From an uncultured Pseudobdellovibrionaceae bacterium (lineage in GTDB: Bacteria > Pseudomonadota > Alphaproteobacteria > Micavibrionales > Micavibrionaceae), in NCBI GenBank assembly GCA_964520985.1, contig CAZFPB010000002.1:150115-214114 (forward strand): DNA of 64,000 nucleotides, in the 5' to 3' direction. A model generated the notes under the pieces. It did not search any database. It was given only the letters and a program-made list of their open reading frames with translations, and had not been told where the DNA came from. Each line of letters starts with the position of its first letter. Positions within the stretch are counted from its first letter, which is position 1. A program made the translations under genes and the position numbers. Shown in pieces: positions 1-64,000 of this stretch.

Positions 1-674
1 GAGATGATGGTATTATTGATGTTGATGGTTCAATTAACCACACGCTAGTGGAACGTTTATGGACACGTTTTCCGGTTAAATTTGGTACTGTGACTGGAAA
101 TTTTGATTGCAGGAGCACCATGTTAAAAACCTTACATGGTGCTCCTGATGTAGTTAAAGGTTCTTTCAATTGTACTGATAATGAGTTATCATCATTATTG
201 TGGTGTCCGCGAGAAGTTGGTGGATCATTTCTGTGTTCTAATAATTGGTTGACCTCTCTCCAACATGGTCCTAGTGAGGTTGGAGACATGTATACATGTT
301 CTTATAATAAACTAACTAATTTGATCGGCGCGCCTAATCAAGTTAGAGATTTTAATTGTCATATGAATCCTTTAACGTCATTGAAGGGAATGCCCAAAAA
401 AATATTAGATACGTTGATATGTTATATTGAACGAGGAACCGAAAAAGAAGCAAACCTCGATTATCGATTAATTCGTAATTATTTTGATCACTCACCCTCT
501 ACCGTGATCTGTAGTTTGAGTACTACCGTGTTAAATTGGTTGACTAACAATGGTATTCATACATTTCAAATTGTAGGAGAACCCGATGTTGGAAAACTAT
601 TTTGCACTACCGATATATTAACTGCTCAAGAGCAGATGATTGATCTTGGCTATAGTGAATTTGCAAAAATATAA
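1..674 (+). CDS. paralogous repeat-family protein (family A), 5' end off-window
   Basis: Reading frame stays open back to nt 3 (DDGIIDVDGSINHTLVERLW...), so the true start is upstream of the window. Has ~20-aa Cys-containing internal repeats (GxFxCxxNxLTSLxGAP) and the C-terminal ILTAQEQMIDLGYSEFAKI motif shared with 13 other ORFs here. Confidence 0.6.
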   Translation, partial: DDGIIDVDGSINHTLVERLWTRFPVKFGTVTGNFDCRSTMLKTLHGAPDVVKGSFNCTDNELSSLLWCPREVGGSFLCSNNWLTSLQHGPSEVGDMYTCSYNKLTNLIGAPNQVRDFNCHMNPLTSLKGMPKKILDTLICYIERGTEKEANLDYRLIRNYFDHSPSTVICSLSTTVLNWLTNNGIHTFQIVGEPDVGKLFCTTDILTAQEQMIDLGYSEFAKI

Positions 675-724
675 ATTATTTGTTGACGACAAATATTTTT
701 TTGGAAGACTATTACTCTGGCTGA

Positions 725-732
725 TATAAATA
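725..732 (+). promoter_or_regulatory. T4-type late promoter TATAAATA upstream of NAMPT
   Basis: Exact TATAAATA about 58 nt before the ATG at 790, with RBS GGAG at 778-781. Confidence 0.5.
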
Positions 733-789
733 ACTGTATCACGCTGATAGACGGTGTGGTAATTTCACAATAATAGAAAGGAGTTTTCT

Positions 790-2217
790 ATGACCTACGA
801 AAGCATTATTGACAATCCTCTTGTCCACAGTGATTCATACAAATATTCGCAATACCTGCAACTCCCTCCAAACAGTGAAGACAGCAGCACGTATGTTGAG
901 TCTCGTGGCGGTCGATATCCACAAACTGTAGTGTTTGGTAACCAAGCATTGGTCAAAAGTCGGTTTATGAAACCGATTACTCGTCAACATGTGGAAGAAG
1001 CACATGAGCTGCTTACAGAACATGGTGAACCTTTTAATTACGATGGATTCATGAAAATCGTACGCAAGTACGGTGGTTATATGCCGCTTCGAATTGAGGC
1101 GGTTGCAGAAGGATCTGTTGTTCCGACGGGCAATACGTTGCTTCGTGTTCGTCCGACTGACAGTGAGTTCGTGTGGCTTCCTGGTTTCTGGGAAACTGAA
1201 ATTCTACGTGGTACTTGGTATCCAACTACTGTTGCTACGTACAGCTGGCATATCAAAAAAATCATTAAACGGTATTTGGAAAAGACTGGTACACCAGAAC
1301 TGATTGATTTCAAACTGCACGATTTTGGTGCACGTGGAGTAAGTTCACGCGAATCTGCAGGTCTTGGTGGTCTTGCTCACTTGGTTAACTTCAAAGGAAC
1401 TGACACTGTTTCTGCACTTGCATATGGTCGTGCATTTTATAACTGTCGGATGGCTGGATATTCGATTCCTGCTTCTGAACACAGCACGATGACGAGCTGG
1501 GGTGGGCGCGAAGGTGAAGTTGCAGCAATGAATAACATGTTGCAACAATTTACAAAGCCAGGTCAATTGGTAGCATGTGTAAGTGACAGTTATGATATTA
1601 TGAATGCTTGCCTCAATATTTGGGGTGGTGTTCTGAAAGAAAAAGTACTGCAACTGCATGCCATCGGCGGTAAACTGGTTGTTCGTCCAGATAGTGGTGA
1701 TCCTGTTGAGATTACGCTTCAAGTAGTTGAGGCGCTGGCGAGCCGATTTGGTTTTACCACTAACAGCAAAGGATATAAAGTACTGCACCCAGCAGTTGGT
1801 ATTATCCAAGGGGATGGTATTGACGAAGCAATGGTTGAGAAAATTCTTGCAAATTATGAAAAACATGGTTGGTCGGCAGACAACATTACTTTTGGTTCTG
1901 GTGGTAAACTGCTGCAAGCCCACACTCGTGACGACCAAAAATTTGCAATGAAAATGTCGGCGATTAAAGTGGATAACGAATGGCGTGATGTGTTCAAAGA
2001 TCCGATCACTGATCCTGGCAAGAAATCGAAACGTGGTATTCTGACGTTGGAACGGAACATTCATTCTGGTAACTATCGTACGGTAAGTGATAGCCAGGAA
2101 ATCAAAGGTAGCGATGGTTGGTATAACGCAATGCTTCCTATCTATGATACTGGAGAGATGTTTAACGAAGTTGCATTTGACCAAGTACGTGCAAACGCGG
2201 AAGCAGGGGGCATATAA
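790..2217 (+). CDS. nadV: nicotinamide phosphoribosyltransferase (NAMPT)
   Basis: 475 aa. N-terminal HSDSYKYSQY resembles the NAMPT DSYK motif. DFGARGVSS and VRPDSGDP match the conserved NAMPT catalytic region. Good RBS. Confidence 0.85.
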   Translation: MTYESIIDNPLVHSDSYKYSQYLQLPPNSEDSSTYVESRGGRYPQTVVFGNQALVKSRFMKPITRQHVEEAHELLTEHGEPFNYDGFMKIVRKYGGYMPLRIEAVAEGSVVPTGNTLLRVRPTDSEFVWLPGFWETEILRGTWYPTTVATYSWHIKKIIKRYLEKTGTPELIDFKLHDFGARGVSSRESAGLGGLAHLVNFKGTDTVSALAYGRAFYNCRMAGYSIPASEHSTMTSWGGREGEVAAMNNMLQQFTKPGQLVACVSDSYDIMNACLNIWGGVLKEKVLQLHAIGGKLVVRPDSGDPVEITLQVVEALASRFGFTTNSKGYKVLHPAVGIIQGDGIDEAMVEKILANYEKHGWSADNITFGSGGKLLQAHTRDDQKFAMKMSAIKVDNEWRDVFKDPITDPGKKSKRGILTLERNIHSGNYRTVSDSQEIKGSDGWYNAMLPIYDTGEMFNEVAFDQVRANAEAGGI

Positions 2218-2230
2218 GCCCCCTTTTGTT
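2206..2230 (+). terminator. rho-independent terminator after NAMPT
   Basis: GGGGGC-ATATAA-GCCCCC hairpin followed by TTTTGTT; the stop codon lies in the loop. Confidence 0.7.
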
Positions 2231-2250
2231 GTTTATTAGGATAATAAAAA

Positions 2251-3009
2251 ATGGCTACTATTGTTAAATGTCCAAAAGAATTTGAACCACCTATCACTGT
2301 ATTTGTAGCAGGTGGTATTTCCAATACTGCAGATTGGCAAAAGAAATTTACTGATCTATTGTATCTTACGTTATCGGATCGTGTTCATCTTATTAATCCA
2401 CGTCGTGAAAGTTTTGACATTTCAGATCCAACTCAATCCGAGTATCAGATTGACTGGGAACATCGTCATCTAATGCATAGTGATCATGCAATCTTTTGGT
2501 TCTCACATGAAACGCTGTGTCCAATCACGTTGTTTGAATTGGGTAAATGGCTGGCGAGTAGGAAAGATGTTCATATTGGTGTGCATCCAGATTATGCACG
2601 TAGATTGGATGTAATCCATCAAACAGCTCATTTTAATCCTGAGATCAAGATTCATAGTACAATCGAAGATTTGGCTCGATCATTAGTTAATAAGTTGATT
2701 GAACAGTATGGTGAATCGATAACTCCATTCCGTACATATGGCATTATGAGACGGTACTATGAAACACCGCCAGCTAATGTGCCTGATGTGTGGAAAGTAA
2801 CAGTGCAATATCAACATAATAGACAATGGCCTGACACTTCTGCATTGTCACATTCATTGGTACGTTTGGTAGATGTTCTAGTAGATCTCACAACAGGCAA
2901 AGTTATAAAGCAGAGATTTGCTGAAGAAGATGCACCACCTATTAGTTTATTTGACAATTCTCCTTTAATGGATGAAAGGTTTTTAAGTCAACAACGTGAG
3001 CTGTTGTAA
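2251..3009 (+). CDS. nucleoside 2-deoxyribosyltransferase-like protein (SLOG superfamily)
   Basis: VFVAGGISNTADW ... DHAIFWF ... ITLFELGKW resembles the Nuc_deoxyri_tr2-like Rossmann family. Confidence 0.45.
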   Translation: MATIVKCPKEFEPPITVFVAGGISNTADWQKKFTDLLYLTLSDRVHLINPRRESFDISDPTQSEYQIDWEHRHLMHSDHAIFWFSHETLCPITLFELGKWLASRKDVHIGVHPDYARRLDVIHQTAHFNPEIKIHSTIEDLARSLVNKLIEQYGESITPFRTYGIMRRYYETPPANVPDVWKVTVQYQHNRQWPDTSALSHSLVRLVDVLVDLTTGKVIKQRFAEEDAPPISLFDNSPLMDERFLSQQRELL

Positions 3010-3014
3010 TATCT

Positions 3015-3554
3015 GTGTTGCTTAAATGTTATGCAGGAGTGGGATCTCGTTCCACTCCTAAACACATAATCGAACTGTTTGTAGAATTTGCTCATTACGC
3101 TGCTGAAAAACAGTGGACGTTATATTCAGGGGCCGCTGCTGGCGCTGATCAAGCCTTTGAAAAAGGATGCGATCTAGGCAACGGAAGCAAACAAATATTT
3201 TTGCCGTGGCCAAGATTCTGTAATAACCGATCACAACTGATTGAAATTGATCCACGTGCTTTTACTATTGTCCAATCGTTGCATCCTGTGTACAATGATC
3301 TCAGTGTAGGAGCTCGTAAGTTAGTTGCACGTGATGTTCTTCAGGTGTTGGGTTATGATTTATTCACTCCTGTTGACTTCGTATTATGTTATACTGCAGA
3401 TGGTTGCGAATCCGTAGAAGAATACAATAAAGATACGGGCGGAACTGGAATTGCAATATCAGTAGCTTCTAAATTTAGGATTCCTGTGTTTAACGTTGGG
3501 CGTGATATTTCACGAGCTGACGATGCACTTGCTCGTTTAGATATTAAATGGTGA
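3015..3554 (+). CDS. DprA/Smf-like Rossmann-fold protein (SLOG superfamily)
   Basis: AGVGSRSTP ... YSGAAAGADQAFEKG ... IFLPWP matches the DprA-type GSR...SGxAxGxDxxA nucleotide-binding signature. Confidence 0.5.
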   Translation: MLLKCYAGVGSRSTPKHIIELFVEFAHYAAEKQWTLYSGAAAGADQAFEKGCDLGNGSKQIFLPWPRFCNNRSQLIEIDPRAFTIVQSLHPVYNDLSVGARKLVARDVLQVLGYDLFTPVDFVLCYTADGCESVEEYNKDTGGTGIAISVASKFRIPVFNVGRDISRADDALARLDIKW

Positions 3555-3725
3555 TGGTATGGAACAATATAAATTGATTCGTGGTGGATATCAGGATCTT
3601 AGTGAAATTGAAAACACTGTAAACTTTTATATCAGCAAAGGATATAAACCAGTTGGACAACTATTAGTTGTTGAACCAACTGCATCAACACCTTTGTTCT
3701 TTCTTCAACAAATGGAATTGCAATA

Positions 3726-4193
3726 GTGACATTTCAAATAGTAGAACCGATTTTATCTTTTGATGGCCCATATCGTTTCCTGTCTAATTTTTACCCAGCA
3801 CCGATTAAGTGGCGAGGGTTAGAATGGACCACATCAGAGCACGCATATCAAGCATCAAAAACAAGTAATAAACTGCTACAACAGTTTATTTCGACGTTAC
3901 CTACTCCTAATGATGCTAAACAAGTTGGTAAGGCGTTAAGACTGCCATCTAATTGGGATGAAATTAAATTCACTTACATGCGTAGTGTTGTAAAAGCCAA
4001 ATTTACGCAAAATCCTAAATTGTTGGAAGCGTTAATTGAAACGTATCCAGCTCATTTAGAAGAGGGGAATTGGTGGAAGGATACGTGCTGGGGTGTTTGT
4101 CCTGTTGGTTCGGGAAATGGAGAAAACCATCTAGGAAAAATTCTGATGGAATTAAGATTGCATTACTGTACAGAAAATGCATTTGGATATTGA
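3726..4193 (+). CDS. NADAR (YbiA-like, DUF1768) domain protein
   Basis: YRFLSNFYPAPIKWRGLEWTTSEHAYQASK ... NHLGKILMELR closely parallels E. coli YbiA/NADAR motifs. Confidence 0.8.
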   Translation: MTFQIVEPILSFDGPYRFLSNFYPAPIKWRGLEWTTSEHAYQASKTSNKLLQQFISTLPTPNDAKQVGKALRLPSNWDEIKFTYMRSVVKAKFTQNPKLLEALIETYPAHLEEGNWWKDTCWGVCPVGSGNGENHLGKILMELRLHYCTENAFGY

Positions 4194-4200
4194 GGTTAGT

Positions 4201-4908
4201 ATGACCAAGAGTAAAAGATACATTTATTTAAGTGGTGGAATGCAGCACGCTGAGGAGCTGGGTGGTGTTTGGCGCGCTACGTGCAGTGAACGTCTGGACG
4301 AACTCGGATTCATTCCGGTCAATATTACTGCAATGGATATTGCATATAGTAAACAGTATGGAGTAGTTGAACCGTGCTTTGAATATAAAGATAATGAGCG
4401 TCATGTAGAAAAGAAATTGAACATTAGAAATCATTTTGTGTATGCTGATCTTGGTATCATTGAAGATTTCTGTTCAGCTCTTATTGTGTATTATGATGAG
4501 AGCGTACGTAAAGGTGCTGGAACATTATGCGAATGTCAGAAGGCATATGATCATAGAATTCCAGTGTTTCTTGTTAATGGATATGATTCGTTTGACCAAG
4601 TTCCAGGATGGTTGCAGGGGTTAACTACTAAGATGTTTAGTAGTTTTGAGCAGTTGTACCAATATTTGGAGCAGGTAACAGATAATGTAGCAATTCGCAA
4701 AGACATTCGTCAAGACAACATCGATAGCCATTTGTGTTTGGCATGCGGAACTATCGAAAATATTAGCAGCTCAAGATTAGTTGATCCTGAGTTCCTTCCG
4801 GAATATTGCACTAGCTGTAATCAGTTAGATACGCAATTAAACAAGCATACTAAGCAAGATAGATATCGATATTTTTGTAACTATCTGCTTGAATTAAATC
4901 GGCATTAA
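4201..4908 (+). CDS. nucleoside 2-deoxyribosyltransferase-like protein with C-terminal Cys-rich extension
   Basis: Start moved to ATG 4201 (GAGG upstream). YIYLSGGM ... IEDFCSALIVYYDESVRKGAGTLCECQKAYDHRIPVFLV is typical of the PF05014-type fold. C-terminal CLACG...CTSC is a zinc-ribbon-like cluster. Confidence 0.5.
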   Translation: MTKSKRYIYLSGGMQHAEELGGVWRATCSERLDELGFIPVNITAMDIAYSKQYGVVEPCFEYKDNERHVEKKLNIRNHFVYADLGIIEDFCSALIVYYDESVRKGAGTLCECQKAYDHRIPVFLVNGYDSFDQVPGWLQGLTTKMFSSFEQLYQYLEQVTDNVAIRKDIRQDNIDSHLCLACGTIENISSSRLVDPEFLPEYCTSCNQLDTQLNKHTKQDRYRYFCNYLLELNRH

Positions 4909-4924
4909 TAGAGAGGTAACTAAT

Positions 4925-5221
4925 ATGCCATATATCGTTGAAGATAAACGTCGTGTACTACAACAGTCTATTGATTCGTTGGTTAATGATCTGAGACAGC
5001 TGGAGTGTGACGATTCAAATAATTCCATGGCGGGTAATATTAATTATGTATTCACTACTGTATTGGCAAGAGTCTATAGCCCTGTTAACTATGATAACGT
5101 TAACGAAGTCTCTGGAATTCTTAGTTGCGTAGATAAAGAGTTTTATCGTCGCCTTGCAGCACCATACGAAGATCAGAAGTCGTTTGATAACGGTGATGTG
5201 TTTCCGTCTGATATTGGTTAA
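4925..5221 (+). CDS. hypothetical protein
   Basis: 98 aa ORF with RBS GAGAGG; no motif recognised. Confidence 0.4.
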   Translation: MPYIVEDKRRVLQQSIDSLVNDLRQLECDDSNNSMAGNINYVFTTVLARVYSPVNYDNVNEVSGILSCVDKEFYRRLAAPYEDQKSFDNGDVFPSDIG

Positions 5222-5287
5222 TTAGACGCCTTGGATATAATCGCCGTCAAATAATAATAGTAAATACCGGCGATTATATCTTTATAG

Positions 5288-5473
5288 GTGATTATTATGT
5301 TAAACGAATCAGATACATTATACGTTGTTCAAGTTAACGGCGTTAATATGGGACAACCTCAACCATCGTACAGATTAGCTGAAGCTACAATTGTACACCT
5401 TCCTCAAGATATGCAACGCGAAGCTCGCGTAGTTCCTATTTCAAGAACAGGCCAGCAATTGCTATTAGGTTAA
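5288..5473 (+). CDS. hypothetical small protein
   Basis: 61 aa ORF; no motif recognised. Confidence 0.35.
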   Translation: MIIMLNESDTLYVVQVNGVNMGQPQPSYRLAEATIVHLPQDMQREARVVPISRTGQQLLLG

Positions 5474-5486
5474 AAAGTTAGACGTA

Positions 5487-5678
5487 TTGCCCCCTTTTGT
5501 AGTAAATATAACGAATGTGCAAAGAGGGGAAAGTATGAACACGGATACACATGAAAGTTTATTGGAACTGATAGATCAGATCATTGAAGTTTTATCTGAT
5601 TATGAGGACAGATACATAGTTCCATTAGAACTTGCTGTTCAGTTGCGTGAAGTTGTTCAAATTATTCCAGAAGAATAA
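5487..5678 (+). CDS. hypothetical small acidic protein
   Basis: 63 aa ORF with RBS AGAGGGGAAAG upstream. Confidence 0.4.
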   Translation: MPPFVVNITNVQRGESMNTDTHESLLELIDQIIEVLSDYEDRYIVPLELAVQLREVVQIIPEE

Positions 5679-5720
5679 CGAATTAAAACTAAATAATAGA
5701 CTATTTCAAGGATTTTGTGT

Positions 5721-5886
5721 TGTGAAGTTGTCGCATGTTCTTTGTGAAAGCAAAGACAAGAGCCCCAAGAAGAAACGTAAGCGTTATTCTGATAATAATC
5801 ACCCGTTTCATTGGGAGACGCCTCAACAAGCACAAAAGAATTTGATTCAATATCTATGGTTTATGTCTAACGCAGATGCTACTTGA
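5721..5886 (+). CDS. possible small Lys/Arg-rich protein (GTG start)
   Basis: Fills the 5679-5882 gap. KKKRKR basic patch. Ends with an ATGA overlap into the next gene. Weak call. Confidence 0.25.
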
Positions 5887-5894
5887 GATTAATT

Positions 5895-6149
5895 ATGCCA
5901 GCTAAAAGTAAAGCTCAAACTAATTTTTTTAGAATGGTTCGCGCCTATCAAGATGGATCGTTAGATACATCTAAAATGACGGACCAACAAGTTAGTCGTC
6001 TCAGAAAGACAGCTAATTCGATATCAAAAACAGATGCATCTGTTTTTGCGAAAACTAAGGATAAGAAACTTCCAAAGCGTGTAGTTAATGAACAGATAAC
6101 TTTTTCTGATTTTTTATTTGTGGATAGTCTTACGGAAACACAACAATGA
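5895..6149 (+). CDS. hypothetical small basic protein
   Basis: ATG at 5895 preferred over the TTG at 5883; no motif recognised. Confidence 0.4.
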   Translation: MPAKSKAQTNFFRMVRAYQDGSLDTSKMTDQQVSRLRKTANSISKTDASVFAKTKDKKLPKRVVNEQITFSDFLFVDSLTETQQ

Positions 6150-6997
6150 GTATTTTAATTGAATTAATGAATTTGTCGGAAGTTTCGAAAGAAGCTGAGG
6201 CTGCTGTGTATCATGCTAACTACATGAAGACACGTAAGAAACCATATCGTAAGTATAATGCTAAGAAACATCGTCGGTTAAGTGAAAATCTTACAGTGAG
6301 TGATATTGATAAAGCTCATGCAATGTTACCTAAACAAGATAATGACAAAGATGTTCGTGACGATTTGTACTTACTTAAAACAATTGCAGATAAGTTAACA
6401 CCTGATAGCATTTTTGTTGAAAAGAATGACGATAGTGATACTGCTCCACATATCGCTCATTTCAAATATGCTATATCTGATAACCATAAAATGCTGCACA
6501 TTGTGCATACAATGAAAGAATTGTTTGGTAGCCCAGACCATAAAAATGCAAATGATACTGTTACAGTTGCATATTTCATTGATGATCATACTGGAAGAAC
6601 GATTGCGTTAATGCTAAACAAGCAAGAACATATTGCAAAAATTACGTTTGCTTTAAAGACAAAGAAACAAAAGGACGCTGAACCAGAACATGGTGATCAT
6701 CAAGTTTCCATATCTGAACGTGCTGGAGCACCAGCCGATTCGGCCGCCCCAACGGCTAATCACAGCCCCGATGATTCTACGGTCGATAAACTGTTGTACC
6801 TTCGCACGTCCGTGATTAATATGCTCAATAGTCATGACAAGATGAAAGACTACATTTACAATGCTCCGACGTTGTCAGATGCTAAAGAACGGTTAATCAA
6901 TGTAATTGCAGAAATGCCTGACAATCAATCGGTGTTGCCAAGTGATATTATTGAAGTTGCAGAACAAATTACAGCTACATATTGGGGTAAATCATGA
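6146..6997 (+). CDS. hypothetical protein
   Basis: 283 aa; ATGA overlap with the upstream gene; no motif recognised. Confidence 0.5.
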   Translation: MSILIELMNLSEVSKEAEAAVYHANYMKTRKKPYRKYNAKKHRRLSENLTVSDIDKAHAMLPKQDNDKDVRDDLYLLKTIADKLTPDSIFVEKNDDSDTAPHIAHFKYAISDNHKMLHIVHTMKELFGSPDHKNANDTVTVAYFIDDHTGRTIALMLNKQEHIAKITFALKTKKQKDAEPEHGDHQVSISERAGAPADSAAPTANHSPDDSTVDKLLYLRTSVINMLNSHDKMKDYIYNAPTLSDAKERLINVIAEMPDNQSVLPSDIIEVAEQITATYWGKS

Positions 6998-7197
6998 AAA
7001 CGAAAAAGTACAGAAACAAGGACCATGATCCTATTAAAAGTCCTGTCGCGAAAATGATGAATGATTTTAATCAAGCACAAACGCACCGCGACAAAAAGAA
7101 CGATTATAATCGCAAACCTAAACATAAGAAAATGTTAAACGATGATACAACCGAACGTTTAACATTTTCTCAATATCTGCTTGAATCTAGCAACTAA
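6994..7197 (+). CDS. hypothetical small basic protein
   Basis: 67 aa, Lys/His/Arg-rich; ATGA overlap. Confidence 0.4.
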   Translation: MKTKKYRNKDHDPIKSPVAKMMNDFNQAQTHRDKKNDYNRKPKHKKMLNDDTTERLTFSQYLLESSN

Positions 7198-7264
7198 TTT
7201 CCGGTTGACCCCCCATCCTAATTGTGGTACAATTGTTTATTGACAATTAGGAGACCTCTTTACT

Positions 7265-8353
7265 ATGAAAACCTACCTTGTTGGCGGCGCTGTCCGAGAC
7301 ATGCTCATGGGTTTAGAACCCAAAGACCAAGATTATGTTGTAGTAGGTGCAACTCCATCCCAAATGATCGAACTTGGTTATCATAAGGTTGGTTCTTCGT
7401 TCCCTGTTTTTCTGAAAAACAACTGCGAATATGCTCTTGCTCGAACTGAACGTAAGACGGGTGTTGGGTATAATGGGTTTGATGTAGATTACAATCCAAA
7501 CGTAACACTGGAACAAGATCTGCTGCGTCGTGATTTGACGATCAATAGTATTGCCCAAGATCCAGAAACTGGCGAATTGGTTGATCCGTATGGTGGGCTA
7601 CGGGACATCAAAAACAAAATGTTGCGTCACACAAGTGAAGCATTTGCAGAAGATCCAATTCGTGTTCTTCGAGTTGCTCGATTTGCAGCTCGCTATCCTG
7701 ATTTTTCTGTTGATCCACAAACATTAGATTTGATGGCTACGATTCTACCGGAGTTGCAATATGTTCCATATGAACGAATTTGGACGGAATTGGATAAAGG
7801 AATGCAAGAAAAGGCTCCATATCGCATGTTTGAAATATTGAACAATGTAGGTGCTTTTTCGAAACGCAAATCTGTGCTGTGGCCATATGGGGAAGCTACT
7901 ACATGGACGCCTCAACAATGGATTAATATGCAAGAAGCTGATGACCAATTAGCTGCATATGCATGTATTCTTAAAGGATTTGTTGAGAGTGCAGAACGCA
8001 ATTCGTTGTTCCAACAATATTGTGTTCCTGTCCATTATTACAAACCTGCGACTGCGTTGTGGAATAACCACACGCAGATTATGAAGTATTTGGAATTGAC
8101 GATTGATCAAAAACTGACGTTGTTCAATAACATACGTGCATTTACTGATGCAAGCACGTTGAAATGGGCAATCGGAATGTTAGCAAATTTGGATCAATCA
8201 TTCGATTATGTTGGTGTTTGGACGTACGTAACACGTGATCTCAATGCGTTGAGTCAGCTTGACCTTGAAACTGTGGCTACTAAGGCAACCGGTAACAAAG
8301 CGGTTGCTATATATCAAGCACGGTATCAATGTTTAGCGCAACTATATGAGTGA
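7265..8353 (+). CDS. cca: tRNA nucleotidyltransferase (CCA-adding enzyme)
   Basis: YLVGGAVRDMLMG head-domain motif and RRDLTINSIA (RRD motif) of class II CCA-adding enzymes / poly(A) polymerase family; 362 aa; RBS GGAGA. Confidence 0.85.
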   Translation: MKTYLVGGAVRDMLMGLEPKDQDYVVVGATPSQMIELGYHKVGSSFPVFLKNNCEYALARTERKTGVGYNGFDVDYNPNVTLEQDLLRRDLTINSIAQDPETGELVDPYGGLRDIKNKMLRHTSEAFAEDPIRVLRVARFAARYPDFSVDPQTLDLMATILPELQYVPYERIWTELDKGMQEKAPYRMFEILNNVGAFSKRKSVLWPYGEATTWTPQQWINMQEADDQLAAYACILKGFVESAERNSLFQQYCVPVHYYKPATALWNNHTQIMKYLELTIDQKLTLFNNIRAFTDASTLKWAIGMLANLDQSFDYVGVWTYVTRDLNALSQLDLETVATKATGNKAVAIYQARYQCLAQLYE

Positions 8354-9680
8354 TCAGGTTCAACCATTAATAATCAGTAATTCCCGTTTTGAGTTTATCG
8401 CATCGCAATGGTGCGATAAACTCATTTCCGCTTTCGACCATGATCATACTGTTTCCCTTGATAGTTTCAGATTCTTTGATGCAATTCAACATACAAAGAT
8501 TATGACATGTTTGAATCAGGTGGATACTGGTGAAACACCTGCTATTAAATGCAATGCTATTATCAATTTGTTATCGTTAGCTGATCCGACTGCACAATAC
8601 AAATACACACAATGGTTGGTTGCAAAGTATTGCAAAAAGGATTTTTCAATCCAAGATTTGGAACGAATAAAACTTGAACTAGAACGATTTGAGCAACATA
8701 AGAACAAATTAGCCTGTAAAGATATTAACCAATATAAATCGATTCGTGATGTGTATGTTGTAATTCAGCAACTTCTATCAGAACCGCGGTTAGTATCGTT
8801 GACGGAAATAGAACAGCAGTTCATCAATGATAACCAAGCAACAATTTTCTATCACGATGATAAGCTAAAAATCATTATTCCGTTAACCCAAATCGCATCT
8901 TGTTATTTTGGTCGTGGAACGCGTTGGTGCACTGCTGCAACGCAAACTACTAATCATTTTGATACTTATAACAGACAAGGGCCTTTATACGTTGTACAGT
9001 TCAAACATGATAAGTATCAATTTCACTTTGAAACTAATTCGTTCAGAGATGCGCTCGATGCCTCTGTTCCAATATCACGGTTAGTGCATAACATACCACA
9101 GTTGAAAAAAGCATTTGAACAACAAGCAGTTCAATTTGACATATTAGAATTATTGTCAGTTGTTACTTCTGAACATCTGTTTAAATTTTTGATTAACAAA
9201 CATGTTGATAATGATAGACTACAATCAATCTTAGAAATTCATCATAACGCAATAGACGATGATATTGTTGAACTGTTATTAACTAAACACCCACGTTTTA
9301 TAAACTATATTCAGCCTCATCAACAAAATATTTCGATTGCTGTTACTATGGTGGATGTATTAGGAGTTGATGTTGCTCAAAGATTAGTTCGTAAAGATTT
9401 ACAAGCGAATGATAAATTTAAAGAAGCATTGGTAGTTAAAAGACCGATGTTGTTAAAGTCCCCAAAAGTTACAGCTCATCAAACATCATCGATGGTGCAT
9501 AAAGTAATTGCAAAGTCTCCTATGATGTTGAGATATGTGCGTAAAGATTTGATAACACCTGAATTAGCTATGTTGGCAGTATCTGCACATCCTGCAAGTT
9601 TCTTTCAAGTTCCAAGACACATGCGTACAAAACAGTTAATTGATCTGTATACCCAATCCAAGAAATATAATAACCAATAA
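8346..9680 (+). CDS. hypothetical protein
   Basis: 444 aa; contains GRGTRWCTAAT; no confident family assignment. Confidence 0.5.
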   Translation: MSDQVQPLIISNSRFEFIASQWCDKLISAFDHDHTVSLDSFRFFDAIQHTKIMTCLNQVDTGETPAIKCNAIINLLSLADPTAQYKYTQWLVAKYCKKDFSIQDLERIKLELERFEQHKNKLACKDINQYKSIRDVYVVIQQLLSEPRLVSLTEIEQQFINDNQATIFYHDDKLKIIIPLTQIASCYFGRGTRWCTAATQTTNHFDTYNRQGPLYVVQFKHDKYQFHFETNSFRDALDASVPISRLVHNIPQLKKAFEQQAVQFDILELLSVVTSEHLFKFLINKHVDNDRLQSILEIHHNAIDDDIVELLLTKHPRFINYIQPHQQNISIAVTMVDVLGVDVAQRLVRKDLQANDKFKEALVVKRPMLLKSPKVTAHQTSSMVHKVIAKSPMMLRYVRKDLITPELAMLAVSAHPASFFQVPRHMRTKQLIDLYTQSKKYNNQ

Positions 9681-9717
9681 CGATAAATACAAAATACCTT
9701 ATTTGTGGAGCAGTAAG

Positions 9718-9966
9718 ATGCCATCTATTACATATTCATATGTTGTCAATCAATCCGTATGGACTATTGATGCAACGTATGGTGTTCGTTGTGGAATTGT
9801 GAAAACAGTAACATACAATGCTAATGTTGCTAATGTAGATCCAGACGTCGAATATCAGATTCAGTACACCGATTCTATGCATGGAAGCCAAACACTAAAA
9901 GAAGAATTTATCTTTGGTGATATTGATACCGCATTAGCTTCTTATAAAGATTTAATTACTTGCTGA
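9718..9966 (+). CDS. hypothetical small protein
   Basis: Start moved to ATG 9718 to avoid overlapping the upstream gene. Confidence 0.4.
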   Translation: MPSITYSYVVNQSVWTIDATYGVRCGIVKTVTYNANVANVDPDVEYQIQYTDSMHGSQTLKEEFIFGDIDTALASYKDLITC

Positions 9967-9975
9967 GATAAAATA

Positions 9976-10353
9976 ATGAAAACTTTTTTAGAATTTTTAG
10001 ATGAATCTGGTTATATGCCTGATATGGGCAGAGCTTGGACACAAACGTTTGGTGTAGGTTCACCTGAACCTGCTGAAGAACATCCTGACCCTAAATTAAA
10101 TCAAGCATTGAAGCGGCTTCATAGACAATCATATAACATGCGTCGCTCTGACAAAAAAGAAATGGATCGGATTGCTGATATTACTCGGCAACGCGATGAA
10201 GCAGGAATGCATGATTTAACTCCTAACAATTTCATGATCTGGAAAAATGAATACGAAAAACTTTCGAGTGATCCAGAGTTTGATCGTATGTCAGAACAAG
10301 AGAAAGATCAGTATATTCGCCAACGTTTACGTTTGCCGTCAGAGAATTATTAA
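9976..10353 (+). CDS. hypothetical protein
   Basis: 125 aa, charged. Confidence 0.45.
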   Translation: MKTFLEFLDESGYMPDMGRAWTQTFGVGSPEPAEEHPDPKLNQALKRLHRQSYNMRRSDKKEMDRIADITRQRDEAGMHDLTPNNFMIWKNEYEKLSSDPEFDRMSEQEKDQYIRQRLRLPSENY

Positions 10354-10356
10354 TCA

Positions 10357-11286
10357 ATGATTTTGATAAACGCTTCTCCGTACATTCCGCCACTTCCTCC
10401 AGGTCCTAATGGTGATGATTTTGAATCGGTTCATGTGTTCGGCGCCACAATGTTAGTTGGTGTTGGAATGCGAACTAGTGGTTTAAACATGATAGTTGCC
10501 GGAACAATAGGTGGGCAACGTAATTTGCTGTTTTCATCAGATGGTGGTGAGACCTGGAGTATTAATGCATTACCTCTTCCAACTGACGGAGTTAACCGTC
10601 AGCCATCAGCATTGGGGTTATCTGGAACGCGTACTTATATAGGACGAATTTCAACCACGGGAAATAACACCACTGGTAATGCTAACCTACAGTATGCATC
10701 TAACTACAATTCAATTTTTTCAAACGTTACGTACACGATGACGGGTGGAATTATTAGCATTGGGATGTCTGGAACGACAGCTGTGTTTTTGTCAGGGGCA
10801 GGACTGGTTAATGGTACAACTGATTTTAGTAGTTTTACAGGAACAAGTAACCTTTCACCTATTAGCCCAACCTCTATTATGTATGGAAACGGCATTTATT
10901 TAATGCTTGGAAGTAATGGTGTTTGTACTCTTAATGGTACAGCTGCGACTGGTTGGAATACGACTTCAATATCTGGATTAGATTTGACTGTTGCAGAATA
11001 TGCTGATGGAACGTGGTTGGGTGGCGGACTCAGTGGAAAGTTAGCGGTATCTACTACTGGTACTTCTTGGACTACAAAATCGTCACCATTGCCAGATAAC
11101 ATAAACAGTATTGCTTATGGAAATGGGGCGTGGGGTGTAATGACAAGTAACCAAATTGCATTCTCTGTAGATCTTAATTCGTGGCAGGTGTTTGATGTTA
11201 AAGGGTCTTCTGCTTATGGATTATGTTACAGTAATAATAGATTTATGTACGTGGCTAGCAATCAGCTATACGCGTTAAATTGGTAA
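10357..11286 (+). CDS. BNR/Asp-box repeat protein (paralog 1)
   Basis: SSDGGETWS matches the Asp-box SxDxGxTW exactly. Further degenerate copies STTGTSWTT and NLNSWQ. N-terminus MILINASPYIPP is shared with the downstream paralog. Confidence 0.55.
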   Translation: MILINASPYIPPLPPGPNGDDFESVHVFGATMLVGVGMRTSGLNMIVAGTIGGQRNLLFSSDGGETWSINALPLPTDGVNRQPSALGLSGTRTYIGRISTTGNNTTGNANLQYASNYNSIFSNVTYTMTGGIISIGMSGTTAVFLSGAGLVNGTTDFSSFTGTSNLSPISPTSIMYGNGIYLMLGSNGVCTLNGTAATGWNTTSISGLDLTVAEYADGTWLGGGLSGKLAVSTTGTSWTTKSSPLPDNINSIAYGNGAWGVMTSNQIAFSVDLNSWQVFDVKGSSAYGLCYSNNRFMYVASNQLYALNW

Positions 11287-11304
11287 ATTGAGGATTTTTT
11301 AAAA

Positions 11305-12240
11305 ATGATTTTAATTAATGCTACTCCGTATATTCCACCGGGTCCTCAGTTGCCAGATGCTGCTGACTTTGCTTCTCTTTTTGTGTTCCCTATCACTATG
11401 ACGTTACAGAATAATGGGTTATATCATGAACCTGGATCTAATACGTTATCAATCGGCGGCGCCAATTCTGGTCAAGGATCATTTAGTGTATCAACGGACG
11501 CTGGTGCCAGTTGGACAACGTATGGATTACCTGTTCCATCTGGTGGAAGCGCATCTAACGGTGCTACTGCGGTATTAACGAATGGTGCACAAGGGTATGT
11601 TAGTCGTAGTACAGGATCGAGCAGTGATGCTTCTAGAATTCAAACCTCCGCTAATTATACATCAACGTGGACTAACGTATCAACAAGCAATAACCTTGGA
11701 TCTGGTATCCGTTTCGCTGAAAACAGTGCTAACCAAATTGCATTGTTAACAAATAGTGGTCGAGTTAATAGTACAACGTCAAGAACGACGTGGTCGTCGA
11801 ATACTTCAGTTACTGCTATTGCTCCAAATAACTTGGTTGCTGGTAATGGAATATTTTTAGTGGTTGGTTCGGCTGGGGTTTCAACTTCTTCAAATGGTAC
11901 TAGTTGGACAAATACTACAATTGCGAGTTTAAATTTACTTACAGCTCGTTTTGATAATGGAATGTGGGTCGGTGGAGGAACTAATGGTAAGTTGATGACA
12001 AGTGCTACTGGTACTAGTTGGACAAACCAAACAACTCCATTGACCGATGATGTAGTAGGGATTGCATATGGAAATGGTGTTTGGGCTGCTTTGACGTCAA
12101 CGAAAATAGCGTTTTCGTTTGATGGAATTACATGGGTAGCACAAGATCCTCCAACGACTTCAGGTAATCATTCATTAGCGTATGTCAATGGCACATTCGT
12201 ATATATTAATGATAAAACTGTTTACTATTTAACATATTAA
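11305..12240 (+). CDS. BNR/Asp-box repeat protein (paralog 2)
   Basis: STDAGASWTT, SSNGTSWTN and SATGTSWTN are Asp-box-like repeats. Collinear with 10357-11286. Confidence 0.55.
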   Translation: MILINATPYIPPGPQLPDAADFASLFVFPITMTLQNNGLYHEPGSNTLSIGGANSGQGSFSVSTDAGASWTTYGLPVPSGGSASNGATAVLTNGAQGYVSRSTGSSSDASRIQTSANYTSTWTNVSTSNNLGSGIRFAENSANQIALLTNSGRVNSTTSRTTWSSNTSVTAIAPNNLVAGNGIFLVVGSAGVSTSSNGTSWTNTTIASLNLLTARFDNGMWVGGGTNGKLMTSATGTSWTNQTTPLTDDVVGIAYGNGVWAALTSTKIAFSFDGITWVAQDPPTTSGNHSLAYVNGTFVYINDKTVYYLTY

Positions 12241-12286
12241 ATTTATATAGGATAGTGTGTGATATTTCTTAAACAGAGAGTATCAC

Positions 12287-12517
12287 ATGCTGTCTAAATT
12301 TCCGGAAAAAATCGTTCAACCTAATCCCAATAAGAAAAAACCTCCTGTCAAATATGCGTCTTATCGTGAACAGGTATTGTTGCAACTTTTGCAATATATT
12401 ACTGAAGCACAAGCCGATCTGATTCTTGTTGATAATAAGCAGTCGATGTATGATATGCTTAGACTTCGTATGACACCAGAACAAGCAGCTCAATGGTTAT
12501 TAAATAATAAGGAATAA
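12287..12517 (+). CDS. hypothetical small protein
   Basis: 76 aa ORF with RBS; the antisense ORF 12269-12493 was rejected. Confidence 0.4.
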   Translation: MLSKFPEKIVQPNPNKKKPPVKYASYREQVLLQLLQYITEAQADLILVDNKQSMYDMLRLRMTPEQAAQWLLNNKE

Positions 12518-12518
12518 C

Positions 12519-13025
12519 ATGATTCAGATTAAAATATCGCTAGCAGGTAGGTTCAATAATTGTATTCCAACAATAGAATCTCACCAAGATAAGTACATGT
12601 GGAATCCAGAAACAATACGTGAAAATGAATTAAAATCTCATTTTAACCTTAATACGTTTTCCGATGTTTTGTCAAATTCTGGTCCTACCTTTTCACCTAT
12701 AACACTTCTTTCAAAAATGTTTATAAGAAATTCTAGTGACTTAAAAGGACTGGATTACAATACGCTACATATATCATTAGCAGGGTCTTTCGGGTTAGCT
12801 CATCAGTTAGTCGAGTTTGTTGATTATATGAATAACGATGAACAATCAAAGTATCAATATACCACATTTGAGAAATTATTAGACGTTGAAATATCATGCA
12901 CTAAATCATCAAAACGATACAAATTTCTTAATTGTTCATTAAAATCTGTTGAAATTCCAGTAATAACAGGAAACCTAACCAGCCACGTGTTTTTTAGATT
13001 TTTGCGGGTTGAAATTAACCAATAA
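12519..13025 (+). CDS. hypothetical protein
   Basis: 168 aa; TAACATG overlap with the upstream gene. Confidence 0.45.
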   Translation: MIQIKISLAGRFNNCIPTIESHQDKYMWNPETIRENELKSHFNLNTFSDVLSNSGPTFSPITLLSKMFIRNSSDLKGLDYNTLHISLAGSFGLAHQLVEFVDYMNNDEQSKYQYTTFEKLLDVEISCTKSSKRYKFLNCSLKSVEIPVITGNLTSHVFFRFLRVEINQ

Positions 13026-13070
13026 AATCAATGAGTTACAGAAAATAAACAAAAAATATGTAAAAAGTTG

Positions 13071-13099
13071 TTGACAAAGCACTAAATACAAAATAAGAT
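13071..13099 (+). promoter_or_regulatory. sigma70-like promoter (TTGACA-17-TAAGAT)
   Basis: TTGACA at 13071-76, a 17-nt spacer, then TAAGAT at 13094-99. Sits in an AT-rich gap ahead of a small ORF and the tRNA island. Confidence 0.45.
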
Positions 13100-13133
13100 G
13101 TGCAAACTTTTTACACAAACAGAGATTTTTGAA

Positions 13134-13232
13134 ATGAACGCAAACATAGCCATTATTAAGAACGCGAAGGCGGTGGTGAATAATACCACGAAGCGCGGGC
13201 AGGCTATGATTGGTGGTGGATGCAGCAACTAA
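13134..13232 (+). CDS. possible 32-aa peptide (MNANIAIIKNAKAVVNNTTKRGQAMIGGGCSN)
   Basis: Short ORF between the promoter at 13071 and the terminator at 13262. Below the 60-aa ORF-track cutoff, so found by reading. Confidence 0.25.
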   Translation: MNANIAIIKNAKAVVNNTTKRGQAMIGGGCSN

Positions 13233-13261
13233 AGCTGACAGAAACCGAAGAAAATCAAAAA

Positions 13262-13288
13262 CCTGGCCCTAAAAAGCCAGGTTTTTTC
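13262..13288 (+). terminator. rho-independent terminator
   Basis: CCTGGC-CCTAAAAA-GCCAGG hairpin followed by TTTTTTCG. Confidence 0.7.
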
Positions 13289-13541
13289 GTTTCTGGGATA
13301 TAAAAAATGAATAAAACAGAACAAGATCGACTGATAGCAGAAGCTAATATTCTTCTGGATCGAATAGAAGCAAATTTGCGTTTTATTGTTGAATCGATTC
13401 AGGAGCGTAAAAATGGATTTAGATGAAGTAGTTCGTAAAGCGATTGAGAAAATTGATAGCCTTACAGTTGACGAATTGGAACAAGCGTTAAACAAATACG
13501 GTTATTATCCTGAACGGAAGGATAACCAAGAATAAAGATTT

Positions 13542-13617
13542 GGGGCTAGGGACTGCAGGGGGTGGTCGTCTCACTTGCAATGAGAAAATCAGCGGGGTTC
13601 GATTCCCCGTAGCTCCA
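13542..13617 (+). tRNA. tRNA-Ala(TGC)-like
   Basis: Acceptor GGGGCTA/TAGCTCC with G3:U70 (Ala identity). Anticodon arm TCTCA-CTTGCAA-TGAGA. T-arm CGGGG-TTCGATT-CCCCG. D-loop atypical and variable region 7 nt, so moderate confidence. Confidence 0.5.
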
Positions 13618-13668
13618 CAAGTTAACCTTTAATGACGATAGTTGGTTATTAAAGGATAATGCATGTAT

Positions 13669-13757
13669 AGTAGAGTGGTGTAATGGTTGCACGCTAGGCT
13701 TATAACCTAGAAGCCCCAGATTAGGGCGTGGTGACGGGTTCGATTCCCTCCTCTACT
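13669..13757 (+). tRNA. tRNA-like element, degenerate (anticodon-arm-like CTAGG-CTTATAA-CCTAG, long extra arm)
   Basis: Acceptor-like AGTAGAG/CTCTACT, D-arm GTG-TAATGGTT-CAC, extra hairpin GCCC-CAGATTA-GGGC. The T-stem has only 3 clean bp. Possible pseudo-tRNA. Confidence 0.25.
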
Positions 13758-13767
13758 ACAGAACAAT

Positions 13768-13852
13768 AGTATTGTGGCCGAATGGGTAGGCAACAGCCTG
13801 ATAAGCTGTGTCAGTAATGACGAAGCTGGTTCGAGTCCAGTCAATACTACCA
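13768..13852 (+). tRNA. tRNA with Ile anticodon GAT and a long (type-II-like) variable arm; encoded CCA
   Basis: Acceptor AGTATTG/CAATACT + A + CCA. D GCC-GAATGGGTA-GGC. Anticodon arm ACAGC-CTGATAA-GCTGT. A 15-nt variable arm with hairpin GTCA-GTAA-TGAC. T GCTGG-TTCGAGT-CCAGT. 85 nt. Confidence 0.5.
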
Positions 13853-13865
13853 ATTAGATGGTAGA

Positions 13866-14192
13866 TTGTATATGTATGCACTACAGTACGCTGATTTTCG
13901 ACCCCGCCCATATAATGTGCGGGACATTATAGAAATAGTTATTGATTGGCCAGTGAAAGGATTTGGTTGGATAAGTGGCCAGTTAGATACCACATTAATG
14001 GAATTTTCTAGTGTTAGAGAGTTGTTTAACAAAATTGAAGATTTACCAGATCAATTTTGTTTTAACAGTGAACATTGTAGCGGATTTGTTCAAGGAAATA
14101 ATGTTACAATGCGATTAGGATTAAGCGCCAAAATATCTACGTCGAACGCATCATGGAAGGTAATGTTTGATGAAGTGTCACGACAAAAGTGA
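13866..14192 (+). CDS. hypothetical protein
   Basis: 108 aa ORF between tRNAs. Confidence 0.4.
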   Translation: MYMYALQYADFRPRPYNVRDIIEIVIDWPVKGFGWISGQLDTTLMEFSSVRELFNKIEDLPDQFCFNSEHCSGFVQGNNVTMRLGLSAKISTSNASWKVMFDEVSRQK

Positions 14193-14370
14193 TGAAGAAG
14201 TGATTGAGTTATCTCGTAGCTTGCAGTATGGTTGTCAACAGCAACGAGAGATGATAGCAGAAGCGAAGAGACGTGGAATATTTGATGGTGAACAACATTT
14301 GAGATTGAGTCCAATTGGACAGTTGCTTGAACATAATCCAAATATTGTTAATCGTAGAGTGTAGTTAAAT

Positions 14371-14445
14371 GGGGTGCTGGCGTAATGGCAGCGCACGAGA
14401 CTTTTAATCTCGCAGGTCTGGGTTCGAGTCCCAGGCGCCCCACCA
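14371..14445 (+). tRNA. tRNA-Lys(TTT), CCA encoded
   Basis: Acceptor GGGGTGC/GCGCCCC, D GCG-TAATGGCA-GCGC, anticodon arm CGAGA-CTTTTAA-TCTCG, T CTGGG-TTCGAGT-CCCAG, ACCA 3' end. Confidence 0.85.
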
Positions 14446-14462
14446 AATAGCTTGAGGTATGT

Positions 14463-14768
14463 ATGTTTATAGATATCCGTAAAGCTAATAAGATTGTTGT
14501 TACACAACATGCAAAGCAGCGTGCTTATCAACGTGCTAAGTTGTTTATGTTTCAACATGAATTAGCAAATATACATATCTTTTTGCAGAATGATTTTTTA
14601 TCGTCTTCTGTAGATATGAAATTTGTAGTGGTGCCGTTCTACAAGAACAAGTTGGAAACTAAGTACGGTAAAGGAAGTTTTATTAGCCATTCCAAGTTGT
14701 TTAAGTACATGGCAATGTGTGACAATGATAGGATAGTTATCCGTTCAGTTGCATACATAGGAAATTAG
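14463..14768 (+). CDS. hypothetical protein
   Basis: 101 aa ORF with RBS GAGG. Confidence 0.4.
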   Translation: MFIDIRKANKIVVTQHAKQRAYQRAKLFMFQHELANIHIFLQNDFLSSSVDMKFVVVPFYKNKLETKYGKGSFISHSKLFKYMAMCDNDRIVIRSVAYIGN

Positions 14769-14775
14769 TTACAAT

Positions 14776-14852
14776 GCTCGATTGAAGCCGAATGGGAAGG
14801 CACGATCCTTACAAGGTCGGACGCGGTGGTTCGATTCCACCATCGAGCACCA
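14776..14852 (+). tRNA. tRNA-Val(TAC), CCA encoded
   Basis: Acceptor GCTCGAT/ATCGAGC, anticodon arm CGATC-CTTACAA-GGTCG, T GGTGG-TTCGATT-CCACC, ACCA. Confidence 0.85.
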
Positions 14853-14869
14853 AGTTTTGAGATGGTTTC

Positions 14870-15133
14870 ATGACCCTTGATGAATTATTAGATACAGAAA
14901 TACGTGGTGGTAGATACTGGTTTAAGAATTCAGGGAATGGAACAGTTCGCAAGTTTTTAACCTTGCGATCGTTGCTAGACCGAAATGGAACGTACAACAT
15001 ACAATTTGATTGTACTAAGTATACGGGCACTGTTATTTGTAACGATGCTGAAAATGGTCTAGTTGTTGTACAAATGCTTCATAATGAACATATGAGGTAT
15101 GGGTTCAAGTGGCCATTTAATAAAGCTCAGTAA
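14870..15133 (+). CDS. hypothetical protein
   Basis: 87 aa; its stop codon lies inside the 5' end of the next tRNA. Confidence 0.4.
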   Translation: MTLDELLDTEIRGGRYWFKNSGNGTVRKFLTLRSLLDRNGTYNIQFDCTKYTGTVICNDAENGLVVVQMLHNEHMRYGFKWPFNKAQ

Positions 15134-15199
15134 ACTTTGACGGTGAAGCCTTGCCTTGTAAGCAAGCGGAAGACAGTTCGAATCTGTCACTGAGCTCCA
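15125..15199 (+). tRNA. tRNA-Thr(TGT), CCA encoded
   Basis: Acceptor GCTCAGT/ACTGAGC, anticodon arm CTTGC-CTTGTAA-GCAAG, T GACAG-TTCGAAT-CTGTC, TCCA end. Confidence 0.85.
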
Positions 15200-15215
15200 A
15201 ACAAGAGTTGATTGT

Positions 15216-15419
15216 ATGAAAAATATAAATGATGGTGAGTGGTATCCATGTGCATGTATGGGACCGACAGGTGATGATCCTTACTGTCGTTGTGAGATGA
15301 GACGCAGAGGATTAACTCCAACACCACTGTGGACACCTGAAGCAAGAGAAGAATTGAAAAAAGCACTTCAACGAGTGATGGAAATAGAAGATGAAATGTT
15401 AAATCAGTCAAAGGACTGA
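15216..15419 (+). CDS. hypothetical small Cys-containing protein
   Basis: 67 aa with CACMGPTGDDPYCRCE. Confidence 0.4.
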   Translation: MKNINDGEWYPCACMGPTGDDPYCRCEMRRRGLTPTPLWTPEAREELKKALQRVMEIEDEMLNQSKD

Positions 15420-15428
15420 TTTAACAAT

Positions 15429-15499
15429 AGGTCTGTCGTCTAATGGCAAGACACACCCCTGATTAGGGTGGAACTCAGGTTCGAGTCCTGACTGACCTA
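15429..15499 (+). tRNA. tRNA-Ile(GAT)-like variant (U at position 37, one acceptor mismatch)
   Basis: Anticodon arm CACCC-CTGATTA-GGGTG is nearly identical to the canonical Ile tRNA at 18021, except a T at position 37. D GTCT-AATGGCA-AGAC; T TCAGG-TTCGAGT-CCTGA. Confidence 0.5.
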
Positions 15500-15504
15500 C
15501 GAAG

Positions 15505-15580
15505 GTGAGACCATCGTTCAACGGAGAGGATACCGGTCGCGGAGATCGGAGATCTAGGTTCGAATCCTAGTGGAATTACC
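15505..15580 (+). other. tRNA-like fragment with a canonical T-arm and tandem GGAGATC GGAGATC, no acceptor pairing found
   Basis: CTAGG-TTCGAAT-CCTAG T-arm at 15554-15570; no complementary 5' acceptor partner within about 80 nt upstream. Confidence 0.25.
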
Positions 15581-15634
15581 TGTGGATAAATAAACAATTG
15601 TTGTGCTCTCCATAAATACTCTATTTGGAGTATT

Positions 15635-16192
15635 TTGAAGTTGTGGAAGTGCAAACATTGTAATATTGAGTTTAATTTTGATACCAAATCTGAAAAAGCA
15701 AACCATACCAGATGGTGTCATTTAAATCCAAAAAGAAGTCAATTTATAGAAGAGAATAAGCAAAGAGCTGTCGAACGCAACATTCAACGATTTGGGTTGT
15801 TTGTTGATATTGACGTTGAATGTTCTACTTGTGAATGTACATTCACAATAACAGAGCGATCCAAACTCTTTGACAGTAATAAAAAGTATTATTGTAGTAA
15901 AACGTGTTCTAATAGTGTTGGTGGTGCAGCAAACGCAGCTAGATTAGAAGCGAATGGTGAATTTAAAAGTTACACAGTAATATGTTTTAAACATCATAAA
16001 AGATGTTGTATACTGTGTGGCTTTGATAAAATAGTTGAAGTGCATCATTATGATTATAACCATCATAATAATGTACCTGAGAATTTAGTTCCTTTATGTC
16101 CAAATCATCATCAAATGGTGCATTCGAAATATAGGAGCGAGATAATTTCTGACGTCGATGCATATGTTAAGAAATTTAAAGATGGGCTGTAG
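15635..16192 (+). CDS. HNH endonuclease with N-terminal zinc-finger-like region
   Basis: C-terminal CILCGF...VEVHHYD...NLVPLCPNHHQMVH is an HNH motif. N-terminal CKHCN...HTRWCH. Embedded in the tRNA island. Confidence 0.65.
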   Translation: MKLWKCKHCNIEFNFDTKSEKANHTRWCHLNPKRSQFIEENKQRAVERNIQRFGLFVDIDVECSTCECTFTITERSKLFDSNKKYYCSKTCSNSVGGAANAARLEANGEFKSYTVICFKHHKRCCILCGFDKIVEVHHYDYNHHNNVPENLVPLCPNHHQMVHSKYRSEIISDVDAYVKKFKDGL

Positions 16193-16255
16193 GTGTTGAT
16201 GGGGGCACGCGAGCTTTGCACGCTTGAGGGAACGGTTCGATTCCGTTACGGTCCA
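16184..16255 (+). tRNA. tRNA-Ala(TGC)
   Basis: Acceptor GGGCTGT/ACGGTCC with G3:U70. D GTGT-TGATGGGG-GCAC. Anticodon arm CGAGC-TTTGCAC-GCTTG. T AACGG-TTCGATT-CCGTT. Overlaps the HNH stop codon. Confidence 0.65.
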
Positions 16256-16272
16256 CAAATAGAGGATTAAAC

Positions 16273-16509
16273 ATGCTTGTACGTGTGAAAGACCTTAAAA
16301 AGTTTGACGGTTATGTGTTTGGTGCTGATTGCTTCTTAAAGAATTGGCCTGAAATTAAAACAACTGGTATTGAAGTAAAACTGATTGGTGAGTTTTACTA
16401 TGTAATGGTAGATGGAAAACAAGCAGGTCTTTCTGCTTTTTTCAGTGAAGAAGAAATGCAATACCTCGAACAGGTTCCTCCTGATGTGTCGAGTCTAGTA
16501 AAGGATTAA
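16273..16509 (+). CDS. hypothetical small protein
   Basis: 78 aa with RBS GAGGA. Confidence 0.4.
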   Translation: MLVRVKDLKKFDGYVFGADCFLKNWPEIKTTGIEVKLIGEFYYVMVDGKQAGLSAFFSEEEMQYLEQVPPDVSSLVKD

Positions 16510-16511
16510 GT

Positions 16512-16835
16512 GTGAAGATATTGTTTGTGTGCAGACAGGGAAGAATGAGAAGTAGGACAGCTGCCCATGTCTTTAAAAGCTACACAGTTGACACGCAGTA
16601 TTGTGGTACAGATAGTGACAGTCATGTTCCATGTACACAGGATATGATTGATAAATGTGACATAATTGTGTGTATGGAAGATCAAAATTATTGGGAGATA
16701 GTTCAAAATTTTGATCTGAATGGAAGACCAATTAAGACGCTAGGTCTTCCAGACGAATATGATTACATGGATGATGGATTGATTCAGTTGTTAAAGATCG
16801 CTCTATCAAAGAATGGAATTTTAAATTTTTTGTAG
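16512..16835 (+). CDS. hypothetical protein
   Basis: 107 aa, Cys-rich. Confidence 0.4.
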   Translation: MKILFVCRQGRMRSRTAAHVFKSYTVDTQYCGTDSDSHVPCTQDMIDKCDIIVCMEDQNYWEIVQNFDLNGRPIKTLGLPDEYDYMDDGLIQLLKIALSKNGILNFL

Positions 16836-16839
16836 TAAT

Positions 16840-16912
16840 TATTAGTTGGTGTAGTGGGAGCACAATGACCCGCAGAGGGTTAGAGGGAATGGTTCGAATC
16901 CATTACTAATAG
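16840..16912 (+). tRNA. tRNA, anticodon unresolved (non-canonical anticodon loop)
   Basis: Acceptor TATTAGT/ACTAATA, D GTGT-AGTGGGA-GCAC, T AATGG-TTCGAAT-CCATT. Best anticodon stem is TGACC/GGTTA with loop CGCAGAG, which lacks U33. Confidence 0.45.
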
Positions 16913-16998
16913 CGTAAGCGACGTTGCTTAGTAGAATCTGTAATCCTCTCTTTGGACGGGACCAGGCGGGGGCGATCGCAAAGGTTTGGAGTTGTGTT

Positions 16999-17226
16999 AT
17001 GAAAATGTGGTATGTTCTTGTTGAAATGAAAAATTCTACAAGACCGTTGATTGATACTGTTGTGACTGATGATACTGTTGAACAATCACAATTAGAAGAG
17101 TACGTGAATGCGATGTACGCAAAATATAACATGGCTTCGCATTTTTTAAGTGTGAAAAGCGTGCATGATATTGGACCTTGCTATACAATTATGGGTACAG
17201 AAGTTACATTTATGGATGAAAATTAA
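16999..17226 (+). CDS. hypothetical small protein
   Basis: Start moved to ATG 16999 to clear the upstream tRNA. Confidence 0.35.
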   Translation: MKMWYVLVEMKNSTRPLIDTVVTDDTVEQSQLEEYVNAMYAKYNMASHFLSVKSVHDIGPCYTIMGTEVTFMDEN

Positions 17227-17234
17227 GAAATAAT

Positions 17235-17324
17235 TCCGCTCGGGCTGGCTAGGTGAAGGCTTTCGGCTGTTAACCGAATGACTCCTTAAATGGAGGCGAG
17301 GTTCGAATCCTCGGGGCGGAGCCA
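17235..17324 (+). tRNA. tRNA with Asn anticodon GTT and a long (type-II-like) variable arm; CCA encoded
   Basis: Acceptor TCCGCTC/GGGCGGA + G + CCA. Anticodon arm TTCGG-CTGTTAA-CCGAA. An 18-nt variable arm with hairpin CTCC-TTAAAT-GGAG. T CGAGG-TTCGAAT-CCTCG. 90 nt. Confidence 0.5.
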
Positions 17325-17343
17325 AATTAAAGAGAATAGAAGT

Positions 17344-17775
17344 ATGAGAGGTGATAGAACAAAACAGAAGGGAACGCTGGGTGAGCTTTGTGTTATGTTT
17401 GAAGCAGCGAAACGTGGATATAATGTTCTAGTGCCTTGTGGTGATTATTCTCAATACGATTTAGTGGTAGAACGTAACGGAAAGTTTGAACGAGTTCAGG
17501 TTAAATCTGTAACTCCAAAAGATGGAAAGTTGTGTGTTCATACTAAAAGTATGACTTTTGACAAAGAACAAAGTACAAATAATCGAAGTAAACAAGTAAA
17601 ATATTCTGCAGGTGATTTTGATTGGTTAGCTGCGTATGATTTAGAAAATGATGAAGTATATTTCATTCCGGCAAATTTAGTAGTTAATCGAACAAGTTTT
17701 GCATTGCGTTTATCTGATACAAAGAATGGTCAAATAGCAAATGTTCGATTTGCTAAAGACTTTCAAAATTGGTAA
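17344..17775 (+). CDS. PD-(D/E)XK-like nuclease family protein (putative)
   Basis: Start moved to ATG 17344 to clear the tRNA. GDYSQYDLVVERNGKFERVQVKS has a D...(D/E)xK arrangement typical of restriction-endonuclease-fold nucleases. Confidence 0.4.
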   Translation: MRGDRTKQKGTLGELCVMFEAAKRGYNVLVPCGDYSQYDLVVERNGKFERVQVKSVTPKDGKLCVHTKSMTFDKEQSTNNRSKQVKYSAGDFDWLAAYDLENDEVYFIPANLVVNRTSFALRLSDTKNGQIANVRFAKDFQNW

Positions 17776-17785
17776 ACATTAGTAT

Positions 17786-17927
17786 TGGCATGTAGCTCAG
17801 CGGTAGAGCTGGTGACTGTTTTGGTTGTAATTCAACCATTATCGTTTCTATGAGACGATAAGAATTGATGTATAAACATCACAGATTAATCACCCGGTCG
17901 TAGGTTCGATCCCTACCATGCCAGCCA
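17786..17927 (+). tRNA. interrupted tRNA gene: intact 5' and 3' halves separated by a 76-nt three-hairpin insert in the anticodon loop; CCA encoded
   Basis: 5' half is TGGCATG-TA-GCTC-AGCGGTA-GAGC-T-GGTGA. 3' half is TCACC-CGGTC-GTAGG-TTCGATC-CCTAC-CATGCCA-G-CCA. Acceptor pairs 7/7. Anticodon stem GGTGA/TCACC encloses an insert with hairpins TGGTTG/CAACCA, TTATCGT/ACGATAA and GATGT/ACATC. Confidence 0.55.
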
Positions 17928-18020
17928 TTGTGAATATTGGGCTCTTGACCCAATGTGGTAAGGTTGCTGAGATGGGGCAACTAGTGTCTAGCGAATTGGA
18001 AGGGGGCGAAGACACAAACT

Positions 18021-18092
18021 AGCGGATTAGCTCAGTGGTAGAGCACACCCCTGATAAGGGTGGGGCCATGGGATCGTAACCCATATCCGCTA
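18021..18092 (+). tRNA. tRNA-Ile(GAT)
   Basis: Acceptor AGCGGAT/ATCCGCT, D GCTC-AGTGGTA-GAGC, anticodon arm CACCC-CTGATAA-GGGTG, T ATGGG-ATCGTAA-CCCAT (A at position 54). Confidence 0.8.
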
Positions 18093-18094
18093 CA

Positions 18095-18198
18095 GAATCG
18101 TAAGTGGGCAGGACTAGGGTTCGATTCCCTTTAGGTATGGTACTGAACATGAGGCGCTGAAAGCCTCAGCCTTCAAGGTTCGATTTCTTGACGATTCT
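18095..18198 (+). ncRNA. elongated tRNA-like RNA (104 nt): terminal acceptor stem, two T-arm-like hairpins and an anticodon-arm-like hairpin
   Basis: Ends GAATCGT/ACGATTC pair 7/7. 3' proximal T-arm CAAGG-TTCGATT-TCTTG. Internal AGGG-TTCGATT-CCCT. Hairpin TGAGGC-GCTGAAA-GCCTCA. Confidence 0.4.
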
Positions 18199-18221
18199 TC
18201 AACTAACGTAGAATAAAAAAT

Positions 18222-18530
18222 ATGAATCGTCTGCAATGGTTATTATCCAAATTAGCTGAAGAAGCTAGTGAAGTCAGTCAAATCTCCCTTAAAACATCTC
18301 AATTTGGTCCGGATGAAGTCATGCCTGGCCAGCCGTTAACAAACTTTCAACGTACTCATGGTGAGTTGAATGATTTGTTGGCTATTGTTGAAGTGCTTAA
18401 TGATGAGTATAATTTTGATTTTAAATGTGATCTAAATTCATTAGATCGCAACGCTATTGAATTAAAGAAACAGAAGCTTGAAAAATACTATCGTTATTCT
18501 GTGAGCTTAGGATTGGTTAAAGATGAGTGA
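18222..18530 (+). CDS. hypothetical protein
   Basis: 102 aa ORF. Confidence 0.4.
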   Translation: MNRLQWLLSKLAEEASEVSQISLKTSQFGPDEVMPGQPLTNFQRTHGELNDLLAIVEVLNDEYNFDFKCDLNSLDRNAIELKKQKLEKYYRYSVSLGLVKDE

Positions 18531-19080
18531 CATCATTAAACTGTATGGTAAAGATATTGATATTTCCAATCTGAAACTGTCTGATATCACAAATGCATTT
18601 GTTGATAATATTTGGACAGAACAAGAATTAGAAAAAATGTGTCAAACTCATCGTAGCCAACAAAATACTTTTGTATATTTTGAAAGTGATGAATTATATC
18701 ATGCAATGTTCGAAATATTGGAAACGATGAACGTTGATATTCAGCATATTAAAAATAAGCTAATTGCTAAACTAGCGCCTCATATCTATCTTAACGATTG
18801 CGATTATTCGATACAAGATGTAACGGTGCCTGCATATTCGGATGGTGAATCGTGTTTAACAGCTACAATTGTAAGATATGTTGTAAAAGTGGATACGGTA
18901 AATGACGTGCGGGGCCAAATTAAATCGAAGCTCAAACAAGCTATTAAACGACGTGACCAAAAACAACGCGAAATAAAAGAAGACCTTGAAACATTGAATC
19001 GTCTGCAGCAAAAATATGGCGCTCAACTTGATACCCTTTTACAAAAGGAACAGTCAGATGAAGGCTATCCGTATTCATAA
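18523..19080 (+). CDS. hypothetical protein
   Basis: 185 aa; ATGA overlap with the upstream ORF. Confidence 0.45.
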   Translation: MSDIIKLYGKDIDISNLKLSDITNAFVDNIWTEQELEKMCQTHRSQQNTFVYFESDELYHAMFEILETMNVDIQHIKNKLIAKLAPHIYLNDCDYSIQDVTVPAYSDGESCLTATIVRYVVKVDTVNDVRGQIKSKLKQAIKRRDQKQREIKEDLETLNRLQQKYGAQLDTLLQKEQSDEGYPYS

Positions 19081-19085
19081 TATAA

Positions 19086-19161
19086 GCACAGTCGTATCGG
19101 GTGGTCCGAGACAACGAAGGCCAAGTTGGATAAATTGGTTCGATTCCAATACTGTGCGCCA
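19086..19161 (+). tRNA. tRNA, anticodon unresolved; CCA encoded
   Basis: Acceptor GCACAGT/ACTGTGC + G + CCA and T ATTGG-TTCGATT-CCAAT are canonical. The D/anticodon region GTATCGGGTGGTCCGAGACAACGAAGGCCAAG does not give a canonical 7-nt U33 anticodon loop. Confidence 0.5.
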
Positions 19162-19178
19162 ATAATAAAAGGTGTAAA

Positions 19179-19541
19179 ATGCAAGATCAATTCATCCGTG
19201 GATATACATGTGTATCTAAAACGTGGTACGGTTCATATGTTTTAGAAAATATGGGACCTGATATTTGTGAAATGTTTATCGTAGGTATGTACAACGCAAA
19301 CACAATTAAACCTTTAGGTGAATTCTCAATAATTTGGTTTAAGCACCAAGGTAAGGTAATACCAAAAGTAGAAATGATCGACAGCGGTTGGAAAGCATTT
19401 CATACGTCAGGTATATTAAGTGCATTAGTTCAAGCTGAACATGTTGGAAATACATCACCTGATGATATTGAACAGTTGTTATTGAATTTGAATTTCATTA
19501 ATGTGACTCAACAAGAACAATCATCAGACCTAGACTACTGA
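19179..19541 (+). CDS. hypothetical protein
   Basis: 120 aa ORF. Confidence 0.4.
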   Translation: MQDQFIRGYTCVSKTWYGSYVLENMGPDICEMFIVGMYNANTIKPLGEFSIIWFKHQGKVIPKVEMIDSGWKAFHTSGILSALVQAEHVGNTSPDDIEQLLLNLNFINVTQQEQSSDLDY

Positions 19542-19548
19542 GGACGCA

Positions 19549-20001
19549 ATGATGCATTTGGTTTATAAAAAAATTGTCATGAAAGTGGCACAAGCCTTGA
19601 TTAATGATTTTTCAATGGTGTCATTCGAAGATGCTCACAAATATTTGATTCCTGAAGATCAGATAGATGACATGAAATATGTTGTTACTGAAACGCAGAT
19701 TCAAAAATTTGTGGATGCAATAACAGAAACAGTTGTTAATATGTGTGCAACAGAATTGGATGAGATTCAGTGGCACGTGGATAACGGAACACAGAAACCG
19801 TATAAGAATGCAGTTGATCTTGCGCAACAGATACGTCGGAAATTCTTGGTGGATGATTGGATTTCTGTTGATGACCGGTTGCCCTCCGATGGTGATTTTA
19901 TCGAAGGCAAGTCAAAAGATGGTACATGGACTGAAACGTGGGATAGTGATGAACCTCTTGGGTTGATGACTCATTGGCGATTGGTCGAACAGGAACAATA
20001 A
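19549..20001 (+). CDS. hypothetical protein
   Basis: 150 aa. Confidence 0.4.
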   Translation: MMHLVYKKIVMKVAQALINDFSMVSFEDAHKYLIPEDQIDDMKYVVTETQIQKFVDAITETVVNMCATELDEIQWHVDNGTQKPYKNAVDLAQQIRRKFLVDDWISVDDRLPSDGDFIEGKSKDGTWTETWDSDEPLGLMTHWRLVEQEQ

Positions 20002-20372
20002 TGGGCTGTTTTGTCTACAATGTAATTGGCGTTACTGATGATTATGAATGTCGTGATCATGAAATAATTAAATCGTTTTTTAATGAACAGAAAGCAATTG
20101 ATTTTTGTAATGAATTACGAAAAGATTTGCCAATTCTTAGTGCTATTTCTAATGGATTTATAAGCTACATGGCGAATTGGTGGGAAGGTAATCCGTATTC
20201 ATCAGTTGTGAATAATGTAGATGATTTTGATGAAAAGTATCTTAAAACAGTAACCGACTACGCAAACCGATTTACAACTGATCAAGAGATAGTTGATTAT
20301 TTTGTGCAAAACGCCCATCAGGATTTTCACAGAAAATCGTACATAGTCAGATCAATATGGGTGGACGATTAA
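20001..20372 (+). CDS. hypothetical protein
   Basis: Start at the TAATG overlap at 20001. Confidence 0.4.
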   Translation: MGCFVYNVIGVTDDYECRDHEIIKSFFNEQKAIDFCNELRKDLPILSAISNGFISYMANWWEGNPYSSVVNNVDDFDEKYLKTVTDYANRFTTDQEIVDYFVQNAHQDFHRKSYIVRSIWVDD

Positions 20373-20651
20373 ATGATAAAACCAAAACCAGATTATCAAT
20401 ACCTGTACATTACGTGTAAGGGAAAAGGTGGTGTTTATAAACTGATTTGTGCAGCTGATGGTGCTGGAACAAGTCGTGGAACCACTAAAATAGTATATCA
20501 AGACGCATTCGATGACTTGCGCTTTTTCGTTCGTGATTCCGAAGATTTTTATGAGCGAATGGAACTTATTCCTCGAGAGCAAATAGAACAAGCAATTCAA
20601 ACAGAATTTGATAATAGAGAACAAGATGGACAATCGAATATTAAGTATTAA
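20373..20651 (+). CDS. hypothetical protein
   Basis: 92 aa. Confidence 0.4.
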   Translation: MIKPKPDYQYLYITCKGKGGVYKLICAADGAGTSRGTTKIVYQDAFDDLRFFVRDSEDFYERMELIPREQIEQAIQTEFDNREQDGQSNIKY

Positions 20652-21021
20652 CGGGAAAGGTGATCAGTTCCTACAAGAAGTATTGACCTTAGCCTTTAAG
20701 CAACAGGGCTACATTCAAAAATGTGATGGTTGGGCTGAAAATGAAGCAGGCCTAATTCTGCTGTGGAGTGCAGAAGATAAGGAAACTCATAAGTTTCCAG
20801 GTGGCGGACTAACGGCTGAACAAGTAACACCAATTGTTAGTGCTTGGTTGAAAAACAACGACCCCAATAAGTTTGACTTGGGCGATTGGGAACACGATCT
20901 TAGTCATGACGGCCACAACTCTGTTGGTTTTCGAGTGTATTGTGAAGATTGGGGTCATGCTGGTGGATTTCATTGCGCAATTTGTGCAGTGAAACCAGTT
21001 TATCTGTGGCATGGAAAATAA
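20608..21021 (+). CDS. hypothetical protein
   Basis: 137 aa with a C-terminal His/Cys cluster; overlaps the upstream ORF, so the true start may be an internal ATG. Confidence 0.35.
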   Translation: MIIENKMDNRILSINGKGDQFLQEVLTLAFKQQGYIQKCDGWAENEAGLILLWSAEDKETHKFPGGGLTAEQVTPIVSAWLKNNDPNKFDLGDWEHDLSHDGHNSVGFRVYCEDWGHAGGFHCAICAVKPVYLWHGK

Positions 21022-21023
21022 TT

Positions 21024-21344
21024 ATGAGCCAGTTATCTTTGTTGGAAAATCCACACATATCAATTGAAGACAGATTGGAAATTGCAAAAGGTGCTGTAGA
21101 GTACTTTGAACAACTGAGTACGTGTTGGAAGACAGCGTATGATAATTCTAAACAAGAGTTAGAAGACTATCAAACGTTTGTAATCGGCACATTAGCACAA
21201 CTTGGTGCTGTTACTAAAAAAGCTGATGGTTCTCCTCGTTTTCATTTGGATATTTTAATGGATCCGAAAGGACTATTAATGGTTGAACCGGGTGAACAGT
21301 TAATTGCTGCAAAAGATGTTGACGAATCATCAAACGATGAGTAA
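21024..21344 (+). CDS. hypothetical protein
   Basis: Start moved to ATG 21024. Confidence 0.4.
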   Translation: MSQLSLLENPHISIEDRLEIAKGAVEYFEQLSTCWKTAYDNSKQELEDYQTFVIGTLAQLGAVTKKADGSPRFHLDILMDPKGLLMVEPGEQLIAAKDVDESSNDE

Positions 21345-21377
21345 GATTACTAAATAACACTTCGGTGTTATTTAAAA

Positions 21378-21452
21378 GCTCAGTAAACTTTGATGGTGAA
21401 GCCTTGTCTTGTAAGCAAGCGGAAGGCGGTTCGAATCCGCCACTGAGCTCCA
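21378..21452 (+). tRNA. tRNA-Thr(TGT), second copy; CCA encoded
   Basis: Near-identical to 15125-15199 in acceptor, D and anticodon arms (CTTGT-CTTGTAA-GCAAG). T-arm differs (GGCGG-TTCGAAT-CCGCC). Confidence 0.85.
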
Positions 21453-21464
21453 GAGATTTAACCT

Positions 21465-21725
21465 ATGAAAATGCATAAAATAGAATTGTACGTTTTGGAT
21501 TTTGAAGATTATGGGATTGAAGAGTGTACTTCGATATTAGAACACATCGATCCTCACGGAGCTATAGTAAAAGTTAATCCAATTGGTTCTGTTGAGATCG
21601 GTGAATGGCATGATGGCCATGAATTAAATTTCCGTAGTACGGATTATAATAAGTATTTCGCAAAAGCAGATGATGATCGTCGAGTTCAATGGTATCATCG
21701 TTTTTGCAAAAATTCTGAACAATAG
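21465..21725 (+). CDS. hypothetical protein
   Basis: 86 aa. Confidence 0.4.
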   Translation: MKMHKIELYVLDFEDYGIEECTSILEHIDPHGAIVKVNPIGSVEIGEWHDGHELNFRSTDYNKYFAKADDDRRVQWYHRFCKNSEQ

Positions 21726-21726
21726 T

Positions 21727-21856
21727 AAGTGACGATAATCGGATCGTAAAAATAACAGATAGGTTGGTGGTAGGTTCCAATGAGCTTAGTGCTTACGTCC
21801 TCCATATAATGCCTGATGCACTGTTATCGGATAAGGTTCAATTCCTTACGCTTACT
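21727..21856 (+). ncRNA. elongated or interrupted tRNA-like locus (about 130 nt)
   Basis: 5' GTAAGTG pairs with 3' CGCTTAC (one GU) next to a canonical T-arm TAAGG-TTCAATT-CCTTA. D-arm-like CGAT-AATCGG-ATCG. A 6-bp helix TAACAG/CTGTTA encloses about 60 nt. Confidence 0.3.
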
Positions 21857-21993
21857 CGAAGATGTTGCGTAGTGAACGGTTACTTCGACTGTTAATCGAG
21901 AAGAGAAGGTTCGAATCCTTCCATCCCGTAGGGATGTAGTGTAATGGTAGCACTCTAAAATCTCCGTTTGCGTTTTTATCTCATCTTTTTTAT

Positions 21994-22077
21994 AAGTCAG
22001 TAGACTAGCAAGTGTCGCCCTAGTCAGATAGCTCGAAAGAGCTGGAGTTCCAGTAGGTTCGAATCCTACCTGGCTTG
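21994..22077 (+). tRNA. tRNA-like, type-II length (84 nt), anticodon unresolved
   Basis: Acceptor AAGTCAG/CTGGCTT (one GU), T GTAGG-TTCGAAT-CCTAC. Internal 6-bp GACTAG/CTAGTC helix and AGCTC-GAAA-GAGCT hairpin. Confidence 0.3.
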
Positions 22078-22079
22078 CT

Positions 22080-22199
22080 AACGTAATGGTCTAGCGGATA
22101 AGACACTCGTACGAGGGTTGGAAGCTGTTCGATTCAGCTGAATGCACGGTGACCGTAATTCCGCAACGAGAAAGGTACGTTCGAATCGTACTTACGTTT
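22080..22199 (+). ncRNA. elongated tRNA-like RNA (120 nt) with a terminal acceptor stem and two T-arm-like hairpins
   Basis: Ends AACGTAA/TTACGTT pair 7/7. 3' T-arm GTACG-TTCGAAT-CGTAC. Internal AGCTG-TTCGATT-CAGCT. D-loop-like TAGCGGATAA. Confidence 0.35.
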
Positions 22200-22219
22200 C
22201 ATTTATTAAGGATTACATA

Positions 22220-22807
22220 ATGACAGATGTAATTGTTCATAATGCTTATGGCAACATTGACGTATATCCAGCAACTTTAGAACACGCCCTCAAATTAGTT
22301 AATCTGCAAGTGTTTAGTGGTGATTATTCGAATGCTTGTGAATTCTTTGAAAATATAAAAAACAAAATAAACATTAGTGGAGATATGGTATGCAGAGCAA
22401 TACACGACGTGTGTATGTTACCTGTTGATACTCCATCAAAGTATCTAAATGCATTGACAGATGGTAAGTATCGTACCATTACAGCAGATATTAAGAATGA
22501 AACAATAATATATTTGTGGAATCATCAAATTACCATAAAACATCCAACATATAGTGGAATGTTTGGCAGGTTAACTATACTGCAACCTCAACGATCCTTA
22601 ACCTATTTGAAACAGTTTGATCAACAAACAGATTGTTATTTTTATTATCCAGATCAATTAGACCGATATTCGCAATTGCGGTGTATTATTGAAGGAAGAT
22701 GGAAAGAAACAGCTAGTGAAATTAGCAAAATTAAATACATTGTTGAATTTCTGAATGAACATTATTCAAACGATAGTAAATTTTACATTACATCAATACA
22801 GGAATAG
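22220..22807 (+). CDS. hypothetical protein
   Basis: Start moved to ATG 22220 (MTDVIVHNAYG), downstream of the tRNA-like element. Confidence 0.45.
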   Translation: MTDVIVHNAYGNIDVYPATLEHALKLVNLQVFSGDYSNACEFFENIKNKINISGDMVCRAIHDVCMLPVDTPSKYLNALTDGKYRTITADIKNETIIYLWNHQITIKHPTYSGMFGRLTILQPQRSLTYLKQFDQQTDCYFYYPDQLDRYSQLRCIIEGRWKETASEISKIKYIVEFLNEHYSNDSKFYITSIQE

Positions 22808-22809
22808 TT

Positions 22810-23034
22810 ATGTCTTTACAAGATAAATTAAACGAACTTGAACAATTCATTCGTGCTAAAGCTGAAACAGAAACATGGGACGATCAGTTTATTGATAAAG
22901 ATGGTAATTTCACAGATGTTTGTGTATTTGACTTATCGGGTGGTAATGTAGACGATGCATACGAAGGTGGAGCACGTGCAGGCGAATCACGCTTTGCATG
23001 TGAATTACTAGAACGTTTCTTCAAACCAGAGTAA
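22810..23034 (+). CDS. hypothetical small acidic protein
   Basis: 74 aa. Confidence 0.4.
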   Translation: MSLQDKLNELEQFIRAKAETETWDDQFIDKDGNFTDVCVFDLSGGNVDDAYEGGARAGESRFACELLERFFKPE

Positions 23035-23039
23035 CAGTT

Positions 23040-23222
23040 ATGGATATTAGTGTTCAACTAGTAGAAGCACTTGCACAAGAGGCAGGGCTTGACCAATTAT
23101 GTGGTTGGGATGATGATAACAATCCTAAAGATTACTACGAATGTTGGCCGGAAGATCTGCAGAGATTTGCAGTGCTATTGATTGAACATTATAAGCTAAA
23201 AACTGTTGACCTTCCTGCCTAA
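23040..23222 (+). CDS. hypothetical small acidic protein
   Basis: 60 aa. Confidence 0.35.
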   Translation: MDISVQLVEALAQEAGLDQLCGWDDDNNPKDYYECWPEDLQRFAVLLIEHYKLKTVDLPA

Positions 23223-23241
23223 ATAGGTTATAGTGTTATAA

Positions 23242-23496
23242 ATGGTAGTAACTGCAATGGGTTCTAACTGTATGAAAACACTGGATGAGTACAAGCGTCT
23301 TATTGGTTATACGGTTAGAAAGACTTCTCGTAAACCGTTTAAGTCTGGGACCAAGGTAAATACTGTTGCAGGAGTGGTGGTTCATCCGTTTCTGGGTGTA
23401 CCGAGTTTTACGTTTGTTGAGGATGATTCTTATGTCGAATGCCGCCGGTGTCGTTCAGTTGAACAGCAACCAAGAAAAATACTGGATTCCGAGTGA
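23242..23496 (+). CDS. hypothetical protein
   Basis: 84 aa. Confidence 0.35.
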   Translation: MVVTAMGSNCMKTLDEYKRLIGYTVRKTSRKPFKSGTKVNTVAGVVVHPFLGVPSFTFVEDDSYVECRRCRSVEQQPRKILDSE

Positions 23497-23650
23497 CGGT
23501 GATGCACCGCATGCTATTTGCTTTTCTGGATCGGAAGCATTTGGTTTTGGTGCAAATTACATCGACTCGTTTGACGAAAAAGGTAAACGACTGTGTACGT
23601 ACACGCTAAATAGTGATGGTGAGACGTATACCTGTCATCTCATCAACTAA
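23441..23650 (+). CDS. hypothetical protein
   Basis: Start at ATG 23441 with RBS GAGGA; overlaps the upstream ORF by 56 nt in another frame. Confidence 0.35.
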   Translation, partial: AAGVVQLNSNQEKYWIPSDGDAPHAICFSGSEAFGFGANYIDSFDEKGKRLCTYTLNSDGETYTCHLIN

Positions 23651-23656
23651 CTAGTT

Positions 23657-23729
23657 GCCGCACAAACTTTGATTGGTGAAGCCCTTCTTGGTAAGAAGGC
23701 AGAAGACAGTTCGAATCTGTCGTGTGGCA
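23657..23729 (+). tRNA. tRNA-Thr(GGT)
   Basis: Acceptor GCCGCAC/GTGTGGC, D-arm shared with the other Thr genes, anticodon arm CCTTC-TTGGTAA-GAAGG, T GACAG-TTCGAAT-CTGTC. Confidence 0.8.
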
Positions 23730-23734
23730 CAAAT

Positions 23735-23809
23735 GCTCAGTAAACTTTGCTGGTGAAGCCCGCTCTCGTAAAGCGGTTGAAGACAGTTCGAATCTGTCAC
23801 TGAGCTCCA
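23735..23809 (+). tRNA. tRNA-Thr(CGT), CCA encoded
   Basis: Acceptor GCTCAGT/ACTGAGC, anticodon arm CCGCT-CTCGTAA-AGCGG, T GACAG-TTCGAAT-CTGTC, TCCA. Confidence 0.8.
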
Positions 23810-23827
23810 ACTCATCGGAGAAATTGT

Positions 23828-24103
23828 ATGAGTTCCTTTCTTGAGCAATACTTTCAAAATCAAATGCAGGAAGTTCCTATCAATAGCCAAGTATTGAAGG
23901 AAATCAATTTCGTTCGTGAAAAACATGGATATCCAACTTACTCGTCTGATAAAGTTGGTAAACATCTGTTGTACTATTTTGTTGAAGCTAACAACAAACT
24001 TTCCTTGGCCAATGTGTGGGAAGATGATGTTGAATTGCGTTTAAGAAACGCAGAGTATGTGGAGTCACACGCAGACAAACCTGTATTCAAATACAACGAT
24101 TAA
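23828..24103 (+). CDS. hypothetical protein
   Basis: 91 aa. Confidence 0.4.
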   Translation: MSSFLEQYFQNQMQEVPINSQVLKEINFVREKHGYPTYSSDKVGKHLLYYFVEANNKLSLANVWEDDVELRLRNAEYVESHADKPVFKYND

Positions 24104-24113
24104 CGGGATACTT

Positions 24114-24536
24114 ATGAGTATCAACAAAGGTCGAGCAGCGAAACGAAGTTTCGCTAAACGTGCTGAGATAAAATTTCATCAGTACCCTCACATTCCAATG
24201 AAAAAGGAATCCAAGGTATTGAGGAGGTTGATGTCCGAAACAGGATTGACAGAGCAACAATTGCGTGAACATTCAACATACCGAAAACAATTGTCTGATG
24301 CTCAAGTTGTTCCGCATTATCGGTATGGTAACAATGAAAAGATAATTGAACGGTGTCTTCGTTCTGTTGTTAAACAGTTCATGGAGAAGCATGATGTAAC
24401 GTCTCCATGGGATGAACGAGTTCAACAAGATGTAATTGAACATCTTTCAAGACCTAACAGTATATTCAGCATTTATCGGTATCAGGAAGAAATGTTGGCG
24501 TTATTCAAACGAAAATATGTTCGAAAGTCGCATTAA
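24114..24536 (+). CDS. hypothetical protein
   Basis: Start moved to ATG 24114 (MSINKGRAAK). Confidence 0.4.
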   Translation: MSINKGRAAKRSFAKRAEIKFHQYPHIPMKKESKVLRRLMSETGLTEQQLREHSTYRKQLSDAQVVPHYRYGNNEKIIERCLRSVVKQFMEKHDVTSPWDERVQQDVIEHLSRPNSIFSIYRYQEEMLALFKRKYVRKSH

Positions 24537-24566
24537 GATAATTTACAATTATTAAGGAATAATAGC

Positions 24567-24881
24567 ATGCCACTTGAATATGATGACATTCCTGGCAGTT
24601 GGGGAGTTTACTCTAAAGACTGGCCTCATCTGACCTTTACGTCTGAACGAGATCTTGAAAGAGCATACGTTGCTTGCACCTTGGAACGAATTGTTCCATA
24701 TGGTAGTTATGTCAGATGTGATCCTGACTTGCGAGTTGAAACGAAAGAGCAACTTGAAACACTAAAGCAACATTTGAAAACATGCGAACCGTTTCCACCA
24801 GAACAACCTCATAGCAACAAAGAATTGTACGCATTCTATGCAAAGTTGCGCCAGCAAGGAGAGGAACGCGCTCCTCGTTGA
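24567..24881 (+). CDS. hypothetical protein
   Basis: 104 aa. Confidence 0.4.
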   Translation: MPLEYDDIPGSWGVYSKDWPHLTFTSERDLERAYVACTLERIVPYGSYVRCDPDLRVETKEQLETLKQHLKTCEPFPPEQPHSNKELYAFYAKLRQQGEERAPR

Positions 24882-24893
24882 GATTTTGCAGCT

Positions 24894-25451
24894 ATGCTAA
24901 CAAACAAAGAAGATATCCAACATTGGCTTAAAGATCATTATGTGTCTAATTATGTTATTAATGATGATTTAACTGTCGATGTCAAAAGTATAGGTGTCGA
25001 TCTCGATAGTCATCAATTGGAATCACTGCCAGTTCAATTCGGACGAGTTGAAGGATACTTTCTTTGTGGGAATAACAAGTTAAAGACGTTACAAGGTGCA
25101 CCTACGTACTGTTCAGTGATGAGATGTCACAACAATTTTCTGTCGACGTTGGAATACGTTCCTAAAACTATTTTAAGTGTACTTGAATGTAGTGGAAATC
25201 CTATTATTGAATATAGATCAGTGTATAAAAACATATCGTGGGTGCAAACTGTCATACTACCATCGTCACCATGTCCTGGGTTTTTATATTGGTTAACAAT
25301 TCCTGGGTTACAAGAAATTAGTCTTCCTTTAAACATGTTCAATGAATTATTCATAGGAATCGTTCAAACAAATTTGCATGATGGTCGTAATTTGTTGCGA
25401 TGTCAAGAGGAGTTAATTGATGCTGGGTTGTCTAAATGGGCGATATTGTGA
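24894..25451 (+). CDS. paralogous repeat-family protein (family A)
   Basis: N-terminal MLTNKEDIQHWLK...INDDLTVDV, internal GxFxCxxNxL(K/T)TLQGAP repeats, C-terminal LLRCQEELIDAGLSKWAIL. Confidence 0.6.
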   Translation: MLTNKEDIQHWLKDHYVSNYVINDDLTVDVKSIGVDLDSHQLESLPVQFGRVEGYFLCGNNKLKTLQGAPTYCSVMRCHNNFLSTLEYVPKTILSVLECSGNPIIEYRSVYKNISWVQTVILPSSPCPGFLYWLTIPGLQEISLPLNMFNELFIGIVQTNLHDGRNLLRCQEELIDAGLSKWAIL

Positions 25452-25462
25452 CAGAGCATCAA

Positions 25463-26092
25463 ATGTTGACTAATAAAAAAGATATCGCCAAATGGCTCAA
25501 AGCTCACAATGTATATAAATTTGCCATTAATGATGATCTAACAGTAGATACGTTCGAAAGTGTAGTTTTCCCACGGAAAAAAATATCATCGTTGCCTGTA
25601 AAGTTTAATGAAGTACATGGTAATTTTTTCTGTGTTGGTACTCAGTTAACTACATTATTTGGATGCCCAACTAAAGTCAGTAGCATATTTGATTGCAGTT
25701 TTAATTTTATAACTAATTTAGATTATGCTCCTATTTCATGTGATGCATTTGTATGCGACACAAATCCGATTACAGATTTAACACCGTTAAAACATTGTCG
25801 TTTTAATCATTTGCATTGTATAGATCTCTTAGTTAAGTCATATCGTAATATTTTAGATATTGTAAAGTACTGCAAGACAATTTCAGTTACTGGGTCTGTT
25901 CCAGGAATTCCTTGTATTGCAGAAATTCCTGGGATGATACAAATTGGTATTCATGATGGTACTTATAATTCTTCTTATAAACAGGATAGAGTACCTATAA
26001 TTCGTTGGTTTGATGTTTTGCAACACAATGACATTCTATCGTTTCAAGAATTGCTATTTGAAAGTGGATTTCCACAGTGGACTAAAATGTGA
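25463..26092 (+). CDS. paralogous repeat-family protein (family A)
   Basis: Start at ATG 25463 by analogy (MLTNKKDIAKWLK). C-terminal LLFESGFPQWTKM is a divergent copy of the motif. Confidence 0.55.
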   Translation: MLTNKKDIAKWLKAHNVYKFAINDDLTVDTFESVVFPRKKISSLPVKFNEVHGNFFCVGTQLTTLFGCPTKVSSIFDCSFNFITNLDYAPISCDAFVCDTNPITDLTPLKHCRFNHLHCIDLLVKSYRNILDIVKYCKTISVTGSVPGIPCIAEIPGMIQIGIHDGTYNSSYKQDRVPIIRWFDVLQHNDILSFQELLFESGFPQWTKM

Positions 26093-26493
26093 CAAAGCAG
26101 ATATTAACATCTAATTATGCCCGCCATAAACATGATCCAAATGCTTATGGGATAAGTGTTCCAGGGTTACCGAGATGGTACACAGGAAAGCGTCTCAAAT
26201 TCCTTGCTCCAACCTGGGAAATTGTTAAGCAATATAAAATCGACGACCATAATGTAGGTAGACACGAAGCAGAACAGTTATACATCAATCGGTATTTTGA
26301 TTTGTTATTAAACGAACGTGGTTTAACAGCTCAATCCATATACGATCAAATCCCAGATCAGGCAATTCTGTTGTGTTATGAGAAGCCAGAAGATTTTTGT
26401 CATCGTCGTTTACTTGCTGAGTTTTTGGAGTTAGAATTAGGTATTAACGTACCAGAAGTGGCACTAATACCACAGAGCGGATTTGAAGAATGA
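26089..26493 (+). CDS. DUF488-like protein
   Basis: C-terminal EDFCHRRLLAEFLE resembles the DUF488 CHRxxLA signature; 134 aa. Confidence 0.35.
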   Translation: MTKQILTSNYARHKHDPNAYGISVPGLPRWYTGKRLKFLAPTWEIVKQYKIDDHNVGRHEAEQLYINRYFDLLLNERGLTAQSIYDQIPDQAILLCYEKPEDFCHRRLLAEFLELELGINVPEVALIPQSGFEE

Positions 26494-26753
26494 TTCCAAT
26501 ACGATTGCGAAACAAGATAACTATATCATGCTATGCGATGGTTAGTGGATTATTTGCAGACATGCATAATCCAAAATGTCGTGGATCTAAGTTTAGTTGG
26601 GATAACTTTGCAGACATGGCTGGCTGTCATTGCGAAGCTAATATATTTGTCCACATACCAGTTCCTGACAAATACAAAACTGCTGTTCAACAAAACGCAA
26701 AAATTCTTGGTCTTACTATTGCTCAAACCCTTGTACAACGGATGACTGAATAA
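26490..26753 (+). CDS. hypothetical protein
   Basis: 87 aa, Cys/His-containing. Confidence 0.35.
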   Translation: MIPIRLRNKITISCYAMVSGLFADMHNPKCRGSKFSWDNFADMAGCHCEANIFVHIPVPDKYKTAVQQNAKILGLTIAQTLVQRMTE

Positions 26754-27385
26754 TGCACTTTGATCACATGTATGGCCGCCTCGAATATGCAATGCATAAC
26801 ATCACTAACCACAACGTCGGTGAAGTTATTGCTGTTGGTGTTCCAAATTACTTCAACGTATATCAAGTACAACAGCATCCTAAAACCAACGAAATGTATT
26901 TAAGTGATTGCAAAGGAACACATAACAATTGGGAACGTAAGATTTACGTTCCCCGTAACTTTTCTTGTATCAAATACGGTTTCGATCTACATGGTGTATT
27001 GGATACGTTTGATCACTATTGCACCATGGCTACCTTGATGAAACGTGCTGGGCATGAAGTTCATGTGATCACAGGGATGAAACAATCTCCTGAGGTTGAA
27101 CACCAACTGAAAAAATTAGGTGTGGAATATACACACTATTTTTCTATTGTTGATTATCTGGAACCGAGTGGAATCGTCACATGGGATAATGGGATGCCAT
27201 GGACTGATGACACCAAAGCGTGGAATGAAGCGAAAGCCCACTATTGCATTGAACACAAAATTGATGTATTGTTTGATGATTCAGAAATTTATCGTCAAGT
27301 GTTTAATGACCTTAATGTACCAACCACATTTTGTTTGGTAAACAATCCGAACAGAAAAATATATGCAACAAGACAACCAAAATAA
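26753..27385 (+). CDS. HAD-superfamily hydrolase-like (possible 5'-nucleotidase)
   Basis: FDLHGVLDTF resembles HAD motif I; VLFDDSE is a motif-IV-like DD. Confidence 0.35.
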   Translation: MHFDHMYGRLEYAMHNITNHNVGEVIAVGVPNYFNVYQVQQHPKTNEMYLSDCKGTHNNWERKIYVPRNFSCIKYGFDLHGVLDTFDHYCTMATLMKRAGHEVHVITGMKQSPEVEHQLKKLGVEYTHYFSIVDYLEPSGIVTWDNGMPWTDDTKAWNEAKAHYCIEHKIDVLFDDSEIYRQVFNDLNVPTTFCLVNNPNRKIYATRQPK

Positions 27386-27403
27386 CAAAAGGATAAAGAT
27401 GTT

Positions 27404-28465
27404 ATGGCAGGTTTACAGAAAAAAGTAATTCAGCGGTATATCAAAGACCGTACTAACTTTTGGGCGATGTCTATTAAGCGTCCTGATTGTTTGAAAGAGA
27501 TTCTCAAGCTGGATTGGGTTGAATCTGCAGATGAAACCAGCGAAGAAGATGAGAAGAAAATTCGTCAATTCCAACAAGACATTATCGACCATATTGTAGT
27601 AACTGGCGGTTGCCTTGTTTCGATGTTGCTTGGTGAAGAAGTCAATGATGTTGATATCTATTTTACCGACCGTGACATTGCTCGTAAGGTAGCTCAATAC
27701 TATCTTAATGTAATGGCAATGGAAGGTGATATTGCTAAAACTTTCCACGTAAGCGACATTGGTGTTAAAGATAGCGAAACTGGCATTGACATCATGATTC
27801 GCAGTCAAGGCGTTGCTGGTCAAGAAATTACTGAGAAGTCATCTCACGAATACCGTTATTTCGAAATGGAAGCGGATAACGTGGTTGAAGATTTCTTTAA
27901 AGCATATGCAAGACAGCGTTCAAAGAAAGACCTTCCTAAGCATTCTGTTGCCTACATGACGTCCAATGCAATTTCATTGGAAAACGGAATCCAACTGATT
28001 TTCCGTTTTGTTGGTAATGTTGACGAAATTCATAAGAATTTTGATTTTATTCACTGCACCAATTATTGGACAATTGGTACTGGGGTTGTTTATCGGGCGG
28101 AAGCACTGCAAGCAATCCTTGAAAAGCGTTTAGTGTATATTGGTTCTCTGTTTCCAGTATCGGCATTGTTCCGTGTTCGTAAATTTATTGGACGTGGTTA
28201 TCGGATTTCTGCAGGTGAGATTGTTAAAATAGCGTTTGATATTTCCAAACTTGACTTGGAAGACGTTACAACGTTACGCCAGCAATTGATTGGATGTGAT
28301 TCTGCGTACTTTAATGAAGTGATTTCTGTAATTAAAGACGGAGTCGCAGGCGGCCGCGCCCTGGATCGCACATATTTGATTGAAGTGTTGGATCGAGTAT
28401 TCAAAGATGAAATTGTTCAAATTGAAACTGATTCGATGCTGAATGACGAAAAAGATGGCGGTTAA
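27404..28465 (+). CDS. Pol-beta-superfamily nucleotidyltransferase (minimal NTase fold), specificity unknown
   Basis: VVTGGCLVSMLLGEEVNDVDIYF fits hG[GS]x9-13Dh[DE]h. A downstream acidic residue lies in TGIDIMIR. 353 aa. Confidence 0.5.
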   Translation: MAGLQKKVIQRYIKDRTNFWAMSIKRPDCLKEILKLDWVESADETSEEDEKKIRQFQQDIIDHIVVTGGCLVSMLLGEEVNDVDIYFTDRDIARKVAQYYLNVMAMEGDIAKTFHVSDIGVKDSETGIDIMIRSQGVAGQEITEKSSHEYRYFEMEADNVVEDFFKAYARQRSKKDLPKHSVAYMTSNAISLENGIQLIFRFVGNVDEIHKNFDFIHCTNYWTIGTGVVYRAEALQAILEKRLVYIGSLFPVSALFRVRKFIGRGYRISAGEIVKIAFDISKLDLEDVTTLRQQLIGCDSAYFNEVISVIKDGVAGGRALDRTYLIEVLDRVFKDEIVQIETDSMLNDEKDGG

Positions 28466-28467
28466 TC

Positions 28468-28848
28468 ATGGCTAACGGAGAACGTGAATTGTTGTTCTCC
28501 GTTACTGCTGCCGATTGTGATTGGTCTTACACGAAAGGTTCTGGTAACGGAGGGCAGAAGAAAAACAAAACCAGTTCTGCTGTCCACTGCAAACATAGAG
28601 CGAGCGGTGCTCGTGGTTATGCTGAAGATTCGAGAAGTCAACGTGAAAATAAACAGTTGGCTTTTGAACGTATGGTCAATACGCCAGAATTTAAAAAATG
28701 GCACCAACTGGAAGTGATGCGAATAACTGGTCAACAAGCTGCAATTGAAGATGCAGTTAATCGTGAAATGAAAAAAATCAAGGTTGAGGTTATTCAAGAT
28801 GGAAAATGGACCGAAGTCGATAGAGACGCTGTTCTTCCAGACGAGTGA
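28468..28848 (+). CDS. GGQ-motif peptidyl-tRNA hydrolase domain protein (RF-1 domain, ArfB/YaeJ-like)
   Basis: YTKGSGNGGQKKNKTSSAVHCKHRASG parallels the SGPGGQxVNKxxSAV catalytic loop of release factors / ArfB. 126 aa with a basic C-terminus. Confidence 0.6.
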   Translation: MANGERELLFSVTAADCDWSYTKGSGNGGQKKNKTSSAVHCKHRASGARGYAEDSRSQRENKQLAFERMVNTPEFKKWHQLEVMRITGQQAAIEDAVNREMKKIKVEVIQDGKWTEVDRDAVLPDE

Positions 28849-28852
28849 GGAC

Positions 28853-29059
28853 ATGTCGACACGTGCGAAAGTGCGTCGTCATCTTATGTATGACTATTTT
28901 GTTCATAAAGATTCCACCACATCTCAATTCTATCTTGATAAACTGGAACGAATGAGTGACGAAACGCTGGAACAGCTTTACGACAAACTGTTCCAGTTTA
29001 AAGGTTTTCAAGAGTGGGTTAAATTCTTACACCAACAATTGGATCAACAAGATGAGTAA
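28853..29059 (+). CDS. hypothetical small protein
   Basis: Start moved to ATG 28853 (RBS GAGGA). Confidence 0.35.
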   Translation: MSTRAKVRRHLMYDYFVHKDSTTSQFYLDKLERMSDETLEQLYDKLFQFKGFQEWVKFLHQQLDQQDE

Positions 29060-29507
29060 CGTCATTTTTCTGGATGTTGATGGTGTAATGGCACCTACCA
29101 AGATGGTATTTCATCCTTCTCATGTAAAAGGATCTGTCATTAATATTTTTGATCCAGTTGCTGTTGGAATGATTAATCAATTGCCGATGGATGTGGGACC
29201 GTGCAGTATTGTACTGACAAGTGTATGGCGTAAACAAGGATTCGATCGTTGTCAGGCTATGTTCTCAATGAACAAAGTAACAGTTCCGTTTCATGAACAA
29301 TGGTGTACAGATCCTACAATGTCAAATCGGACAAGGTCAATCACAGAATGGATTGATCAATATGGTGCTTCAGGTTATCGATATCTGGTAGTAGATGATG
29401 AAGCGTTGGATTGTACTATAGGTCATTTGTTTCTTCGTACTTGTACTGATAACGGATTTATGTTTTCCGATTATGAAGAAATGAGATTAATTTTGGAGAC
29501 ACAATAA
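29052..29507 (+). CDS. HAD-superfamily phosphatase-like protein
   Basis: N-terminal MSNVIFLDVDGVM is a DxDG(T/V) motif I. Confidence 0.5.
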   Translation: MSNVIFLDVDGVMAPTKMVFHPSHVKGSVINIFDPVAVGMINQLPMDVGPCSIVLTSVWRKQGFDRCQAMFSMNKVTVPFHEQWCTDPTMSNRTRSITEWIDQYGASGYRYLVVDDEALDCTIGHLFLRTCTDNGFMFSDYEEMRLILETQ

Positions 29508-30359
29508 ATGGGTTGTTGGAATGAAACTTGTGCCATCACAAATCTGCCAATTCTGTATGGTGAAGCTGTCTATGGGTTAATGTTATCTCAATGGCCTGCT
29601 GATGCGTATTCCAGTCGCGGGTGTCATGCTGGTGATTTTTGGCAATTGTTGCCTTGCATGGTTCAAGGCAATTATGACGATTATGGTCGTGTTGAAGACA
29701 TTGATGATCTTGATCTTGAATTAATCCGTAAACATCAAAGATTGTGTGATATTGATGGTGATAAACTTGAAGATATCACACAAGAATTATTATTCAAGTT
29801 AGAGAAAGATGGTAAATTATTTCATGCAAACATATACGGTTCCGCCCCCCGACTCGTTCAATTTATTATGATCAAGAAGACAGTAATTGATGATATCAAA
29901 TCAAATTTCAAATTGAAGTATCACTATCCGGTCAGAGAGTATACGTACCAACAAATAGTTGATACGATGATTGAGTATTGCAATAACTATGCTCAATCGT
30001 TAAAAGTAGATGATTATAGCGATACATTGTTGAACTATGACCCAAGTATTGGAAGAAAAGTAGATCCATTTGCAAAATCTATTTTACAAAATTGTAGAAG
30101 TAGTGTGATAGATTGGCATCGTGTTGCTAACCAAGATCAAAAGTCTATTGAACGGAATTGTGAATATATCACTTTGAAAGTGTTGTTGGATAATTTACTG
30201 GACGGTAGTCGTCAATTGTGGAGTCCAACAGCAGGTAAAGGCTCGCAGGATACAGAAACTGACATTCACAGATATATTGCTAATTTGGTGTTGAGCCAAG
30301 CTGATATCGTTGATAAACAATCGTGTTATGACGACGAAATGGACGAAGATGATGAGTGA
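29508..30359 (+). CDS. hypothetical protein with acidic C-terminus
   Basis: 283 aa; TAAATG overlap. Confidence 0.45.
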   Translation: MGCWNETCAITNLPILYGEAVYGLMLSQWPADAYSSRGCHAGDFWQLLPCMVQGNYDDYGRVEDIDDLDLELIRKHQRLCDIDGDKLEDITQELLFKLEKDGKLFHANIYGSAPRLVQFIMIKKTVIDDIKSNFKLKYHYPVREYTYQQIVDTMIEYCNNYAQSLKVDDYSDTLLNYDPSIGRKVDPFAKSILQNCRSSVIDWHRVANQDQKSIERNCEYITLKVLLDNLLDGSRQLWSPTAGKGSQDTETDIHRYIANLVLSQADIVDKQSCYDDEMDEDDE

Positions 30360-30681
30360 CAATGATGATTTTGTACAACAAGTGAATCAAGTAATTCACG
30401 ATTCGACTCAACACCTGCGTGATTTATTGACTAAAGTCAATTATCTAACGGCTGAACAAAACATTGACTATTTAAACAAAGTTGGTAATGTATTAACGAA
30501 TATTTGTACAGTTCAACAATCGCTCATTAATCATTTAAATGAGCGAGTAACCAACAAAGATAGAATATTCGAAGAAATCGTTTCTACACTTCGCGTGATG
30601 GCAGATAAGATGAACGACACGGATGACACAGCATCTCGTGCGTTACACATGATTCAAAAATATACAGGAAAACTACCATGA
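30349..30681 (+). CDS. hypothetical protein
   Basis: Start at ATG 30349 (MMSDNDD). Confidence 0.4.
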   Translation: MMSDNDDFVQQVNQVIHDSTQHLRDLLTKVNYLTAEQNIDYLNKVGNVLTNICTVQQSLINHLNERVTNKDRIFEEIVSTLRVMADKMNDTDDTASRALHMIQKYTGKLP

Positions 30682-31070
30682 ACTATCCAAAACAAATTAT
30701 TGTGATTCGAAAGGATCTCAATATGAGAAAAGGTAAAATGGTTTCTCAAGGTGCACATGCATCTATGGGAGCCGTGTTATCTGTAATGCAAAAAGAATAT
30801 CCGGATATGTGGCATTTGGCCATGGATAAACATCCAGCTCTTCAAGAATGGTTGAATGGACCATTCACTAAAATTACTGTGTCAGTTGACAGTGAACAAG
30901 AACTATTGGATCTGCAGGAAAAAGCAAAAGAAGCAGGTTTTATTAATTGTCTGATTACTGACAATGGCACTACTGAGTTCGGTGGCGTTCCGACTAACAC
31001 TGCACTTGCGATTGGACCTGCATACAGTGATGAACTTGCTCCACTGACTGGACATTTGAAACTGCTATGA
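30678..31070 (+). CDS. peptidyl-tRNA hydrolase, PTH2 family
   Basis: QIIVIRKDLNMRKGKMVSQGAHAS matches the PTH2 signature (vvRxDLxMxxGKxaAQxxHA). 130 aa. Confidence 0.6.
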   Translation: MNYPKQIIVIRKDLNMRKGKMVSQGAHASMGAVLSVMQKEYPDMWHLAMDKHPALQEWLNGPFTKITVSVDSEQELLDLQEKAKEAGFINCLITDNGTTEFGGVPTNTALAIGPAYSDELAPLTGHLKLL

Positions 31071-31279
31071 CAATTCCTTCTGATGTATGGATCGAATTCG
31101 ATCATCTTATTTGGCATAGTGGTGAAGTAATTCCCGTTCGAGCGCAAGTTCTGTTAATTGCGCTCGAACGTCGAACGATGCGGGTACGTATGTTTCGAAA
31201 AGATAATGGTGAATATTTCACGACAGTTGATCGTGATGCGGATGTATTTTTTGAAAACTATAGTATAGTGCCCAAGTAA
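31067..31279 (+). CDS. hypothetical small protein
   Basis: 70 aa. Confidence 0.35.
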   Translation: MTIPSDVWIEFDHLIWHSGEVIPVRAQVLLIALERRTMRVRMFRKDNGEYFTTVDRDADVFFENYSIVPK

Positions 31280-31337
31280 CACAACTATAACAGATGTGTT
31301 TTAACCTTTCTAAAAAATCTTTTGGAGAACAAAAACA

Positions 31338-32663
31338 ATGTTCGTTACCACAGTAACTGTTGCACTCATTGGCTTCTTGGTTTGGATGTTGGTGGCATTT
31401 GCACTTCGTAAAGTCGTACCGACTAATGAAGTTCATATTGTCCAATCTGCTAAACAAACAATTTCTTATGGTAAAGACCATGCTGCAGGAAACACTTATT
31501 ACAAGGTTCCAAGTTGGATTCCTCGTTATGGTGTAACCACAATTATGCTTCCTGTTTCCAACTTCGACCAAGACTTGCCTGCGTACGATGCGTATGACCG
31601 TGGGCGCGTTCCGTTCGTCGTTGATATCAAAGCATTCTTCCGAATCGACAATCCAGAAATGGCTGCGCAGCGGGTGTCGTCTTTCAATGAACTATTGGAA
31701 CAACTGCGTGCAATTCTTCAAGGTGCTATTCGTAGTATTCTGGCATCTAAGGATATTGAAGAAATCCTTCAAGGTCGCAGTGAAATTGGTACAATGTTTA
31801 CTGAGGAAGTTGATGAACAACTGAAACAGTGGGGTGTTAGCACTGTCAAAAACATTGAACTAATGGACATTCGTGACTCAGCGGGTTCGCAAGTTATTGC
31901 GAATATCATGGAGAAGAAAAAGTCTCTGATTGAAAAAGAAAGCCGTATTGAAGTGGCAAATAACAAAAAAGAAGCAAGCATTGCTGAAATTAGTGCAGCT
32001 CGCGACACCGAAATTCAACGACAAGCTGCCGCTCAGCAAATCGGTGAACGTACTGCTCAGAAAGACCAAGCAATTGGTATTGCAAATGAGCAGGCTCAGC
32101 AGAACATTAAAGAGCAGCAGAAAGTAACTACCGAAAAAGAAATTGCAGTTGTTAAAGTTGCTGAAACTGGTCGTGCTCAGGTTCAACGTGAAGTGCAAGT
32201 TATTGCTGCTAATCAACAACGCGAAACCGAAGTTATTAAAGCTGAAGGTCAGAAGCAAACTACCGTTCTGGTTGCTGAAGGTAATCTGCAAAGCACTCGA
32301 CTGGAAGCTGAAGGTATTCAAGCAGAAGGTGTGGCTCGTGCTGATGCTGAGAAAGCAATGCAACTGGCACCTGTTGAAGCGCAGATCGTTCTTGCGAAAG
32401 AAATTGGTGAAAACCAAGGTTACCAGCAATATCTGATTAGCGTCCGCACGATCGAAAAAGATCAAGTTGTTGGTATCGAACAAGCCAAAGCTCTGTCTGA
32501 TGCAGACATCAAAGTTATCGCAAACAGCGGTGATGTTAACAGCGGCATGAACAGCGTGATGGATCTGCTGTCTGCCAAAGGTGGAACTGCTCTGGGTGCT
32601 GCTGTGGAAGCATTCAAACAGACTCCTGCTGGTGAAGCCTTGCTTAACAACATCGGTAAATAA
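31338..32663 (+). CDS. SPFH/band-7 (flotillin/YqiK-like) membrane protein
   Basis: N-terminal TM helix (VTVALIGFLVWMLVAFAL). SPFH-like core (RVPFVVDIKAFFRIDNPEMAAQRV). A long Ala/Gln/Glu coiled-coil and a C-terminal Gly/Ala tail. 441 aa. Confidence 0.55.
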   Translation: MFVTTVTVALIGFLVWMLVAFALRKVVPTNEVHIVQSAKQTISYGKDHAAGNTYYKVPSWIPRYGVTTIMLPVSNFDQDLPAYDAYDRGRVPFVVDIKAFFRIDNPEMAAQRVSSFNELLEQLRAILQGAIRSILASKDIEEILQGRSEIGTMFTEEVDEQLKQWGVSTVKNIELMDIRDSAGSQVIANIMEKKKSLIEKESRIEVANNKKEASIAEISAARDTEIQRQAAAQQIGERTAQKDQAIGIANEQAQQNIKEQQKVTTEKEIAVVKVAETGRAQVQREVQVIAANQQRETEVIKAEGQKQTTVLVAEGNLQSTRLEAEGIQAEGVARADAEKAMQLAPVEAQIVLAKEIGENQGYQQYLISVRTIEKDQVVGIEQAKALSDADIKVIANSGDVNSGMNSVMDLLSAKGGTALGAAVEAFKQTPAGEALLNNIGK

Positions 32664-32693
32664 CTCTCCTGGTTGACCTGTAGTTAAAAAGAA

Positions 32694-32718
32694 GGGACAG
32701 TAAAATGTCCCTTTTTTC
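32694..32718 (+). terminator. rho-independent terminator
   Basis: GGGACA-GTAAAA-TGTCCC followed by TTTTTTCG. Confidence 0.7.
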
Positions 32719-32755
32719 GTTTTAACGACATTATAGTTTCGATAAGGTGCTCTAA

Positions 32756-33142
32756 ATGACAATCACTGTACCTATTTTGCCGGTTGATACTCCTACGATT
32801 AACAATCGGATTTATACAACTGAAGCTGTGGAACAAGCATTACAGAAAGTGAAAGAGCCAGTATTTGGTGGATTTGTTAATGATTATGAAGGCATTGATA
32901 TCGCTATAGAAAATTATGCATTTCGTGCATCAAATCTTAGAATTCACGATGGAAATGTTATTGCTGAAATTGAAATTCTTAACACACCGAAAGGTTTGGT
33001 ATTAGAAGATTTGCTGAATAGTGTTTGTCCAATGAGATTTGCAGCAGCAGGTACATGTAGAATTGAGAATCAACAGATAACCGAATACGAAATCCGTACT
33101 GTACAATTAGTTGCTGAGGGCGTATTTGAAGAAGGAAATTAA
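32756..33142 (+). CDS. hypothetical protein
   Basis: 128 aa. Confidence 0.4.
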   Translation: MTITVPILPVDTPTINNRIYTTEAVEQALQKVKEPVFGGFVNDYEGIDIAIENYAFRASNLRIHDGNVIAEIEILNTPKGLVLEDLLNSVCPMRFAAAGTCRIENQQITEYEIRTVQLVAEGVFEEGN

Positions 33143-33143
33143 T

Positions 33144-34166
33144 ATGGATAAGTTATTAACACGTGATCAGTTTCGAACTCAGGTATTCGAAAGGGATAAA
33201 CATAAGTGCGTGTTTTGTGACAACCCTGCAGTAGATGCGCATCACATTATGGAACGTAGATTATGGCCTGATGGTGGTTATTATCTATCTAATGGTGCAA
33301 GTGTTTGTCAAACACATCACATTATGTGTGAGACGACGGAAATTTCACTAGATGACGTTCGTGAAGCGTGTGGAATTCTTAAACCAATCATTCCGCCACA
33401 TTTGTATGGTGATCAGCCATATGACAAATGGGGCAATCCTATTCTTGCAAATGGGCAACGAGTAATTGGTGAATTGTTCTTTGACGAAAGCGTTCAAAAA
33501 ATTCTCGGTCAAGGTAAAGTTCTTGATCTGTTTACCCATTATGTCAAATATCCAAGAACCCATCATTTGCACTGGTCGGAAAATGTTAATGACGATGATC
33601 GTGTAATTGAATCGTTAAAACATTTTGAAGGAGAACGAGTTATTGTCACCACTAAGATGGATGGTGAAAGTACTACGATGTACACCGACTATATACATGC
33701 TCGCAGTGTTGACGGTCGTTCTCACCCATCACGAGATTATGTCAAACAACTGTGGAGCAGGTTTGCACACGATATTCCTGAACGGTGGCGAATTTGTGGT
33801 GAGAATCTGTATGCTCGTCACTCAATTACATATGATGACCTTCCAAGCTATTTGATGGGTTTTTCTGTATGGAATGAACGAAACGTTGCGTTGTCGTGGG
33901 ATGACACTGTCGAATGGTTTGAGTTACTTGGAATTGAATGTGTTCCTGTATTGTATGATGGTATCTGGAATGAAACTACTATTAAGCAGTTGTGGAATTC
34001 ATCGATGTGGGACAATTGCGAAGGATATGTAGTTCGAGTAGCTGATGAGATTACATACGGGGACTTTCGTCATAAAGTCGGCAAGTTTGTAAGGAAAGAT
34101 CACATTCAAACGATTAAACATTGGATGTATGGACAACCTATTGTTCCTAATAAATTGAGGAAGTAG
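33144..34166 (+). CDS. HNH-nuclease-domain / RNA-ligase (nucleotidyltransferase KxDG) fusion protein
   Basis: Start at ATG 33144 (RBS AAGGAA). N-terminal CVFCDNPAVDAHHIMERRLWPDGGYYLSNGASVCQTHH is an HNH motif. Central VIVTTKMDGEST is the ligase motif I (KxDG). 341 aa. Confidence 0.5.
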   Translation: MDKLLTRDQFRTQVFERDKHKCVFCDNPAVDAHHIMERRLWPDGGYYLSNGASVCQTHHIMCETTEISLDDVREACGILKPIIPPHLYGDQPYDKWGNPILANGQRVIGELFFDESVQKILGQGKVLDLFTHYVKYPRTHHLHWSENVNDDDRVIESLKHFEGERVIVTTKMDGESTTMYTDYIHARSVDGRSHPSRDYVKQLWSRFAHDIPERWRICGENLYARHSITYDDLPSYLMGFSVWNERNVALSWDDTVEWFELLGIECVPVLYDGIWNETTIKQLWNSSMWDNCEGYVVRVADEITYGDFRHKVGKFVRKDHIQTIKHWMYGQPIVPNKLRK

Positions 34167-34168
34167 TA

Positions 34169-34597
34169 ATGCTGTGTATAAACTGTGGCGGAACTCTCTG
34201 TACAACTGTAGACAGTGTTAAACAGACATCACTGTTACTTGGCTGTTTGTTAACTGATCCTGTTGAAGTCGAAAAGTGCATGAACTGTGACAAAATTGTA
34301 TTTCCGTACTATTCAGCAAAACAGGTGGGTGAATTCGTACGACACGCGGAACAAAAAGCAATTGAACAACTGCCAATTGGCGAATTTATTACGATTAAAC
34401 AGGTTAGTGAAATTCTTGAAATTTCTATCGAGAAAATTCGAGATGATAAACGAATTTCACGTGGATTTATCATTCAGCATAAAGTTGGACCAGTAACACT
34501 TTATTTCCGACCATCAGTTGAACGATATAAACAAATTGGTGATGGTAGGATCCTTTTACGGAAGACATCAATCAATGAACGTGGGTATCTACCATAA
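34169..34597 (+). CDS. hypothetical protein with N-terminal Cys4 zinc ribbon
   Basis: CINCGG...CMNCDK; 142 aa. Confidence 0.4.
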   Translation: MLCINCGGTLCTTVDSVKQTSLLLGCLLTDPVEVEKCMNCDKIVFPYYSAKQVGEFVRHAEQKAIEQLPIGEFITIKQVSEILEISIEKIRDDKRISRGFIIQHKVGPVTLYFRPSVERYKQIGDGRILLRKTSINERGYLP

Positions 34598-34784
34598 TAA
34601 TTTAGGATCTGGGGATTGGATCAAGGTTATTGCAACTAAAAACGGCAAACAAACAATTCTGTTTGAAGGCCATCGTTTAATTGCAGGTGATCTACGTTGG
34701 ATCCTCACTTCAGTAATGAGTATGGGTCCAATTGAAACAGTAATGAATTTTCAAATGACTGACGAAGAAATCAATAACATATAA
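34575..34784 (+). CDS. possible small protein (start uncertain)
   Basis: ORF 34518-34784 overlaps the upstream gene; an internal ATG at 34575 reduces the overlap. Confidence 0.25.
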   Translation: MNVGIYHNNLGSGDWIKVIATKNGKQTILFEGHRLIAGDLRWILTSVMSMGPIETVMNFQMTDEEINNI

Positions 34785-34794
34785 GGAAAACAAA

Positions 34795-36312
34795 ATGGCA
34801 AATAAAAAACTCAACCCAAAAGGTAAAGATATTAAAGGTAATATCGTTGCGGTTGCTGCGAAACATGATCGCCAGTTGGCTCGTTCTGGTAATGGAAATC
34901 TTCAGTTTGTAAAAACTGCTCGTTCCGATTTGTATGCTATCATTACGTCTACGCTGTATGGACGTGATACGTATTATAATTCTGGTGACCAAATCGTCGC
35001 TCGACTGAAACAACAGATCGACGCTGTGGTTAATGAAGAAGATGGGCCAGACTTTATTGCAAACTTGATTATTCATGCTCGTACAGAAATGCACATTCGA
35101 ACGATTCCGATCGTTGCAACTGTGCATCTTGCAAAGTCATTGCGTGATCAAGGTAAGACGTTTGAATCAATGCGTCGTCTTGTATGTGATGTTATTACTC
35201 GTGCAGATCAGATTACTGATATGTATGCGTATTCGCTAACCGTATTCGGCGACAAGAAAAAAGTGCCAATGGCAATTAAGCGTGGTGTTGCTGACGCATT
35301 TAACAAATTTGATGAATATCAATTTGCTAAGTACAACCGCAGCAATGAATTGAAAATGCGTGACGTATTACGAATTGTTCACCCTGTTGCTGCAAACGTG
35401 GCACAAGGTGAGATTTTTAGTCGTATTATGTCTGATACGTTAGCTACTCCATATACGTGGGAAACTCAGTTGAGCGAAAATGGTCAGCGTGATCCCAAAG
35501 AACGTAAATCGCTTGACGAATTATGGACAGAGCTGTTCACGTCTGGAAAGATGGGTTATATGGCTCAGTTGCGTAATCTGCGTAACTTGGAACAGAATGT
35601 ATCTCATCAACCGACATTGAAAGCAGTTGCAAGTGTGATTGCAGATCCAGATCGTGTTGAAAAATCGAAACAATTGCCTTTTGATTTTACAGAGGCATAT
35701 AAAGCAGTAAGTAATTCGACCTTGAAGACTGCTGTTTCACGTGCGATCGATCACAGTGTTGGTAATATTCCAGCACTTGGTAAAAACGTATGGATCATCG
35801 TTGATGCGTCTGGATCGATGAGTGGATTTCCACGTGAAATGTCAACGATGTTCGCCGCCGCGATTTACAAGAATGCGACGTTCAATCCTGAAGTTGAGAA
35901 TCATGCGCTAACGGTTTTTGGATCGAAAGCACATATGGTTACTGATTTGGATTGCAACCAATCCATTTTTCATATTGCACAGAAGTTTCAGAAAAACTTG
36001 GGAGCAACAGATTTTGACGAAGCGTTACAATTAAAATCAAAACTTGGTTTTAATCCTGACACAGTAATTGTGTTCACGGACAATGAAATTGATGATATGC
36101 CATATGGCAATCTTGCTTATGCATTTGATGATAAATGTGTCAAAATTGCTGTTAACTTGGAAGCGTCGGTAACGACTCCTTTCATTCGTGAAAATGGATG
36201 GTACGAATTGGCAGGTTGGTCTACTAACATGTTTAAGTTCGTTCGAGCTATTCGTGACAAACGAACAGCAGTTGATGTTCTAAGTGTTCCATACGGAACA
36301 GTGCAATATTAA
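34795..36312 (+). CDS. rsr: Ro60/Rsr ortholog (TROVE domain + von Willebrand factor A domain)
   Basis: C-terminal vWA MIDAS motifs: WIIVDASGSMSG (DxSxS), LGATDFDEAL, VIVFTDNEIDD (FTDNE identical to human Ro60). N-terminal helical region with LYGRDTYY (compare GSEGGTYY) and LRIVHPVAA (compare RIHPFHIL). 505 aa. Confidence 0.75.
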   Translation: MANKKLNPKGKDIKGNIVAVAAKHDRQLARSGNGNLQFVKTARSDLYAIITSTLYGRDTYYNSGDQIVARLKQQIDAVVNEEDGPDFIANLIIHARTEMHIRTIPIVATVHLAKSLRDQGKTFESMRRLVCDVITRADQITDMYAYSLTVFGDKKKVPMAIKRGVADAFNKFDEYQFAKYNRSNELKMRDVLRIVHPVAANVAQGEIFSRIMSDTLATPYTWETQLSENGQRDPKERKSLDELWTELFTSGKMGYMAQLRNLRNLEQNVSHQPTLKAVASVIADPDRVEKSKQLPFDFTEAYKAVSNSTLKTAVSRAIDHSVGNIPALGKNVWIIVDASGSMSGFPREMSTMFAAAIYKNATFNPEVENHALTVFGSKAHMVTDLDCNQSIFHIAQKFQKNLGATDFDEALQLKSKLGFNPDTVIVFTDNEIDDMPYGNLAYAFDDKCVKIAVNLEASVTTPFIRENGWYELAGWSTNMFKFVRAIRDKRTAVDVLSVPYGTVQY

Positions 36313-36337
36313 AAAAGGGGCTTAAGCCCCTTTTTTA
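36311..36337 (+). terminator. rho-independent terminator (bidirectional: A-run / GGGGC-TTAA-GCCCC / T-run)
   Basis: AAAAAAGGGGCTTAAGCCCCTTTTTT sits between convergent genes. Confidence 0.75.
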
Positions 36338-36669
36338 TTGTCTATTGGTTTTGGTGCTGTTACGTCATGAATCCAAATTGCCCATTTATATAATCGCACA
36401 TAAGCAAGCAATTGCATAATTGGATGTGCAATCAAGTTGTGGATAGACCATACGTGTTTCCGCCACATTAATCGTTTGCCTTCTAGGGCTGATGGTTTAA
36501 TAGCCCACAGCAATTCAATGGCAAAGAAACCTGATACTGTGTCAACTCCATGTGTGTGATAAACAGTAAGTTGCAGGTGTTCAATATTTGTGTCATCAAC
36601 ATACTGAATGGTTGATTTTTCTACAACACCATTATCTGTTTTGAAAAATTGGTTCATAATGTAATCCAA
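36322..36669 (-). CDS. hypothetical protein
   Basis: 115 aa on the - strand, abutting the family A tandem array. Confidence 0.4.
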   Translation of the reverse strand: MDYIMNQFFKTDNGVVEKSTIQYVDDTNIEHLQLTVYHTHGVDTVSGFFAIELLWAIKPSALEGKRLMWRKHVWSIHNLIAHPIMQLLAYVRLYKWAIWIHDVTAPKPIDNKKGA

Positions 36670-37322
36670 TTGTCGTTGTAGCCAGCATCAATCATTTCTT
36701 CTTGGCACAAGAGAATATCTTTTGTACTGGAATGCTGATTTAGTATTCGTGAAACTTCTTCGCATGTTACAGTATCAAGTTCAATCCAAAATTCATGGTA
36801 TCCATCAACCAATAACCAATACAAAAGACCTGGAATTAGAGTATTAGACATAACACCGATCGTAGATGGATTATCTACTGACAACATAATAGCAGGTTTG
36901 CCATAATGCTTTCCATATGCACTACCAACATACTTAATATAATGATGGATGTTTTTATAGGTAACAATCGGATTTTGTTTACAATTAAATGAACCACCAA
37001 CAAAACTTGGAGCTCCATATAACGATTTTATTTTGTTGCGACTACAGTCAAATGATCCTTTCACTGATTTAGGAGCGCCTATCAGAGTAACCAATTCACA
37101 CTCATCGCAATAAAAGTTACCATTAACAGTATCAAATGTGATGGGTATTTTGCCGCCTTCTATTGACTCTTTACTTAATACGACATCACAATCTGTTGAA
37201 ACTGAATAATCGTCATTAATTGTATATGCAGAAACGTTCCACCAAGTCAAATAAAGTTGGATCATTTTAAGTTTTTGTTGATGAAGATATTCATCACGTG
37301 CTGTTCTTAGAGCGTAGCCCAT
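36654..37322 (-). CDS. paralogous repeat-family protein (family A)
   Basis: C-terminal LLCQEEMIDAGYNDNWITL; internal GNFYCDECELVTLIGAPKSVKGSFDCSRNKIKSLYGAP repeats. Confidence 0.6.
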   Translation of the reverse strand: MGYALRTARDEYLHQQKLKMIQLYLTWWNVSAYTINDDYSVSTDCDVVLSKESIEGGKIPITFDTVNGNFYCDECELVTLIGAPKSVKGSFDCSRNKIKSLYGAPSFVGGSFNCKQNPIVTYKNIHHYIKYVGSAYGKHYGKPAIMLSVDNPSTIGVMSNTLIPGLLYWLLVDGYHEFWIELDTVTCEEVSRILNQHSSTKDILLCQEEMIDAGYNDNWITL

Positions 37323-37987
37323 TGATGTAATCCGCGATCCATTAATTGTTCTTGAGCACTTAGAATATCATTAGTCAGAGCATTTTGCGTAAGAATATCA
37401 GACATAACAGAGTATTCATTATTCTTAACTAAGATACACCGAAACGTATGAAGTCCCTTTATTAGGGTCCAATACAACAATCCATCGATTGGAATTAATG
37501 ACGATTCACTGACCATTTGATCAATGAATGCGTTTGTGGTTAAAGGAATGTAGATAGGAGTCAGTTTAGAATTGATAGACCCTCCTATTTGGTCACACAT
37601 TTTATGAATATTTTTATATGTAACGATTGGGTTGTCTGTACAACTAAAAGCCCCAACTATCTTTTTAGGCATATGTTCTAACGTCGTCAGATCGTTAGTG
37701 TTACAGTCAAAATATCCATTGACATATTCTGGACCATTTATTAATGATTTAAGTCCTGTATGTGTGCAATCAAAGTTACCATCTATGTGTCTAATCTTAA
37801 ACGGAAAATATTTGAAATGTCCAAGAGTTTTACAAGATTGATGTATATCTACGATGTATTGATATGTGTTTACATTAGTGTGTATTTCGTATTGTGAGAC
37901 GTTCCACCTATTCAAAAAGTATTCTATTTCAGATTTTTGAATATTCTCAGGCGTAACACTATCACCATCTGGAAATTTAAAGTTCAT
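37307..37987 (-). CDS. paralogous repeat-family protein (family A)
   Basis: C-terminal ILSAQEQLMDRGLHQWATL. Confidence 0.6.
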   Translation of the reverse strand: MNFKFPDGDSVTPENIQKSEIEYFLNRWNVSQYEIHTNVNTYQYIVDIHQSCKTLGHFKYFPFKIRHIDGNFDCTHTGLKSLINGPEYVNGYFDCNTNDLTTLEHMPKKIVGAFSCTDNPIVTYKNIHKMCDQIGGSINSKLTPIYIPLTTNAFIDQMVSESSLIPIDGLLYWTLIKGLHTFRCILVKNNEYSVMSDILTQNALTNDILSAQEQLMDRGLHQWATL

Positions 37988-38640
37988 AACTTTGCCCAGT
38001 CACTATATCCAGCGTCAATTAATGCTTCCTGACACCCAAGAAGATCTTGTGATTTTAAGTATTTGTTGAAAATTTGATATATGGGTCCTATATTATCGGT
38101 CAGCGCGGGTAAGTTAATATAATTCATTCCAGGAATTAACATCCAATATAGTATTCCTTTAGCTGGTCCTTCTTCAATAATTACGGAACTACAAAACTTT
38201 AATGATTTTATAATATGTTTGTGTGTTGTAATGCGATTGCCACCAATCATACATGTACTTTCTACATGTTCTGGAAAGTATTTCCAATCTGTTATATGGT
38301 TATTTGCACACATAAAATTATTATTAATAGAACGTGGAGCATATTGTAACGATTTTAACTCATTGTAATTGCAATTAAACGTTCCTTCCACGTGAGTTGG
38401 TGATCCTTTGAGTGATGTTAATTTATTACTCGCAATGTTAAACTCACCATGAACTACACCAAATTGAATCGGAAGGTATGTTAAACCGTTATCCAAAAGA
38501 TTTACTGAGTCGTCAACATCTACAGTAAAATCATCATTGACAGTATACTTTTCAATACCATATCTTCTTAACCAAGATCGTATTTTTTGTTTATCGACGT
38601 ACATGTTATCAGTTTTAGTATATTTGGTCATGGTTGTCAC
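37984..38640 (-). CDS. paralogous repeat-family protein (family A)
   Basis: C-terminal LLGCQEALIDAGYSDWAKL. Confidence 0.6.
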   Translation of the reverse strand: MTTMTKYTKTDNMYVDKQKIRSWLRRYGIEKYTVNDDFTVDVDDSVNLLDNGLTYLPIQFGVVHGEFNIASNKLTSLKGSPTHVEGTFNCNYNELKSLQYAPRSINNNFMCANNHITDWKYFPEHVESTCMIGGNRITTHKHIIKSLKFCSSVIIEEGPAKGILYWMLIPGMNYINLPALTDNIGPIYQIFNKYLKSQDLLGCQEALIDAGYSDWAKL

Positions 38641-39227
38641 ATCATTGCAAAATTAGCATACCCAGCATCAATCAATGCTTCTTGACATTTGAGAATGTCA
38701 CCGTCGAGTTGAGCATAGTGGTTTATGATATCTGATACATGTATCGCTTCATTATCGTCGAATATATCACTACTCAAGTGTATTTTACAGGTTTTATATC
38801 TTAACCAATTTAAAATTCCTGGGACTGGATAAATTGGTATTGCAATTACAGCGTTTAAATGACTTGAACCGACTGAAGTAATATGTTGTCGAAGGTCACA
38901 AAAACTACTAATTTTATTATCAGAACAATCAAAGTGTAAATGTATCCATTTGGGCGCCCCTTGTAAAGAAACCAGTTGGTTTCTACCGCAGAAAAATGAT
39001 CCATATACAACATCCGGACTATTAGTCAACGACGTCAACTGATTATGGGCGCAATCAAAATCTCCATTAATGAAACCGAATTTAAATGGAAGAACACGTT
39101 GTTTAACCCGAAACGAGATATCAACATTCTGAGACACATCAACTACAAGGTTATCATGAATCTTGTAGTTGACGATGTTCCATTCATCTAATTGATGTTC
39201 AATTTGAGTTTTGGTAAAGGTTGTCAC
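38637..39227 (-). CDS. paralogous repeat-family protein (family A)
   Basis: C-terminal ILKCQEALIDAGYANFAMM. Confidence 0.6.
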   Translation of the reverse strand: MTTFTKTQIEHQLDEWNIVNYKIHDNLVVDVSQNVDISFRVKQRVLPFKFGFINGDFDCAHNQLTSLTNSPDVVYGSFFCGRNQLVSLQGAPKWIHLHFDCSDNKISSFCDLRQHITSVGSSHLNAVIAIPIYPVPGILNWLRYKTCKIHLSSDIFDDNEAIHVSDIINHYAQLDGDILKCQEALIDAGYANFAMM

Positions 39228-39230
39228 GAT

Positions 39231-40493
39231 TTACCCAATACGTTGTAGATCAACTCGTCCACCCGTTTTCTGTGACAAATCGAAATAATATTCAATAAAT
39301 CCAATCACTCGTTCAGGATCAATGTTACGATTAAACACAATGTTAGGACCATGATTTTCAAGATATACAGCTTTAATTCCTGGCCATACTTCTTCAAGAC
39401 CTGTACTGGTATTAAGCCCACATTCATGACTACCACATTCAAAATTGCGTTGGGCACGAGTTGGGAAGTTAATAACACCAGCCCGAAGCGGACAGTGGAA
39501 ATGAACAATACAATCAACGTCTTGATGTTGTTCGAAAATAATTCGTTGTGATTGACCGCCCACAGATGGTTTAGCACCAATAGCTACCACGTTATCACTA
39601 TCGTATGCAGTAACGTGAACTAATCCGATACTATTGAGATTATTAAAGTTGGTTTTACGTTTTGACGTCAGAAATGTTTTGTTATCAACCTTGACGGCAA
39701 AGTGTCCTGCAGTAACACCGTTAAATGTTTTATATGCGTCATTGACGATGCAATAATTAACTACCTCACGAAGAGAATTTGGAATCATTTCTGATTTCCA
39801 ATCAATAGAATCGCCAGGAATAACAGTTGAACGAGTGTACGTTAACTCGCAGCGTTTCATGGTCATCTCAACCAAATGATTCAGAACATACGCTCTATCT
39901 GTAGAAACATGATAACGAGCTTCTTCTGGGACAACAATCATGTTAAGCCCAGTTTTAGTATCATTAGCCAATACTAAATTACAGCTATTTTGTTTTAACA
40001 AATTGAGACCAGCGATGTATTGTTCGTCTTCAGTTGCACCACACGTCGTTTTAAATGCAACTAAGAAGATATCTTTACGATGTCGTCGAATTCGTCCAAT
40101 CAATTTATCAGCAACAGTCAAATCAATAGAATATGGACCGTTGCGAGATAGCAGGCGATCAGATATTTTTCCAGATGGAACATCACCAACCTGCCCATCA
40201 AAATCGCACAGTGCTGCATTAAAAATTACAACTTTAGTGTTAAGGTCATTAACTACATTATCAACCCATTGGCTAACGTCTTGGTTTGTAATAATGGGAG
40301 AAACCGAATCAGCCATTTTGGTAAGAGTGGTATTAATGCGGTAACTATGCAATGTGTCATGTTTAAACAAATAATTGAGGAATGCTTTATCGAGATGGAT
40401 TGCAGTGGATCCAAATGCAGGCGCTGCTAATGCTAGATGATTACGAACGTAACTGAATGTACCACCACCAATGATTTGAATTGTCCGAAACAT
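39231..40493 (-). CDS. two-domain protein: CoaB/DFP-like Rossmann domain fused to a class-II-aldolase/adducin-like domain (putative)
   Basis: N-terminal IIGGGTFSYVRNHLALAAPAFGSTA resembles the PPC-synthetase (CoaB) P-loop region. C-terminal NGVTAGHFAVKVD ... CIVHFHCP resembles a class II aldolase metal-binding His cluster. 420 aa. Confidence 0.35.
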   Translation of the reverse strand: MFRTIQIIGGGTFSYVRNHLALAAPAFGSTAIHLDKAFLNYLFKHDTLHSYRINTTLTKMADSVSPIITNQDVSQWVDNVVNDLNTKVVIFNAALCDFDGQVGDVPSGKISDRLLSRNGPYSIDLTVADKLIGRIRRHRKDIFLVAFKTTCGATEDEQYIAGLNLLKQNSCNLVLANDTKTGLNMIVVPEEARYHVSTDRAYVLNHLVEMTMKRCELTYTRSTVIPGDSIDWKSEMIPNSLREVVNYCIVNDAYKTFNGVTAGHFAVKVDNKTFLTSKRKTNFNNLNSIGLVHVTAYDSDNVVAIGAKPSVGGQSQRIIFEQHQDVDCIVHFHCPLRAGVINFPTRAQRNFECGSHECGLNTSTGLEEVWPGIKAVYLENHGPNIVFNRNIDPERVIGFIEYYFDLSQKTGGRVDLQRIG

Positions 40494-40570
40494 TTTGTTT
40501 TACCCTCAAACAGGAAAATTGAATTGAAAATATGTTAGTAGAACATAGTGAATATTTCAACAAAAATAAT

Positions 40571-40597
40571 GTTGACAAAATGATTCGATGTGTATAA
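40571..40597 (+). promoter_or_regulatory. sigma70-like promoter (TTGACA ... TATAAT)
   Basis: TTGACA at 40571-76 and a perfect TATAAT at 40592-97; the 15-nt spacer is short. Confidence 0.4.
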
Positions 40598-40657
40598 TGT
40601 GCAGCCTGTTGATGAGATCAACATCAAAAAATAATAACAATATTCAGGAGAAGAGAA

Positions 40658-40852
40658 ATGACTAAGAATAAAAATTATGTAGGGAAAGAAGTTGTAATTG
40701 ATGCAGGCACCAAAGTACGCACTCAAGGCATTGTTGAAAAACAACAAATGCGCACTGTTGTTCGCGTTCGTTCGCAAGAGCCAACCCGTAGCGGCAAAGT
40801 TCGCATCAGCTGGAAACGTAACGGCTACGCTGCAAGCACCATTATCGGCTAA
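40658..40852 (+). CDS. hypothetical small basic protein (64 aa) with own promoter, strong RBS and terminator
   Basis: RBS CAGGAGAAGAGAAATG; the only + strand gene in a - strand block. Confidence 0.5.
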   Translation: MTKNKNYVGKEVVIDAGTKVRTQGIVEKQQMRTVVRVRSQEPTRSGKVRISWKRNGYAASTIIG

Positions 40853-40878
40853 GAAATAAGCCTATTAGGCCGAAAGTG

Positions 40879-40912
40879 ATAGAGAAGGTCAAGCCTTCTC
40901 TATCTTTTGTTG
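40879..40912 (+). terminator. rho-independent terminator (probably bidirectional)
   Basis: ATAGAGAAGG-TCAAG-CCTTCTCTAT followed by CTTTTGTTGTT. Confidence 0.65.
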
Positions 40913-41524
40913 TTCACTCCAGGTATAGATGTAATCCCCAGCAAAATCTCGTACCAGTAAAAATGACTGTTGTTCTATGTCAAACAATTTAACTTCTGCA
41001 ATATAATCATCTAAGTATTTGTCAAAAACCATTTCTCCATCAATTCTACGTTGACCATTCATTATCGCGTAATGTGCAACTGCATTCATTTCTAACAATT
41101 GATTCGGACCTTGACCTTGCAAGTTGGCCAAGACGGCAATCTGTTCTAATGGAATGTTGGTCAGTGCTGCAAATACTTGACTACCGAGATATCGAATTGA
41201 CTGTTGCATGTATCCTGGCAGATTGCTAATCAAATGCCACTGAGGATTAACGTTGCCACCAGCTAACGGTAATGTCGTTATTACTGCGGGCAACGTTGTG
41301 TGTTGTGGCTGAGTAGGTATGAATCCTTGACCTGCGTAAGCAGGTATTTTTTGATTAAGTTGGTTGAGCAATCTTGTTGCGTGATGTGGTAATTTAATAT
41401 TGGCTACAGATTGGGAGGTCTGTAGTTGATTGACCAGCTGACCAAACGGAATTGAAAAATATTGTGTGCTATCTTGATAAAAATCAATTCGACTGTTGCT
41501 TGGTTTATTTTTTGTTGGTATCAT
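40889..41524 (-). CDS. hypothetical protein
   Basis: 211 aa, - strand. Confidence 0.45.
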   Translation of the reverse strand: MIPTKNKPSNSRIDFYQDSTQYFSIPFGQLVNQLQTSQSVANIKLPHHATRLLNQLNQKIPAYAGQGFIPTQPQHTTLPAVITTLPLAGGNVNPQWHLISNLPGYMQQSIRYLGSQVFAALTNIPLEQIAVLANLQGQGPNQLLEMNAVAHYAIMNGQRRIDGEMVFDKYLDDYIAEVKLFDIEQQSFLLVRDFAGDYIYTWSEQQKIEKA

Positions 41525-41574
41525 GATGTCTATTATATTTGATTAGTTGTGTATTTACTTGACGGAGTTGTGGT

Positions 41575-42396
41575 ATGCCCAAGACGTTTCTGATGTGTGA
41601 GCCCGAATTCTTTGGTGTGGAATACGTAATTAATCCGCACATGAGTGGTAATGTCGGAACTGTGAATCGCCATCTGGCATTTAGCCAATGGGAAAATCTG
41701 GTTGCTGTAATTCAGGATTATGCTGACGTATGTCAAATTGCTCCTGAACCTGACCTTCCCGACATGGTATTCACTGCAAACGCAGGGCTGGTTGATCGGT
41801 ATGAAGGCCGGTTTATTCCAAGTTCATTCAAGTTTGCTCAACGTCAACGTGAATCAAAAATGTTTGAGCAGTGGTTCGCCGATCGTGGTTGGGAAATTCT
41901 TAATCTTTCAAATGAAAGCACGTTGTTTGAAGGGGCTGGCGACTGTTTAGTTGATGCACGTGGTCAATATTGGATGGGACATGGTCATCGTTCTAATGAA
42001 CAAGCTGCAGATGATATCAAAAGCCTATTCGAACTTGAAGGAGAGGTCATTACTCTTAAACTGACCAATCCAAATTATTATCATCTTGATATCGTGTTCT
42101 GTCCGTTGGATACTGGCGCGATTCTGTGGCATAGTGATGCTTTTGATGCGCTTTCTCGACAAACTGTAGAGTTCTATGCACTGATTCATGATATTGAGCT
42201 AATTGATATTTCTGAAGACGATGCCAAACGATTTGCTTGTAATTCAGTATCAATTGGTAATAATCTGATTATGCCTTACTGCAGTATTGATCTTGAAAAG
42301 AAGTTGTCGAAAATTGACGTTAAGCCTATTGTGGTTAACGTTAGTGAGTTTATCAAGGCTGGTGGTGCCGTTAAGTGTTTGACACTACAATTCTAA
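41575..42396 (+). CDS. amidinotransferase-superfamily enzyme (DDAH / arginine-deiminase-like)
   Basis: HLDIVFCPL and C-terminal KAGGAVKCLTLQF (GGG-x-x-C catalytic Cys motif) are typical of dimethylarginine dimethylaminohydrolase / amidinotransferase folds. 273 aa. Confidence 0.55.
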   Translation: MPKTFLMCEPEFFGVEYVINPHMSGNVGTVNRHLAFSQWENLVAVIQDYADVCQIAPEPDLPDMVFTANAGLVDRYEGRFIPSSFKFAQRQRESKMFEQWFADRGWEILNLSNESTLFEGAGDCLVDARGQYWMGHGHRSNEQAADDIKSLFELEGEVITLKLTNPNYYHLDIVFCPLDTGAILWHSDAFDALSRQTVEFYALIHDIELIDISEDDAKRFACNSVSIGNNLIMPYCSIDLEKKLSKIDVKPIVVNVSEFIKAGGAVKCLTLQF

Positions 42397-42408
42397 AATA
42401 GATAGGTT

Positions 42409-42480
42409 GACTGATTAGTATAATGGCATTACACAGGTCTCTAAAGCCGTGAGACGAGGGTTCGAATCCCTCATCAGTCA
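42409..42480 (+). tRNA. tRNA-like, atypical (9-nt anticodon-type loop), identity unresolved
   Basis: Acceptor GACTGAT/ATCAGTC, D GTA-TAATGGCAT-TAC, T GAGGG-TTCGAAT-CCCTC. The only helix available for the anticodon arm is GTCTC/GAGAC around TAAAGCCGT. Confidence 0.35.
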
Positions 42481-42634
42481 CAGTTATAAATAAAACATAA
42501 CTACCCAAAGGAGAAACAAAAATGAAAGTAACATCTTGCTAGATTTTTAATACACGTGCTCCACCCCATAATTATAAAAATATAGGTCAATACAATAAAC
42601 TTAACGATTTTTATATTTTATTAGGAGCAGTACA

Positions 42635-43081
42635 ATGAACCGTTTTAAATCCAAATCTGAATACCTGAACTTTCGCCAAGCGTGGCGTGAATCTTTTAAC
42701 AAAATCAAAACAGGTGATAGTCGTAAATTCACTTGTACTGATATGATATTGTTTAACCTGATGCGTGGCAGTTGTATATCAACAGGTTTTGCTAAAATTA
42801 CGAATTCAAATAAGTTGATGAATGGTCATGCACCATATTTGTCGCTCAGTCAAGCACATTACTGCCTGAAAGGCGTTTGTCTTACAGCAAAATTGTATCT
42901 CGACAAATCTGATAAAGAAGATCGTTGGCGTGAACGTCGTAAAGCACAATTGGATGCTTTTCTGCAACCGTATCATGGCACAATTACGATTGAAATGCTT
43001 GCTGAGTTGCATAATGAGCTGCTTAGCAATGTTCCAAACGTATATCGCGGTGTAGAACCTCAAGTTCAACAAGCCGCATAA
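42635..43081 (+). CDS. hypothetical protein
   Basis: 148 aa. Confidence 0.4.
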   Translation: MNRFKSKSEYLNFRQAWRESFNKIKTGDSRKFTCTDMILFNLMRGSCISTGFAKITNSNKLMNGHAPYLSLSQAHYCLKGVCLTAKLYLDKSDKEDRWRERRKAQLDAFLQPYHGTITIEMLAELHNELLSNVPNVYRGVEPQVQQAA

Positions 43082-43160
43082 CCATCAGTTGATCTAGACA
43101 AGAATGCACAGTATCATTTTTTGATATTGTGCATTTTTTATAACAACAATGGAGTAGTTA

Positions 43161-44348
43161 ATGTCTACGTTCAAAGTTCCTGTTACTCAAATCCTCGACA
43201 TTAAACCGATCGACGGCGCCGATAAAATCGAACTGGCAACAATCAAAGGCTATCAAGTTGTTGTTCAGAAAGGTGCGTTTGTGGTTGGCGATTATGTCGT
43301 GTACATTCCTGAAGATTCAATTGTTCCAGCCAACATTCTTCACACTCTAAATTTGACTGGAAAATTGGCTGGTCCTGATAAGAATCGTGTCAAAGCAATT
43401 AAATTGAAAGGCGTTGTGAGTCAAGGTATTGTTCTTCCGACACAATCCTTAGATAACGAAACGTTAATTGTTACGGTTCACCAAAATGATGAAGTTGGAC
43501 AAATCGCCTTGTGTGATCAATTCAACGATGGAGTTAAGACGTCTTATTGTGTACAACCAGACGAAGATGTCGCAACAATATTGCGAATTACCAAATATGA
43601 TCCGCCTATTCCTGTAGCAATGGCTGGTGAAGTGTATAATGCAGGAAAAGATGTGACTGTTCACTTTGACGTTGAGAACCTTAAATCGTATCCTGATGTC
43701 CTTGTGGAAGGTGAACCTGTTATTTTCACCGAAAAAGGTCACGGTACATTTACTGGTATTGGTATTTTGCCACCCTCGCATCGTGGTGGACAGCACATTG
43801 AAGGTAAATTTGTAATCTTCTCCAAAGGATTAGGAGCAGATGGATTGTGCTTTAAAGATAACGAAGCCAATAAAAATAACGTTTACCTTAAAACATTACG
43901 TGAGGCTGGCGTATTGCAAGCACTTAGTGATTATTGGGAAACGATGGTTAATAATGATGAACCAATGTTTATTCTTGGTGAAACGTATGGTGGTAGTGTT
44001 CAAAAAGGAATGAATTACGGAACGAACGTGCCCCAATTTAGAGCATTTAAAATTGTGGTTGGCTTTAGAGGTAATCAACGGTTCCTTGATTACTCAACAT
44101 ATTGGCAAATTATCGCGAAAATGGGGCTTCAAAAAATGCCGGTTTTGTATAGCGGACCATTTACTCAAGAAGCTGTTAAAATGTTCACGTCTGGACTCGA
44201 AACGCTTAGTGGTACTCAGTCCCACATTCGTGAGGGAATTGTAATTGAGCCAGAAATTCCGCGATATGATAACCAGATTGGTCATGTATTGCTCAAATCT
44301 GTTAGTGATGAATACCTGACTATGAAAGGTGTTTCTGATTATCGATGA
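43161..44348 (+). CDS. RNA ligase, Rnl2/Rnl5-like nucleotidyltransferase with N-terminal OB-like domain
   Basis: Motif I VIFTEKGHGTF (KxHGT), motif III FILGETYGGSVQKG, motif IV IREGIVIEPE, motif V VLLKSVSDEYLTMKG. The N-terminal approx. 90 aa resemble an OB/tRNA-binding-like fold. Confidence 0.6.
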   Translation: MSTFKVPVTQILDIKPIDGADKIELATIKGYQVVVQKGAFVVGDYVVYIPEDSIVPANILHTLNLTGKLAGPDKNRVKAIKLKGVVSQGIVLPTQSLDNETLIVTVHQNDEVGQIALCDQFNDGVKTSYCVQPDEDVATILRITKYDPPIPVAMAGEVYNAGKDVTVHFDVENLKSYPDVLVEGEPVIFTEKGHGTFTGIGILPPSHRGGQHIEGKFVIFSKGLGADGLCFKDNEANKNNVYLKTLREAGVLQALSDYWETMVNNDEPMFILGETYGGSVQKGMNYGTNVPQFRAFKIVVGFRGNQRFLDYSTYWQIIAKMGLQKMPVLYSGPFTQEAVKMFTSGLETLSGTQSHIREGIVIEPEIPRYDNQIGHVLLKSVSDEYLTMKGVSDYR

Positions 44349-44557
44349 AGAAATTAAAAGCAAATCAGCGACATGGATGTTATTACTGTAAACAGCAGGG
44401 GGTAAAAACTCCTGCTGTTTATAGAGGAGATGGAATTACTGGGGCATCGTATACTGCTTGTGAACAACATAAGCCAGATTTAGACAAATACGAACGAAAA
44501 CAATATGAACGCGATCAGCATTTAACAGAAGCTGATTATCAAACGTGGTATAGATAA
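44345..44557 (+). CDS. hypothetical small Cys-containing protein
   Basis: 70 aa; CYYCK...CEQH. Confidence 0.4.
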   Translation: MKKLKANQRHGCYYCKQQGVKTPAVYRGDGITGASYTACEQHKPDLDKYERKQYERDQHLTEADYQTWYR

Positions 44558-44558
44558 T

Positions 44559-44981
44559 ATGTCGTCTAGTCAACCCATTCACAATTTGATTCGTACAATC
44601 ACCAATCCATATTCATTGCTGTTTGGATCAGCAACGGCAACAGTTCTTCGTCATAACAATGTTGAAATGTTTGGGATATATTTCTCTTCTATCATTGTAA
44701 CGTTAATGTGGATTCTTTACATACTGATCATGATCGGCGTGTTCAGTGTATTGAGTATGTCTCCAGAAAACCTAAAAATGGTTAAAAGTGAGATGAAGTT
44801 GGAGAAATCTAATGTATGGAGACGTCATATTGGAATGTTGGCGTTTGCCATTGCTTATATGATGTTGGTATCTGTTGGATATGTCATTTCTGGAGTTGTA
44901 TTTTTCGTGTGTGCATACTTCATATATTCAATTGGGATTAAATGGACTAAAGAAGCCCAACAAAAAACATCAACCAGTTGA
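44559..44981 (+). CDS. hypothetical membrane protein
   Basis: Three to four hydrophobic helices. Confidence 0.45.
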   Translation: MSSSQPIHNLIRTITNPYSLLFGSATATVLRHNNVEMFGIYFSSIIVTLMWILYILIMIGVFSVLSMSPENLKMVKSEMKLEKSNVWRRHIGMLAFAIAYMMLVSVGYVISGVVFFVCAYFIYSIGIKWTKEAQQKTSTS

Positions 44982-45025
44982 CCTGTTGGTCAAAATAGTG
45001 TACCCTATAGTAAACATGTCAGAGG

Positions 45026-45277
45026 ATGTTCGTCATGGGTATTGGTACTGTTCAACTTGTCAAAAAAGTGGACTTTGATCCGCAAAATCCTGAACATATG
45101 GAAGCATTTGAGATGCTTTGCATTGGGACTAAAGACGAAGACGGCATAATTCGTTTTCGTCAACATCCCACACTACGATTCAATGTCAAATGGCCGTATA
45201 CGGATCTGAGAACGTTGATGTTTCATGCCGTAGGACGTGCATATGTGGAAACAAACAAGAAAGTAGCCAATGGGTAA
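45026..45277 (+). CDS. hypothetical protein
   Basis: 83 aa. Confidence 0.4.
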   Translation: MFVMGIGTVQLVKKVDFDPQNPEHMEAFEMLCIGTKDEDGIIRFRQHPTLRFNVKWPYTDLRTLMFHAVGRAYVETNKKVANG

Positions 45278-45566
45278 GTGTCCAATCTGTAAGCGCAAAC
45301 TAGGTGATGTTCTCGTCAATGGACACCATCTAATTCCTAAAGAAATGGGGGGCAAAGAAGTAATTGCCCTCCATAAAATTTGTCATGACAAAATTCATCA
45401 CACGTTTGCTAACCACGAATTGGCAAGCGTGTATAACACTGTTGAAATGATTGTTTCCCATCCGGAAATCATCAAATTCATCAAGTGGATTAAAAACAAA
45501 GAGCCTAGTTTTTACGATAAAAGCAAAGATACTGCTCACCGTCGTAGCAAACGACGAAAACGATAA
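45270..45566 (+). CDS. HNH endonuclease (small)
   Basis: CPICKRK...NGHHLIPKEMGGKE...LHKICHDKIHH is an HNH motif; basic C-terminal tail. Confidence 0.65.
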   Translation: MGKCPICKRKLGDVLVNGHHLIPKEMGGKEVIALHKICHDKIHHTFANHELASVYNTVEMIVSHPEIIKFIKWIKNKEPSFYDKSKDTAHRRSKRRKR

Positions 45567-45746
45567 TAAATAGCTTGATGAACGATAATAAATCTGATAC
45601 CAAAAACGCATCCGACATTAAAAGACTGCAACAGGCTGTTGTAACCTTACAACGGCAAGTTAACCATTTGTCTAAAGAAAACCGTCGCATTAAAGCTGAC
45701 TATGAACGGTTGCAAAACAACATTAACATAATACTAAGAAAATTAA

Positions 45747-46163
45747 ATGGTTAATTTCATTATTCCTATACTTAAATTTGTAAAAGACAACTGGAAAGTA
45801 ACTATAGTTAGTATACTCGCTGTAAGTCTGTTCTTTTACGTAGACGGATTACGTGATGACGTCACACAACTAACTAACGAACTGAAACTAGCCAACCAAC
45901 AAATTGAAATGAATCAATTTCAAATTGAATTGTGTGCTGACGCAAATAAAGTATTGCGAGATCAAATTAGTGGGTTTAATAATGTTATTTCTGATTGGTC
46001 TAAAGTATCACAGCAACACATTGCTAAAATGGAAGGACTAACTGTAATAATTAATAAACAGCATCAATCTGTCACTGCTCAAATATCAAAAATATTAGCA
46101 GGTGAACAACCACAAACGTGTGAAGATGCAATCCAATATCTGATCTACGAGGCTAACAAATGA
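45747..46163 (+). CDS. i-spanin-like protein (N-terminal TM + coiled coil)
   Basis: N-terminal TM helix and a coiled-coil periplasmic part. ATGA overlap with the downstream lipoprotein gene. Confidence 0.5.
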   Translation: MVNFIIPILKFVKDNWKVTIVSILAVSLFFYVDGLRDDVTQLTNELKLANQQIEMNQFQIELCADANKVLRDQISGFNNVISDWSKVSQQHIAKMEGLTVIINKQHQSVTAQISKILAGEQPQTCEDAIQYLIYEANK

Positions 46164-46495
46164 AAAAGTTAGCATTGATTGCAATGTGTGTTGTTTTAGT
46201 GGCATGTCAAAAAACTTTTGTTAAACCTGAAATCGTTTACGTTGATAAACCAGTATTCACTTGTCCAGCTCCTCCTGCCGTTCCACAATATCAACTGTTA
46301 ACTTCCACATTAACGAGAGATGATGCGAAGAATCCTGGAAAAGTTGCACAATATTACAATGCTGATATTGTTCAATTAAAGGGAACGATTGAGATATATG
46401 AAATGATTTTGCAACAATACAAAGCAGGCGCCATTGATACACAACAATTACAGCAACGTGTTGATGCTCTTTATAATGAGTTAAAACAGAAATAA
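46160..46495 (+). CDS. o-spanin-like lipoprotein
   Basis: Signal peptide MKKLALIAMCVVLVAC with lipobox LVAC; 111 aa. Confidence 0.5.
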   Translation: MKKLALIAMCVVLVACQKTFVKPEIVYVDKPVFTCPAPPAVPQYQLLTSTLTRDDAKNPGKVAQYYNADIVQLKGTIEIYEMILQQYKAGAIDTQQLQQRVDALYNELKQK

Positions 46496-46530
46496 TAACA
46501 TAAATATTGCCATCTACCGATGGATAATAT

Positions 46531-46809
46531 ATGAAACTTGATCAAGTGCTTCTCGAAAAGAAATCTCATTTTCAAATTCTAAAGCAGAATGAGATTCCTT
46601 TAACATCACAAGAACGTGAAGAAGCAATTAAGCGGAAAGCTGTGTGGGATTTTAGCCACGTAAAAACACCAACTTCAGCCATTTGGAAAGGTAAGAATTC
46701 CAAAGGTGATATTGAGTACGTCACTAATACACATCGCGCATATAACACTGCACCTACATTAAAAGGTGCTATTCGTCGCTTCCACGATTTTATTAAAGGT
46801 ACTGCATAA
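46531..46809 (+). CDS. hypothetical protein
   Basis: 92 aa. Confidence 0.4.
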   Translation: MKLDQVLLEKKSHFQILKQNEIPLTSQEREEAIKRKAVWDFSHVKTPTSAIWKGKNSKGDIEYVTNTHRAYNTAPTLKGAIRRFHDFIKGTA

Positions 46810-46810
46810 A

Positions 46811-47557
46811 ATGTATCCAGGACAGGAAAACGAATTATCAAAAGTTGCTAAGAAAATGAAAACCCGTAAACAGCTGTCAAAGACAGATTACGGTGGTTCA
46901 AAGAACGTTTCGATTGAAAAGGTAAACCTATGTGCAACTGATGGATCTGGTAAGTGCTACGGATCGCGCGCCATTGCTGTTAAATCAGAAGACCAAGACA
47001 TGTCAGTTCTGCAAATGCTTCACACATTAAATGAAGCAGATGACATTTCTGCATTGCCTGACATGGTGATTAAAGAAATTCAAGGTAAAGTTCGCGAAGG
47101 TGCAAAAGACTTAGATCAGAAATGGGCTAATGCTCTTGAACTTGCTCATAAAGCATATCAAGTTTGCAACGTTCGATTGCCTACTCCAGCACAAACAGGA
47201 GCATGGAAACAATACGAAGACATGATCACATATGCTGTCAAGCAATTAGCAGCAACTCGTGGTTTGGATGGTGATTGGAGAATGACTTCGGCTGTTGTAG
47301 TTGAGAATGAGAACGGTAAGCCACAACATATTGGAACTCGTCGTTTCTTTGTTGAAATCCCTGGTGCTGAAACCAAAGAGGTCGCCGCTAAAGACCTTGA
47401 TGAAATCATTGATAAGATCACAAATAAAGTTCGCTCTAGTAGACACGTTCACAATACAAAAGTAACTGTTGACCATCGTACAGAACATGGTGCCATTTTG
47501 TATGTGTGGGTGGATAATGTTAAGAGGGAGAAGGTTGTAATTAAACAACACGCATAA
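46811..47557 (+). CDS. hypothetical protein
   Basis: Start at ATG 46811. A 9-bp hairpin (47561-47582) follows. Confidence 0.45.
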   Translation: MYPGQENELSKVAKKMKTRKQLSKTDYGGSKNVSIEKVNLCATDGSGKCYGSRAIAVKSEDQDMSVLQMLHTLNEADDISALPDMVIKEIQGKVREGAKDLDQKWANALELAHKAYQVCNVRLPTPAQTGAWKQYEDMITYAVKQLAATRGLDGDWRMTSAVVVENENGKPQHIGTRRFFVEIPGAETKEVAAKDLDEIIDKITNKVRSSRHVHNTKVTVDHRTEHGAILYVWVDNVKREKVVIKQHA

Positions 47558-47583
47558 CCATATTCTCCCAGTCTTGGGAGAAT

Positions 47584-48102
47584 ATGATGCAACAATTGAC
47601 GAGTCGCAATCAAATATTGGATTGGTTGTTTGCTCATGATAAGGCTATACGTAGCAGACGCAAATATTTGATACGGTACGATGACACTGATAATACGTGG
47701 TATGTTTCAGTTAATGGTGATTTATCTCTTGTATATGCAGATATAACTTGTATTCCCTTCCGTCTGGATTTCATCCATGGCAGCTTTAATGCACAGCATA
47801 CAAAAATATCAAATGTGTCAGATCTCCCAGCTCATGTTTTTGGAAGTCTTGGCATTAGTCATACCAAAATAACTTCGTTACATAACATTCATCATTTTGT
47901 ACAATCATGTCACACGTTTGTATCCGGATCTGATCATGTCACTCATCTTCTTGGGTTGTTTTCAATTGAAAGATTGAATCGTGTAATAACAATTGAAAAT
48001 GATACTATGGAAATCATAAACAGACATTTACCCTCACGCAATATGTTAGCTTGTCAGGAAGAACTAATTGATGCTGGTTACGTCGAGTGTGCGAAACTAT
48101 GA
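47584..48102 (+). CDS. paralogous repeat-family protein (family A)
   Basis: C-terminal MLACQEELIDAGYVECAKL. Confidence 0.6.
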   Translation: MMQQLTSRNQILDWLFAHDKAIRSRRKYLIRYDDTDNTWYVSVNGDLSLVYADITCIPFRLDFIHGSFNAQHTKISNVSDLPAHVFGSLGISHTKITSLHNIHHFVQSCHTFVSGSDHVTHLLGLFSIERLNRVITIENDTMEIINRHLPSRNMLACQEELIDAGYVECAKL

Positions 48103-48833
48103 GTAAAAATGCGTGGTCTAAATTTCAAGATATGTTTATTGCTCGTACGTTGCCTCCTGAAGAAATTGAACGAAGGAAGCGAGCACATGAAGAGTACCTA
48201 TTTCAAGAATTAGTTCATAAAAGTATTTACGATTTACGGCTATCGTTTACCGGGTTTCATATTGACCATGCCCGCCGGTGTGTTGATTTCAAAGATCCAG
48301 TGAATGTTCGTGGGTATAACGGCTCAGAGCTACCATTTCAATTTGGAACCGTTCGTAGCATGTGTCAATTTGAATCTTGCGAACTTCGAACGATCAAACA
48401 TCTTCCAACGATGACATCACATGGCTCCCTATATGTCCATCGATGTAAACTAAACACGCTTGACTATGACATCATTAATTACAAGCATGATGTTACATAT
48501 CAATTTTCAGATAATGGAATAACACATTTTACCAATAAGATTGTGTTGCCATATGGAAAACTGACTTTAATGGAACCTGGCATTAAATCGTTAAAGAATA
48601 TTCATCATTTTATTAACGTGAGATCGTTAACATTATCATGTCCAATTGACAGTAATGTTCTCGGATTGTTGTTAATACCTTCTTTAGAGGCTTTATCTTT
48701 TGTTTTTTCGAAAGAGTACGCTCATTTAAATCAAGTAATGGATATTGTGTGTCGACATTTAGACACAAGAAACATTTTAGCCTGCCAAGAAGAGTTAATT
48801 GATGCAGGTTTTGGAGATTATGCGAAGTTATGA
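48099..48833 (+). CDS. paralogous repeat-family protein (family A)
   Basis: C-terminal ILACQEELIDAGFGDYAKL; start at ATG 48099. Confidence 0.55.
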   Translation: MSKNAWSKFQDMFIARTLPPEEIERRKRAHEEYLFQELVHKSIYDLRLSFTGFHIDHARRCVDFKDPVNVRGYNGSELPFQFGTVRSMCQFESCELRTIKHLPTMTSHGSLYVHRCKLNTLDYDIINYKHDVTYQFSDNGITHFTNKIVLPYGKLTLMEPGIKSLKNIHHFINVRSLTLSCPIDSNVLGLLLIPSLEALSFVFSKEYAHLNQVMDIVCRHLDTRNILACQEELIDAGFGDYAKL

Positions 48834-49498
48834 CAGAAGATGATAAACTATCTCAATTTGTTGAAAATGCTACAAAAGGAATTGAAGAACTTAATTTGGG
48901 TGATCATTATTACGTAATGAACGCTAAGATGTTAACCGTTGATTTCAGGCAATCAGTTGAGATTAAAGAGTACCACAAAGAAGAATTACCATTTCAGTTT
49001 GGACCGGTTGAAGGATCTTTTTCTATTGCAAATAGTAATATTAGAAATCTTAAAGGCATTCCTCCACATTGTTATGGGAGTGGAATTAGTATATTGGGTT
49101 GTGAGTTACAATCATTACAACATCACAGTTTTGATCCCAATTTTTCTACAGAAATAGTGATTGAAGGTGGGCATCTTACTAAAATAGATGTTCCGATTAA
49201 CTTACCTAAAGGTTATATTCGCATAACTCACACTGACATAACTAATTTGAAAGATATTCATAAAGTTCTGCGGGTTAGAGCATTAAGAATGTTTTCAAAT
49301 CCAATAAAATCTCATGTGCTTGGACTTCTGTTAATTCCTGAATTAACAAGTTTCACATTAGATGCATATTCTATAAATTTTGATGAAAGTCTTAGAGCAG
49401 CGAGTAAAATTTTACAAAAACATCTCGACACACGAAATATTCTTGCTTGTCAAGAAGATTTAATAGATGCTGGCTTATGCGAATTCGCTAAACTTTAA
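48830..49498 (+). CDS. paralogous repeat-family protein (family A)
   Basis: C-terminal ILACQEDLIDAGLCEFAKL. Confidence 0.6.
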   Translation: MTEDDKLSQFVENATKGIEELNLGDHYYVMNAKMLTVDFRQSVEIKEYHKEELPFQFGPVEGSFSIANSNIRNLKGIPPHCYGSGISILGCELQSLQHHSFDPNFSTEIVIEGGHLTKIDVPINLPKGYIRITHTDITNLKDIHKVLRVRALRMFSNPIKSHVLGLLLIPELTSFTLDAYSINFDESLRAASKILQKHLDTRNILACQEDLIDAGLCEFAKL

Positions 49499-49518
49499 TA
49501 ACAACGGAGAAAAATAAT

Positions 49519-50229
49519 ATGACCGAAGATCAAAACATTTCATGTTCTATGATGGGTGAAGCAAACGTACCAGTTGTACCAGTTGTACACAAGCATATTG
49601 ATTATGGATGTGGAGAAACAAAAGCTGTTAGTGAAACAAGGTTAAATCGATTGCAACAAGCTGAATCTGACTTGGTCTATAGTTTGTGGGAGGTTTATAA
49701 AATAAGTCAACTAACTACATACACTTTATATCCAGTAGAACTGGGTTTAACTTATAAACTTTCTCCCTTAGGTGTGTTCTTTTGGACGATTACTGCTCAC
49801 GGATACGATAATAAATCTGCTAGTGAACATTTTGTGGCTGACATGCAAGATCCAACTAAAACTCTTGAGAGTATTAAAAGAGTTGTAGATTCCGTTACTG
49901 ATCAAGTACAACCAAAAATTACCATTGCAAAAAATAATTGGGATATGATGATCGATTATTCTCATGTAGTAAAAGTACCAAAAGAATATTTAATCCAACC
50001 TATGGAAAGCGTTAGTTTAACGCGCCTTAGAGAACAACTCGGATTACAACAGTCAGGATTAATCACATCTGAAGAACCAGTTCAACTTCAAGTTGATTTT
50101 GAAGCGTTCAATTTGTGGAACTGTGGTGCTGGAATTGGTATTGCAGGCGACGAACCTAACCAAGTAGAACAAGACAAAGAAGTATCAGCTATTAGCGACT
50201 ATGATCGTGCAATGAAGATTGTTCGTTGA
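49519..50229 (+). CDS. hypothetical protein
   Basis: 236 aa. Confidence 0.45.
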   Translation: MTEDQNISCSMMGEANVPVVPVVHKHIDYGCGETKAVSETRLNRLQQAESDLVYSLWEVYKISQLTTYTLYPVELGLTYKLSPLGVFFWTITAHGYDNKSASEHFVADMQDPTKTLESIKRVVDSVTDQVQPKITIAKNNWDMMIDYSHVVKVPKEYLIQPMESVSLTRLREQLGLQQSGLITSEEPVQLQVDFEAFNLWNCGAGIGIAGDEPNQVEQDKEVSAISDYDRAMKIVR

Positions 50230-50288
50230 TATAATCGATTGAATAGTGTAGCATCTCCACAAATAATTATAACAAATGGAGATGCTAC

Positions 50289-51140
50289 ATGCACATCAAA
50301 GGGTATTCACCAAGTTTCTGTTTTATTGCTCCAACCGATTACTTACACTACGTTACTGGAGCCACTAACACCCATCTTGTCCTTGCACATTTAGTAGATA
50401 AAGATCCTGTTTACGCTGAATTTTATAAAAATCGTAGTGAACAAGGTGATCTTGTTATTTGTGATAACGGTGCATATGAACTTGGACACAGCTACGATCC
50501 TAATAAACTAATCGAACTTGGACGTAAATGTGGTGCTGAAGTATTAGTTCTTCCCGATTATCCATTTGAACAAGCCTCTAAAACGATAGCTGCAGCCGTT
50601 GAATACATTCCTTTGTTTAAACAAGCAGGTTTCAAAACGTTCTTTGTTCCTCAATCACAGAGAGGCGACTTAGAAGATTGGATTGCTGGATATACATGGG
50701 CTGCTCGTCATCCTGATATTGATTGCATTGGATATTCTATTCTTGGAATTCCAAATGCTTTGCCTGAAATTGAACCATCTTATGCTCGTGTAGTAATGGC
50801 ACAAATTCTTAACACTCGTAAAATCTATGCATATGATAAACACAGTCATTACTTAGGTCTTAATGCAGGTCCTGGATTAGAGATTCCATCGCTGTTGCGA
50901 ATGGGCGTACTTGATACTGTGGATTCATCTGGTCCAGTTTGGGCTGCAATTCTTGGTCACCAATACAGCGATGATTACGATAGCTTACAAGCTGGTCGTA
51001 AAATCAAAATGCCTGTGCAATTTGATCTCAAGTTAACGAAAGACTTGGATACGATGAAACGTATTCAAAATAATATAGCTAAAACCCTTGCTTTGTTTAA
51101 CGATGATGACAAACAATCTATTTGGTACGCACAAGAATAA
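50289..51140 (+). CDS. tRNA-guanine-transglycosylase-like protein (DpdA-like, putative 7-deazaguanine DNA transglycosylase)
   Basis: HYLGLNAGPGLEIPSLLRMGVLDTVDSSGPVWAAILGH parallels the TGT signature hLfGvGxPxDxxxxVxxGvDmFDcVxPTRxARxG. Confidence 0.5.
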   Translation: MHIKGYSPSFCFIAPTDYLHYVTGATNTHLVLAHLVDKDPVYAEFYKNRSEQGDLVICDNGAYELGHSYDPNKLIELGRKCGAEVLVLPDYPFEQASKTIAAAVEYIPLFKQAGFKTFFVPQSQRGDLEDWIAGYTWAARHPDIDCIGYSILGIPNALPEIEPSYARVVMAQILNTRKIYAYDKHSHYLGLNAGPGLEIPSLLRMGVLDTVDSSGPVWAAILGHQYSDDYDSLQAGRKIKMPVQFDLKLTKDLDTMKRIQNNIAKTLALFNDDDKQSIWYAQE

Positions 51141-51154
51141 TAAGGAAAGATGCC

Positions 51155-51727
51155 ATGGTTATAATGGAACATTTATGGAACCACCCAGCAGGTGGTTCTG
51201 CACACTTTGAGTATTCAAAACTAAAAGAACTTGAGTTGTTAACGTTAGTTGCTGACATGATGAAATGGCCGTCCGCTCGGGGGGATCGGCAAGGATACAA
51301 TCCTGGATACGACGGTTGGATTGGTGAAAAAACGTTCGAAGTTAAATTCCAATCCAGTGCAGAAATGATAATTGAATACGCTCGTTACGATGGAACTCCA
51401 TCTGGAATATCGTTATCGACAGCTGATTACTGGTTATTAGTAAACAGAAGTTCAATTAAAGCTAAACCAGCAGGCAAAGTTCGTTGTTTGCCAACCGCGA
51501 CTCTTCGGGATTATGTTGATCAATCCATTATTATGAATAACGTGCGAGTATATGAGCCATCAGCATCAGGCCCGGGTAGTCGTAATGTTACATTGGATCC
51601 GTGGAAATTAGGTGATGATGGTTGGATGTTCGATGTTCCAGCCATTCTTGAATTTGACAAAGTAATTGGATACAATTTGAATTTACATTCAATTAATCAA
51701 AACTATAAAAGACAACATACACTATAA
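51155..51727 (+). CDS. hypothetical protein
   Basis: Start at ATG 51155 (RBS AAGGAAAGA). Confidence 0.45.
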   Translation: MVIMEHLWNHPAGGSAHFEYSKLKELELLTLVADMMKWPSARGDRQGYNPGYDGWIGEKTFEVKFQSSAEMIIEYARYDGTPSGISLSTADYWLLVNRSSIKAKPAGKVRCLPTATLRDYVDQSIIMNNVRVYEPSASGPGSRNVTLDPWKLGDDGWMFDVPAILEFDKVIGYNLNLHSINQNYKRQHTL

Positions 51728-51737
51728 GGAAAATACC

Positions 51738-51971
51738 ATGTCTAAATATCAAATCAATGACGAAGAACAACAAAATATTAACAACTGGTTTGTGTATCAT
51801 GCACCTAAGAGTGATCAACTTAATCGTTATCAAGAACTGCGTGACGCAGGTAAACAACTTGCAGAAACTATTCTGAAAAACTGCCCGCCAAGTCCTGATC
51901 GTACTGTAGCTATTCGTAAGATTCGTGAAGCGATCATGGTTGCAAATGCTTCTATTGCTTGCTACGAATAA
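51738..51971 (+). CDS. hypothetical small protein
   Basis: 77 aa. Confidence 0.4.
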   Translation: MSKYQINDEEQQNINNWFVYHAPKSDQLNRYQELRDAGKQLAETILKNCPPSPDRTVAIRKIREAIMVANASIACYE

Positions 51972-51977
51972 GGAACT

Positions 51978-52298
51978 GTGATGGCAAATGTATTAACTAT
52001 GGAACGTGTTTTCGAGTTAATCCGTGAAGAGCGTGCTTATCAAGATAGCAAGTATGGTGTTGATAAAGAGCAATCGCTTGCTGGTTTTATTGCTGTTCTT
52101 CGTGCTGAACTTGTTGAAGCGGAAGAAGGATGGATTAAAAACAAAGTGGGGAGAAATTCCCCACTTCACGAGATTTTACAAGTTGCAGCAACTGCTGTTG
52201 CATGTCTTGAAAAATATGGAGCTACAGGTACAACGATTTCAACAGATGATCGTCAACCTTCATGGCCTTACGAAATTCTAAATCAAGATACTCCATGA
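51978..52298 (+). CDS. hypothetical protein
   Basis: 106 aa. Confidence 0.4.
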   Translation: MMANVLTMERVFELIREERAYQDSKYGVDKEQSLAGFIAVLRAELVEAEEGWIKNKVGRNSPLHEILQVAATAVACLEKYGATGTTISTDDRQPSWPYEILNQDTP

Positions 52299-52462
52299 GT
52301 AAATTACACGCTGAGTTGGTTTGGTTGCAAAATTATGAATTTTCGTTACTAACACAAGTTCGAATCGGTACATTATTCAAACAAGTGAAACGTAAATTCG
52401 AACTTGAATTAGACAACTCAGTTAAATTGAAATGGGTAAAAATAGATGGACTCAACGATTGA
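52262..52462 (+). CDS. small paralog (ELxWLxxYE N-terminal motif family), copy 1
   Basis: MSKLHAELVWLQNYEF; one of four tandem 66-82 aa ORFs sharing this N-terminus. Confidence 0.4.
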   Translation: MALRNSKSRYSMSKLHAELVWLQNYEFSLLTQVRIGTLFKQVKRKFELELDNSVKLKWVKIDGLND

Positions 52463-52643
52463 AACTTTGGCTGATGCCTTAACATATCTCAAGCAACATC
52501 ATGAACAACAGATGACGGAAGCAATTGCAACTGCTATTAAAGATGAAATAGATAGAGAACTGTTGAGAACACTAGTTGGAAAAGCCAATGATGCACAAAC
52601 GCGTACAACTGTGAGTCAGATATTGAATGACATCATTGAATGA
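52446..52643 (+). CDS. hypothetical small protein
   Basis: 65 aa. Confidence 0.35.
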   Translation: MDSTIETLADALTYLKQHHEQQMTEAIATAIKDEIDRELLRTLVGKANDAQTRTTVSQILNDIIE

Positions 52644-52842
52644 AGAATTGAGATGGGTACAATCGTACGATCTAAGAAAAACCATGGTAGATTTGTTTGG
52701 CGAAAAGTTTGATCAAATTACGCACGTATCATATGATGAAGATCAAGAGTGGATTAATGTTATGATTAAGCCTATCACGCCCGTCAGTCACATTATAATA
52801 AAAACCATAATATCTGGTGAGTCTAATGACATCAATCTTTAA
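52627..52842 (+). CDS. small paralog (ELxWLxxYE family), copy 2
   Basis: MTSLNEELRWVQSYDL. Confidence 0.4.
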   Translation: MTSLNEELRWVQSYDLRKTMVDLFGEKFDQITHVSYDEDQEWINVMIKPITPVSHIIIKTIISGESNDINL

Positions 52843-53017
52843 TGAGCTTGAATGGTTAGCAATATATGAGACGGGTAATAAGTCTTACCACCAACTAGCA
52901 ACAGAATGTATTGAAACCATTGTTGAAATGCGTGAATTAGTAACTGAACTAGAATCGTTGTTGGAAGAAATTACACCGACCTTAGCTGCCATGGAACAAT
53001 GGAGATTTGATATATGA
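52817..53017 (+). CDS. small paralog (ELxWLxxYE family), copy 3
   Basis: MSLMTSIFNELEWLAIYE. Confidence 0.4.
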   Translation: MSLMTSIFNELEWLAIYETGNKSYHQLATECIETIVEMRELVTELESLLEEITPTLAAMEQWRFDI

Positions 53018-53262
53018 GTACAATGGATGACGAATTAAAATGGTTAAATAACCGTGAATTCGAACAAAATTTAAAAAAGATACTGGAAACTGTACCGAAT
53101 ATAAAAATTGGCACATATAATCCATACCGATCGCAATTCATGTTAGATTACATTGAACCACCAAAAAATCAAAATCAAATGAATACACAATTGATTACAT
53201 ATACACATAAAATAAGAATAAATAAGGAACCATATGTTTATTTCCCCAAAGACTGCAATTGA
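53014..53262 (+). CDS. small paralog (ELxWLxxYE family), copy 4
   Basis: MSTMDDELKWLNNREF. Confidence 0.4.
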   Translation: MSTMDDELKWLNNREFEQNLKKILETVPNIKIGTYNPYRSQFMLDYIEPPKNQNQMNTQLITYTHKIRINKEPYVYFPKDCN

Positions 53263-53788
53263 AAATGGATGGATTACTCATCCAAAATGTAATTCAATCC
53301 AAGACTGGACAGATAATAAGTTTATAAGTCCAAATGCAATCGACTTCACTGCTGATGTATTGCATCGAGTAGTACATACAGATGTTGCTATCCTATCTGA
53401 AAAACGCAAAACGATGCGGTTACATTCCGAAGTTGAAATGATGATTGAAAAACGACCTAATGGAGAAAAATATTGGGTTATCGGTGCAGACACTGTACAC
53501 GATTTCACATCAGACATGTATGTCAAAGTTCCAAATGGCGTTGCTTGTTTGTTGATAGCTCGATCGACGTTGACACGTAACGGTGTGTTCATAACTTCTG
53601 GATTGTATGATCAAGGATTTGAAGGGCACATTGGTGGCACTATATATACGCCAGGTGGATCATTATGGCTTGCGCAGAATACACGAATTGGTCAAATTAT
53701 CTTCGTAGCATCTGAGGATAGTGGTGTGTTGTATGCTGGCGGTTGGAATCATGCTACTGGAACACATTATACCGGTGAAAAACTATAA
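53234..53788 (+). CDS. dCTP deaminase / dUTPase-fold protein
   Basis: LIARSTLTRNGVFITSGLYDQGFEGHIGGTIYTPGG...IGQIIF matches the dCTP-deaminase-family pattern (GxxDxGFxGxIxLExxN...xQ). Confidence 0.5.
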   Translation: MFISPKTAIENGWITHPKCNSIQDWTDNKFISPNAIDFTADVLHRVVHTDVAILSEKRKTMRLHSEVEMMIEKRPNGEKYWVIGADTVHDFTSDMYVKVPNGVACLLIARSTLTRNGVFITSGLYDQGFEGHIGGTIYTPGGSLWLAQNTRIGQIIFVASEDSGVLYAGGWNHATGTHYTGEKL

Positions 53789-53801
53789 TTAGGAGAAAAC
53801 C

Positions 53802-54041
53802 ATGGACAAACAAGTTATGATTAGTGCAAGTTTGTTAGGATTGATGATGGACTTGTTAGTTCGTCATTCTCAATTCAATCCAGCAAAAACAGAAGAAGAA
53901 CAAGATCTGCAACGTGCAACTAGTATTGCAATTTCAAAAGCAGAAGCTTCATTGACACAAGGTGTTGCCAATCCACGTTCATTCTCTGGTAGTGAAATTG
54001 GATCTTCATCTATAGATCCAACTAAAAGTAACTATCTGTGA
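53802..54041 (+). CDS. hypothetical small protein
   Basis: 79 aa. Confidence 0.35.
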   Translation: MDKQVMISASLLGLMMDLLVRHSQFNPAKTEEEQDLQRATSIAISKAEASLTQGVANPRSFSGSEIGSSSIDPTKSNYL

Positions 54042-54045
54042 GGTA

Positions 54046-54672
54046 ATGATGGGCAAGCCTCGCGGATATTCACAATACATGTTGGTTGCGGATTGCGAAA
54101 CGACTGGGATTGCATATGGATGTGATGATCCTAGCTTTGATCCGTCAACCAATCAGTACTATCAATCAGTTTCTTGGGGGTTGATTGTAGCTGAAACAGA
54201 AACCTTTGAACCAATTGATCAGTTGTACGTTGAAATCAAATGGGATGGAAAAAGCGTATGGGATAAAGAAGCTGAACAAGTTCATGGATTAACTAAGAAC
54301 TACCTTGACTTCTATGGTATCAATTCGCAGGAAGCCGTAATTGAAATTGGTAATCTAGTTTACAAATATTGGGGAGCCGATAAACCAATAATGTTGCTTG
54401 GTCATAACGTAGTATCGTTTGACAAACCTTTCTTGCAACGTTTAATGCGTAGTGAAGGGATTGATCTTCGATTTGGCAATCGTCACATTGATACATGTTC
54501 AATCGGTCTGGCAACGTTTGGTACATACAATTCCGACGACCTGTTTGAAGCAGCAGGACTTCCAAAACGTGATCCGTCACACCATAACGCATTGGAAGAT
54601 GCTAATTATTCATTATCGGCTGCGCGAACGGTAAAACAGTTATGGCAAGGATTGGTGGCTCCAGAACTATGA
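54046..54672 (+). CDS. DEDDh 3'-5' exonuclease (DnaQ-like)
   Basis: Exo I MLVADCETTG, Exo II LLGHNVVSFDKPFL, Exo III HHNALEDANYS. Confidence 0.75.
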   Translation: MMGKPRGYSQYMLVADCETTGIAYGCDDPSFDPSTNQYYQSVSWGLIVAETETFEPIDQLYVEIKWDGKSVWDKEAEQVHGLTKNYLDFYGINSQEAVIEIGNLVYKYWGADKPIMLLGHNVVSFDKPFLQRLMRSEGIDLRFGNRHIDTCSIGLATFGTYNSDDLFEAAGLPKRDPSHHNALEDANYSLSAARTVKQLWQGLVAPEL

Positions 54673-55130
54673 ACTACTTTGAACCAACATACAAAGAAAT
54701 TCATCAAGCATGTTTAGACATGGCAAATGAAATCGAACAACGCAATCTTGATTTGGATTATGTTGTTGCATTATGTCGAGGTGGCGCCATTCCTGGCGTT
54801 ATCTTGTCACACATGCTCAATCTTCCATTAATCATGCTTGATTATTCATCCACTGACGGAAAAGGTGATGATAAAAATCATAGCAATGACTTAATTGATA
54901 TTGCAAGTGGTTCGTCGTTTTTGTTAGTTGACGATATTGCTGATTCGGGAAAAACGATCAAAGAAATTACCGAACATTATGGTAATCCAGCTTGGGGTTG
55001 TCAGATTTATACTGCAGTGTTGTATTATAAATCTCCAAGCGAGATTGTTCGTCCCCATTTTGTTTGGCGCAATATAACACCATCTAGTCCATGGGTTGTA
55101 TTTCCTTGGGAGATTACAATTGGGTTATAA
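54669..55130 (+). CDS. phosphoribosyltransferase (type I PRT fold)
   Basis: Start at ATG 54669. FLLVDDIADSGKTIKEI is the PRPP-binding motif. Confidence 0.6.
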   Translation: MNYFEPTYKEIHQACLDMANEIEQRNLDLDYVVALCRGGAIPGVILSHMLNLPLIMLDYSSTDGKGDDKNHSNDLIDIASGSSFLLVDDIADSGKTIKEITEHYGNPAWGCQIYTAVLYYKSPSEIVRPHFVWRNITPSSPWVVFPWEITIGL

Positions 55131-55335
55131 TATCGTTGATGCTGCTAAAGACCTTATCACTACTGGTAAAGTCGAAATAGCGGATGATGAAACAATTCTC
55201 GAACGAATTAACACATGTGGGTCGTGTGAAATCCGTAATGCATTAACTAACATTTGTACTGCATGTGGATGTTTCATTCCAGCGAAAGCTAGATTGAAAA
55301 AATCAGAATGTCCGTTAGACTTGTGGGAAAAATAG
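55096..55335 (+). CDS. hypothetical Cys-rich small protein
   Basis: CGSCE...CTACGC; followed by hairpin GACTGGC-AGT-GCCAGTC (55339-55355). Confidence 0.4.
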   Translation: MYFLGRLQLGYNIVDAAKDLITTGKVEIADDETILERINTCGSCEIRNALTNICTACGCFIPAKARLKKSECPLDLWEK

Positions 55336-55353
55336 ACTGGCAGTGCCAGTCTA

Positions 55354-55980
55354 TTAACTGATATCCTTAATAGGATTGATTTCGCAAGTGAATCCTTTAT
55401 ATTTTCTGAAATCGTTTTCTCCAGAATAATCTACAGAATTGTCACCCAGTTTAAATTTGAATCCGAATTGCAACACCAAAGCGCGATTGCTTTGTCCCCA
55501 ACGATATACTACATAAAAGTGATAGAAACTACGTTTTGGAGTTGTGGCTTTTAATAATTGCCATCCAGTACTATTGAAATCATCACGAACATAATCTTGT
55601 CCATATAACTTTTCTATAGAAGTCGCTGTAGAAATATCACACGTTAGTTTGAACCGTTTGAAATTATTAGCTGGATTGCGAATAGCCGCCCACCACCACA
55701 TCGCTAGATACTTATTCCAGTTTCGCGATTTGTTCGCCCAATATCCACGCGTATCGCCTACTAATCCATCAATAGGATTGTCCCAGAGACTTAACCATGA
55801 CGGTAAACGAACTAACACCCAAGAACCATGTTGTGGGTACTGAGTGAATGGAATAGCTGGACCAGACGTTTTACGAAATGGAATTCCCACTGCTACTGCA
55901 AACAATCCAATAATCATCATTGGTAATTGAATAACTGTGCATATTAGAATTTGAATTGCTGCTTTCAAAATGTTTTTCAT
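55354..55980 (-). CDS. hypothetical membrane protein
   Basis: N-terminal hydrophobic segments; - strand, in the tail-fibre block. Confidence 0.45.
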   Translation of the reverse strand: MKNILKAAIQILICTVIQLPMMIIGLFAVAVGIPFRKTSGPAIPFTQYPQHGSWVLVRLPSWLSLWDNPIDGLVGDTRGYWANKSRNWNKYLAMWWWAAIRNPANNFKRFKLTCDISTATSIEKLYGQDYVRDDFNSTGWQLLKATTPKRSFYHFYVVYRWGQSNRALVLQFGFKFKLGDNSVDYSGENDFRKYKGFTCEINPIKDIS

Positions 55981-55989
55981 GATGTTCCC

Positions 55990-56619
55990 TTATTTTAATA
56001 ACTGTAATTGATGTTGTAGTTCGTCATTAAAGTCAAACGTTTTAAAAATGTTATACCGTTCAAGGTCGGATGTAGCATTTTTCATTTTTCGTTTAATGCT
56101 TGTTCTTACTGCAGCCGCCGCGATTAAATGTTCCTGACTTTTAATCTTAGCATTAAGTACTACTTGAGCAGCTTCAATTAATGTTAATCCATTAATGGCA
56201 ACTTCTGTCGCCGCTAACATTGGAAAATCTGTAATGATCGCTGTATTTGGATTAGCAATAACTCGTAATGCTTCTTCTAATTTTTGTTGGTATTCTAATA
56301 TTTGTCCAGGCGATGATGTGATTTCTTTTTCGCGAAGATGTTCAATTTGACGTTCAATTTGAATATCAATCAATTCAAGTGCTTTAGGGGATAAAGTAGC
56401 AACATATTCATCAAGTACAGCAGTTGGAGATATTCTTCTAAAATGCTGCAAGTAGAAATATTGTTCATCCTCGATTTTATCACGTCGTTGCATATATGGA
56501 ACTGCATTGTTAGGCAATGTTGTTCCGCCACCTGGCTGTACACTTTGTCCATCCCAATATACTAACTGTTGTACTTCATCATTGTCGACGATTGCATATG
56601 TTCCAATATCATGTTTCAT
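55990..56619 (-). CDS. hypothetical protein (possible tail-fibre accessory protein)
   Basis: Immediately downstream of the tail-fibre gene on the - strand; ATGA-type coupling. Confidence 0.35.
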   Translation of the reverse strand: MKHDIGTYAIVDNDEVQQLVYWDGQSVQPGGGTTLPNNAVPYMQRRDKIEDEQYFYLQHFRRISPTAVLDEYVATLSPKALELIDIQIERQIEHLREKEITSSPGQILEYQQKLEEALRVIANPNTAIITDFPMLAATEVAINGLTLIEAAQVVLNAKIKSQEHLIAAAAVRTSIKRKMKNATSDLERYNIFKTFDFNDELQHQLQLLK

Positions 56620-57971
56620 AATACATACCCTATAAGTTCAACTGTTGCCGAATCAAAACTGCCAGTAAAGCTAGAATTACCAACATACAGATCAAACACT
56701 TGTCCAGGAGCCAATTGACACAGTACTTGAGCTGCACTTGAGTTAGCGTCTCTCGATCCCCACGATCCGCCTTGATCCGCTGTATATCGTGGCCAGCCAG
56801 CGCTTCCACGCATCCAAATGTAACAAACTACATCTCCACCATCCGGTTGTGTTACCACATACGTTGTTTGCAATATTGCGTACTTAGCATTTACAGAACC
56901 AATATATGGTGTTATGTTAAATGTTGTCCAGTTAAGACCGTGAGCAAATCCCGGACTGCTCCAAAGCATGACAGGACTAATGAAAATTGGAGCTGATGAT
57001 GATGTTGCAATAGCACTATCAACATATTGTTTCGTTGCAGCATGCAATGGGTTAACAGGGTTTGCAGCTAACGTTAAATATCCGGTCATTGAATCGCCAG
57101 CTCTACTAACTTTATTCGCATTTACTACGTTAATAGTGCTATTAACAGCAGCAATTTGTCCGTCAACGTATGCTTTGTTAGTTAAATGAGCAGGTACAGT
57201 AGGAGCAAGTGGTGACGATACAGTTTGATAAAACGTAGCAGCACCCGTACTTCTTATTATTGTAAATGGTACATCTATAGTAACGCCGGCATCGTTAACA
57301 CGTCCTATTCCAAAATTACTTCCAGTGTTGCCACCTGATTCAACATCAGACATTGCGCCTACAGACCATCGAGATACGTTATTAGTTGTAAACGTTAATG
57401 GTCTATTAGTTCCGTTAGCGCCGTTTACAGTCAATCTAGGAGCAACTAACGGACCAGTCATCGTGTCACCAGCTTTCAATACAAAACGGGCATCTGATTG
57501 AGCTTTAGTGTAATAGTTTGTACCGACTAAAGCAGACGTAGTTAAATCTTGCCATACAGTTCCATCCCAATATGAGAACAGACCAGTAGTTGTGTTATAG
57601 TACATATCACCTACTGCGTCAGCAGGTGCTACTGGAGCACTCGAACCAAAACGTGTAGCAATTAATGATGCCCATCCAGGGTATACAGGATCGCTACTAA
57701 ACTTCTCGTCATATACACGAAGTCTCGACTGACCTTTGTTAAACCATAATTGACCGTTGATCGGTAACGATGGTGGAACGTTTCGACTAAAATTTTCCAA
57801 CATGTTAAGAATGTTTTGGTCCATGAATTGACCATAGTCAATTTTACCAGCACCTGGAAGAAGTATAGAAGTCGAATTGTCGACTTGCCCTGGCTGAATA
57901 ATGATTTGATGACCTGGATTCTCAGCAGCATCCGAAAATAAAACGTGGTAAATTGATGGTGTGATGGCCAT
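56616..57971 (-). CDS. tail fibre protein
   Basis: TNYYTKAQSDARFVLKAGDTMTGPL and NKAYVDGQIAAVN are characteristic tail-fibre motifs. Gly/Ser/Thr-rich C-terminal beta region. 451 aa. Confidence 0.65.
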   Translation of the reverse strand: MAITPSIYHVLFSDAAENPGHQIIIQPGQVDNSTSILLPGAGKIDYGQFMDQNILNMLENFSRNVPPSLPINGQLWFNKGQSRLRVYDEKFSSDPVYPGWASLIATRFGSSAPVAPADAVGDMYYNTTTGLFSYWDGTVWQDLTTSALVGTNYYTKAQSDARFVLKAGDTMTGPLVAPRLTVNGANGTNRPLTFTTNNVSRWSVGAMSDVESGGNTGSNFGIGRVNDAGVTIDVPFTIIRSTGAATFYQTVSSPLAPTVPAHLTNKAYVDGQIAAVNSTINVVNANKVSRAGDSMTGYLTLAANPVNPLHAATKQYVDSAIATSSSAPIFISPVMLWSSPGFAHGLNWTTFNITPYIGSVNAKYAILQTTYVVTQPDGGDVVCYIWMRGSAGWPRYTADQGGSWGSRDANSSAAQVLCQLAPGQVFDLYVGNSSFTGSFDSATVELIGYVL

Positions 57972-58133
57972 AAATATTTTTTCTCCAAATTATTACTTAT
58001 TTATCTAGTAATGCTGCCTCGATTTGATCAAACAGCATCCGGGTCATAATTTGTTATGACCTGCGTTGATTTGGAGTAACTACATGTCGTACTGTTATCT
58101 TTTTACCCAATAAATGTGACACGGGAGATCGCA

Positions 58134-58451
58134 ATGGGTCAAGATTTATCAGCCATCGACTTACAAAACTTACCACCTGAAACAGCGACAAAAAGAACGA
58201 AAGTGACCAAGAAAAGAGGCCGTAAAGGAAATAAAATCGTAACGGCTCTTAATGCCATACCAGAAATTCCTGTCGACTTTGATGATTTTGTTGCTCAACA
58301 TAAAGTGTCAGTTAATGTAATGAAACAACCGACTCGTTGGATCCATAAAATGGATGCCAAGGATGCTGAACGTATTGGTAAAGTTCACATCCAAAAAGAT
58401 AAAACCACTGGCAAAACAATGATCTGGCGTAGTAAGTCTGTAACAGCTTAA
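58134..58451 (+). CDS. hypothetical basic protein
   Basis: Start at ATG 58134 (RBS GGGAGA). Confidence 0.4.
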   Translation: MGQDLSAIDLQNLPPETATKRTKVTKKRGRKGNKIVTALNAIPEIPVDFDDFVAQHKVSVNVMKQPTRWIHKMDAKDAERIGKVHIQKDKTTGKTMIWRSKSVTA

Positions 58452-58488
58452 CTATAATTACATACTAACAATAATAAAGGATAACAAC

Positions 58489-59382
58489 ATGTCTAAATTT
58501 AAATGGGTGGAAACATTTCTTTCTGCTGAAGGTGAGGCCCAATATACTGGAAAAAATACAGTATACGTTCGCTTAACCAACTGCAACTTCAGTTGTAACG
58601 GATTCAACAATAAAGAAAATCTGATTGCAACTGATATTGACGTGTTAGGATTTAATCCTAGCGAATACGAAAACATCTATCACATGCCAGCAATTACTCG
58701 TGGATGTGATTCTGCATATGCATGGGATCCAAAGTTCTCACATATGTGGAAATCTGGCAATGAAGATGAACTTGCTCGTGAATTAGTTGACTTGATTCCT
58801 CACAAAAAATGGATCCATCCATACACTGGAATGGATTATGCGTTAAGTATTACTGGGGGTGAACCAAGCCTTCATGCAAAACAACTACCAGCATTACTTC
58901 ATCATCCGCTGCTTGATGACTGTCTGCATGTCATCTTTGAAACTAACTGTTCAGTTCCATTGACCATTAATTTCATTTCACAAATCAATGCATGGCTGTG
59001 CAAGAATCCACGTCGTCGTTGGACATGGTCTAATAGTCCAAAACTGTCGTCGAGTGGTGAGCCTCGTGATAAAGCGATTCGTCCTGACATCGCATTGCGA
59101 CAAGCAATGACTGCTGGTAAAACAGGTTTGAACCAAGTGGATCAATACTTTAAATTTGTTGTACATGATGAAGCGGACGTTGATGAAGTAGAATCTGTGA
59201 TGCAACAATATTATGCGGCAGGTGTAAATCGACTGGCCCCTGTATGGTTGATGCCTGCAAGTTGCACACACGAACAACAGCAACAAATTGCTCAGAACAT
59301 TGCAACTTTATGCATGGAACGTGGTTACTTGTTCTCATATCGTTTGCAAAATGCGTTATGGGAAAATGCTGTTGGTCGTTAA
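58489..59382 (+). CDS. QueE-like 7-carboxy-7-deazaguanine synthase (putative)
   Basis: N-terminal FLSAEGEAQYTGKNTVYVRLTNCNFSCNGF parallels QueE (F.S.QGEG...G.P..FIRL.GC...C). Confidence 0.45.
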   Translation: MSKFKWVETFLSAEGEAQYTGKNTVYVRLTNCNFSCNGFNNKENLIATDIDVLGFNPSEYENIYHMPAITRGCDSAYAWDPKFSHMWKSGNEDELARELVDLIPHKKWIHPYTGMDYALSITGGEPSLHAKQLPALLHHPLLDDCLHVIFETNCSVPLTINFISQINAWLCKNPRRRWTWSNSPKLSSSGEPRDKAIRPDIALRQAMTAGKTGLNQVDQYFKFVVHDEADVDEVESVMQQYYAAGVNRLAPVWLMPASCTHEQQQQIAQNIATLCMERGYLFSYRLQNALWENAVGR

Positions 59383-59395
59383 TAAATGATATTAA

Positions 59396-59417
59396 AGAGG
59401 GAGAAAAACCTCCCTCT
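59396..59417 (+). other. hairpin AGAGGGAG-AAAAAC-CTCCCTCT (weak terminator)
   Basis: 8-bp stem after the QueE-like gene; no clear T-run. Confidence 0.3.
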
Positions 59418-59442
59418 TGTACTAATAAGGAAAAGAACCAAA

Positions 59443-59876
59443 TGACATACTATAATGATAAACCAATTTATAGAGCTGCCATGGTTCCGTATGTTGTTGA
59501 AGATGGACAAATCTGGATGTTATTTCAGAAACCAAGTGATCCAACTTATGGTGGTGACAGTTATCAGTTAGCAAAAGGTAAAGTTGAAGAAGGTGAAACT
59601 GCTGAGGAAGCAGCAGTACGTGAAGCACAAGAAGAAGTAGGGTTATTTCGTGGAAACGTTGTCAAGGGACCTGAACATGTTGGATTATTTCTTGGGCGTA
59701 CTGATGTATATGTGTGCAAAGTGAAAGATCGTGATCTATTTGGTTTGCCAAGTGACGAAACTGAAAGCACGAAATGGATGACGTTAGAAGATTTTCTCAA
59801 TGAAGGTCGTTTGTTGCACAAACCAGTAGTTCAAGCATGCATACGAGCAATTGAACGGTTAGAAACTCAAGACTGA
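59443..59876 (+). CDS. Nudix hydrolase
   Basis: Start at ATG 59443 (RBS AAGGAAAAG). GKVEEGETAEEAAVREAQEEVG is a Nudix box (GX5EX7REUXEEXGU). Confidence 0.7.
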
Positions 59877-59889
59877 AAGAAGTGATGGA

Positions 59890-60531
59890 ATGACACACAG
59901 ATCAGGGCACCGTCGAAGCAAAATTAATGGTTGGTGTCATTCCATACAATTAAAGGACTTCTGTATTCTGTATAACACACACTTACAAGATTTTGTAATT
60001 AATGTGCATGAGTCTGTGGACTTACCGAAAGAGGTTGATCAACTTCCGTATCGATTTGGTGTAATCAAAGGCGGATTTAATTGTAGTTATTCTAAAATAA
60101 AATCATTCGAAAACTTTCCTACAATAATTTCCGGTAAATTGACTTTAAATCATACGCATATTAATCCAACAACATTAACTCACATGATTCATGCTGATCG
60201 TATTATTTGGCGCGCTGGATTCAATAGAGCAACTGAAACATTTGCATATCCTGACGGTATTGATCATTGTTTTCAGTATTTTGATACACGATATTTCGAA
60301 TGTAATGTTCACCCACATTTGTTAAAAATGATGTTGATCAAAAATCTGGTTAAGGTTTATGTATTAGATATTGCTTCAATCAATATAGACAATACAAAGA
60401 AAGTGTTTGATAACGTATTGTCTGAAAGTACATGTACAAAAATTATTAACGACCATATTGAAACTAAAGATATTCTGGTAGCTCAAGAACAGTTAATTGA
60501 TGCAGGTTTTGTAAAATTTGCAAAGTGGTGA
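59890..60531 (+). CDS. paralogous repeat-family protein (family A)
   Basis: C-terminal ILVAQEQLIDAGFVKFAKW. Confidence 0.55.
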   Translation: MTHRSGHRRSKINGWCHSIQLKDFCILYNTHLQDFVINVHESVDLPKEVDQLPYRFGVIKGGFNCSYSKIKSFENFPTIISGKLTLNHTHINPTTLTHMIHADRIIWRAGFNRATETFAYPDGIDHCFQYFDTRYFECNVHPHLLKMMLIKNLVKVYVLDIASINIDNTKKVFDNVLSESTCTKIINDHIETKDILVAQEQLIDAGFVKFAKW

Positions 60532-60534
60532 TAT

Positions 60535-61089
60535 ATGACATCCAAATTTATAACTGACTATAGCAAAATAAGTCAGTGGTTAATGGACAATAATATTCCT
60601 GGTGATAAATGTATCATCAACATCGACGGAACTGTTGATGTATCAACAGACGTTGACATTAGTGGCCGTAATCTTGAGCGAATTCCTATTAAATTTGGAA
60701 TAGTTTGGGGAAAGTTTTTATGCCATGGAAATAAATTAAAGTCGTTGGCAGGAGCACCAGATAAAGCAACGGTTCTGTTCTGTCAAAATAATGCACTAAC
60801 AACGTTAAATGATATTGTTATTGAGTGTAATTTAATGTTGTGTCATAACAACCCAATTACTTCATATAAAGATGTTATCAAACACATCAAATCAATACAT
60901 GGAGTGATGTTACCAAATAATAATATTCCGATACTGCAATGGTTTTTAATTGATTCGTTAAAAGAAATTGAGGTTGAACATAACACTGTTGTAAATGAAA
61001 TACTTAAAAGACATATTATTTCGAAAGACATATTAGCGTGTCAAGACGAATTAATCGATTCAGGTTTTACAGATTGGGCTAGATTGTGA
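60535..61089 (+). CDS. paralogous repeat-family protein (family A)
   Basis: C-terminal ILACQDELIDSGFTDWARL. Confidence 0.6.
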   Translation: MTSKFITDYSKISQWLMDNNIPGDKCIINIDGTVDVSTDVDISGRNLERIPIKFGIVWGKFLCHGNKLKSLAGAPDKATVLFCQNNALTTLNDIVIECNLMLCHNNPITSYKDVIKHIKSIHGVMLPNNNIPILQWFLIDSLKEIEVEHNTVVNEILKRHIISKDILACQDELIDSGFTDWARL

Positions 61090-61802
61090 GGTACCGGGAT
61101 CATTTTATTGCAAGCAGTTGGGTATACCAACTTATTGACGGTTGGATTACTAAAAATAAATTAAACGATACAATGTATGCAGTTTTAAAAGAACCATTTA
61201 GAGATTTATTATTTCATGATATTCGTATAGATGATTTTGAAATAGTTCTTACGAAACAAGATATTTGGTTAACCAATAATCCTGATGAGCTTTATGGAAT
61301 TCCTTTTAAATTACCTAACGTTCCTGGAGCATTTATAGCTGTAGATTCTCGAATGGAAAGTTTATGCAATTGTCCTGATGAAGTACAAGGTGCATTCGTG
61401 TGCGGATCTTTATACTTACGGTCACTGTTTGGAATCCCTAAAGTTATGCAAAACTGTGAAATTTTAGAGATTAATCGCGAGTTAACATATAGAAATATTC
61501 ATAAACAAGTTAATGTAGCGGATAGTGTAACTCTTCCTCATCATCCACGTCCGGGAATATTAAATTGGTTGCTAATACCATCAATACAAAGCATACATTT
61601 CCATGATTATTCGTTGGAACCAAACCCTGATCCTAAGATATATGGATGGCGCTCAGGTGATAAAGATCCTCGTCAAATATTCACTGATGGTGACCGCCAT
61701 TTAATTGAAAGTATATTGAATCGACACATTCATACAAAAGATATACTAACTGCTCAAGAAGAATTAATTGATGCTGGATTTGCTAGATGGGCTAGATTGT
61801 AA
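61086..61802 (+). CDS. paralogous repeat-family protein (family A)
   Basis: C-terminal ILTAQEELIDAGFARWARL. Confidence 0.6.
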   Translation: MRYRDHFIASSWVYQLIDGWITKNKLNDTMYAVLKEPFRDLLFHDIRIDDFEIVLTKQDIWLTNNPDELYGIPFKLPNVPGAFIAVDSRMESLCNCPDEVQGAFVCGSLYLRSLFGIPKVMQNCEILEINRELTYRNIHKQVNVADSVTLPHHPRPGILNWLLIPSIQSIHFHDYSLEPNPDPKIYGWRSGDKDPRQIFTDGDRHLIESILNRHIHTKDILTAQEELIDAGFARWARL

Positions 61803-62440
61803 TGGGCCGCGATGTTTCTTATCTATTCAGCACACCATTAAATAAATGGCTTCGGGATAATGGATGTAAGGAGCGCGTTGCATGTTGGTTAACTGATGAC
61901 AACACATATCATGTTACAACAGGTCCCGAGGGTATTTGTTTAAACGAGATTGATATTAATTCAATACCATTTATCATTGATGCAGTTCATGGTGATTTTG
62001 TTTGTCTTCATAGTCCCTCATCTACTCTAGTAGGTTGTCCACGAATAGTAAATGGTAACTTTCGTTTTGGGTCTAATGAATTAATTTCGCTAAGAGGATT
62101 GCCTCAAGTTGTTCGTGGAGGAGAATGTGATATTCGTGCAGTTGGCCCAGGAGTATCGTACTTAGACATCCATCATTATATTACAGTTGAAGGTGGGGCT
62201 TCACTTCCTGTTCGAGAGGATACTTCAGGGTTATTATATTGGTTATTGGTGCCTAATATTACTCAATTTTGCTTTTATACCCCACGGTCTCACATAATAT
62301 TAGGAGACCGATTACAAGAATCGTTTGAGATTTGTCTTAAACTTGAAACAATCTTTAATGCCCATGTAAAAACAAAAGATATTCTAGCAGCTCAAGATGA
62401 ATTAATTGATGCTGGACTTGGTGTGTATGCAACAATGTAG
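61802..62440 (+). CDS. paralogous repeat-family protein (family A)
   Basis: C-terminal ILAAQDELIDAGLGVYATM. Confidence 0.6.
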   Translation: MGRDVSYLFSTPLNKWLRDNGCKERVACWLTDDNTYHVTTGPEGICLNEIDINSIPFIIDAVHGDFVCLHSPSSTLVGCPRIVNGNFRFGSNELISLRGLPQVVRGGECDIRAVGPGVSYLDIHHYITVEGGASLPVREDTSGLLYWLLVPNITQFCFYTPRSHIILGDRLQESFEICLKLETIFNAHVKTKDILAAQDELIDAGLGVYATM

Positions 62441-62500
62441 GAAACTGCATTAAATATAATAAAATCATAAATACATCACCAAGTTATGTGGAGAATAATA

Positions 62501-63181
62501 ATGGATCTCAACCGAATCAGAAAATTGGCTGGACTTACCGAATCGTACGATGATGACACAATGACACGTTCTGAACGTGAGCTTGCCGACATGGCAGATC
62601 GTGATCTTAAAAAGAAAGGAATCAATGTTAAGGTTGATCCTGATAAAGACATGGAAAGATTAGCCAAAAAAGTAAAGAAGAAAGAAGAAAAAGAATTGGA
62701 TGACGATGCTGAAGAAGCTAAACCAGAAGAAAAGAAAGACAATGCTGAAGAAGCTAAAGCAAAAAGTGACACTAAACCAGAAGAAAAGAAAGATGATAGT
62801 GGTAAACCAGCTCGTGGTGAACATCGTGCACAAGCTCGTGAATACATGAAAGATCATGCTGGTAAAGGTCGTGCTGCATTTATGGCATTTGCTAAATCAA
62901 TCGGGATGGGTGTTGGCAATGCAACTCATTTCTGGCAACACAATCGCCCAGCGAGCCCTGTTAAAGGCGTATCTGAATGGTTTGTGTTAGTTCATCCATC
63001 ACTACCACACTATCAGCTTGCTGAAAACTGTGAAATGGGAACATATCAATGGGTTGATGCATATAGCAATATTGAACCTTTAGCATTTACTAAGTTAGAA
63101 GAAGCTACCAAATTAGCTGATCACTTACTGCAATGGAAATCTTGTGTTGCTGATATTCAAAAAGTTGTTGATGAAGAGTAA
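62501..63181 (+). CDS. hypothetical protein with Lys/Glu-rich low-complexity segment
   Basis: Start at ATG 62501 (RBS GGAGA). Contains KKKEEKELDDDAEEAKPEEKKD repeats. Confidence 0.45.
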   Translation: MDLNRIRKLAGLTESYDDDTMTRSERELADMADRDLKKKGINVKVDPDKDMERLAKKVKKKEEKELDDDAEEAKPEEKKDNAEEAKAKSDTKPEEKKDDSGKPARGEHRAQAREYMKDHAGKGRAAFMAFAKSIGMGVGNATHFWQHNRPASPVKGVSEWFVLVHPSLPHYQLAENCEMGTYQWVDAYSNIEPLAFTKLEEATKLADHLLQWKSCVADIQKVVDEE

Positions 63182-63220
63182 TACCAAGATTGACAAATAT
63201 GTAAAATGTAATACAATAAA

Positions 63221-63247
63221 GGGAGACGAAAGTCTCCCTTTCTTTTT
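63221..63247 (+). terminator. rho-independent terminator
   Basis: GGGAGAC-GAAA-GTCTCCC followed by TTTCTTTTT. Confidence 0.7.
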
Positions 63248-63263
63248 ATAGGATAATAACAAT

Positions 63264-63830
63264 ATGATTCTTAAATCAACCAAATCATTTCATAAACTAC
63301 CATGTGCTCATGCTCAATTTCAAGATTTCAACGGTCCTTGTAAATCATTCCACGGATACGATCGTTCAGTGACATTTGAATTTTCTGGTGAACCAGATCA
63401 ATATGGATGGATTGTCGGTTTTGGCCATCTTAAACCAGTTCGTGCATTTCTCGAATATTATTTTGATCATACAGCAGTAGCTCCAGCTAACGATCCTCGT
63501 CTTGATTCTATCAAACAAGCTGCAGAATCAGGATTATTTGATTTGCGTGTTCTTCCATATGGTGTGTCAATGGAAATGTCATCCGTATTCATTTGGGAAC
63601 AAGTAAACCCATATATCCATGGTATTTCTGATGGTAGAGCATGGATTTCCAAAGTTGAATGTCGCGAACACGATTCTAACAGTGCGTTTATTGAAGTGCC
63701 ACACCGTACTCTATCAATGTGTGCAAAAGCTGCTCAGGCATGGGATTCAAAACAATATTTGATTCAAAAATCTGAGTGGGATTACGTCCCTGTTCACAAA
63801 CTCGGAATTCAATCTGGCCTCGTCAAATAA
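63264..63830 (+). CDS. 6-pyruvoyl-tetrahydropterin-synthase / QueD-family protein (putative)
   Basis: PCAHAQF, CKSFHGYD (compare CxxLHGHxY), GWIVGFGHLK and FDHTAV (compare LDHxxLN) follow the PTPS/QueD pattern. Confidence 0.5.
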   Translation: MILKSTKSFHKLPCAHAQFQDFNGPCKSFHGYDRSVTFEFSGEPDQYGWIVGFGHLKPVRAFLEYYFDHTAVAPANDPRLDSIKQAAESGLFDLRVLPYGVSMEMSSVFIWEQVNPYIHGISDGRAWISKVECREHDSNSAFIEVPHRTLSMCAKAAQAWDSKQYLIQKSEWDYVPVHKLGIQSGLVK

Positions 63831-63838
63831 TATAAATA
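63831..63838 (+). promoter_or_regulatory. T4-type late promoter TATAAATA
   Basis: Exact TATAAATA about 32 nt upstream of the ATG at 63870. Confidence 0.45.
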
Positions 63839-63869
63839 CTTGATCATAAATCATGGAGAAAATAGTACA

Positions 63870-64000
63870 TGTCGACGTACGAAACACTGGCTGAGGCATT
63901 AATGGCACATCAATTTGGAACACAGTATCCGTTACTGAGACAGGTGCAACTTGGGTTGAAACAAAAATATCAGATCACCACTCGTGTGGATGATATTGCT
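63870..64000 (+). CDS. hypothetical protein, 3' end off-window
   Basis: ORF MSTYETLAEALMAHQFG... runs to the window end; RBS GGAGAAAA. Confidence 0.4.

What the first reader, a model, noticed from the sequence alone, without database searches (positions are those of the whole stretch)
1..62440. Fourteen-member paralogous protein family (family A) in five clusters on both strands
ORFs 1-674, 24894-25451, 25463-26092, 36654-39227 (four in tandem, - strand), 47584-49498 (three in tandem) and 59890-62440 (four in tandem) share one architecture. The N-terminal region (...W...Y.INDD.TVDV) is followed by two to five ~20-aa repeats containing a conserved Cys (V.G.F.C..N.LTSL.GAP..V), then a strongly conserved C-terminus ending (I/L)L.(A/C)QE(E/Q)LIDAG(F/Y)...A(K/R)L. 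Cores diverge but the ends are conserved, which is the signature of a rapidly diversifying multigene family, about 14 percent of this window. I cannot place it in a known fold from sequence; a Cys-ladder/LRR-like solenoid is plausible. Candidate roles are host-interaction or anti-defence decoys, or hypervariable binders.
Basis: seen in the sequence. Interest (0 to 1): 0.7.

Follow-up and report, generated by a model that had tools for sequence, protein, structure and literature searches.

The report
Jumbo-phage family of small LRR proteins
A large T4-like phage carries at least 14 old, diverged copies of a gene for a small leucine-rich-repeat binding protein with a variable binding face and a very conserved tail; the fold is well known, but this family is unnamed, nearly confined to huge phages, and of unknown function.

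Summary

The N-module plus repeats is very widespread (18,162 representatives at 50% identity). The C-terminal cap module is almost restricted to jumbo-phage contigs, with arrays of more than 30 genes. Ralstonia phage RsoM2USA has 1-3 copies, annotated hypothetical.

"Rapidly diversifying" is not supported. Synonymous sites are saturated between paralogs, and orthologs in two related phages have dN/dS 0.11, like their flanks. Change is by gene gain and loss.

Best reading (inferred): a repertoire of soluble intracellular binders of host proteins. The main rival is virion-borne host recognition. I rate it a new variant of a known kind, of moderate interest.

The parts
1..674 (+). Family copy 1, 5'-truncated by the window edge (frame 3-674). 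Five 21-aa LRR units. The complete protein is P0238, 270 aa.
24894..25451 (+). Family copy 2 (185 aa)
25463..26092 (+). Family copy 3 (209 aa; alternative ATG at 25436). Its stop overlaps the start of the DUF488 gene at 26089-26493.
36654..37322 (-). Family copy 4 (222 aa), last family gene of the minus-strand operon
37307..37987 (-). Family copy 5 (226 aa)
37984..38640 (-). Family copy 6 (218 aa). Target of AF2 model m957e08b77c02 (pLDDT 91.1).
38637..39227 (-). Family copy 7 (196 aa). It lies 3 nt downstream of the aldolase_II/DFP-like gene at 39231-40493.
47584..48102 (+). Family copy 8 (172 aa); repeats degraded, Cys ladder lost
48087..48833 (+). Family copy 9 (248 aa); repeats degraded
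48830..49498 (+). Family copy 10 (222 aa); repeats degraded
59890..60531 (+). Family copy 11 (213 aa). It lies 13 nt downstream of the NUDIX gene at 59244-59876.
60535..61089 (+). Family copy 12 (184 aa). Target of AF2 model mcb8f5cc522c9 (pLDDT 94.1, pTM 0.86).
61086..61802 (+). Family copy 13 (238 aa)
61802..62440 (+). Family copy 14 (212 aa)
36310..36337 (.). Palindromic GC-rich hairpin flanked by A/T runs (AAAAAAGGGGC..GCCCCTTTTTT), between the convergent TROVE gene (+) and the minus-strand operon that holds copies 4-7. Probably a bidirectional terminator.

Best explanation
The 14 ORFs encode small (172-270 aa), soluble, single-domain leucine-rich-repeat proteins.

Anatomy (shown or predicted with high confidence): each protein is one capped solenoid.
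- An N-terminal helix and beta-hairpin form the N-cap.
- Then come one to five regular 21-residue repeats, G-x-F-x-C-x-x-N-x-L-x-S-L-x-G-x-P-x-x-V, in which a stacked Cys replaces the usual Leu (a 'cysteine ladder').
- Then come two irregular LRR turns with short helices on the convex side.
- The C-cap is two helices. The second is ..L-x-C-Q-E-E-L-I-D, and the chain then ends at A-G-[LFY]-x-x-[YFW]-A-K-L-COOH.
- The core positions are invariant or conserved. The beta-strand positions between them (2, 4, 6, 7, 9 of the unit), which form the concave ligand-binding face in LRR proteins, are highly variable.

How it most likely works (inferred): the phage makes a repertoire of cytoplasmic binders. 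Each has a different concave surface on the same stable scaffold. They bind, and so block or redirect, host or competitor proteins during infection. The most plausible targets are variable ones such as defence-system components.

The strongly conserved tail is most simply the structural C-cap of the solenoid. The D-A-G sequence would terminate the helix, and the aromatic, Ala and Leu residues would pack on the exposed hydrophobic end.

The family evolves by old duplication plus gain and loss of whole genes at conserved gene boundaries, under purifying selection on each copy.
For: Paralogy and census.

Fold:
- Two independent AF2 models of different copies have pLDDT 94.1 / pTM 0.86 and pLDDT 91.1 / pTM 0.87, with the same element order.
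- Foldseek against BFVD and against the PDB returns mostly LRR proteins.
- The family profile hits the LRR segments of InlJ (8.5e-6) and IpaH9.8/SspH1. NCBIfam gives sub-threshold matches to SspH2 and InlJ.

Variable face on an invariant core: per-position entropy over 21 repeat units.

Soluble and cytoplasmic: no signal-peptide-like or TM-like segment; 12 of 14 have pI 5.1-6.9 (the others 7.0 and 8.2); 4-9 Cys each.

Selection:
- In the conserved tail, same-codon use is 0.493 against 0.460 expected, and the longest shared nucleotide run is 21 nt. Conservation is therefore at the protein level.
- Orthologs in L006/L007 have dN/dS 0.11 against 0.13 for flanks.
- A gene is present or absent between about 20-nt direct repeats at gene starts.

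Non-late, accessory context in this phage:
- The clusters are tightly packed, with gaps or overlaps of a few nucleotides, behind NUDIX, aldolase/DFP-like and DUF488 genes.
- The surrounding region is rich in tRNAs, RNA ligases, TROVE, PTH2, RF-1-like, Gad2-like and NAMPT genes.
- No TATAAATA late-promoter motif lies upstream of any cluster.
- Another copy lies next to gp32/UvsX.

Virion: the family is not among the 10 bands assigned after LC-MS/MS of the most abundant RsoM2USA virion gel bands (PMC8504454).

Established knowledge: LRR domains are protein-binding modules, and the bacterial effectors with the most similar repeats (internalins, YopM, IpaH/SspH) bind host proteins.
Against: - No target, expression timing or localisation was measured; the functional part is inference.
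- Neighbourhoods in other phages are mixed and include virion genes: major head protein, tail sheath, baseplate wedge, phrog_11591 'virion structural protein'. Guilt by association with counter-defence genes in this window is therefore weak.
- The same N-module plus repeats occurs 13 times in a 1,755-aa protein followed by large ORFs in a phage-like contig, which could be a structural or adhesin protein.
- The tail is conserved more strictly than a cap might need. Gln is invariant, and the chain ends exactly 14 residues after it in 112 of 124 sequences. That leaves room for a shared partner.
- The dN/dS test comes from one pair of related phages of another lineage, with only 35 substitutions.
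- No model coordinates were available, so burial of the tail residues is inferred from helical periodicity, not measured.
Confidence: 0.45

Rival explanations
1. Virion-borne host-recognition modules. The small LRR proteins attach to fibres, baseplate or capsid, possibly through the conserved C-terminal module. They would present different binding faces to bacterial surface structures, giving the phage a multivalent or broadened adsorption apparatus.
For: - In other jumbo-phage loci, family genes lie within 4 kb of tail tube, sheath, sheath stabiliser, head-tail adaptor, major head, baseplate wedge and 'virion structural protein' genes.
- A 1,755-aa protein made of 13 N-module+LRR units sits in a phage-like contig, followed by large ORFs.
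- There is a precedent in Goslar: a shared DUF7941 docking module fused to LRR or carbohydrate-binding domains, proposed to act in host recognition (10.64898/2026.04.21.720040).
- A tail-fibre-like ORF (56616-57971, minus strand) lies about 2 kb from cluster 5.
Against: - In this window all five clusters are embedded in operons with metabolic or RNA-repair genes, none with structural genes.
- No T4-type late promoter motif lies upstream.
- The proteins are small, with no detectable trimerisation or anchor domain.
- RsoM2USA members were not among the 10 virion bands assigned from the gel; this is weak evidence, because only the most abundant bands were analysed.
- In the other loci the neighbours also include replication genes and homing endonucleases, so the structural proximity is not specific.
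Confidence: 0.2
2. Adaptor repertoire with a shared docking handle. The invariant C-terminal helix pair and fixed-length tail bind one common partner, either a phage or a host machine such as a protease, a compartment or a packaging site. The variable LRR face selects different clients. This would be functionally like poxvirus ankyrin/PRANC proteins or F-box-LRR adaptors.
For: - The tail is far more conserved than the rest: Gln invariant, +12 Ala in 110 of 112, chain end fixed 14 residues after Gln in 112 of 124.
- It is maintained by protein-level selection.
- It is conserved across arrays whose middle parts are barely alignable. The L016 array matches by HMM only over the C-module, yet hhalign gives 99.1% probability over the full length.
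- The same N-module+LRR scaffold is combined in other lineages with at least six alternative, internally conserved C-terminal tails, as expected for exchangeable functional modules.
Against: - Both AF2 models place these residues in the helical C-cap of the solenoid. The conserved pattern (hydrophobic heptad-like spacing, D-A-G helix stop, aromatic/Ala/Leu at the end) is what a purely structural cap would show.
- No candidate common partner was found, and no F-box, PRANC or other docking domain is detected.
- The C-module profile has no significant PDB match; the best is the Ku70 SAP domain at E 0.07.
Confidence: 0.15
3. Packaged internal proteins. The family members are loaded into the capsid and ejected with the DNA to act at once on host proteins, like T4 internal proteins or the injected proteins of phiKZ-like phages.
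For: - A multi-copy, diverse, small-protein family in a T4-like phage recalls the plastic internal-protein loci of T-even phages (own knowledge).
- Some relatives lie near head genes.
Against: - There is no conserved N-terminal capsid-targeting or cleavage motif; the N-termini vary in length and sequence.
- The family is not seen in the 10 assigned RsoM2USA virion bands.
- No late promoter motif is present.
Confidence: 0.07
4. Functionless or selfish filler. On this reading the copies are decaying duplicates or cargo that hitch-hikes with homing endonucleases in plastic genome regions.
For: - Family genes are often adjacent to HNH or homing endonucleases in other phages.
- Copy number differs between near-identical phages.
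- The repeats are degraded in one cluster.
Against: - All 14 ORFs are intact despite saturated synonymous divergence.
- Orthologs have dN/dS 0.11.
- The AF2 models are confident.
- The family persists across very divergent jumbo phages.
Confidence: 0.03

Closest known systems
Internalin-J (Listeria InlJ, PDB 3bz5), the 'cysteine ladder' LRR
   Same: - It has a 21-residue LRR unit in which a stacked Cys replaces a core Leu.
   Different: - InlJ is a large secreted, cell-wall-anchored protein with a signal peptide, an internalin N-cap, an Ig-like inter-repeat domain and many more repeats.
- The phage proteins are 172-270 aa and have no signal peptide.
- They have a different N-cap (helix plus hairpin) and a two-helix C-cap.
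- The NCBIfam InlJ score is 18.6 bits against a cut-off of 1700.
LRR domains of NEL-type type III effectors (IpaH9.8, IpaH1.4, SspH1/2, SlrP) and YopM
   Same: - They have short bacterial-type LRRs ending in a conserved Pro, used as the substrate- or target-binding module of proteins that act inside another organism's cytoplasm.
   Different: - There is no NEL E3-ligase domain and no room for one.
- There is no type III secretion signal.
- The match is confined to the repeats and is far below family cut-offs.
Small capped intracellular LRR proteins of the SDS22-like class (SDS22/PPP1R7, dynein light chain 1, U2A', ANP32A)
   Same: - They are a similar size, a single LRR domain with helical caps, and act as cytoplasmic or nuclear protein-protein adaptors.
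- The 'NPI..Y..I' turn after the regular repeats resembles the LRRcap motif (my reading of the sequence, not tested with a model).
   Different: - They are eukaryotic and have no Cys ladder.
- There is no sequence similarity to the QEELIDAG tail.
- They are not multigene arrays.
LRR protein expansions of giant viruses and uncultured phages (BFVD entries named 'Leucine-rich repeat protein')
   Same: - They are virus-encoded, often multi-copy LRR proteins of unknown function.
- They are structural neighbours in BFVD.
- The N-module+LRR profile matches 18,162 cluster representatives, often as tandem gene arrays, for example 11 genes in L001.
   Different: - They lack the QEELIDAG..AKL C-terminal module and carry other tails.
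- That module is found here almost only on jumbo-phage-sized contigs.
Poxvirus ankyrin-repeat/PRANC proteins and F-box-LRR adaptors (functional analogy only)
   Same: They are virus-encoded multigene families that join a variable repeat-based binding domain to a short conserved C-terminal module.
   Different: - No F-box or PRANC similarity was detected.
- Bacteria have no SCF ligase.
- The conserved module here is predicted to be part of the solenoid cap, not a separate domain.

Membership tests
Leucine-rich repeat (LRR) superfamily (fold level) | Tandem 20-30-residue units with the LxxLxLxxNxL-type conserved segment | tested here: met
   The unit is 21 residues, G1-x-F3-x-C5-x-x-N8-x-L10-x-S12-L13-x-G15-x-P17-x-x-V20. 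F3/C5/N8/L10 correspond to LxLxxNxL. There are 1-5 units per copy.
Leucine-rich repeat (LRR) superfamily (fold level) | Curved solenoid with one parallel beta-strand per repeat | tested here: met
Leucine-rich repeat (LRR) superfamily (fold level) | Match to curated Pfam LRR models above the gathering score | tested here: not met
   There is no Pfam LRR hit at E <= 1 for 10 copies. Relatives give only sub-threshold LRR_4 and LRRNT hits.
Internalins (InlJ-type cysteine-ladder LRR) | Cys in place of the core Leu, stacked along the repeats | tested here: met
   Cys occupies unit position 5 in 17 of 21 units. InlJ is the best PDB sequence hit.
Internalins (InlJ-type cysteine-ladder LRR) | Signal peptide, internalin N-cap, Ig-like inter-repeat domain and cell-wall anchor | tested here: not met
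   No N-terminal hydrophobic segment is present. The proteins end in a two-helix cap. The NCBIfam internalin_J score is 18.6 bits against a cut-off of 1700.
NEL (IpaH/SspH/SlrP) E3 ligase effectors | C-terminal NEL domain with a catalytic Cys | tested here: not met
   The proteins are 172-270 aa. Pfam and NCBIfam detect only weak similarity to the LRR segment of SspH2, at 20 bits against a cut-off of 1243.
SDS22-like small LRR proteins with an LRRcap | LRRcap motif after the last repeat | not tested
F-box/PRANC-type adaptor families | C-terminal F-box-like domain that binds Skp1 | tested here: not met
   There is no Pfam hit. The C-module profile has no significant PDB match.
Goslar-type DUF7941 fibre proteins | N-terminal DUF7941 docking module | tested here: not met
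   No Pfam family matches the window copies at E <= 1. According to 10.64898/2026.04.21.720040, that module is exclusive to chimalliviruses.
Known anti-phage defence or annotated phage families (PADLOC, PHROGs) | Match to a library model | tested here: not met
   PADLOC gives no match. PHROGs gives only weak hits (E about 6e-4 to 6e-3) of two copies to phrog_21719 and phrog_7816, both of unknown function.

The most novel reading that the evidence does not exclude
The fixed-length, near-invariant C-terminal tail (…C-Q-E-E-L-I-D-A-G-[LFY]-E-[ED]-[YFW]-A-K-L-COOH) may be more than a cap. It could be a common docking handle that plugs a repertoire of differently specific LRR binders into one phage or host machine, for example a protease, an injection or packaging site, or a compartment. 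That would give jumbo phages a modular, expandable adaptor system of up to 30 or more members per genome. The alternative conserved tails seen on the same LRR scaffold in other virus lineages would then be handles for other machines.
Probability: 0.15. Interest if true: 0.8.

Novelty: new variant of a known kind. Interest (0 to 1): 0.45.

Why it matters
LRR domains are among the most widely used protein-recognition scaffolds in host-pathogen conflicts, yet they have hardly been discussed for bacteriophages.

This work defines an unnamed family that takes up 14% of a 64-kb stretch of a T4-like jumbo phage. It reaches more than 30 tandem genes in another huge phage. Its N-module plus repeats matches over 18,000 protein clusters that no curated library names.

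If the proteins bind host factors, they would be a large, naturally diversified library of phage-made binders, and a route to finding new host targets or defence systems.

If the tail is a docking handle, it would be a new modular adaptor principle in phages.

Ralstonia phage RsoM2USA is cultivable and carries the family, which makes these ideas testable.

More modestly, the family deserves a Pfam/PHROG entry, so that thousands of 'hypothetical proteins' can be annotated.

Tried and rejected
- Close relatives by DNA: megablast of the minus-strand cluster against 50,697 GenBank phages found nothing. tblastn with three different members found only repeat-region matches in a handful of records, plus RsoM2USA itself.
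- Parent record: exact-sequence look-ups of the 330-kb NCBI parent contig failed, so whole-genome copy number could not be counted. L029, from SRR8931242, is 100% identical to the window and gave no polymorphism data.
- GTDB genomes: the automatic pattern failed. A hand-made degenerate tail motif gave 6 stretches, and only one was real: L025, a 302-kb contig in a 'Gallionella' MAG.
- C-module against the PDB: nothing significant; the best hit was the Ku70 SAP domain at E 0.07, which I rejected.
- PTS1 idea: the terminal 'AKL' matches the eukaryotic peroxisomal PTS1 consensus. I rejected it as a coincidence, because AEL, AQL and ATL are common variants and the genome is a T4-like phage.
- Gene conversion or cassette shuffling as the cause of the conserved ends: rejected by the synonymous-site test.
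- Promoter scans: the sigma-70 scan was at chance level (61 sites against 59.6 expected). The TATAAATA motif is rare and absent upstream of the clusters. Both are only weak evidence on timing.
- Guilt by association across 17 loci: neighbours are functionally mixed, so no conclusion follows.
- Literature: searches for LRR or paralog families in jumbo phages found no description of this family. The Iyer et al. 2021 jumbo-phage survey mentions neither LRRs nor the family.
- The afdb50 fold library was not available. Model coordinates were not exposed, so solvent exposure of conserved residues could not be computed.

Full report

Yes. The window has ORFs at every coordinate given, and their translations show the quoted motifs. 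An HMM built from the 14 sequences, run with all filters off against all 619 stop-to-stop ORFs of at least 40 aa in six frames, finds exactly these 14 (E 1e-72 to 1e-48). The next hit has E = 0.17.

Because that model was built from the same sequences, I ran leave-one-out tests. Each copy is recognised essentially end to end by a model of the other 13, at E 4e-31 to 2e-59. Two further profiles recover the same 14 ORFs and nothing else. One covers only the N-terminal module plus repeats. The other covers only the C-terminal module and was built mostly from other phages.

Pairwise identity is 18-39%. The family covers 8,897 nt, or 13.9% of the window.

Corrections to the finding:
- Copy 1 is truncated by the window edge. 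The full protein (P0238) is 270 aa.
- The repeat period is 21 residues, and 1-5 units per copy are recognisable.
- The 47.6-49.5 kb cluster has degraded repeats.
- The genome has more than 14 copies. P0004 is on the same 330,120-bp NCBI contig. P0229 is on another contig of sequencing run SRR8931242, which also yields a contig identical to the window.

**2. What genome is this?**

It is a T4-core jumbo phage.
- A second contig from the same sequencing run carries gp32, UvsX/RecA, UvsW and the gp44 clamp loader immediately downstream of another family copy.
- The nearest cultivated phages by RNA ligase are Ralstonia RsoM2USA (64% aa identity), Salicola SCTP-2 (61%) and Caulobacter CcrBL9-like phages (58%).
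- Nothing in GenBank phages is close at the DNA level.
- The window is an accessory region dense in translation, RNA-repair and counter-defence genes. These include 16 tRNAs, a CCA-adding enzyme, RNA ligases, TROVE/Ro, PTH2, an RF-1-like gene, HAD_SAK_2, a Gad2-like gene, NAMPT and NUDIX.

**3. What are the proteins?**

No curated library names them.
- Pfam has no family at E <= 1 that recurs or makes sense.
- PHROGs gives only two weak hits to families of unknown function.
- NCBIfam gives only far-sub-threshold matches to the LRR segments of SspH2 and InlJ.
- PADLOC gives nothing.

A profile search of PDB sequences points to LRRs. The best match is internalin-J, whose entry is titled for its 'cysteine ladder' (E 8.5e-6). 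The LRR domains of IpaH9.8 and SspH1 follow.

Two AlphaFold2 models of different copies, made from different alignments, are confident and concordant. Copy 60535-61089 has pLDDT 94.1 and pTM 0.86. Copy 37984-38640 has pLDDT 91.1 and pTM 0.87. Both show the same order of elements:
- an N-terminal helix;
- a beta-hairpin;
- a series of parallel strands at repeat spacing;
- two further turns with short convex-side helices;
- two C-terminal helices and a short terminal segment.

Fold comparison agrees.
- Foldseek against viral models returns mostly LRR proteins of giant viruses and uncultured phages.
- Foldseek against the PDB returns LRRs, but none at E <= 1e-3, so there is no close solved homologue.

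It is the last two irregular LRR turns plus a two-helix C-cap.

**4. Anatomy of variation**

I analysed 21 clear repeat units.
- G1, F3, C5, L13 and P17 are invariant or nearly so, and N8, L10 and V20 are moderately conserved.
- Positions 2, 4, 6, 7 and 9 carry about 2.8-3.2 bits of entropy. These are the beta-strand residues that line the concave, ligand-binding face in LRR proteins.

This is the classic signature of a binding scaffold with a diversified interaction surface.

The proteins have no signal-peptide-like or transmembrane-like segment. Twelve of 14 have pI 5.1-6.9 (the others 7.0 and 8.2), and each contains 4-9 Cys. This is consistent with soluble cytoplasmic proteins.

**5. The tail**

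I examined 124 tails from the window, other phage loci and database hits.
- The Gln of C-Q-E-E-L-I-D-A-G is invariant.
- The chain ends exactly 14 residues after it in 112 of 124 sequences.
- Position +12 is Ala in 110 of 112.
- The last residue is Leu in 92 of 112.

Synonymous sites under the conserved residues are scrambled. Same-codon use is 0.493 against 0.460 expected from codon usage, and the longest nucleotide run shared by any two copies is 21 nt. Conservation is therefore due to selection on the protein, not to recent gene conversion.

In the models the segment forms the second cap helix and a short terminal helix or coil. The pattern is what a structural cap would show: hydrophobic residues at helical spacing, D-A-G at the helix end, and an aromatic, Ala and Leu at the terminus. 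I could not compute burial because coordinates are not exposed.

**6. Distribution**

An exhaustive profile search of 1.84 billion cluster representatives gives 18,162 hits at E <= 1e-3 and 2,765 at E <= 1e-30. Most cover only profile positions about 5-113, the N-module plus repeats, and often several times per protein. Tandem gene arrays also occur, for example 11 genes in L001.

The same scaffold is joined to at least six alternative, internally conserved C-terminal tails.

The QEELIDAG..AKL module has a much narrower range.
- A motif scan of IMG/VR gave 19 loci, many on contigs of 100-360 kb.
- Arrays reach 6-8 genes (L006, L007) and more than 30 consecutive genes on one 360-kb contig (L016, L018).
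- That large array matches by HMM only over the C-module. It is nevertheless homologous along the whole protein by profile-profile comparison: 99.1% probability, E 1.8e-18, 177 columns.
- A motif scan of 596 Gb of GTDB genomes gave one true hit, on a 302-kb contig binned into a MAG.
- Among cultivated phages I found the family only in RsoM2USA. ORF61 has the full architecture (E 1.2e-23), and ORF81 and ORF82 match the C-module. All three are annotated hypothetical.

**7. Is it 'rapidly diversifying'?**

The paralogs are too old to test directly. L006 and L007 are about 98% identical, collinear stretches from two related phages. Three orthologous family genes there have pooled dN/dS of 0.11 (10 nonsynonymous and 25 synonymous differences). 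Three flanking genes have 0.13 (Fisher p = 0.82). That is ordinary purifying selection.

What differs between the two phages is gene content. L007 has one extra, divergent family gene. It is bounded by an approximately 20-nt direct repeat formed by the conserved starts of successive genes, ATGAAAATAAAAGAACTATT. The family therefore changes by gain or loss of whole genes at conserved boundaries.

The caveat is that this is one pair, from another lineage, with few substitutions.

**8. How does it most likely work?**

Shown:
- It is a family of capped LRR scaffolds with a variable concave face.
- Each copy is under purifying selection.
- It is expanded in jumbo phages.

Inferred: the proteins are soluble intracellular binders that the phage uses to bind, and block or redirect, host or competitor proteins. 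The supporting points are:
- the absence of export signals;
- tight operon packing behind NUDIX, aldolase/DFP-like and DUF488 genes in an RNA-repair and counter-defence region;
- the absence of T4-type late promoter motifs upstream;
- a copy next to gp32/UvsX;
- absence from the 10 assigned RsoM2USA virion bands (PMC8504454);
- the general role of the most similar LRR domains as host-protein binders (established knowledge of internalins, YopM and IpaH/SspH).

I put this at about 0.45.

The main rival is virion-borne host recognition, at about 0.2. It rests on three things. Some relatives lie close to structural genes. A 1,755-aa protein carries 13 copies of the module. In Goslar, a shared docking module is fused to LRR domains. 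However, neighbourhoods across phages are functionally mixed. They include homing endonucleases, a gp0.7-like kinase, topoisomerase II, SbcC, major head protein, tail sheath and baseplate wedge. This is the pattern of scattered plastic accessory genes and settles nothing.

A third reading is that the tail is a shared docking handle (about 0.15). It is the most novel possibility that the data leave open.

The packaged-internal-protein reading (about 0.07) and the functionless-filler reading (about 0.03) are less likely. The filler reading is contradicted by the intact ORFs and the low dN/dS.

**9. Comparison with what is known, and novelty**

The fold is a standard LRR. The repeat type is closest to the InlJ cysteine-ladder and bacterial short LRRs. 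The size and capping resemble the small SDS22-like LRR proteins.

It is not a member of the internalins: there is no signal peptide, Ig-like domain or anchor. It is not a NEL effector, because there is no ligase domain. It is not an F-box or PRANC adaptor, and it is not a DUF7941 protein (see the membership table).

I found no description of this family in the literature searches or in the 2021 jumbo-phage survey. I rate it a new variant of a known kind: an unnamed LRR family with a distinctive N-cap and C-cap and lineage-specific expansion in jumbo phages.

Interest is moderate (0.45). A 14-copy to 30+-copy LRR repertoire in bacteriophages is unusual and testable, since RsoM2USA is cultivable. 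But the fold is ordinary, the function is inferred, and LRR expansions are already familiar from giant viruses.

Noticed in passing
window 13542-23809 and 42409-42481: There are 16 tRNA genes. Fifteen form a cluster that includes several Ile and Thr isoacceptors. A separate tRNA with anticodon CUA, called 'Pyl' by ARAGORN, is a possible amber suppressor. Only one of the 14 family genes ends in TAG.
   Followed up: partly
window 26089-36312 (and 790-2217, 7265-8353, 43161-44348, 59244-59876): The window is a dense RNA-repair, translation-rescue and NAD island. It holds DUF488, a Gad2-like protein (PF26128), an RF-1-like gene, HAD_SAK_2, PTH2, Band_7, two RNA ligases in the window plus a third further along, TROVE/Ro with VWA, a CCA-adding enzyme, NAMPT and NUDIX. 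It looks like a counter-defence toolkit against tRNA- or NAD-targeting host systems.
   Followed up: partly
window 36310-36337: A perfect palindromic hairpin flanked by A and T runs lies between convergent genes. It is probably a bidirectional intrinsic terminator that closes the minus-strand family operon.
   Followed up: no
L016:145-16614 and L018 (IMGVR_UViG_3300009709_000002, 360 kb): More than 30 consecutive ORFs of about 200 aa belong to the same superfamily. They are head to tail with overlapping stops and starts. Only the N-terminal helix and the C-module are clearly conserved.
   Followed up: partly
L001:8856-20864 (NCBI GCA_040384245.1, contig JAWVHA010000002.1, 1.9 Mb): Eleven tandem genes carry the N-module plus repeats but have other C-termini. 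They sit on a 1.9-Mb contig of unknown nature, either cellular or giant-virus.
   Followed up: no
L030:7853-13120 (JGI 3300031920, 20-kb phage-like contig): A 1,755-aa protein contains 13 copies of the N-module+LRR unit. It is followed by 775-, 398- and 264-aa ORFs and may be a structural or adhesin protein built from the same module.
   Followed up: no
L006:8740-8830 versus L007:2547-3358: Two phages that are about 98% identical differ by one whole family gene. It is bounded by a direct repeat of about 20 nt, formed by the conserved first codons of successive genes (ATGAAAATAAAAGAACTATT).
   Followed up: yes
database hits P0002-P0120: The same LRR scaffold carries at least six alternative conserved C-terminal tails. 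Examples are ..KFT..DV.KVC.V...I.V..YNEWRKLYKRK.ILDDIF..NLKRLKYLM..FDK.I...IEKYY.I..GYKYIDL; and ..KKLKI. The GYKYIDL group comes largely from one 629-kb contig.
   Followed up: partly
L002:3244-4794, L015:3671-5509, L019:7397-9310: Large HNH or homing-endonuclease genes lie directly upstream of family genes in three independent phage loci. This suggests a link between endonuclease mobility and spread of the family.
   Followed up: no
BFVD hits A0A8D4GM21, A0A8D4GLZ7, A0A8D4GM51, A0A8D4GP65: The four best viral structural matches, and several weaker ones, share one UniProt accession prefix and have no name. They are probably a paralogous set in a single deposited phage, which I could not identify with the tools available.
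   Followed up: no

Follow-up and report, generated by a model that had tools for sequence, protein, structure and literature searches.

A phage island with NAMPT and NADAR genes and a virus-specific pair of a predicted NDT-fold protein and DUF6899

Do the genes that accompany a phage nicotinamide phosphoribosyltransferase (NAMPT) form one NAD+/ADP-ribose pathway, or do they belong to units that evolved separately? This question is raised by a block of close-packed, co-directional genes at positions 790 to 5221 of the window, the stretch of 64,000 nucleotides analyzed here, for which megablast gave no match among GenBank phages. The genes and the hairpin of the block lie on the forward strand, as does the Nudix gene described below. 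The open reading frames of an initial annotation were all recovered at their coordinates, and a 55-amino-acid ORF (3559-3726) that was absent from it is a called gene in the source contig; this ORF has weak similarity to DUF1737 (Pfam, E = 0.029) and is not conserved in related loci, where tblastn gave no matches. Elsewhere in the window, an ORF at 50289-51140 received no assignment. With moderate confidence, we read the block as a clade-conserved accessory island of a jumbo phage of ~330 kb, composed of separately evolving counter-defense and nucleotide-metabolism units and not of one pathway.

NAMPT, NADAR, and Nudix genes

NAMPT (790-2217), of the Nampt/NadV type, is a full-length two-domain protein, and its initial identification was correct: it matched the Pfam families NAPRTase (1e-57) and NAMPT_N (2e-19), with scores of 196 bits for PF04095 (cutoff, 20.8) and 70 bits for PF18127 (cutoff, 25), as well as NCBIfam PRK09198 (577 bits; cutoff, 405) and phrog_448 (1.7e-147). 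It shares 52% identity with jumbo-phage NAMPTs and 45% with that of a 253-kb Vibrio phage. The NAD salvage role attributed to phage NAMPTs has indeed been demonstrated and is already published as NARP2 (bioRxiv 10.1101/2024.02.11.579819). No NMNAT had been noticed in the window, which a domain search of window ORFs of at least 85 amino acids confirmed; when the search was extended beyond the window, as the initial annotation had suggested, none was present among the called genes of the 9.2-kb upstream and 10-kb downstream flanks. The 83 kb inspected (these ORFs and the flanks, with ~250 kb of the genome lying outside) thus contain no cytidylyltransferase/NMNAT domain. There is no Prs-like gene beside NAMPT, which differs in this from NARP1, where Adps stands in the operon, and the sole PRTase in the window is a 162-amino-acid Pribosyltran protein (54642-55130). 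Judged by its family, NAMPT would convert nicotinamide and PRPP to NMN, the first step of a NARP2-type reconstitution of NAD+ after the action of NADase defenses, while NMN would be adenylylated to NAD+ by an NMNAT encoded beyond the 83 kb inspected or by the host.

The block had been described as driven by a late promoter. TATAAATA is present at 725-732, but it is not enriched in the window (3 occurrences versus 5.2 expected), and we therefore rejected a T4-type late promoter; sigma-70-like sites were at background as well (27 versus 26.4 expected). Between NAMPT and ORF2251, a hairpin overlapping the NAMPT stop codon (2205-2224) combines a 7-bp GC-rich stem with a following UUUUGUUGUUU (U-tract) and has a predicted RNA fold of -16.5 kcal/mol (z = -2.3). 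This structure may work as a terminator, and NAMPT is probably a transcription unit of its own.

The protein encoded at 3726-4193 is a NADAR, as proposed (PF08719, 84.3 bits against 35.1, 1.4e-23; TIGR02464, 79.6 bits against 73.7). It displays the motifs FLSNF, SEHAYQA.K, EEGN, and D..WG, with SEHAY..K, EEGN, and D..WG invariant, and matched YbiA in the PDB (2b3w, 1.6e-19). With 155 amino acids, a YbiA core only, no N-terminal extension, and an E value of 2.5e-3 for 8bau, it does not qualify as a DarT1-associated NADAR (DarG1), and no ART gene occurs in the block. All NADAR subtypes tested (DarT1 linked, sigma70 linked, Escherichia coli YbiA, and phage gp30.3) hydrolyze guanine-ADPr in vitro (PMC11825919, PMC11125620), as does a myxobacterial YbiA (PMC11125620); YbiA and T4 gp30.3 expressed alone gave cells no protection from DarT1 (PMC11125620). 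The phage NADAR AdfN is a published anti-DarT1 factor and orphan NADAR antitoxins are established in phages (PMC11825919), in agreement with the ADP-ribose removal that had been claimed for this family. The NADAR of the block would be a YbiA-core ADP-ribosyl N-glycohydrolase, most likely an AdfN-like orphan antitoxin that takes ADP-ribose off guanine in phage DNA. Both NAMPT and NADAR are ordinary members of published classes. The stand-alone Nudix hydrolase, annotated at 59443, is a called 144-amino-acid gene 54 kb from the block (59442-59876; Pfam NUDIX, 3.6e-14). It is possibly related to NAD or ADP-ribose; Ralstonia phage RsoM2USA encodes a 46%-identical homolog ~600 nt upstream of its NAMPT.

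The DprA-like protein and the two NDT-type proteins

Three Rossmannoid proteins of the block had been taken for members of the SLOG superfamily, one DprA-like and two NDT-like, that would sequester or cleave NAD-derived signals. The types were assigned correctly, but the three proteins do not form one family (pairwise hhalign probabilities below 3%): ORF3015 alone appears SLOG-like from its sequence, and ORF2251 and ORF4177 belong to the NDT superfamily and not to SLOG. With two of the three being putative NDT-fold N-glycosidases/transferases, the signal-handling trio found no support.

ORF3015 (3015-3554), a stand-alone DprA/Smf-like protein of 179 amino acids without extra domains, matched the 'DprA-like' phrog_768 at 2e-46. 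It scored too low for Pfam DNA_processg_A (1.4e-4; 21.6 bits; cutoff, 29.6) and for TIGR00732 (14.8 bits; cutoff, 191) and is devoid of SAM or extended Rossmann domains, and we thus rejected its classification as DprA proper. Its best PDB match, also DprA, was weak (E = 0.23), and members of its family gave weak matches to DNA_processg_A (44 of 67) and LDcluster4 (13 of 67). Glycine-rich motifs of the kind sought in SLOG proteins (GxGxR and SGG..G.D) are present; the motifs read GIGSR.TP, SGAA.GAD, and TGGTG. This widespread stand-alone phage protein probably binds ssDNA or a nucleotide.

ORF2251 (NDT2; 2251-3009) is a member of the NDT superfamily, since its N-terminal part (residues ~16 to 150) matched PF15891 (Nuc_deoxyri_tr2) above the gathering score (61.9 bits against 30, 8e-17). 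Its family profile matched 4mcj in the PDB at 3.7e-19, and the family has the invariant motifs FLAGGIS..DWQ, NPRR, and ITLFELG, including the glutamate of FELG. The C-terminal extension of ~100 amino acids is unique, with no homolog in the PDB or the databases searched. For ORF4177 (4177-4908), a start at 4201 instead would agree with the homologs. By sequence, its profile retrieved nothing significant from the PDB, and its NDT fold is a structure prediction; together with a conserved catalytic-type glutamate after a glycine-rich loop, this fold places it in the NDT superfamily. The ORF4177 family is virus specific, undetected by Pfam, and ends in an 80-residue zinc-ribbon-like and helical tail; in BFVD, phage proteins annotated with a dATP/dGTP diphosphohydrolase domain also align to its fold. 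Single-sequence IMG/VR scans gave no relatives of either protein, and alignments were therefore needed. ORF2251, which tends to adjoin NAMPT, may perform chemistry related to that of ORF4177.

The ORF4177-DUF6899 pair and the conservation of the island

Directly 3' of ORF4177 lies a gene absent from the initial annotation, encoding DUF6899 (4925-5221; PF21840, 82.4 bits against 27, 3.5e-23). This viral family counts 5,710 cluster representatives and has no assigned function; the AF2 model shows four helices (pLDDT 71), for which no fold or motif match was recognized. DUF6899 followed an ORF4177 homolog in 21 of 21 loci (~15 non-redundant), the contexts being otherwise unrelated. Among the immediate neighbors of DUF6899 in 69 non-identical viral loci, DUF4406 (10), Nuc_deoxyrib_tr (10), Nuc_deoxyri_tr2 (7), MazZ-type dGTP_diPhyd_N (7), and DUF1937 (2) were enriched, although these counts overlap, as one protein can match several related Pfam families, and the loci cannot be treated as phylogenetically independent. 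None of the DUF4406, NDT, MazZ-type, or DUF1937 families appeared in the top 25 of the SLOG-anchored scan. A phage NDT acts on deoxynucleosides in base-modified (dZ) phages, where it depletes dA (bioRxiv 10.1101/2025.10.22.683976). The linkage of ORF4177 to DUF6899 and the NDT and MazZ-type neighbors of the latter, which together form the strongest cross-genome signal, point to deoxynucleotide metabolism, the very outcome that the initial annotation had named as speaking against an NAD-signal role of the trio. From these folds, family memberships, and gene linkages, we infer that ORF4177 and DUF6899 make up one obligate unit of two genes, in which a putative NDT-fold N-glycosidase/transglycosylase and its small four-helix partner would cleave or exchange bases on (deoxy)nucleosides or nucleotides and so edit the pool for phage DNA synthesis.

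The arrangement of NAMPT with NADAR, SLOG, ORF4177, and DUF6899 is more than chance, since it recurs in ~9 related but diverged jumbo-phage contigs, and only there. NAMPT accompanies the ORF4177-DUF6899 pair in the window and in loci L010, L024, L108-110, and L164/198. NADAR was present in 8 of 80 SLOG-anchored loci and SLOG in 5 of 80 NADAR-anchored loci, all from one clade; outside this clade, the anchored scans found SLOG and NADAR genes linked neither with one another nor with NDT genes, and we rejected a general coupling of SLOG with NADAR or with NDT among phages. The NDT2 and SLOG genes of other clades lie amid ThyX-like, Orn-like, and MazG-like genes. Flanking genes, such as that of the CCA-adding enzyme, are equally syntenic with the island, and its clustering may therefore reflect descent only. 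Adjacency is kept despite changes of gene order, which could mean a real functional coupling to NAD/ADP-ribose.

In line with such coupling, PnuC, NadR, and NadK (NAD kinase) are interleaved in the island of L024 and NadK in that of L107, which, like the RsoM2USA Nudix homolog, supports the NAD context proposed for NAMPT and NADAR. In three diverged contigs NDT2 lies beside NAMPT, their order being flipped, and NAD-centered counter-systems with NADAR and Nudix have been proposed in jumbo phages (Iyer et al. 2021, PMC7824862). These observations, and the tight co-directional packing, would fit a pathway in which NAMPT, NADAR, the two NDT-fold enzymes, SLOG, and DUF6899 cooperate, either recycling products of NADase or ADP-ribosyltransferase defenses, for instance by splitting ADPR, NMN, or ADP-ribosylated nucleotides so that the ribose-5-phosphate or nicotinamide set free would feed NAMPT, or destroying TIR- or SLOG-type ADPR-derived signals. 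We nevertheless consider such integration unlikely: its components are unlinked outside one clade, DUF6899 neighbors NDT, MazZ-type, and replication genes and not NAD genes, the flanks are equally syntenic, a terminator-like hairpin follows NAMPT, and the block has no NMNAT. The lack of linkage, the hairpin, and the company of DUF6899 are what led us to favor separate units; against them speaks the consistent embedding, within the clade, of the ORF4177-DUF6899 pair among NAD genes. We give little credence to the pair being a two-component N-glycosidase/transglycosylase recruited to the NAD island to act on NAD-derived or ADP-ribosylated nucleotides, recycling ADP-ribose- or NMN-type molecules into NAMPT substrates or destroying ADPR-derived immune signals; if true, phages would have a further route, besides NARP1-3, for reconstituting NAD or acting against immune signals.

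ORF3015 also had weak PADLOC matches to PsyrA (9e-4) and ShosA (1.5e-3), the latter a DprA-like ssDNA-binding antitoxin (PMC12961424). Along with the orphan NADAR antitoxins of phages, this could suggest an island of antitoxins, with NADAR mimicking DarG1 against DarTG1, the DprA-like protein mimicking ShosA/PsyrA against PRTase-toxin defenses, and the NDT units countering related nucleotide-targeting toxins. We find this very doubtful, as the similarity spans only ~45 residues of shared SLOG motif, the SAM domain needed for ShosA stability (PMC12961424) is missing, and the neighbors of the SLOG gene show no defense theme. Finally, it is highly improbable that one NDT-fold enzyme is the 'undetected 2'-deoxyribosyltransferase' raised by Hutinet et al. 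2019 (PMC6884629), installing a 7-deazaguanine base on a nucleoside or nucleotide from preQ0-pathway products of phage QueD/QueE: QueE-like (2.9e-53) and QueD-like (2e-30) genes do occur in the window and no TGT/DpdA-type gene was found in the 83 kb inspected, but the Que genes lie 54 to 58 kb away, neither QueC nor FolE turned up, a DpdA gene may sit in the remaining 250 kb of the genome, and no QueD/QueE homolog was near any NDT/DUF6899 pair in ~270 loci, so that a neighborhood link to 7-deazaguanine genes was rejected.

Both phage NAD+ reconstitution and the de-ADP-ribosylation of DNA are being actively studied. What is new here is a strictly conserved, virus-specific pair of a predicted zinc-ribbon-tailed NDT-fold enzyme and DUF6899, the latter comprising thousands of phage proteins, unmentioned in the literature searched and habitually beside NDT-superfamily or MazZ-type enzymes. 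The pair offers a testable handle on a sizable body of phage 'dark matter', probably concerned with deoxynucleotide-pool editing, and the defined jumbo-phage clade is a place to ask whether its chemistry was co-opted for NAD/ADP-ribose counter-defense.

Comparison with known systems

An obligatory DUF6899 partner gene is found with no characterized NDT, and the tail of ORF4177 and the extension of ORF2251 likewise set these proteins apart from the NDT superfamily (NDT, DNPH1/Rcl, MilB, DUF4406, and PF15891). The dZ (2-aminoadenine) pathway resembles the neighborhoods of DUF6899 in its MazZ-type diphosphohydrolases and NDTs, but PurZ, DatZ, and MazZ were not found in the window, and an adenylosuccinate-synthetase-like gene lies near the island in L010 only. 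In the survey of Iyer et al., jumbo-phage DprA/Smf is a recombination ssDNA binder and neither 'deoxyribosyltransferase' nor the NDT-DUF6899 pair appears; its NAD+-centered counter-systems have the same cast of NAMPT, NADAR, Nudix, and SLOG, with RNA-repair genes nearby here. AdfN and the phage NADAR orphan antitoxins against DarTG1 share with the NADAR of the block a stand-alone domain with active-site motifs and no N-terminal extension, but the latter is by sequence nearest to the YbiA core and not to T4 gp30.3 (TIGR02464 above the cutoff; Phage_30_3, E = 0.014) and keeps a conserved glutamate that is histidine in T4-type AdfN. With NARP2 (Nampt and Nmnat; NadV/NatV in Vibrio phage KVP40), the block has in common a full-length NAMPT of the same family, 45 to 52% identical to jumbo-phage NAMPTs. 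However, whereas Nmnat occurs in 94% of Nampt phages, none is present in the block or the 83 kb inspected, and the gene that follows NAMPT is NDT2; in the relative L024, NAMPT is paired with PnuC and NadR of the NARP3 type.

Composition of the block and its genome

The block consists of eight co-directional, tightly packed ORFs. The initial annotation had read it as an NAD module made of NAMPT, three tandem SLOG proteins and NADAR, and both named enzymes held up. The NAMPT gene (790-2217, +) encodes the Pfam domains NAPRTase (1e-57) and NAMPT_N (2e-19), scores 577 bits for PRK09198 against a cutoff of 405 and matches phrog_448, while the NADAR gene (3726-4193, +) reaches 84 bits against a threshold of 35 and exceeds the TIGR02464 cutoff. 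The trio of SLOG proteins did not hold, since only ORF3015 is SLOG-like and the other two belong to the nucleoside 2'-deoxyribosyltransferase (NDT) superfamily. ORF2251 (NDT2; 2251-3009, +) carries a Nuc_deoxyri_tr2 domain at residues ~16-115 (61.9 bits against 30), and its family corresponds to Pfam PF15891, with a profile matching the solved putative NDT 4mcj at 3.7e-19. ORF4177 (4177-4908, +) has no Pfam match, and its matches in BFVD are phage NDTs and DUF4406 proteins. ORF3015 (3015-3554, +) matches phrog_768 at 2e-46 and displays the SLOG motifs GIGSR.TP, SGAA.GAD and TGGTG; it matches Pfam DNA_processg_A at just 1.4e-4 and scores far below the DprA thresholds, and among 67 relatives DNA_processg_A is matched weakly by 44 and LDcluster4 by 13. 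Pairwise hhalign comparison of the three families gave probabilities below 3%. [quoted passage not shown] The nearest relative of ORF2251 is a 304-aa tandem duplication of the NDT2 domain (positions 7001-7915 of locus L104, on the 334-kb contig GCA_031385045.1), adjoining genes for a SurE nucleotidase, RadC and a HerA-like ATPase.

Two further genes complete this description: a 55-aa ORF (3559-3726, +) with weak likeness to DUF1737, and a DUF6899 gene (4925-5221, +; 82 bits against 27), which the initial annotation did not list. The block had also been described as driven by a late promoter. The proposed element, TATAAATA, is present at 725-732, yet the 64 kb contain 3 copies of this octamer, where 5.2 would be expected, and it is thus without statistical weight. 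At 2205-2224, a hairpin with a GC-rich stem of 7 bp precedes UUUUGUUGUUU and overlaps the NAMPT stop codon (-16.5 kcal/mol), and on the basis of this predicted structure the downstream genes may be transcriptionally separate from NAMPT.

The genome is that of a novel jumbo phage; megablast of the block against GenBank phages gave no match, and the block proteins are also present on a 330,120-bp NCBI contig. A stand-alone Nudix gene lies far from the block at 59442-59876 (+), as had been claimed, and the reported lack of an NMNAT was borne out, neither an NMNAT nor a Prs-like gene being found in the window, 9.2 kb upstream or 10 kb downstream. The window also encodes a dCTP-deaminase-like protein, a small PRTase and an RNA/tRNA-repair set composed of a CCA-adding enzyme (7265-8353), HAD_SAK_2 (28956-29507), PTH2 (30678-31070), two RNA ligases (33111-34166 and 34795-36312) and a Ro60-like TROVE+vWA protein (43161-44348). 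Fifteen tRNA genes (Ala, Ile x4, Lys, Val, Thr x4, Pro, Leu, Asn and others) are clustered at 13542-23809, interrupted by small ORFs and a PD-(D/E)XK endonuclease gene. At least 14 paralogous proteins of ~200 aa, with leucine-rich-repeat-like cores and a common C-terminal motif (...CQEELIDAGY..AKL), are encoded at 48-674, 24894-26092, 36654-39227 (-), 47584-49498 and 59890-62440, and have no match in Pfam. Two tandem Ser/Thr/Gly-repeat-rich paralogues of ~310 aa (10357-11286 and 11305-12240), starting with MILINA.PYIPP and without family match, may be structural or fibre proteins. A class II aldolase-domain protein (39231-40493, -) matches phrog_35624, of unknown function, over its N-terminal ~210 residues.

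The ORF4177-DUF6899 pair

ORF4177 and the DUF6899 gene form a previously undescribed obligate pair. They were adjacent in all 21 loci (about 15 non-redundant) drawn from NCBI, ENA and IMG/VR contigs, in otherwise unrelated surroundings. In the Ralstonia jumbo phage RsoM2USA, the homologues of NAMPT, ORF2251 and ORF4177 are scattered, and the DUF6899 homologue still directly follows that of ORF4177. The ORF4177 family is characterized by the invariants YLSGGMQ, D83 and GAGT.SE111 and by a zinc-ribbon-like tail (CxxG...C), degenerate in part. Only six relatives, distant and tail-less, were found in 185,579 cellular genomes, all of them in Ignavibacteria/Bacteroidota MAGs and none near a DUF6899 gene, and the family is essentially virus-specific.

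DUF6899 itself is far more widespread, with 5,710 cluster representatives (E<=1e-3), nearly all stand-alone proteins of ~90-100 aa starting with MPYI; we found no mention of it in the literature searched. A strict ORF4177-type gene lies upstream in about 6 of 79 DUF6899-anchored viral loci. Among the 127 immediate upstream and downstream ORFs of 69 non-identical DUF6899 loci, NDT-superfamily domains came foremost (DUF4406, 10; Nuc_deoxyrib_tr, 10; Nuc_deoxyri_tr2, 7; DUF1937, 2), along with MazZ-type dATP/dGTP diphosphohydrolase N-domains (7), followed by replication genes; one protein may count under several of these families. The same procedure anchored on the SLOG gene (129 ORFs) placed no NDT or MazZ-type family in the top 25, thus indicating that the enrichment is specific to DUF6899. 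A number of phage proteins that carry the diphosphohydrolase annotation can also be aligned with the NDT fold, which suggests that the two activities are fused in them. From gene neighbourhoods, the families that accompany DUF6899 across viral loci suggest a link with deoxynucleotide-pool chemistry. A MazG-like identity for DUF6899 is unsupported, its predicted four-helix model, of moderate confidence, being without a fold match.

In diaminopurine phages, a phage NDT works on deoxynucleosides (bioRxiv 10.1101/2025.10.22.683976), and Hutinet et al. (2019; PMC6884629) left open the existence of "undetected 2'-deoxyribosyltransferases" for 7-deazaguanine DNA. The window encodes QueE-like (58489-59382; 2.9e-53) and QueD-like (63264-63830; 2e-30) proteins, while QueC, FolE and TGT/DpdA were found neither there nor in the flanks; a 7-deazaguanine or pterin derivative may be made by the phage. 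The neighbourhoods of related loci revealed no link between Que genes and NDT or DUF6899.

Distribution of the island

NADAR, SLOG, ORF4177 and DUF6899 genes occur together in L010, L013, L015, L024, L108/110 and L198/199; L004 has this set without SLOG, L109 has NADAR, SLOG and DUF6899, and L173 has NAMPT, NADAR and SLOG. These relatives lie on contigs of about 28 kb to 379 kb and encode proteins 37-54% identical to those of the window. SLOG precedes NADAR in the window and follows it elsewhere, and NAMPT is commonly 3-7 kb upstream, with differing inserts. Flanking genes, including the CCA-adding enzyme gene found near the island in most relatives, are equally syntenic, so that much of the clustering is explained by shared descent. 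NDT2 adjoins NAMPT in three contigs (window, L105/106 and L267), in flipped order, and lies about 1.8 kb from SLOG in L117, L149 and L142, among genes resembling ThyX, oligoribonuclease, MazG and PTH2; Thy1 also appeared in the SLOG-neighbour scan. An amidinotransferase/DDAH-like gene (41575-42396) has conserved counterparts close to NAMPT in RsoM2USA and, in L020, close to the pair. The RsoM2USA homologue of the window Nudix (46% identity; 5062-5421 of that locus) lies ~600 nt upstream of NAMPT, which suggests a Nudix-NAMPT link broken up in the window genome. In L010 (IMGVR_UViG_3300019487_000026), a gene of the PurA/PurZ type, resembling adenylosuccinate synthetase (1.3e-44; 4868-6031), lies between NAMPT and NADAR and may be the sign of a diaminopurine genome.

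The genes of the proposed NAD module are thus largely real, and its framing as a three-SLOG NAD unit requires correction. An integrated NAD/ADP-ribose function of the island within this clade would fit the NAD genes interleaved in relatives, namely, PnuC (1e-50), a NadR-like NMNAT/kinase and NAD kinase in L024, and an NAD kinase adjoining NADAR in L107. We nevertheless consider this role unlikely: NADAR was found in just 8 of the 80 closest SLOG loci, and the 80 closest NADAR loci contained SLOG in just 5 and the pair in 7, all from the island clade, while outside the clade the pair neighbours thymidylate synthase, DHFR, IMPDH/GMP reductase, gp32, topoisomerase, Ro60 and Acb1 genes. The block is a clade-specific island, combining NAMPT and NADAR, both of known counter-defence classes, with a widespread stand-alone SLOG-like protein and two NDT-fold enzymes.

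Comparison with known systems

NAMPT and NADAR are already known counter-defence gene classes, and NAD-centred counter-systems in jumbo phages were described by Iyer et al. (2021; PMC7824862), who took DprA/Smf as an ssDNA binder. ORF3015 shows weak similarity to ShosA, a DprA-like antitoxin (PMC12961424). Phage NADARs known as AdfN act as orphan anti-DarT1 antitoxins (PMC11825919). Guanine-ADPr was hydrolysed in vitro by each of the four NADAR subtypes assayed from E. coli and phages, YbiA among them, and neither YbiA nor T4 gp30.3 alone rescued DarT1 toxicity (PMC11125620). The window NADAR keeps the active-site motifs and is YbiA-core-like (1.6e-19 for 2b3w versus 2.5e-3 for 8bau). In NARP2, phage Nampt acts with Nmnat, which is encoded by 94% of Nampt phages (bioRxiv 10.1101/2024.02.11.579819), and NARP3 is formed by PnuC and NadR (PMC13464706). 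In L024 (IMGVR_UViG_3300032342_001249), NAMPT, PnuC, NadR-like NMNAT/kinase and NAD kinase genes are consecutive at 1170-5517, a single phage thus joining Nampt to the NARP3 gene pair.
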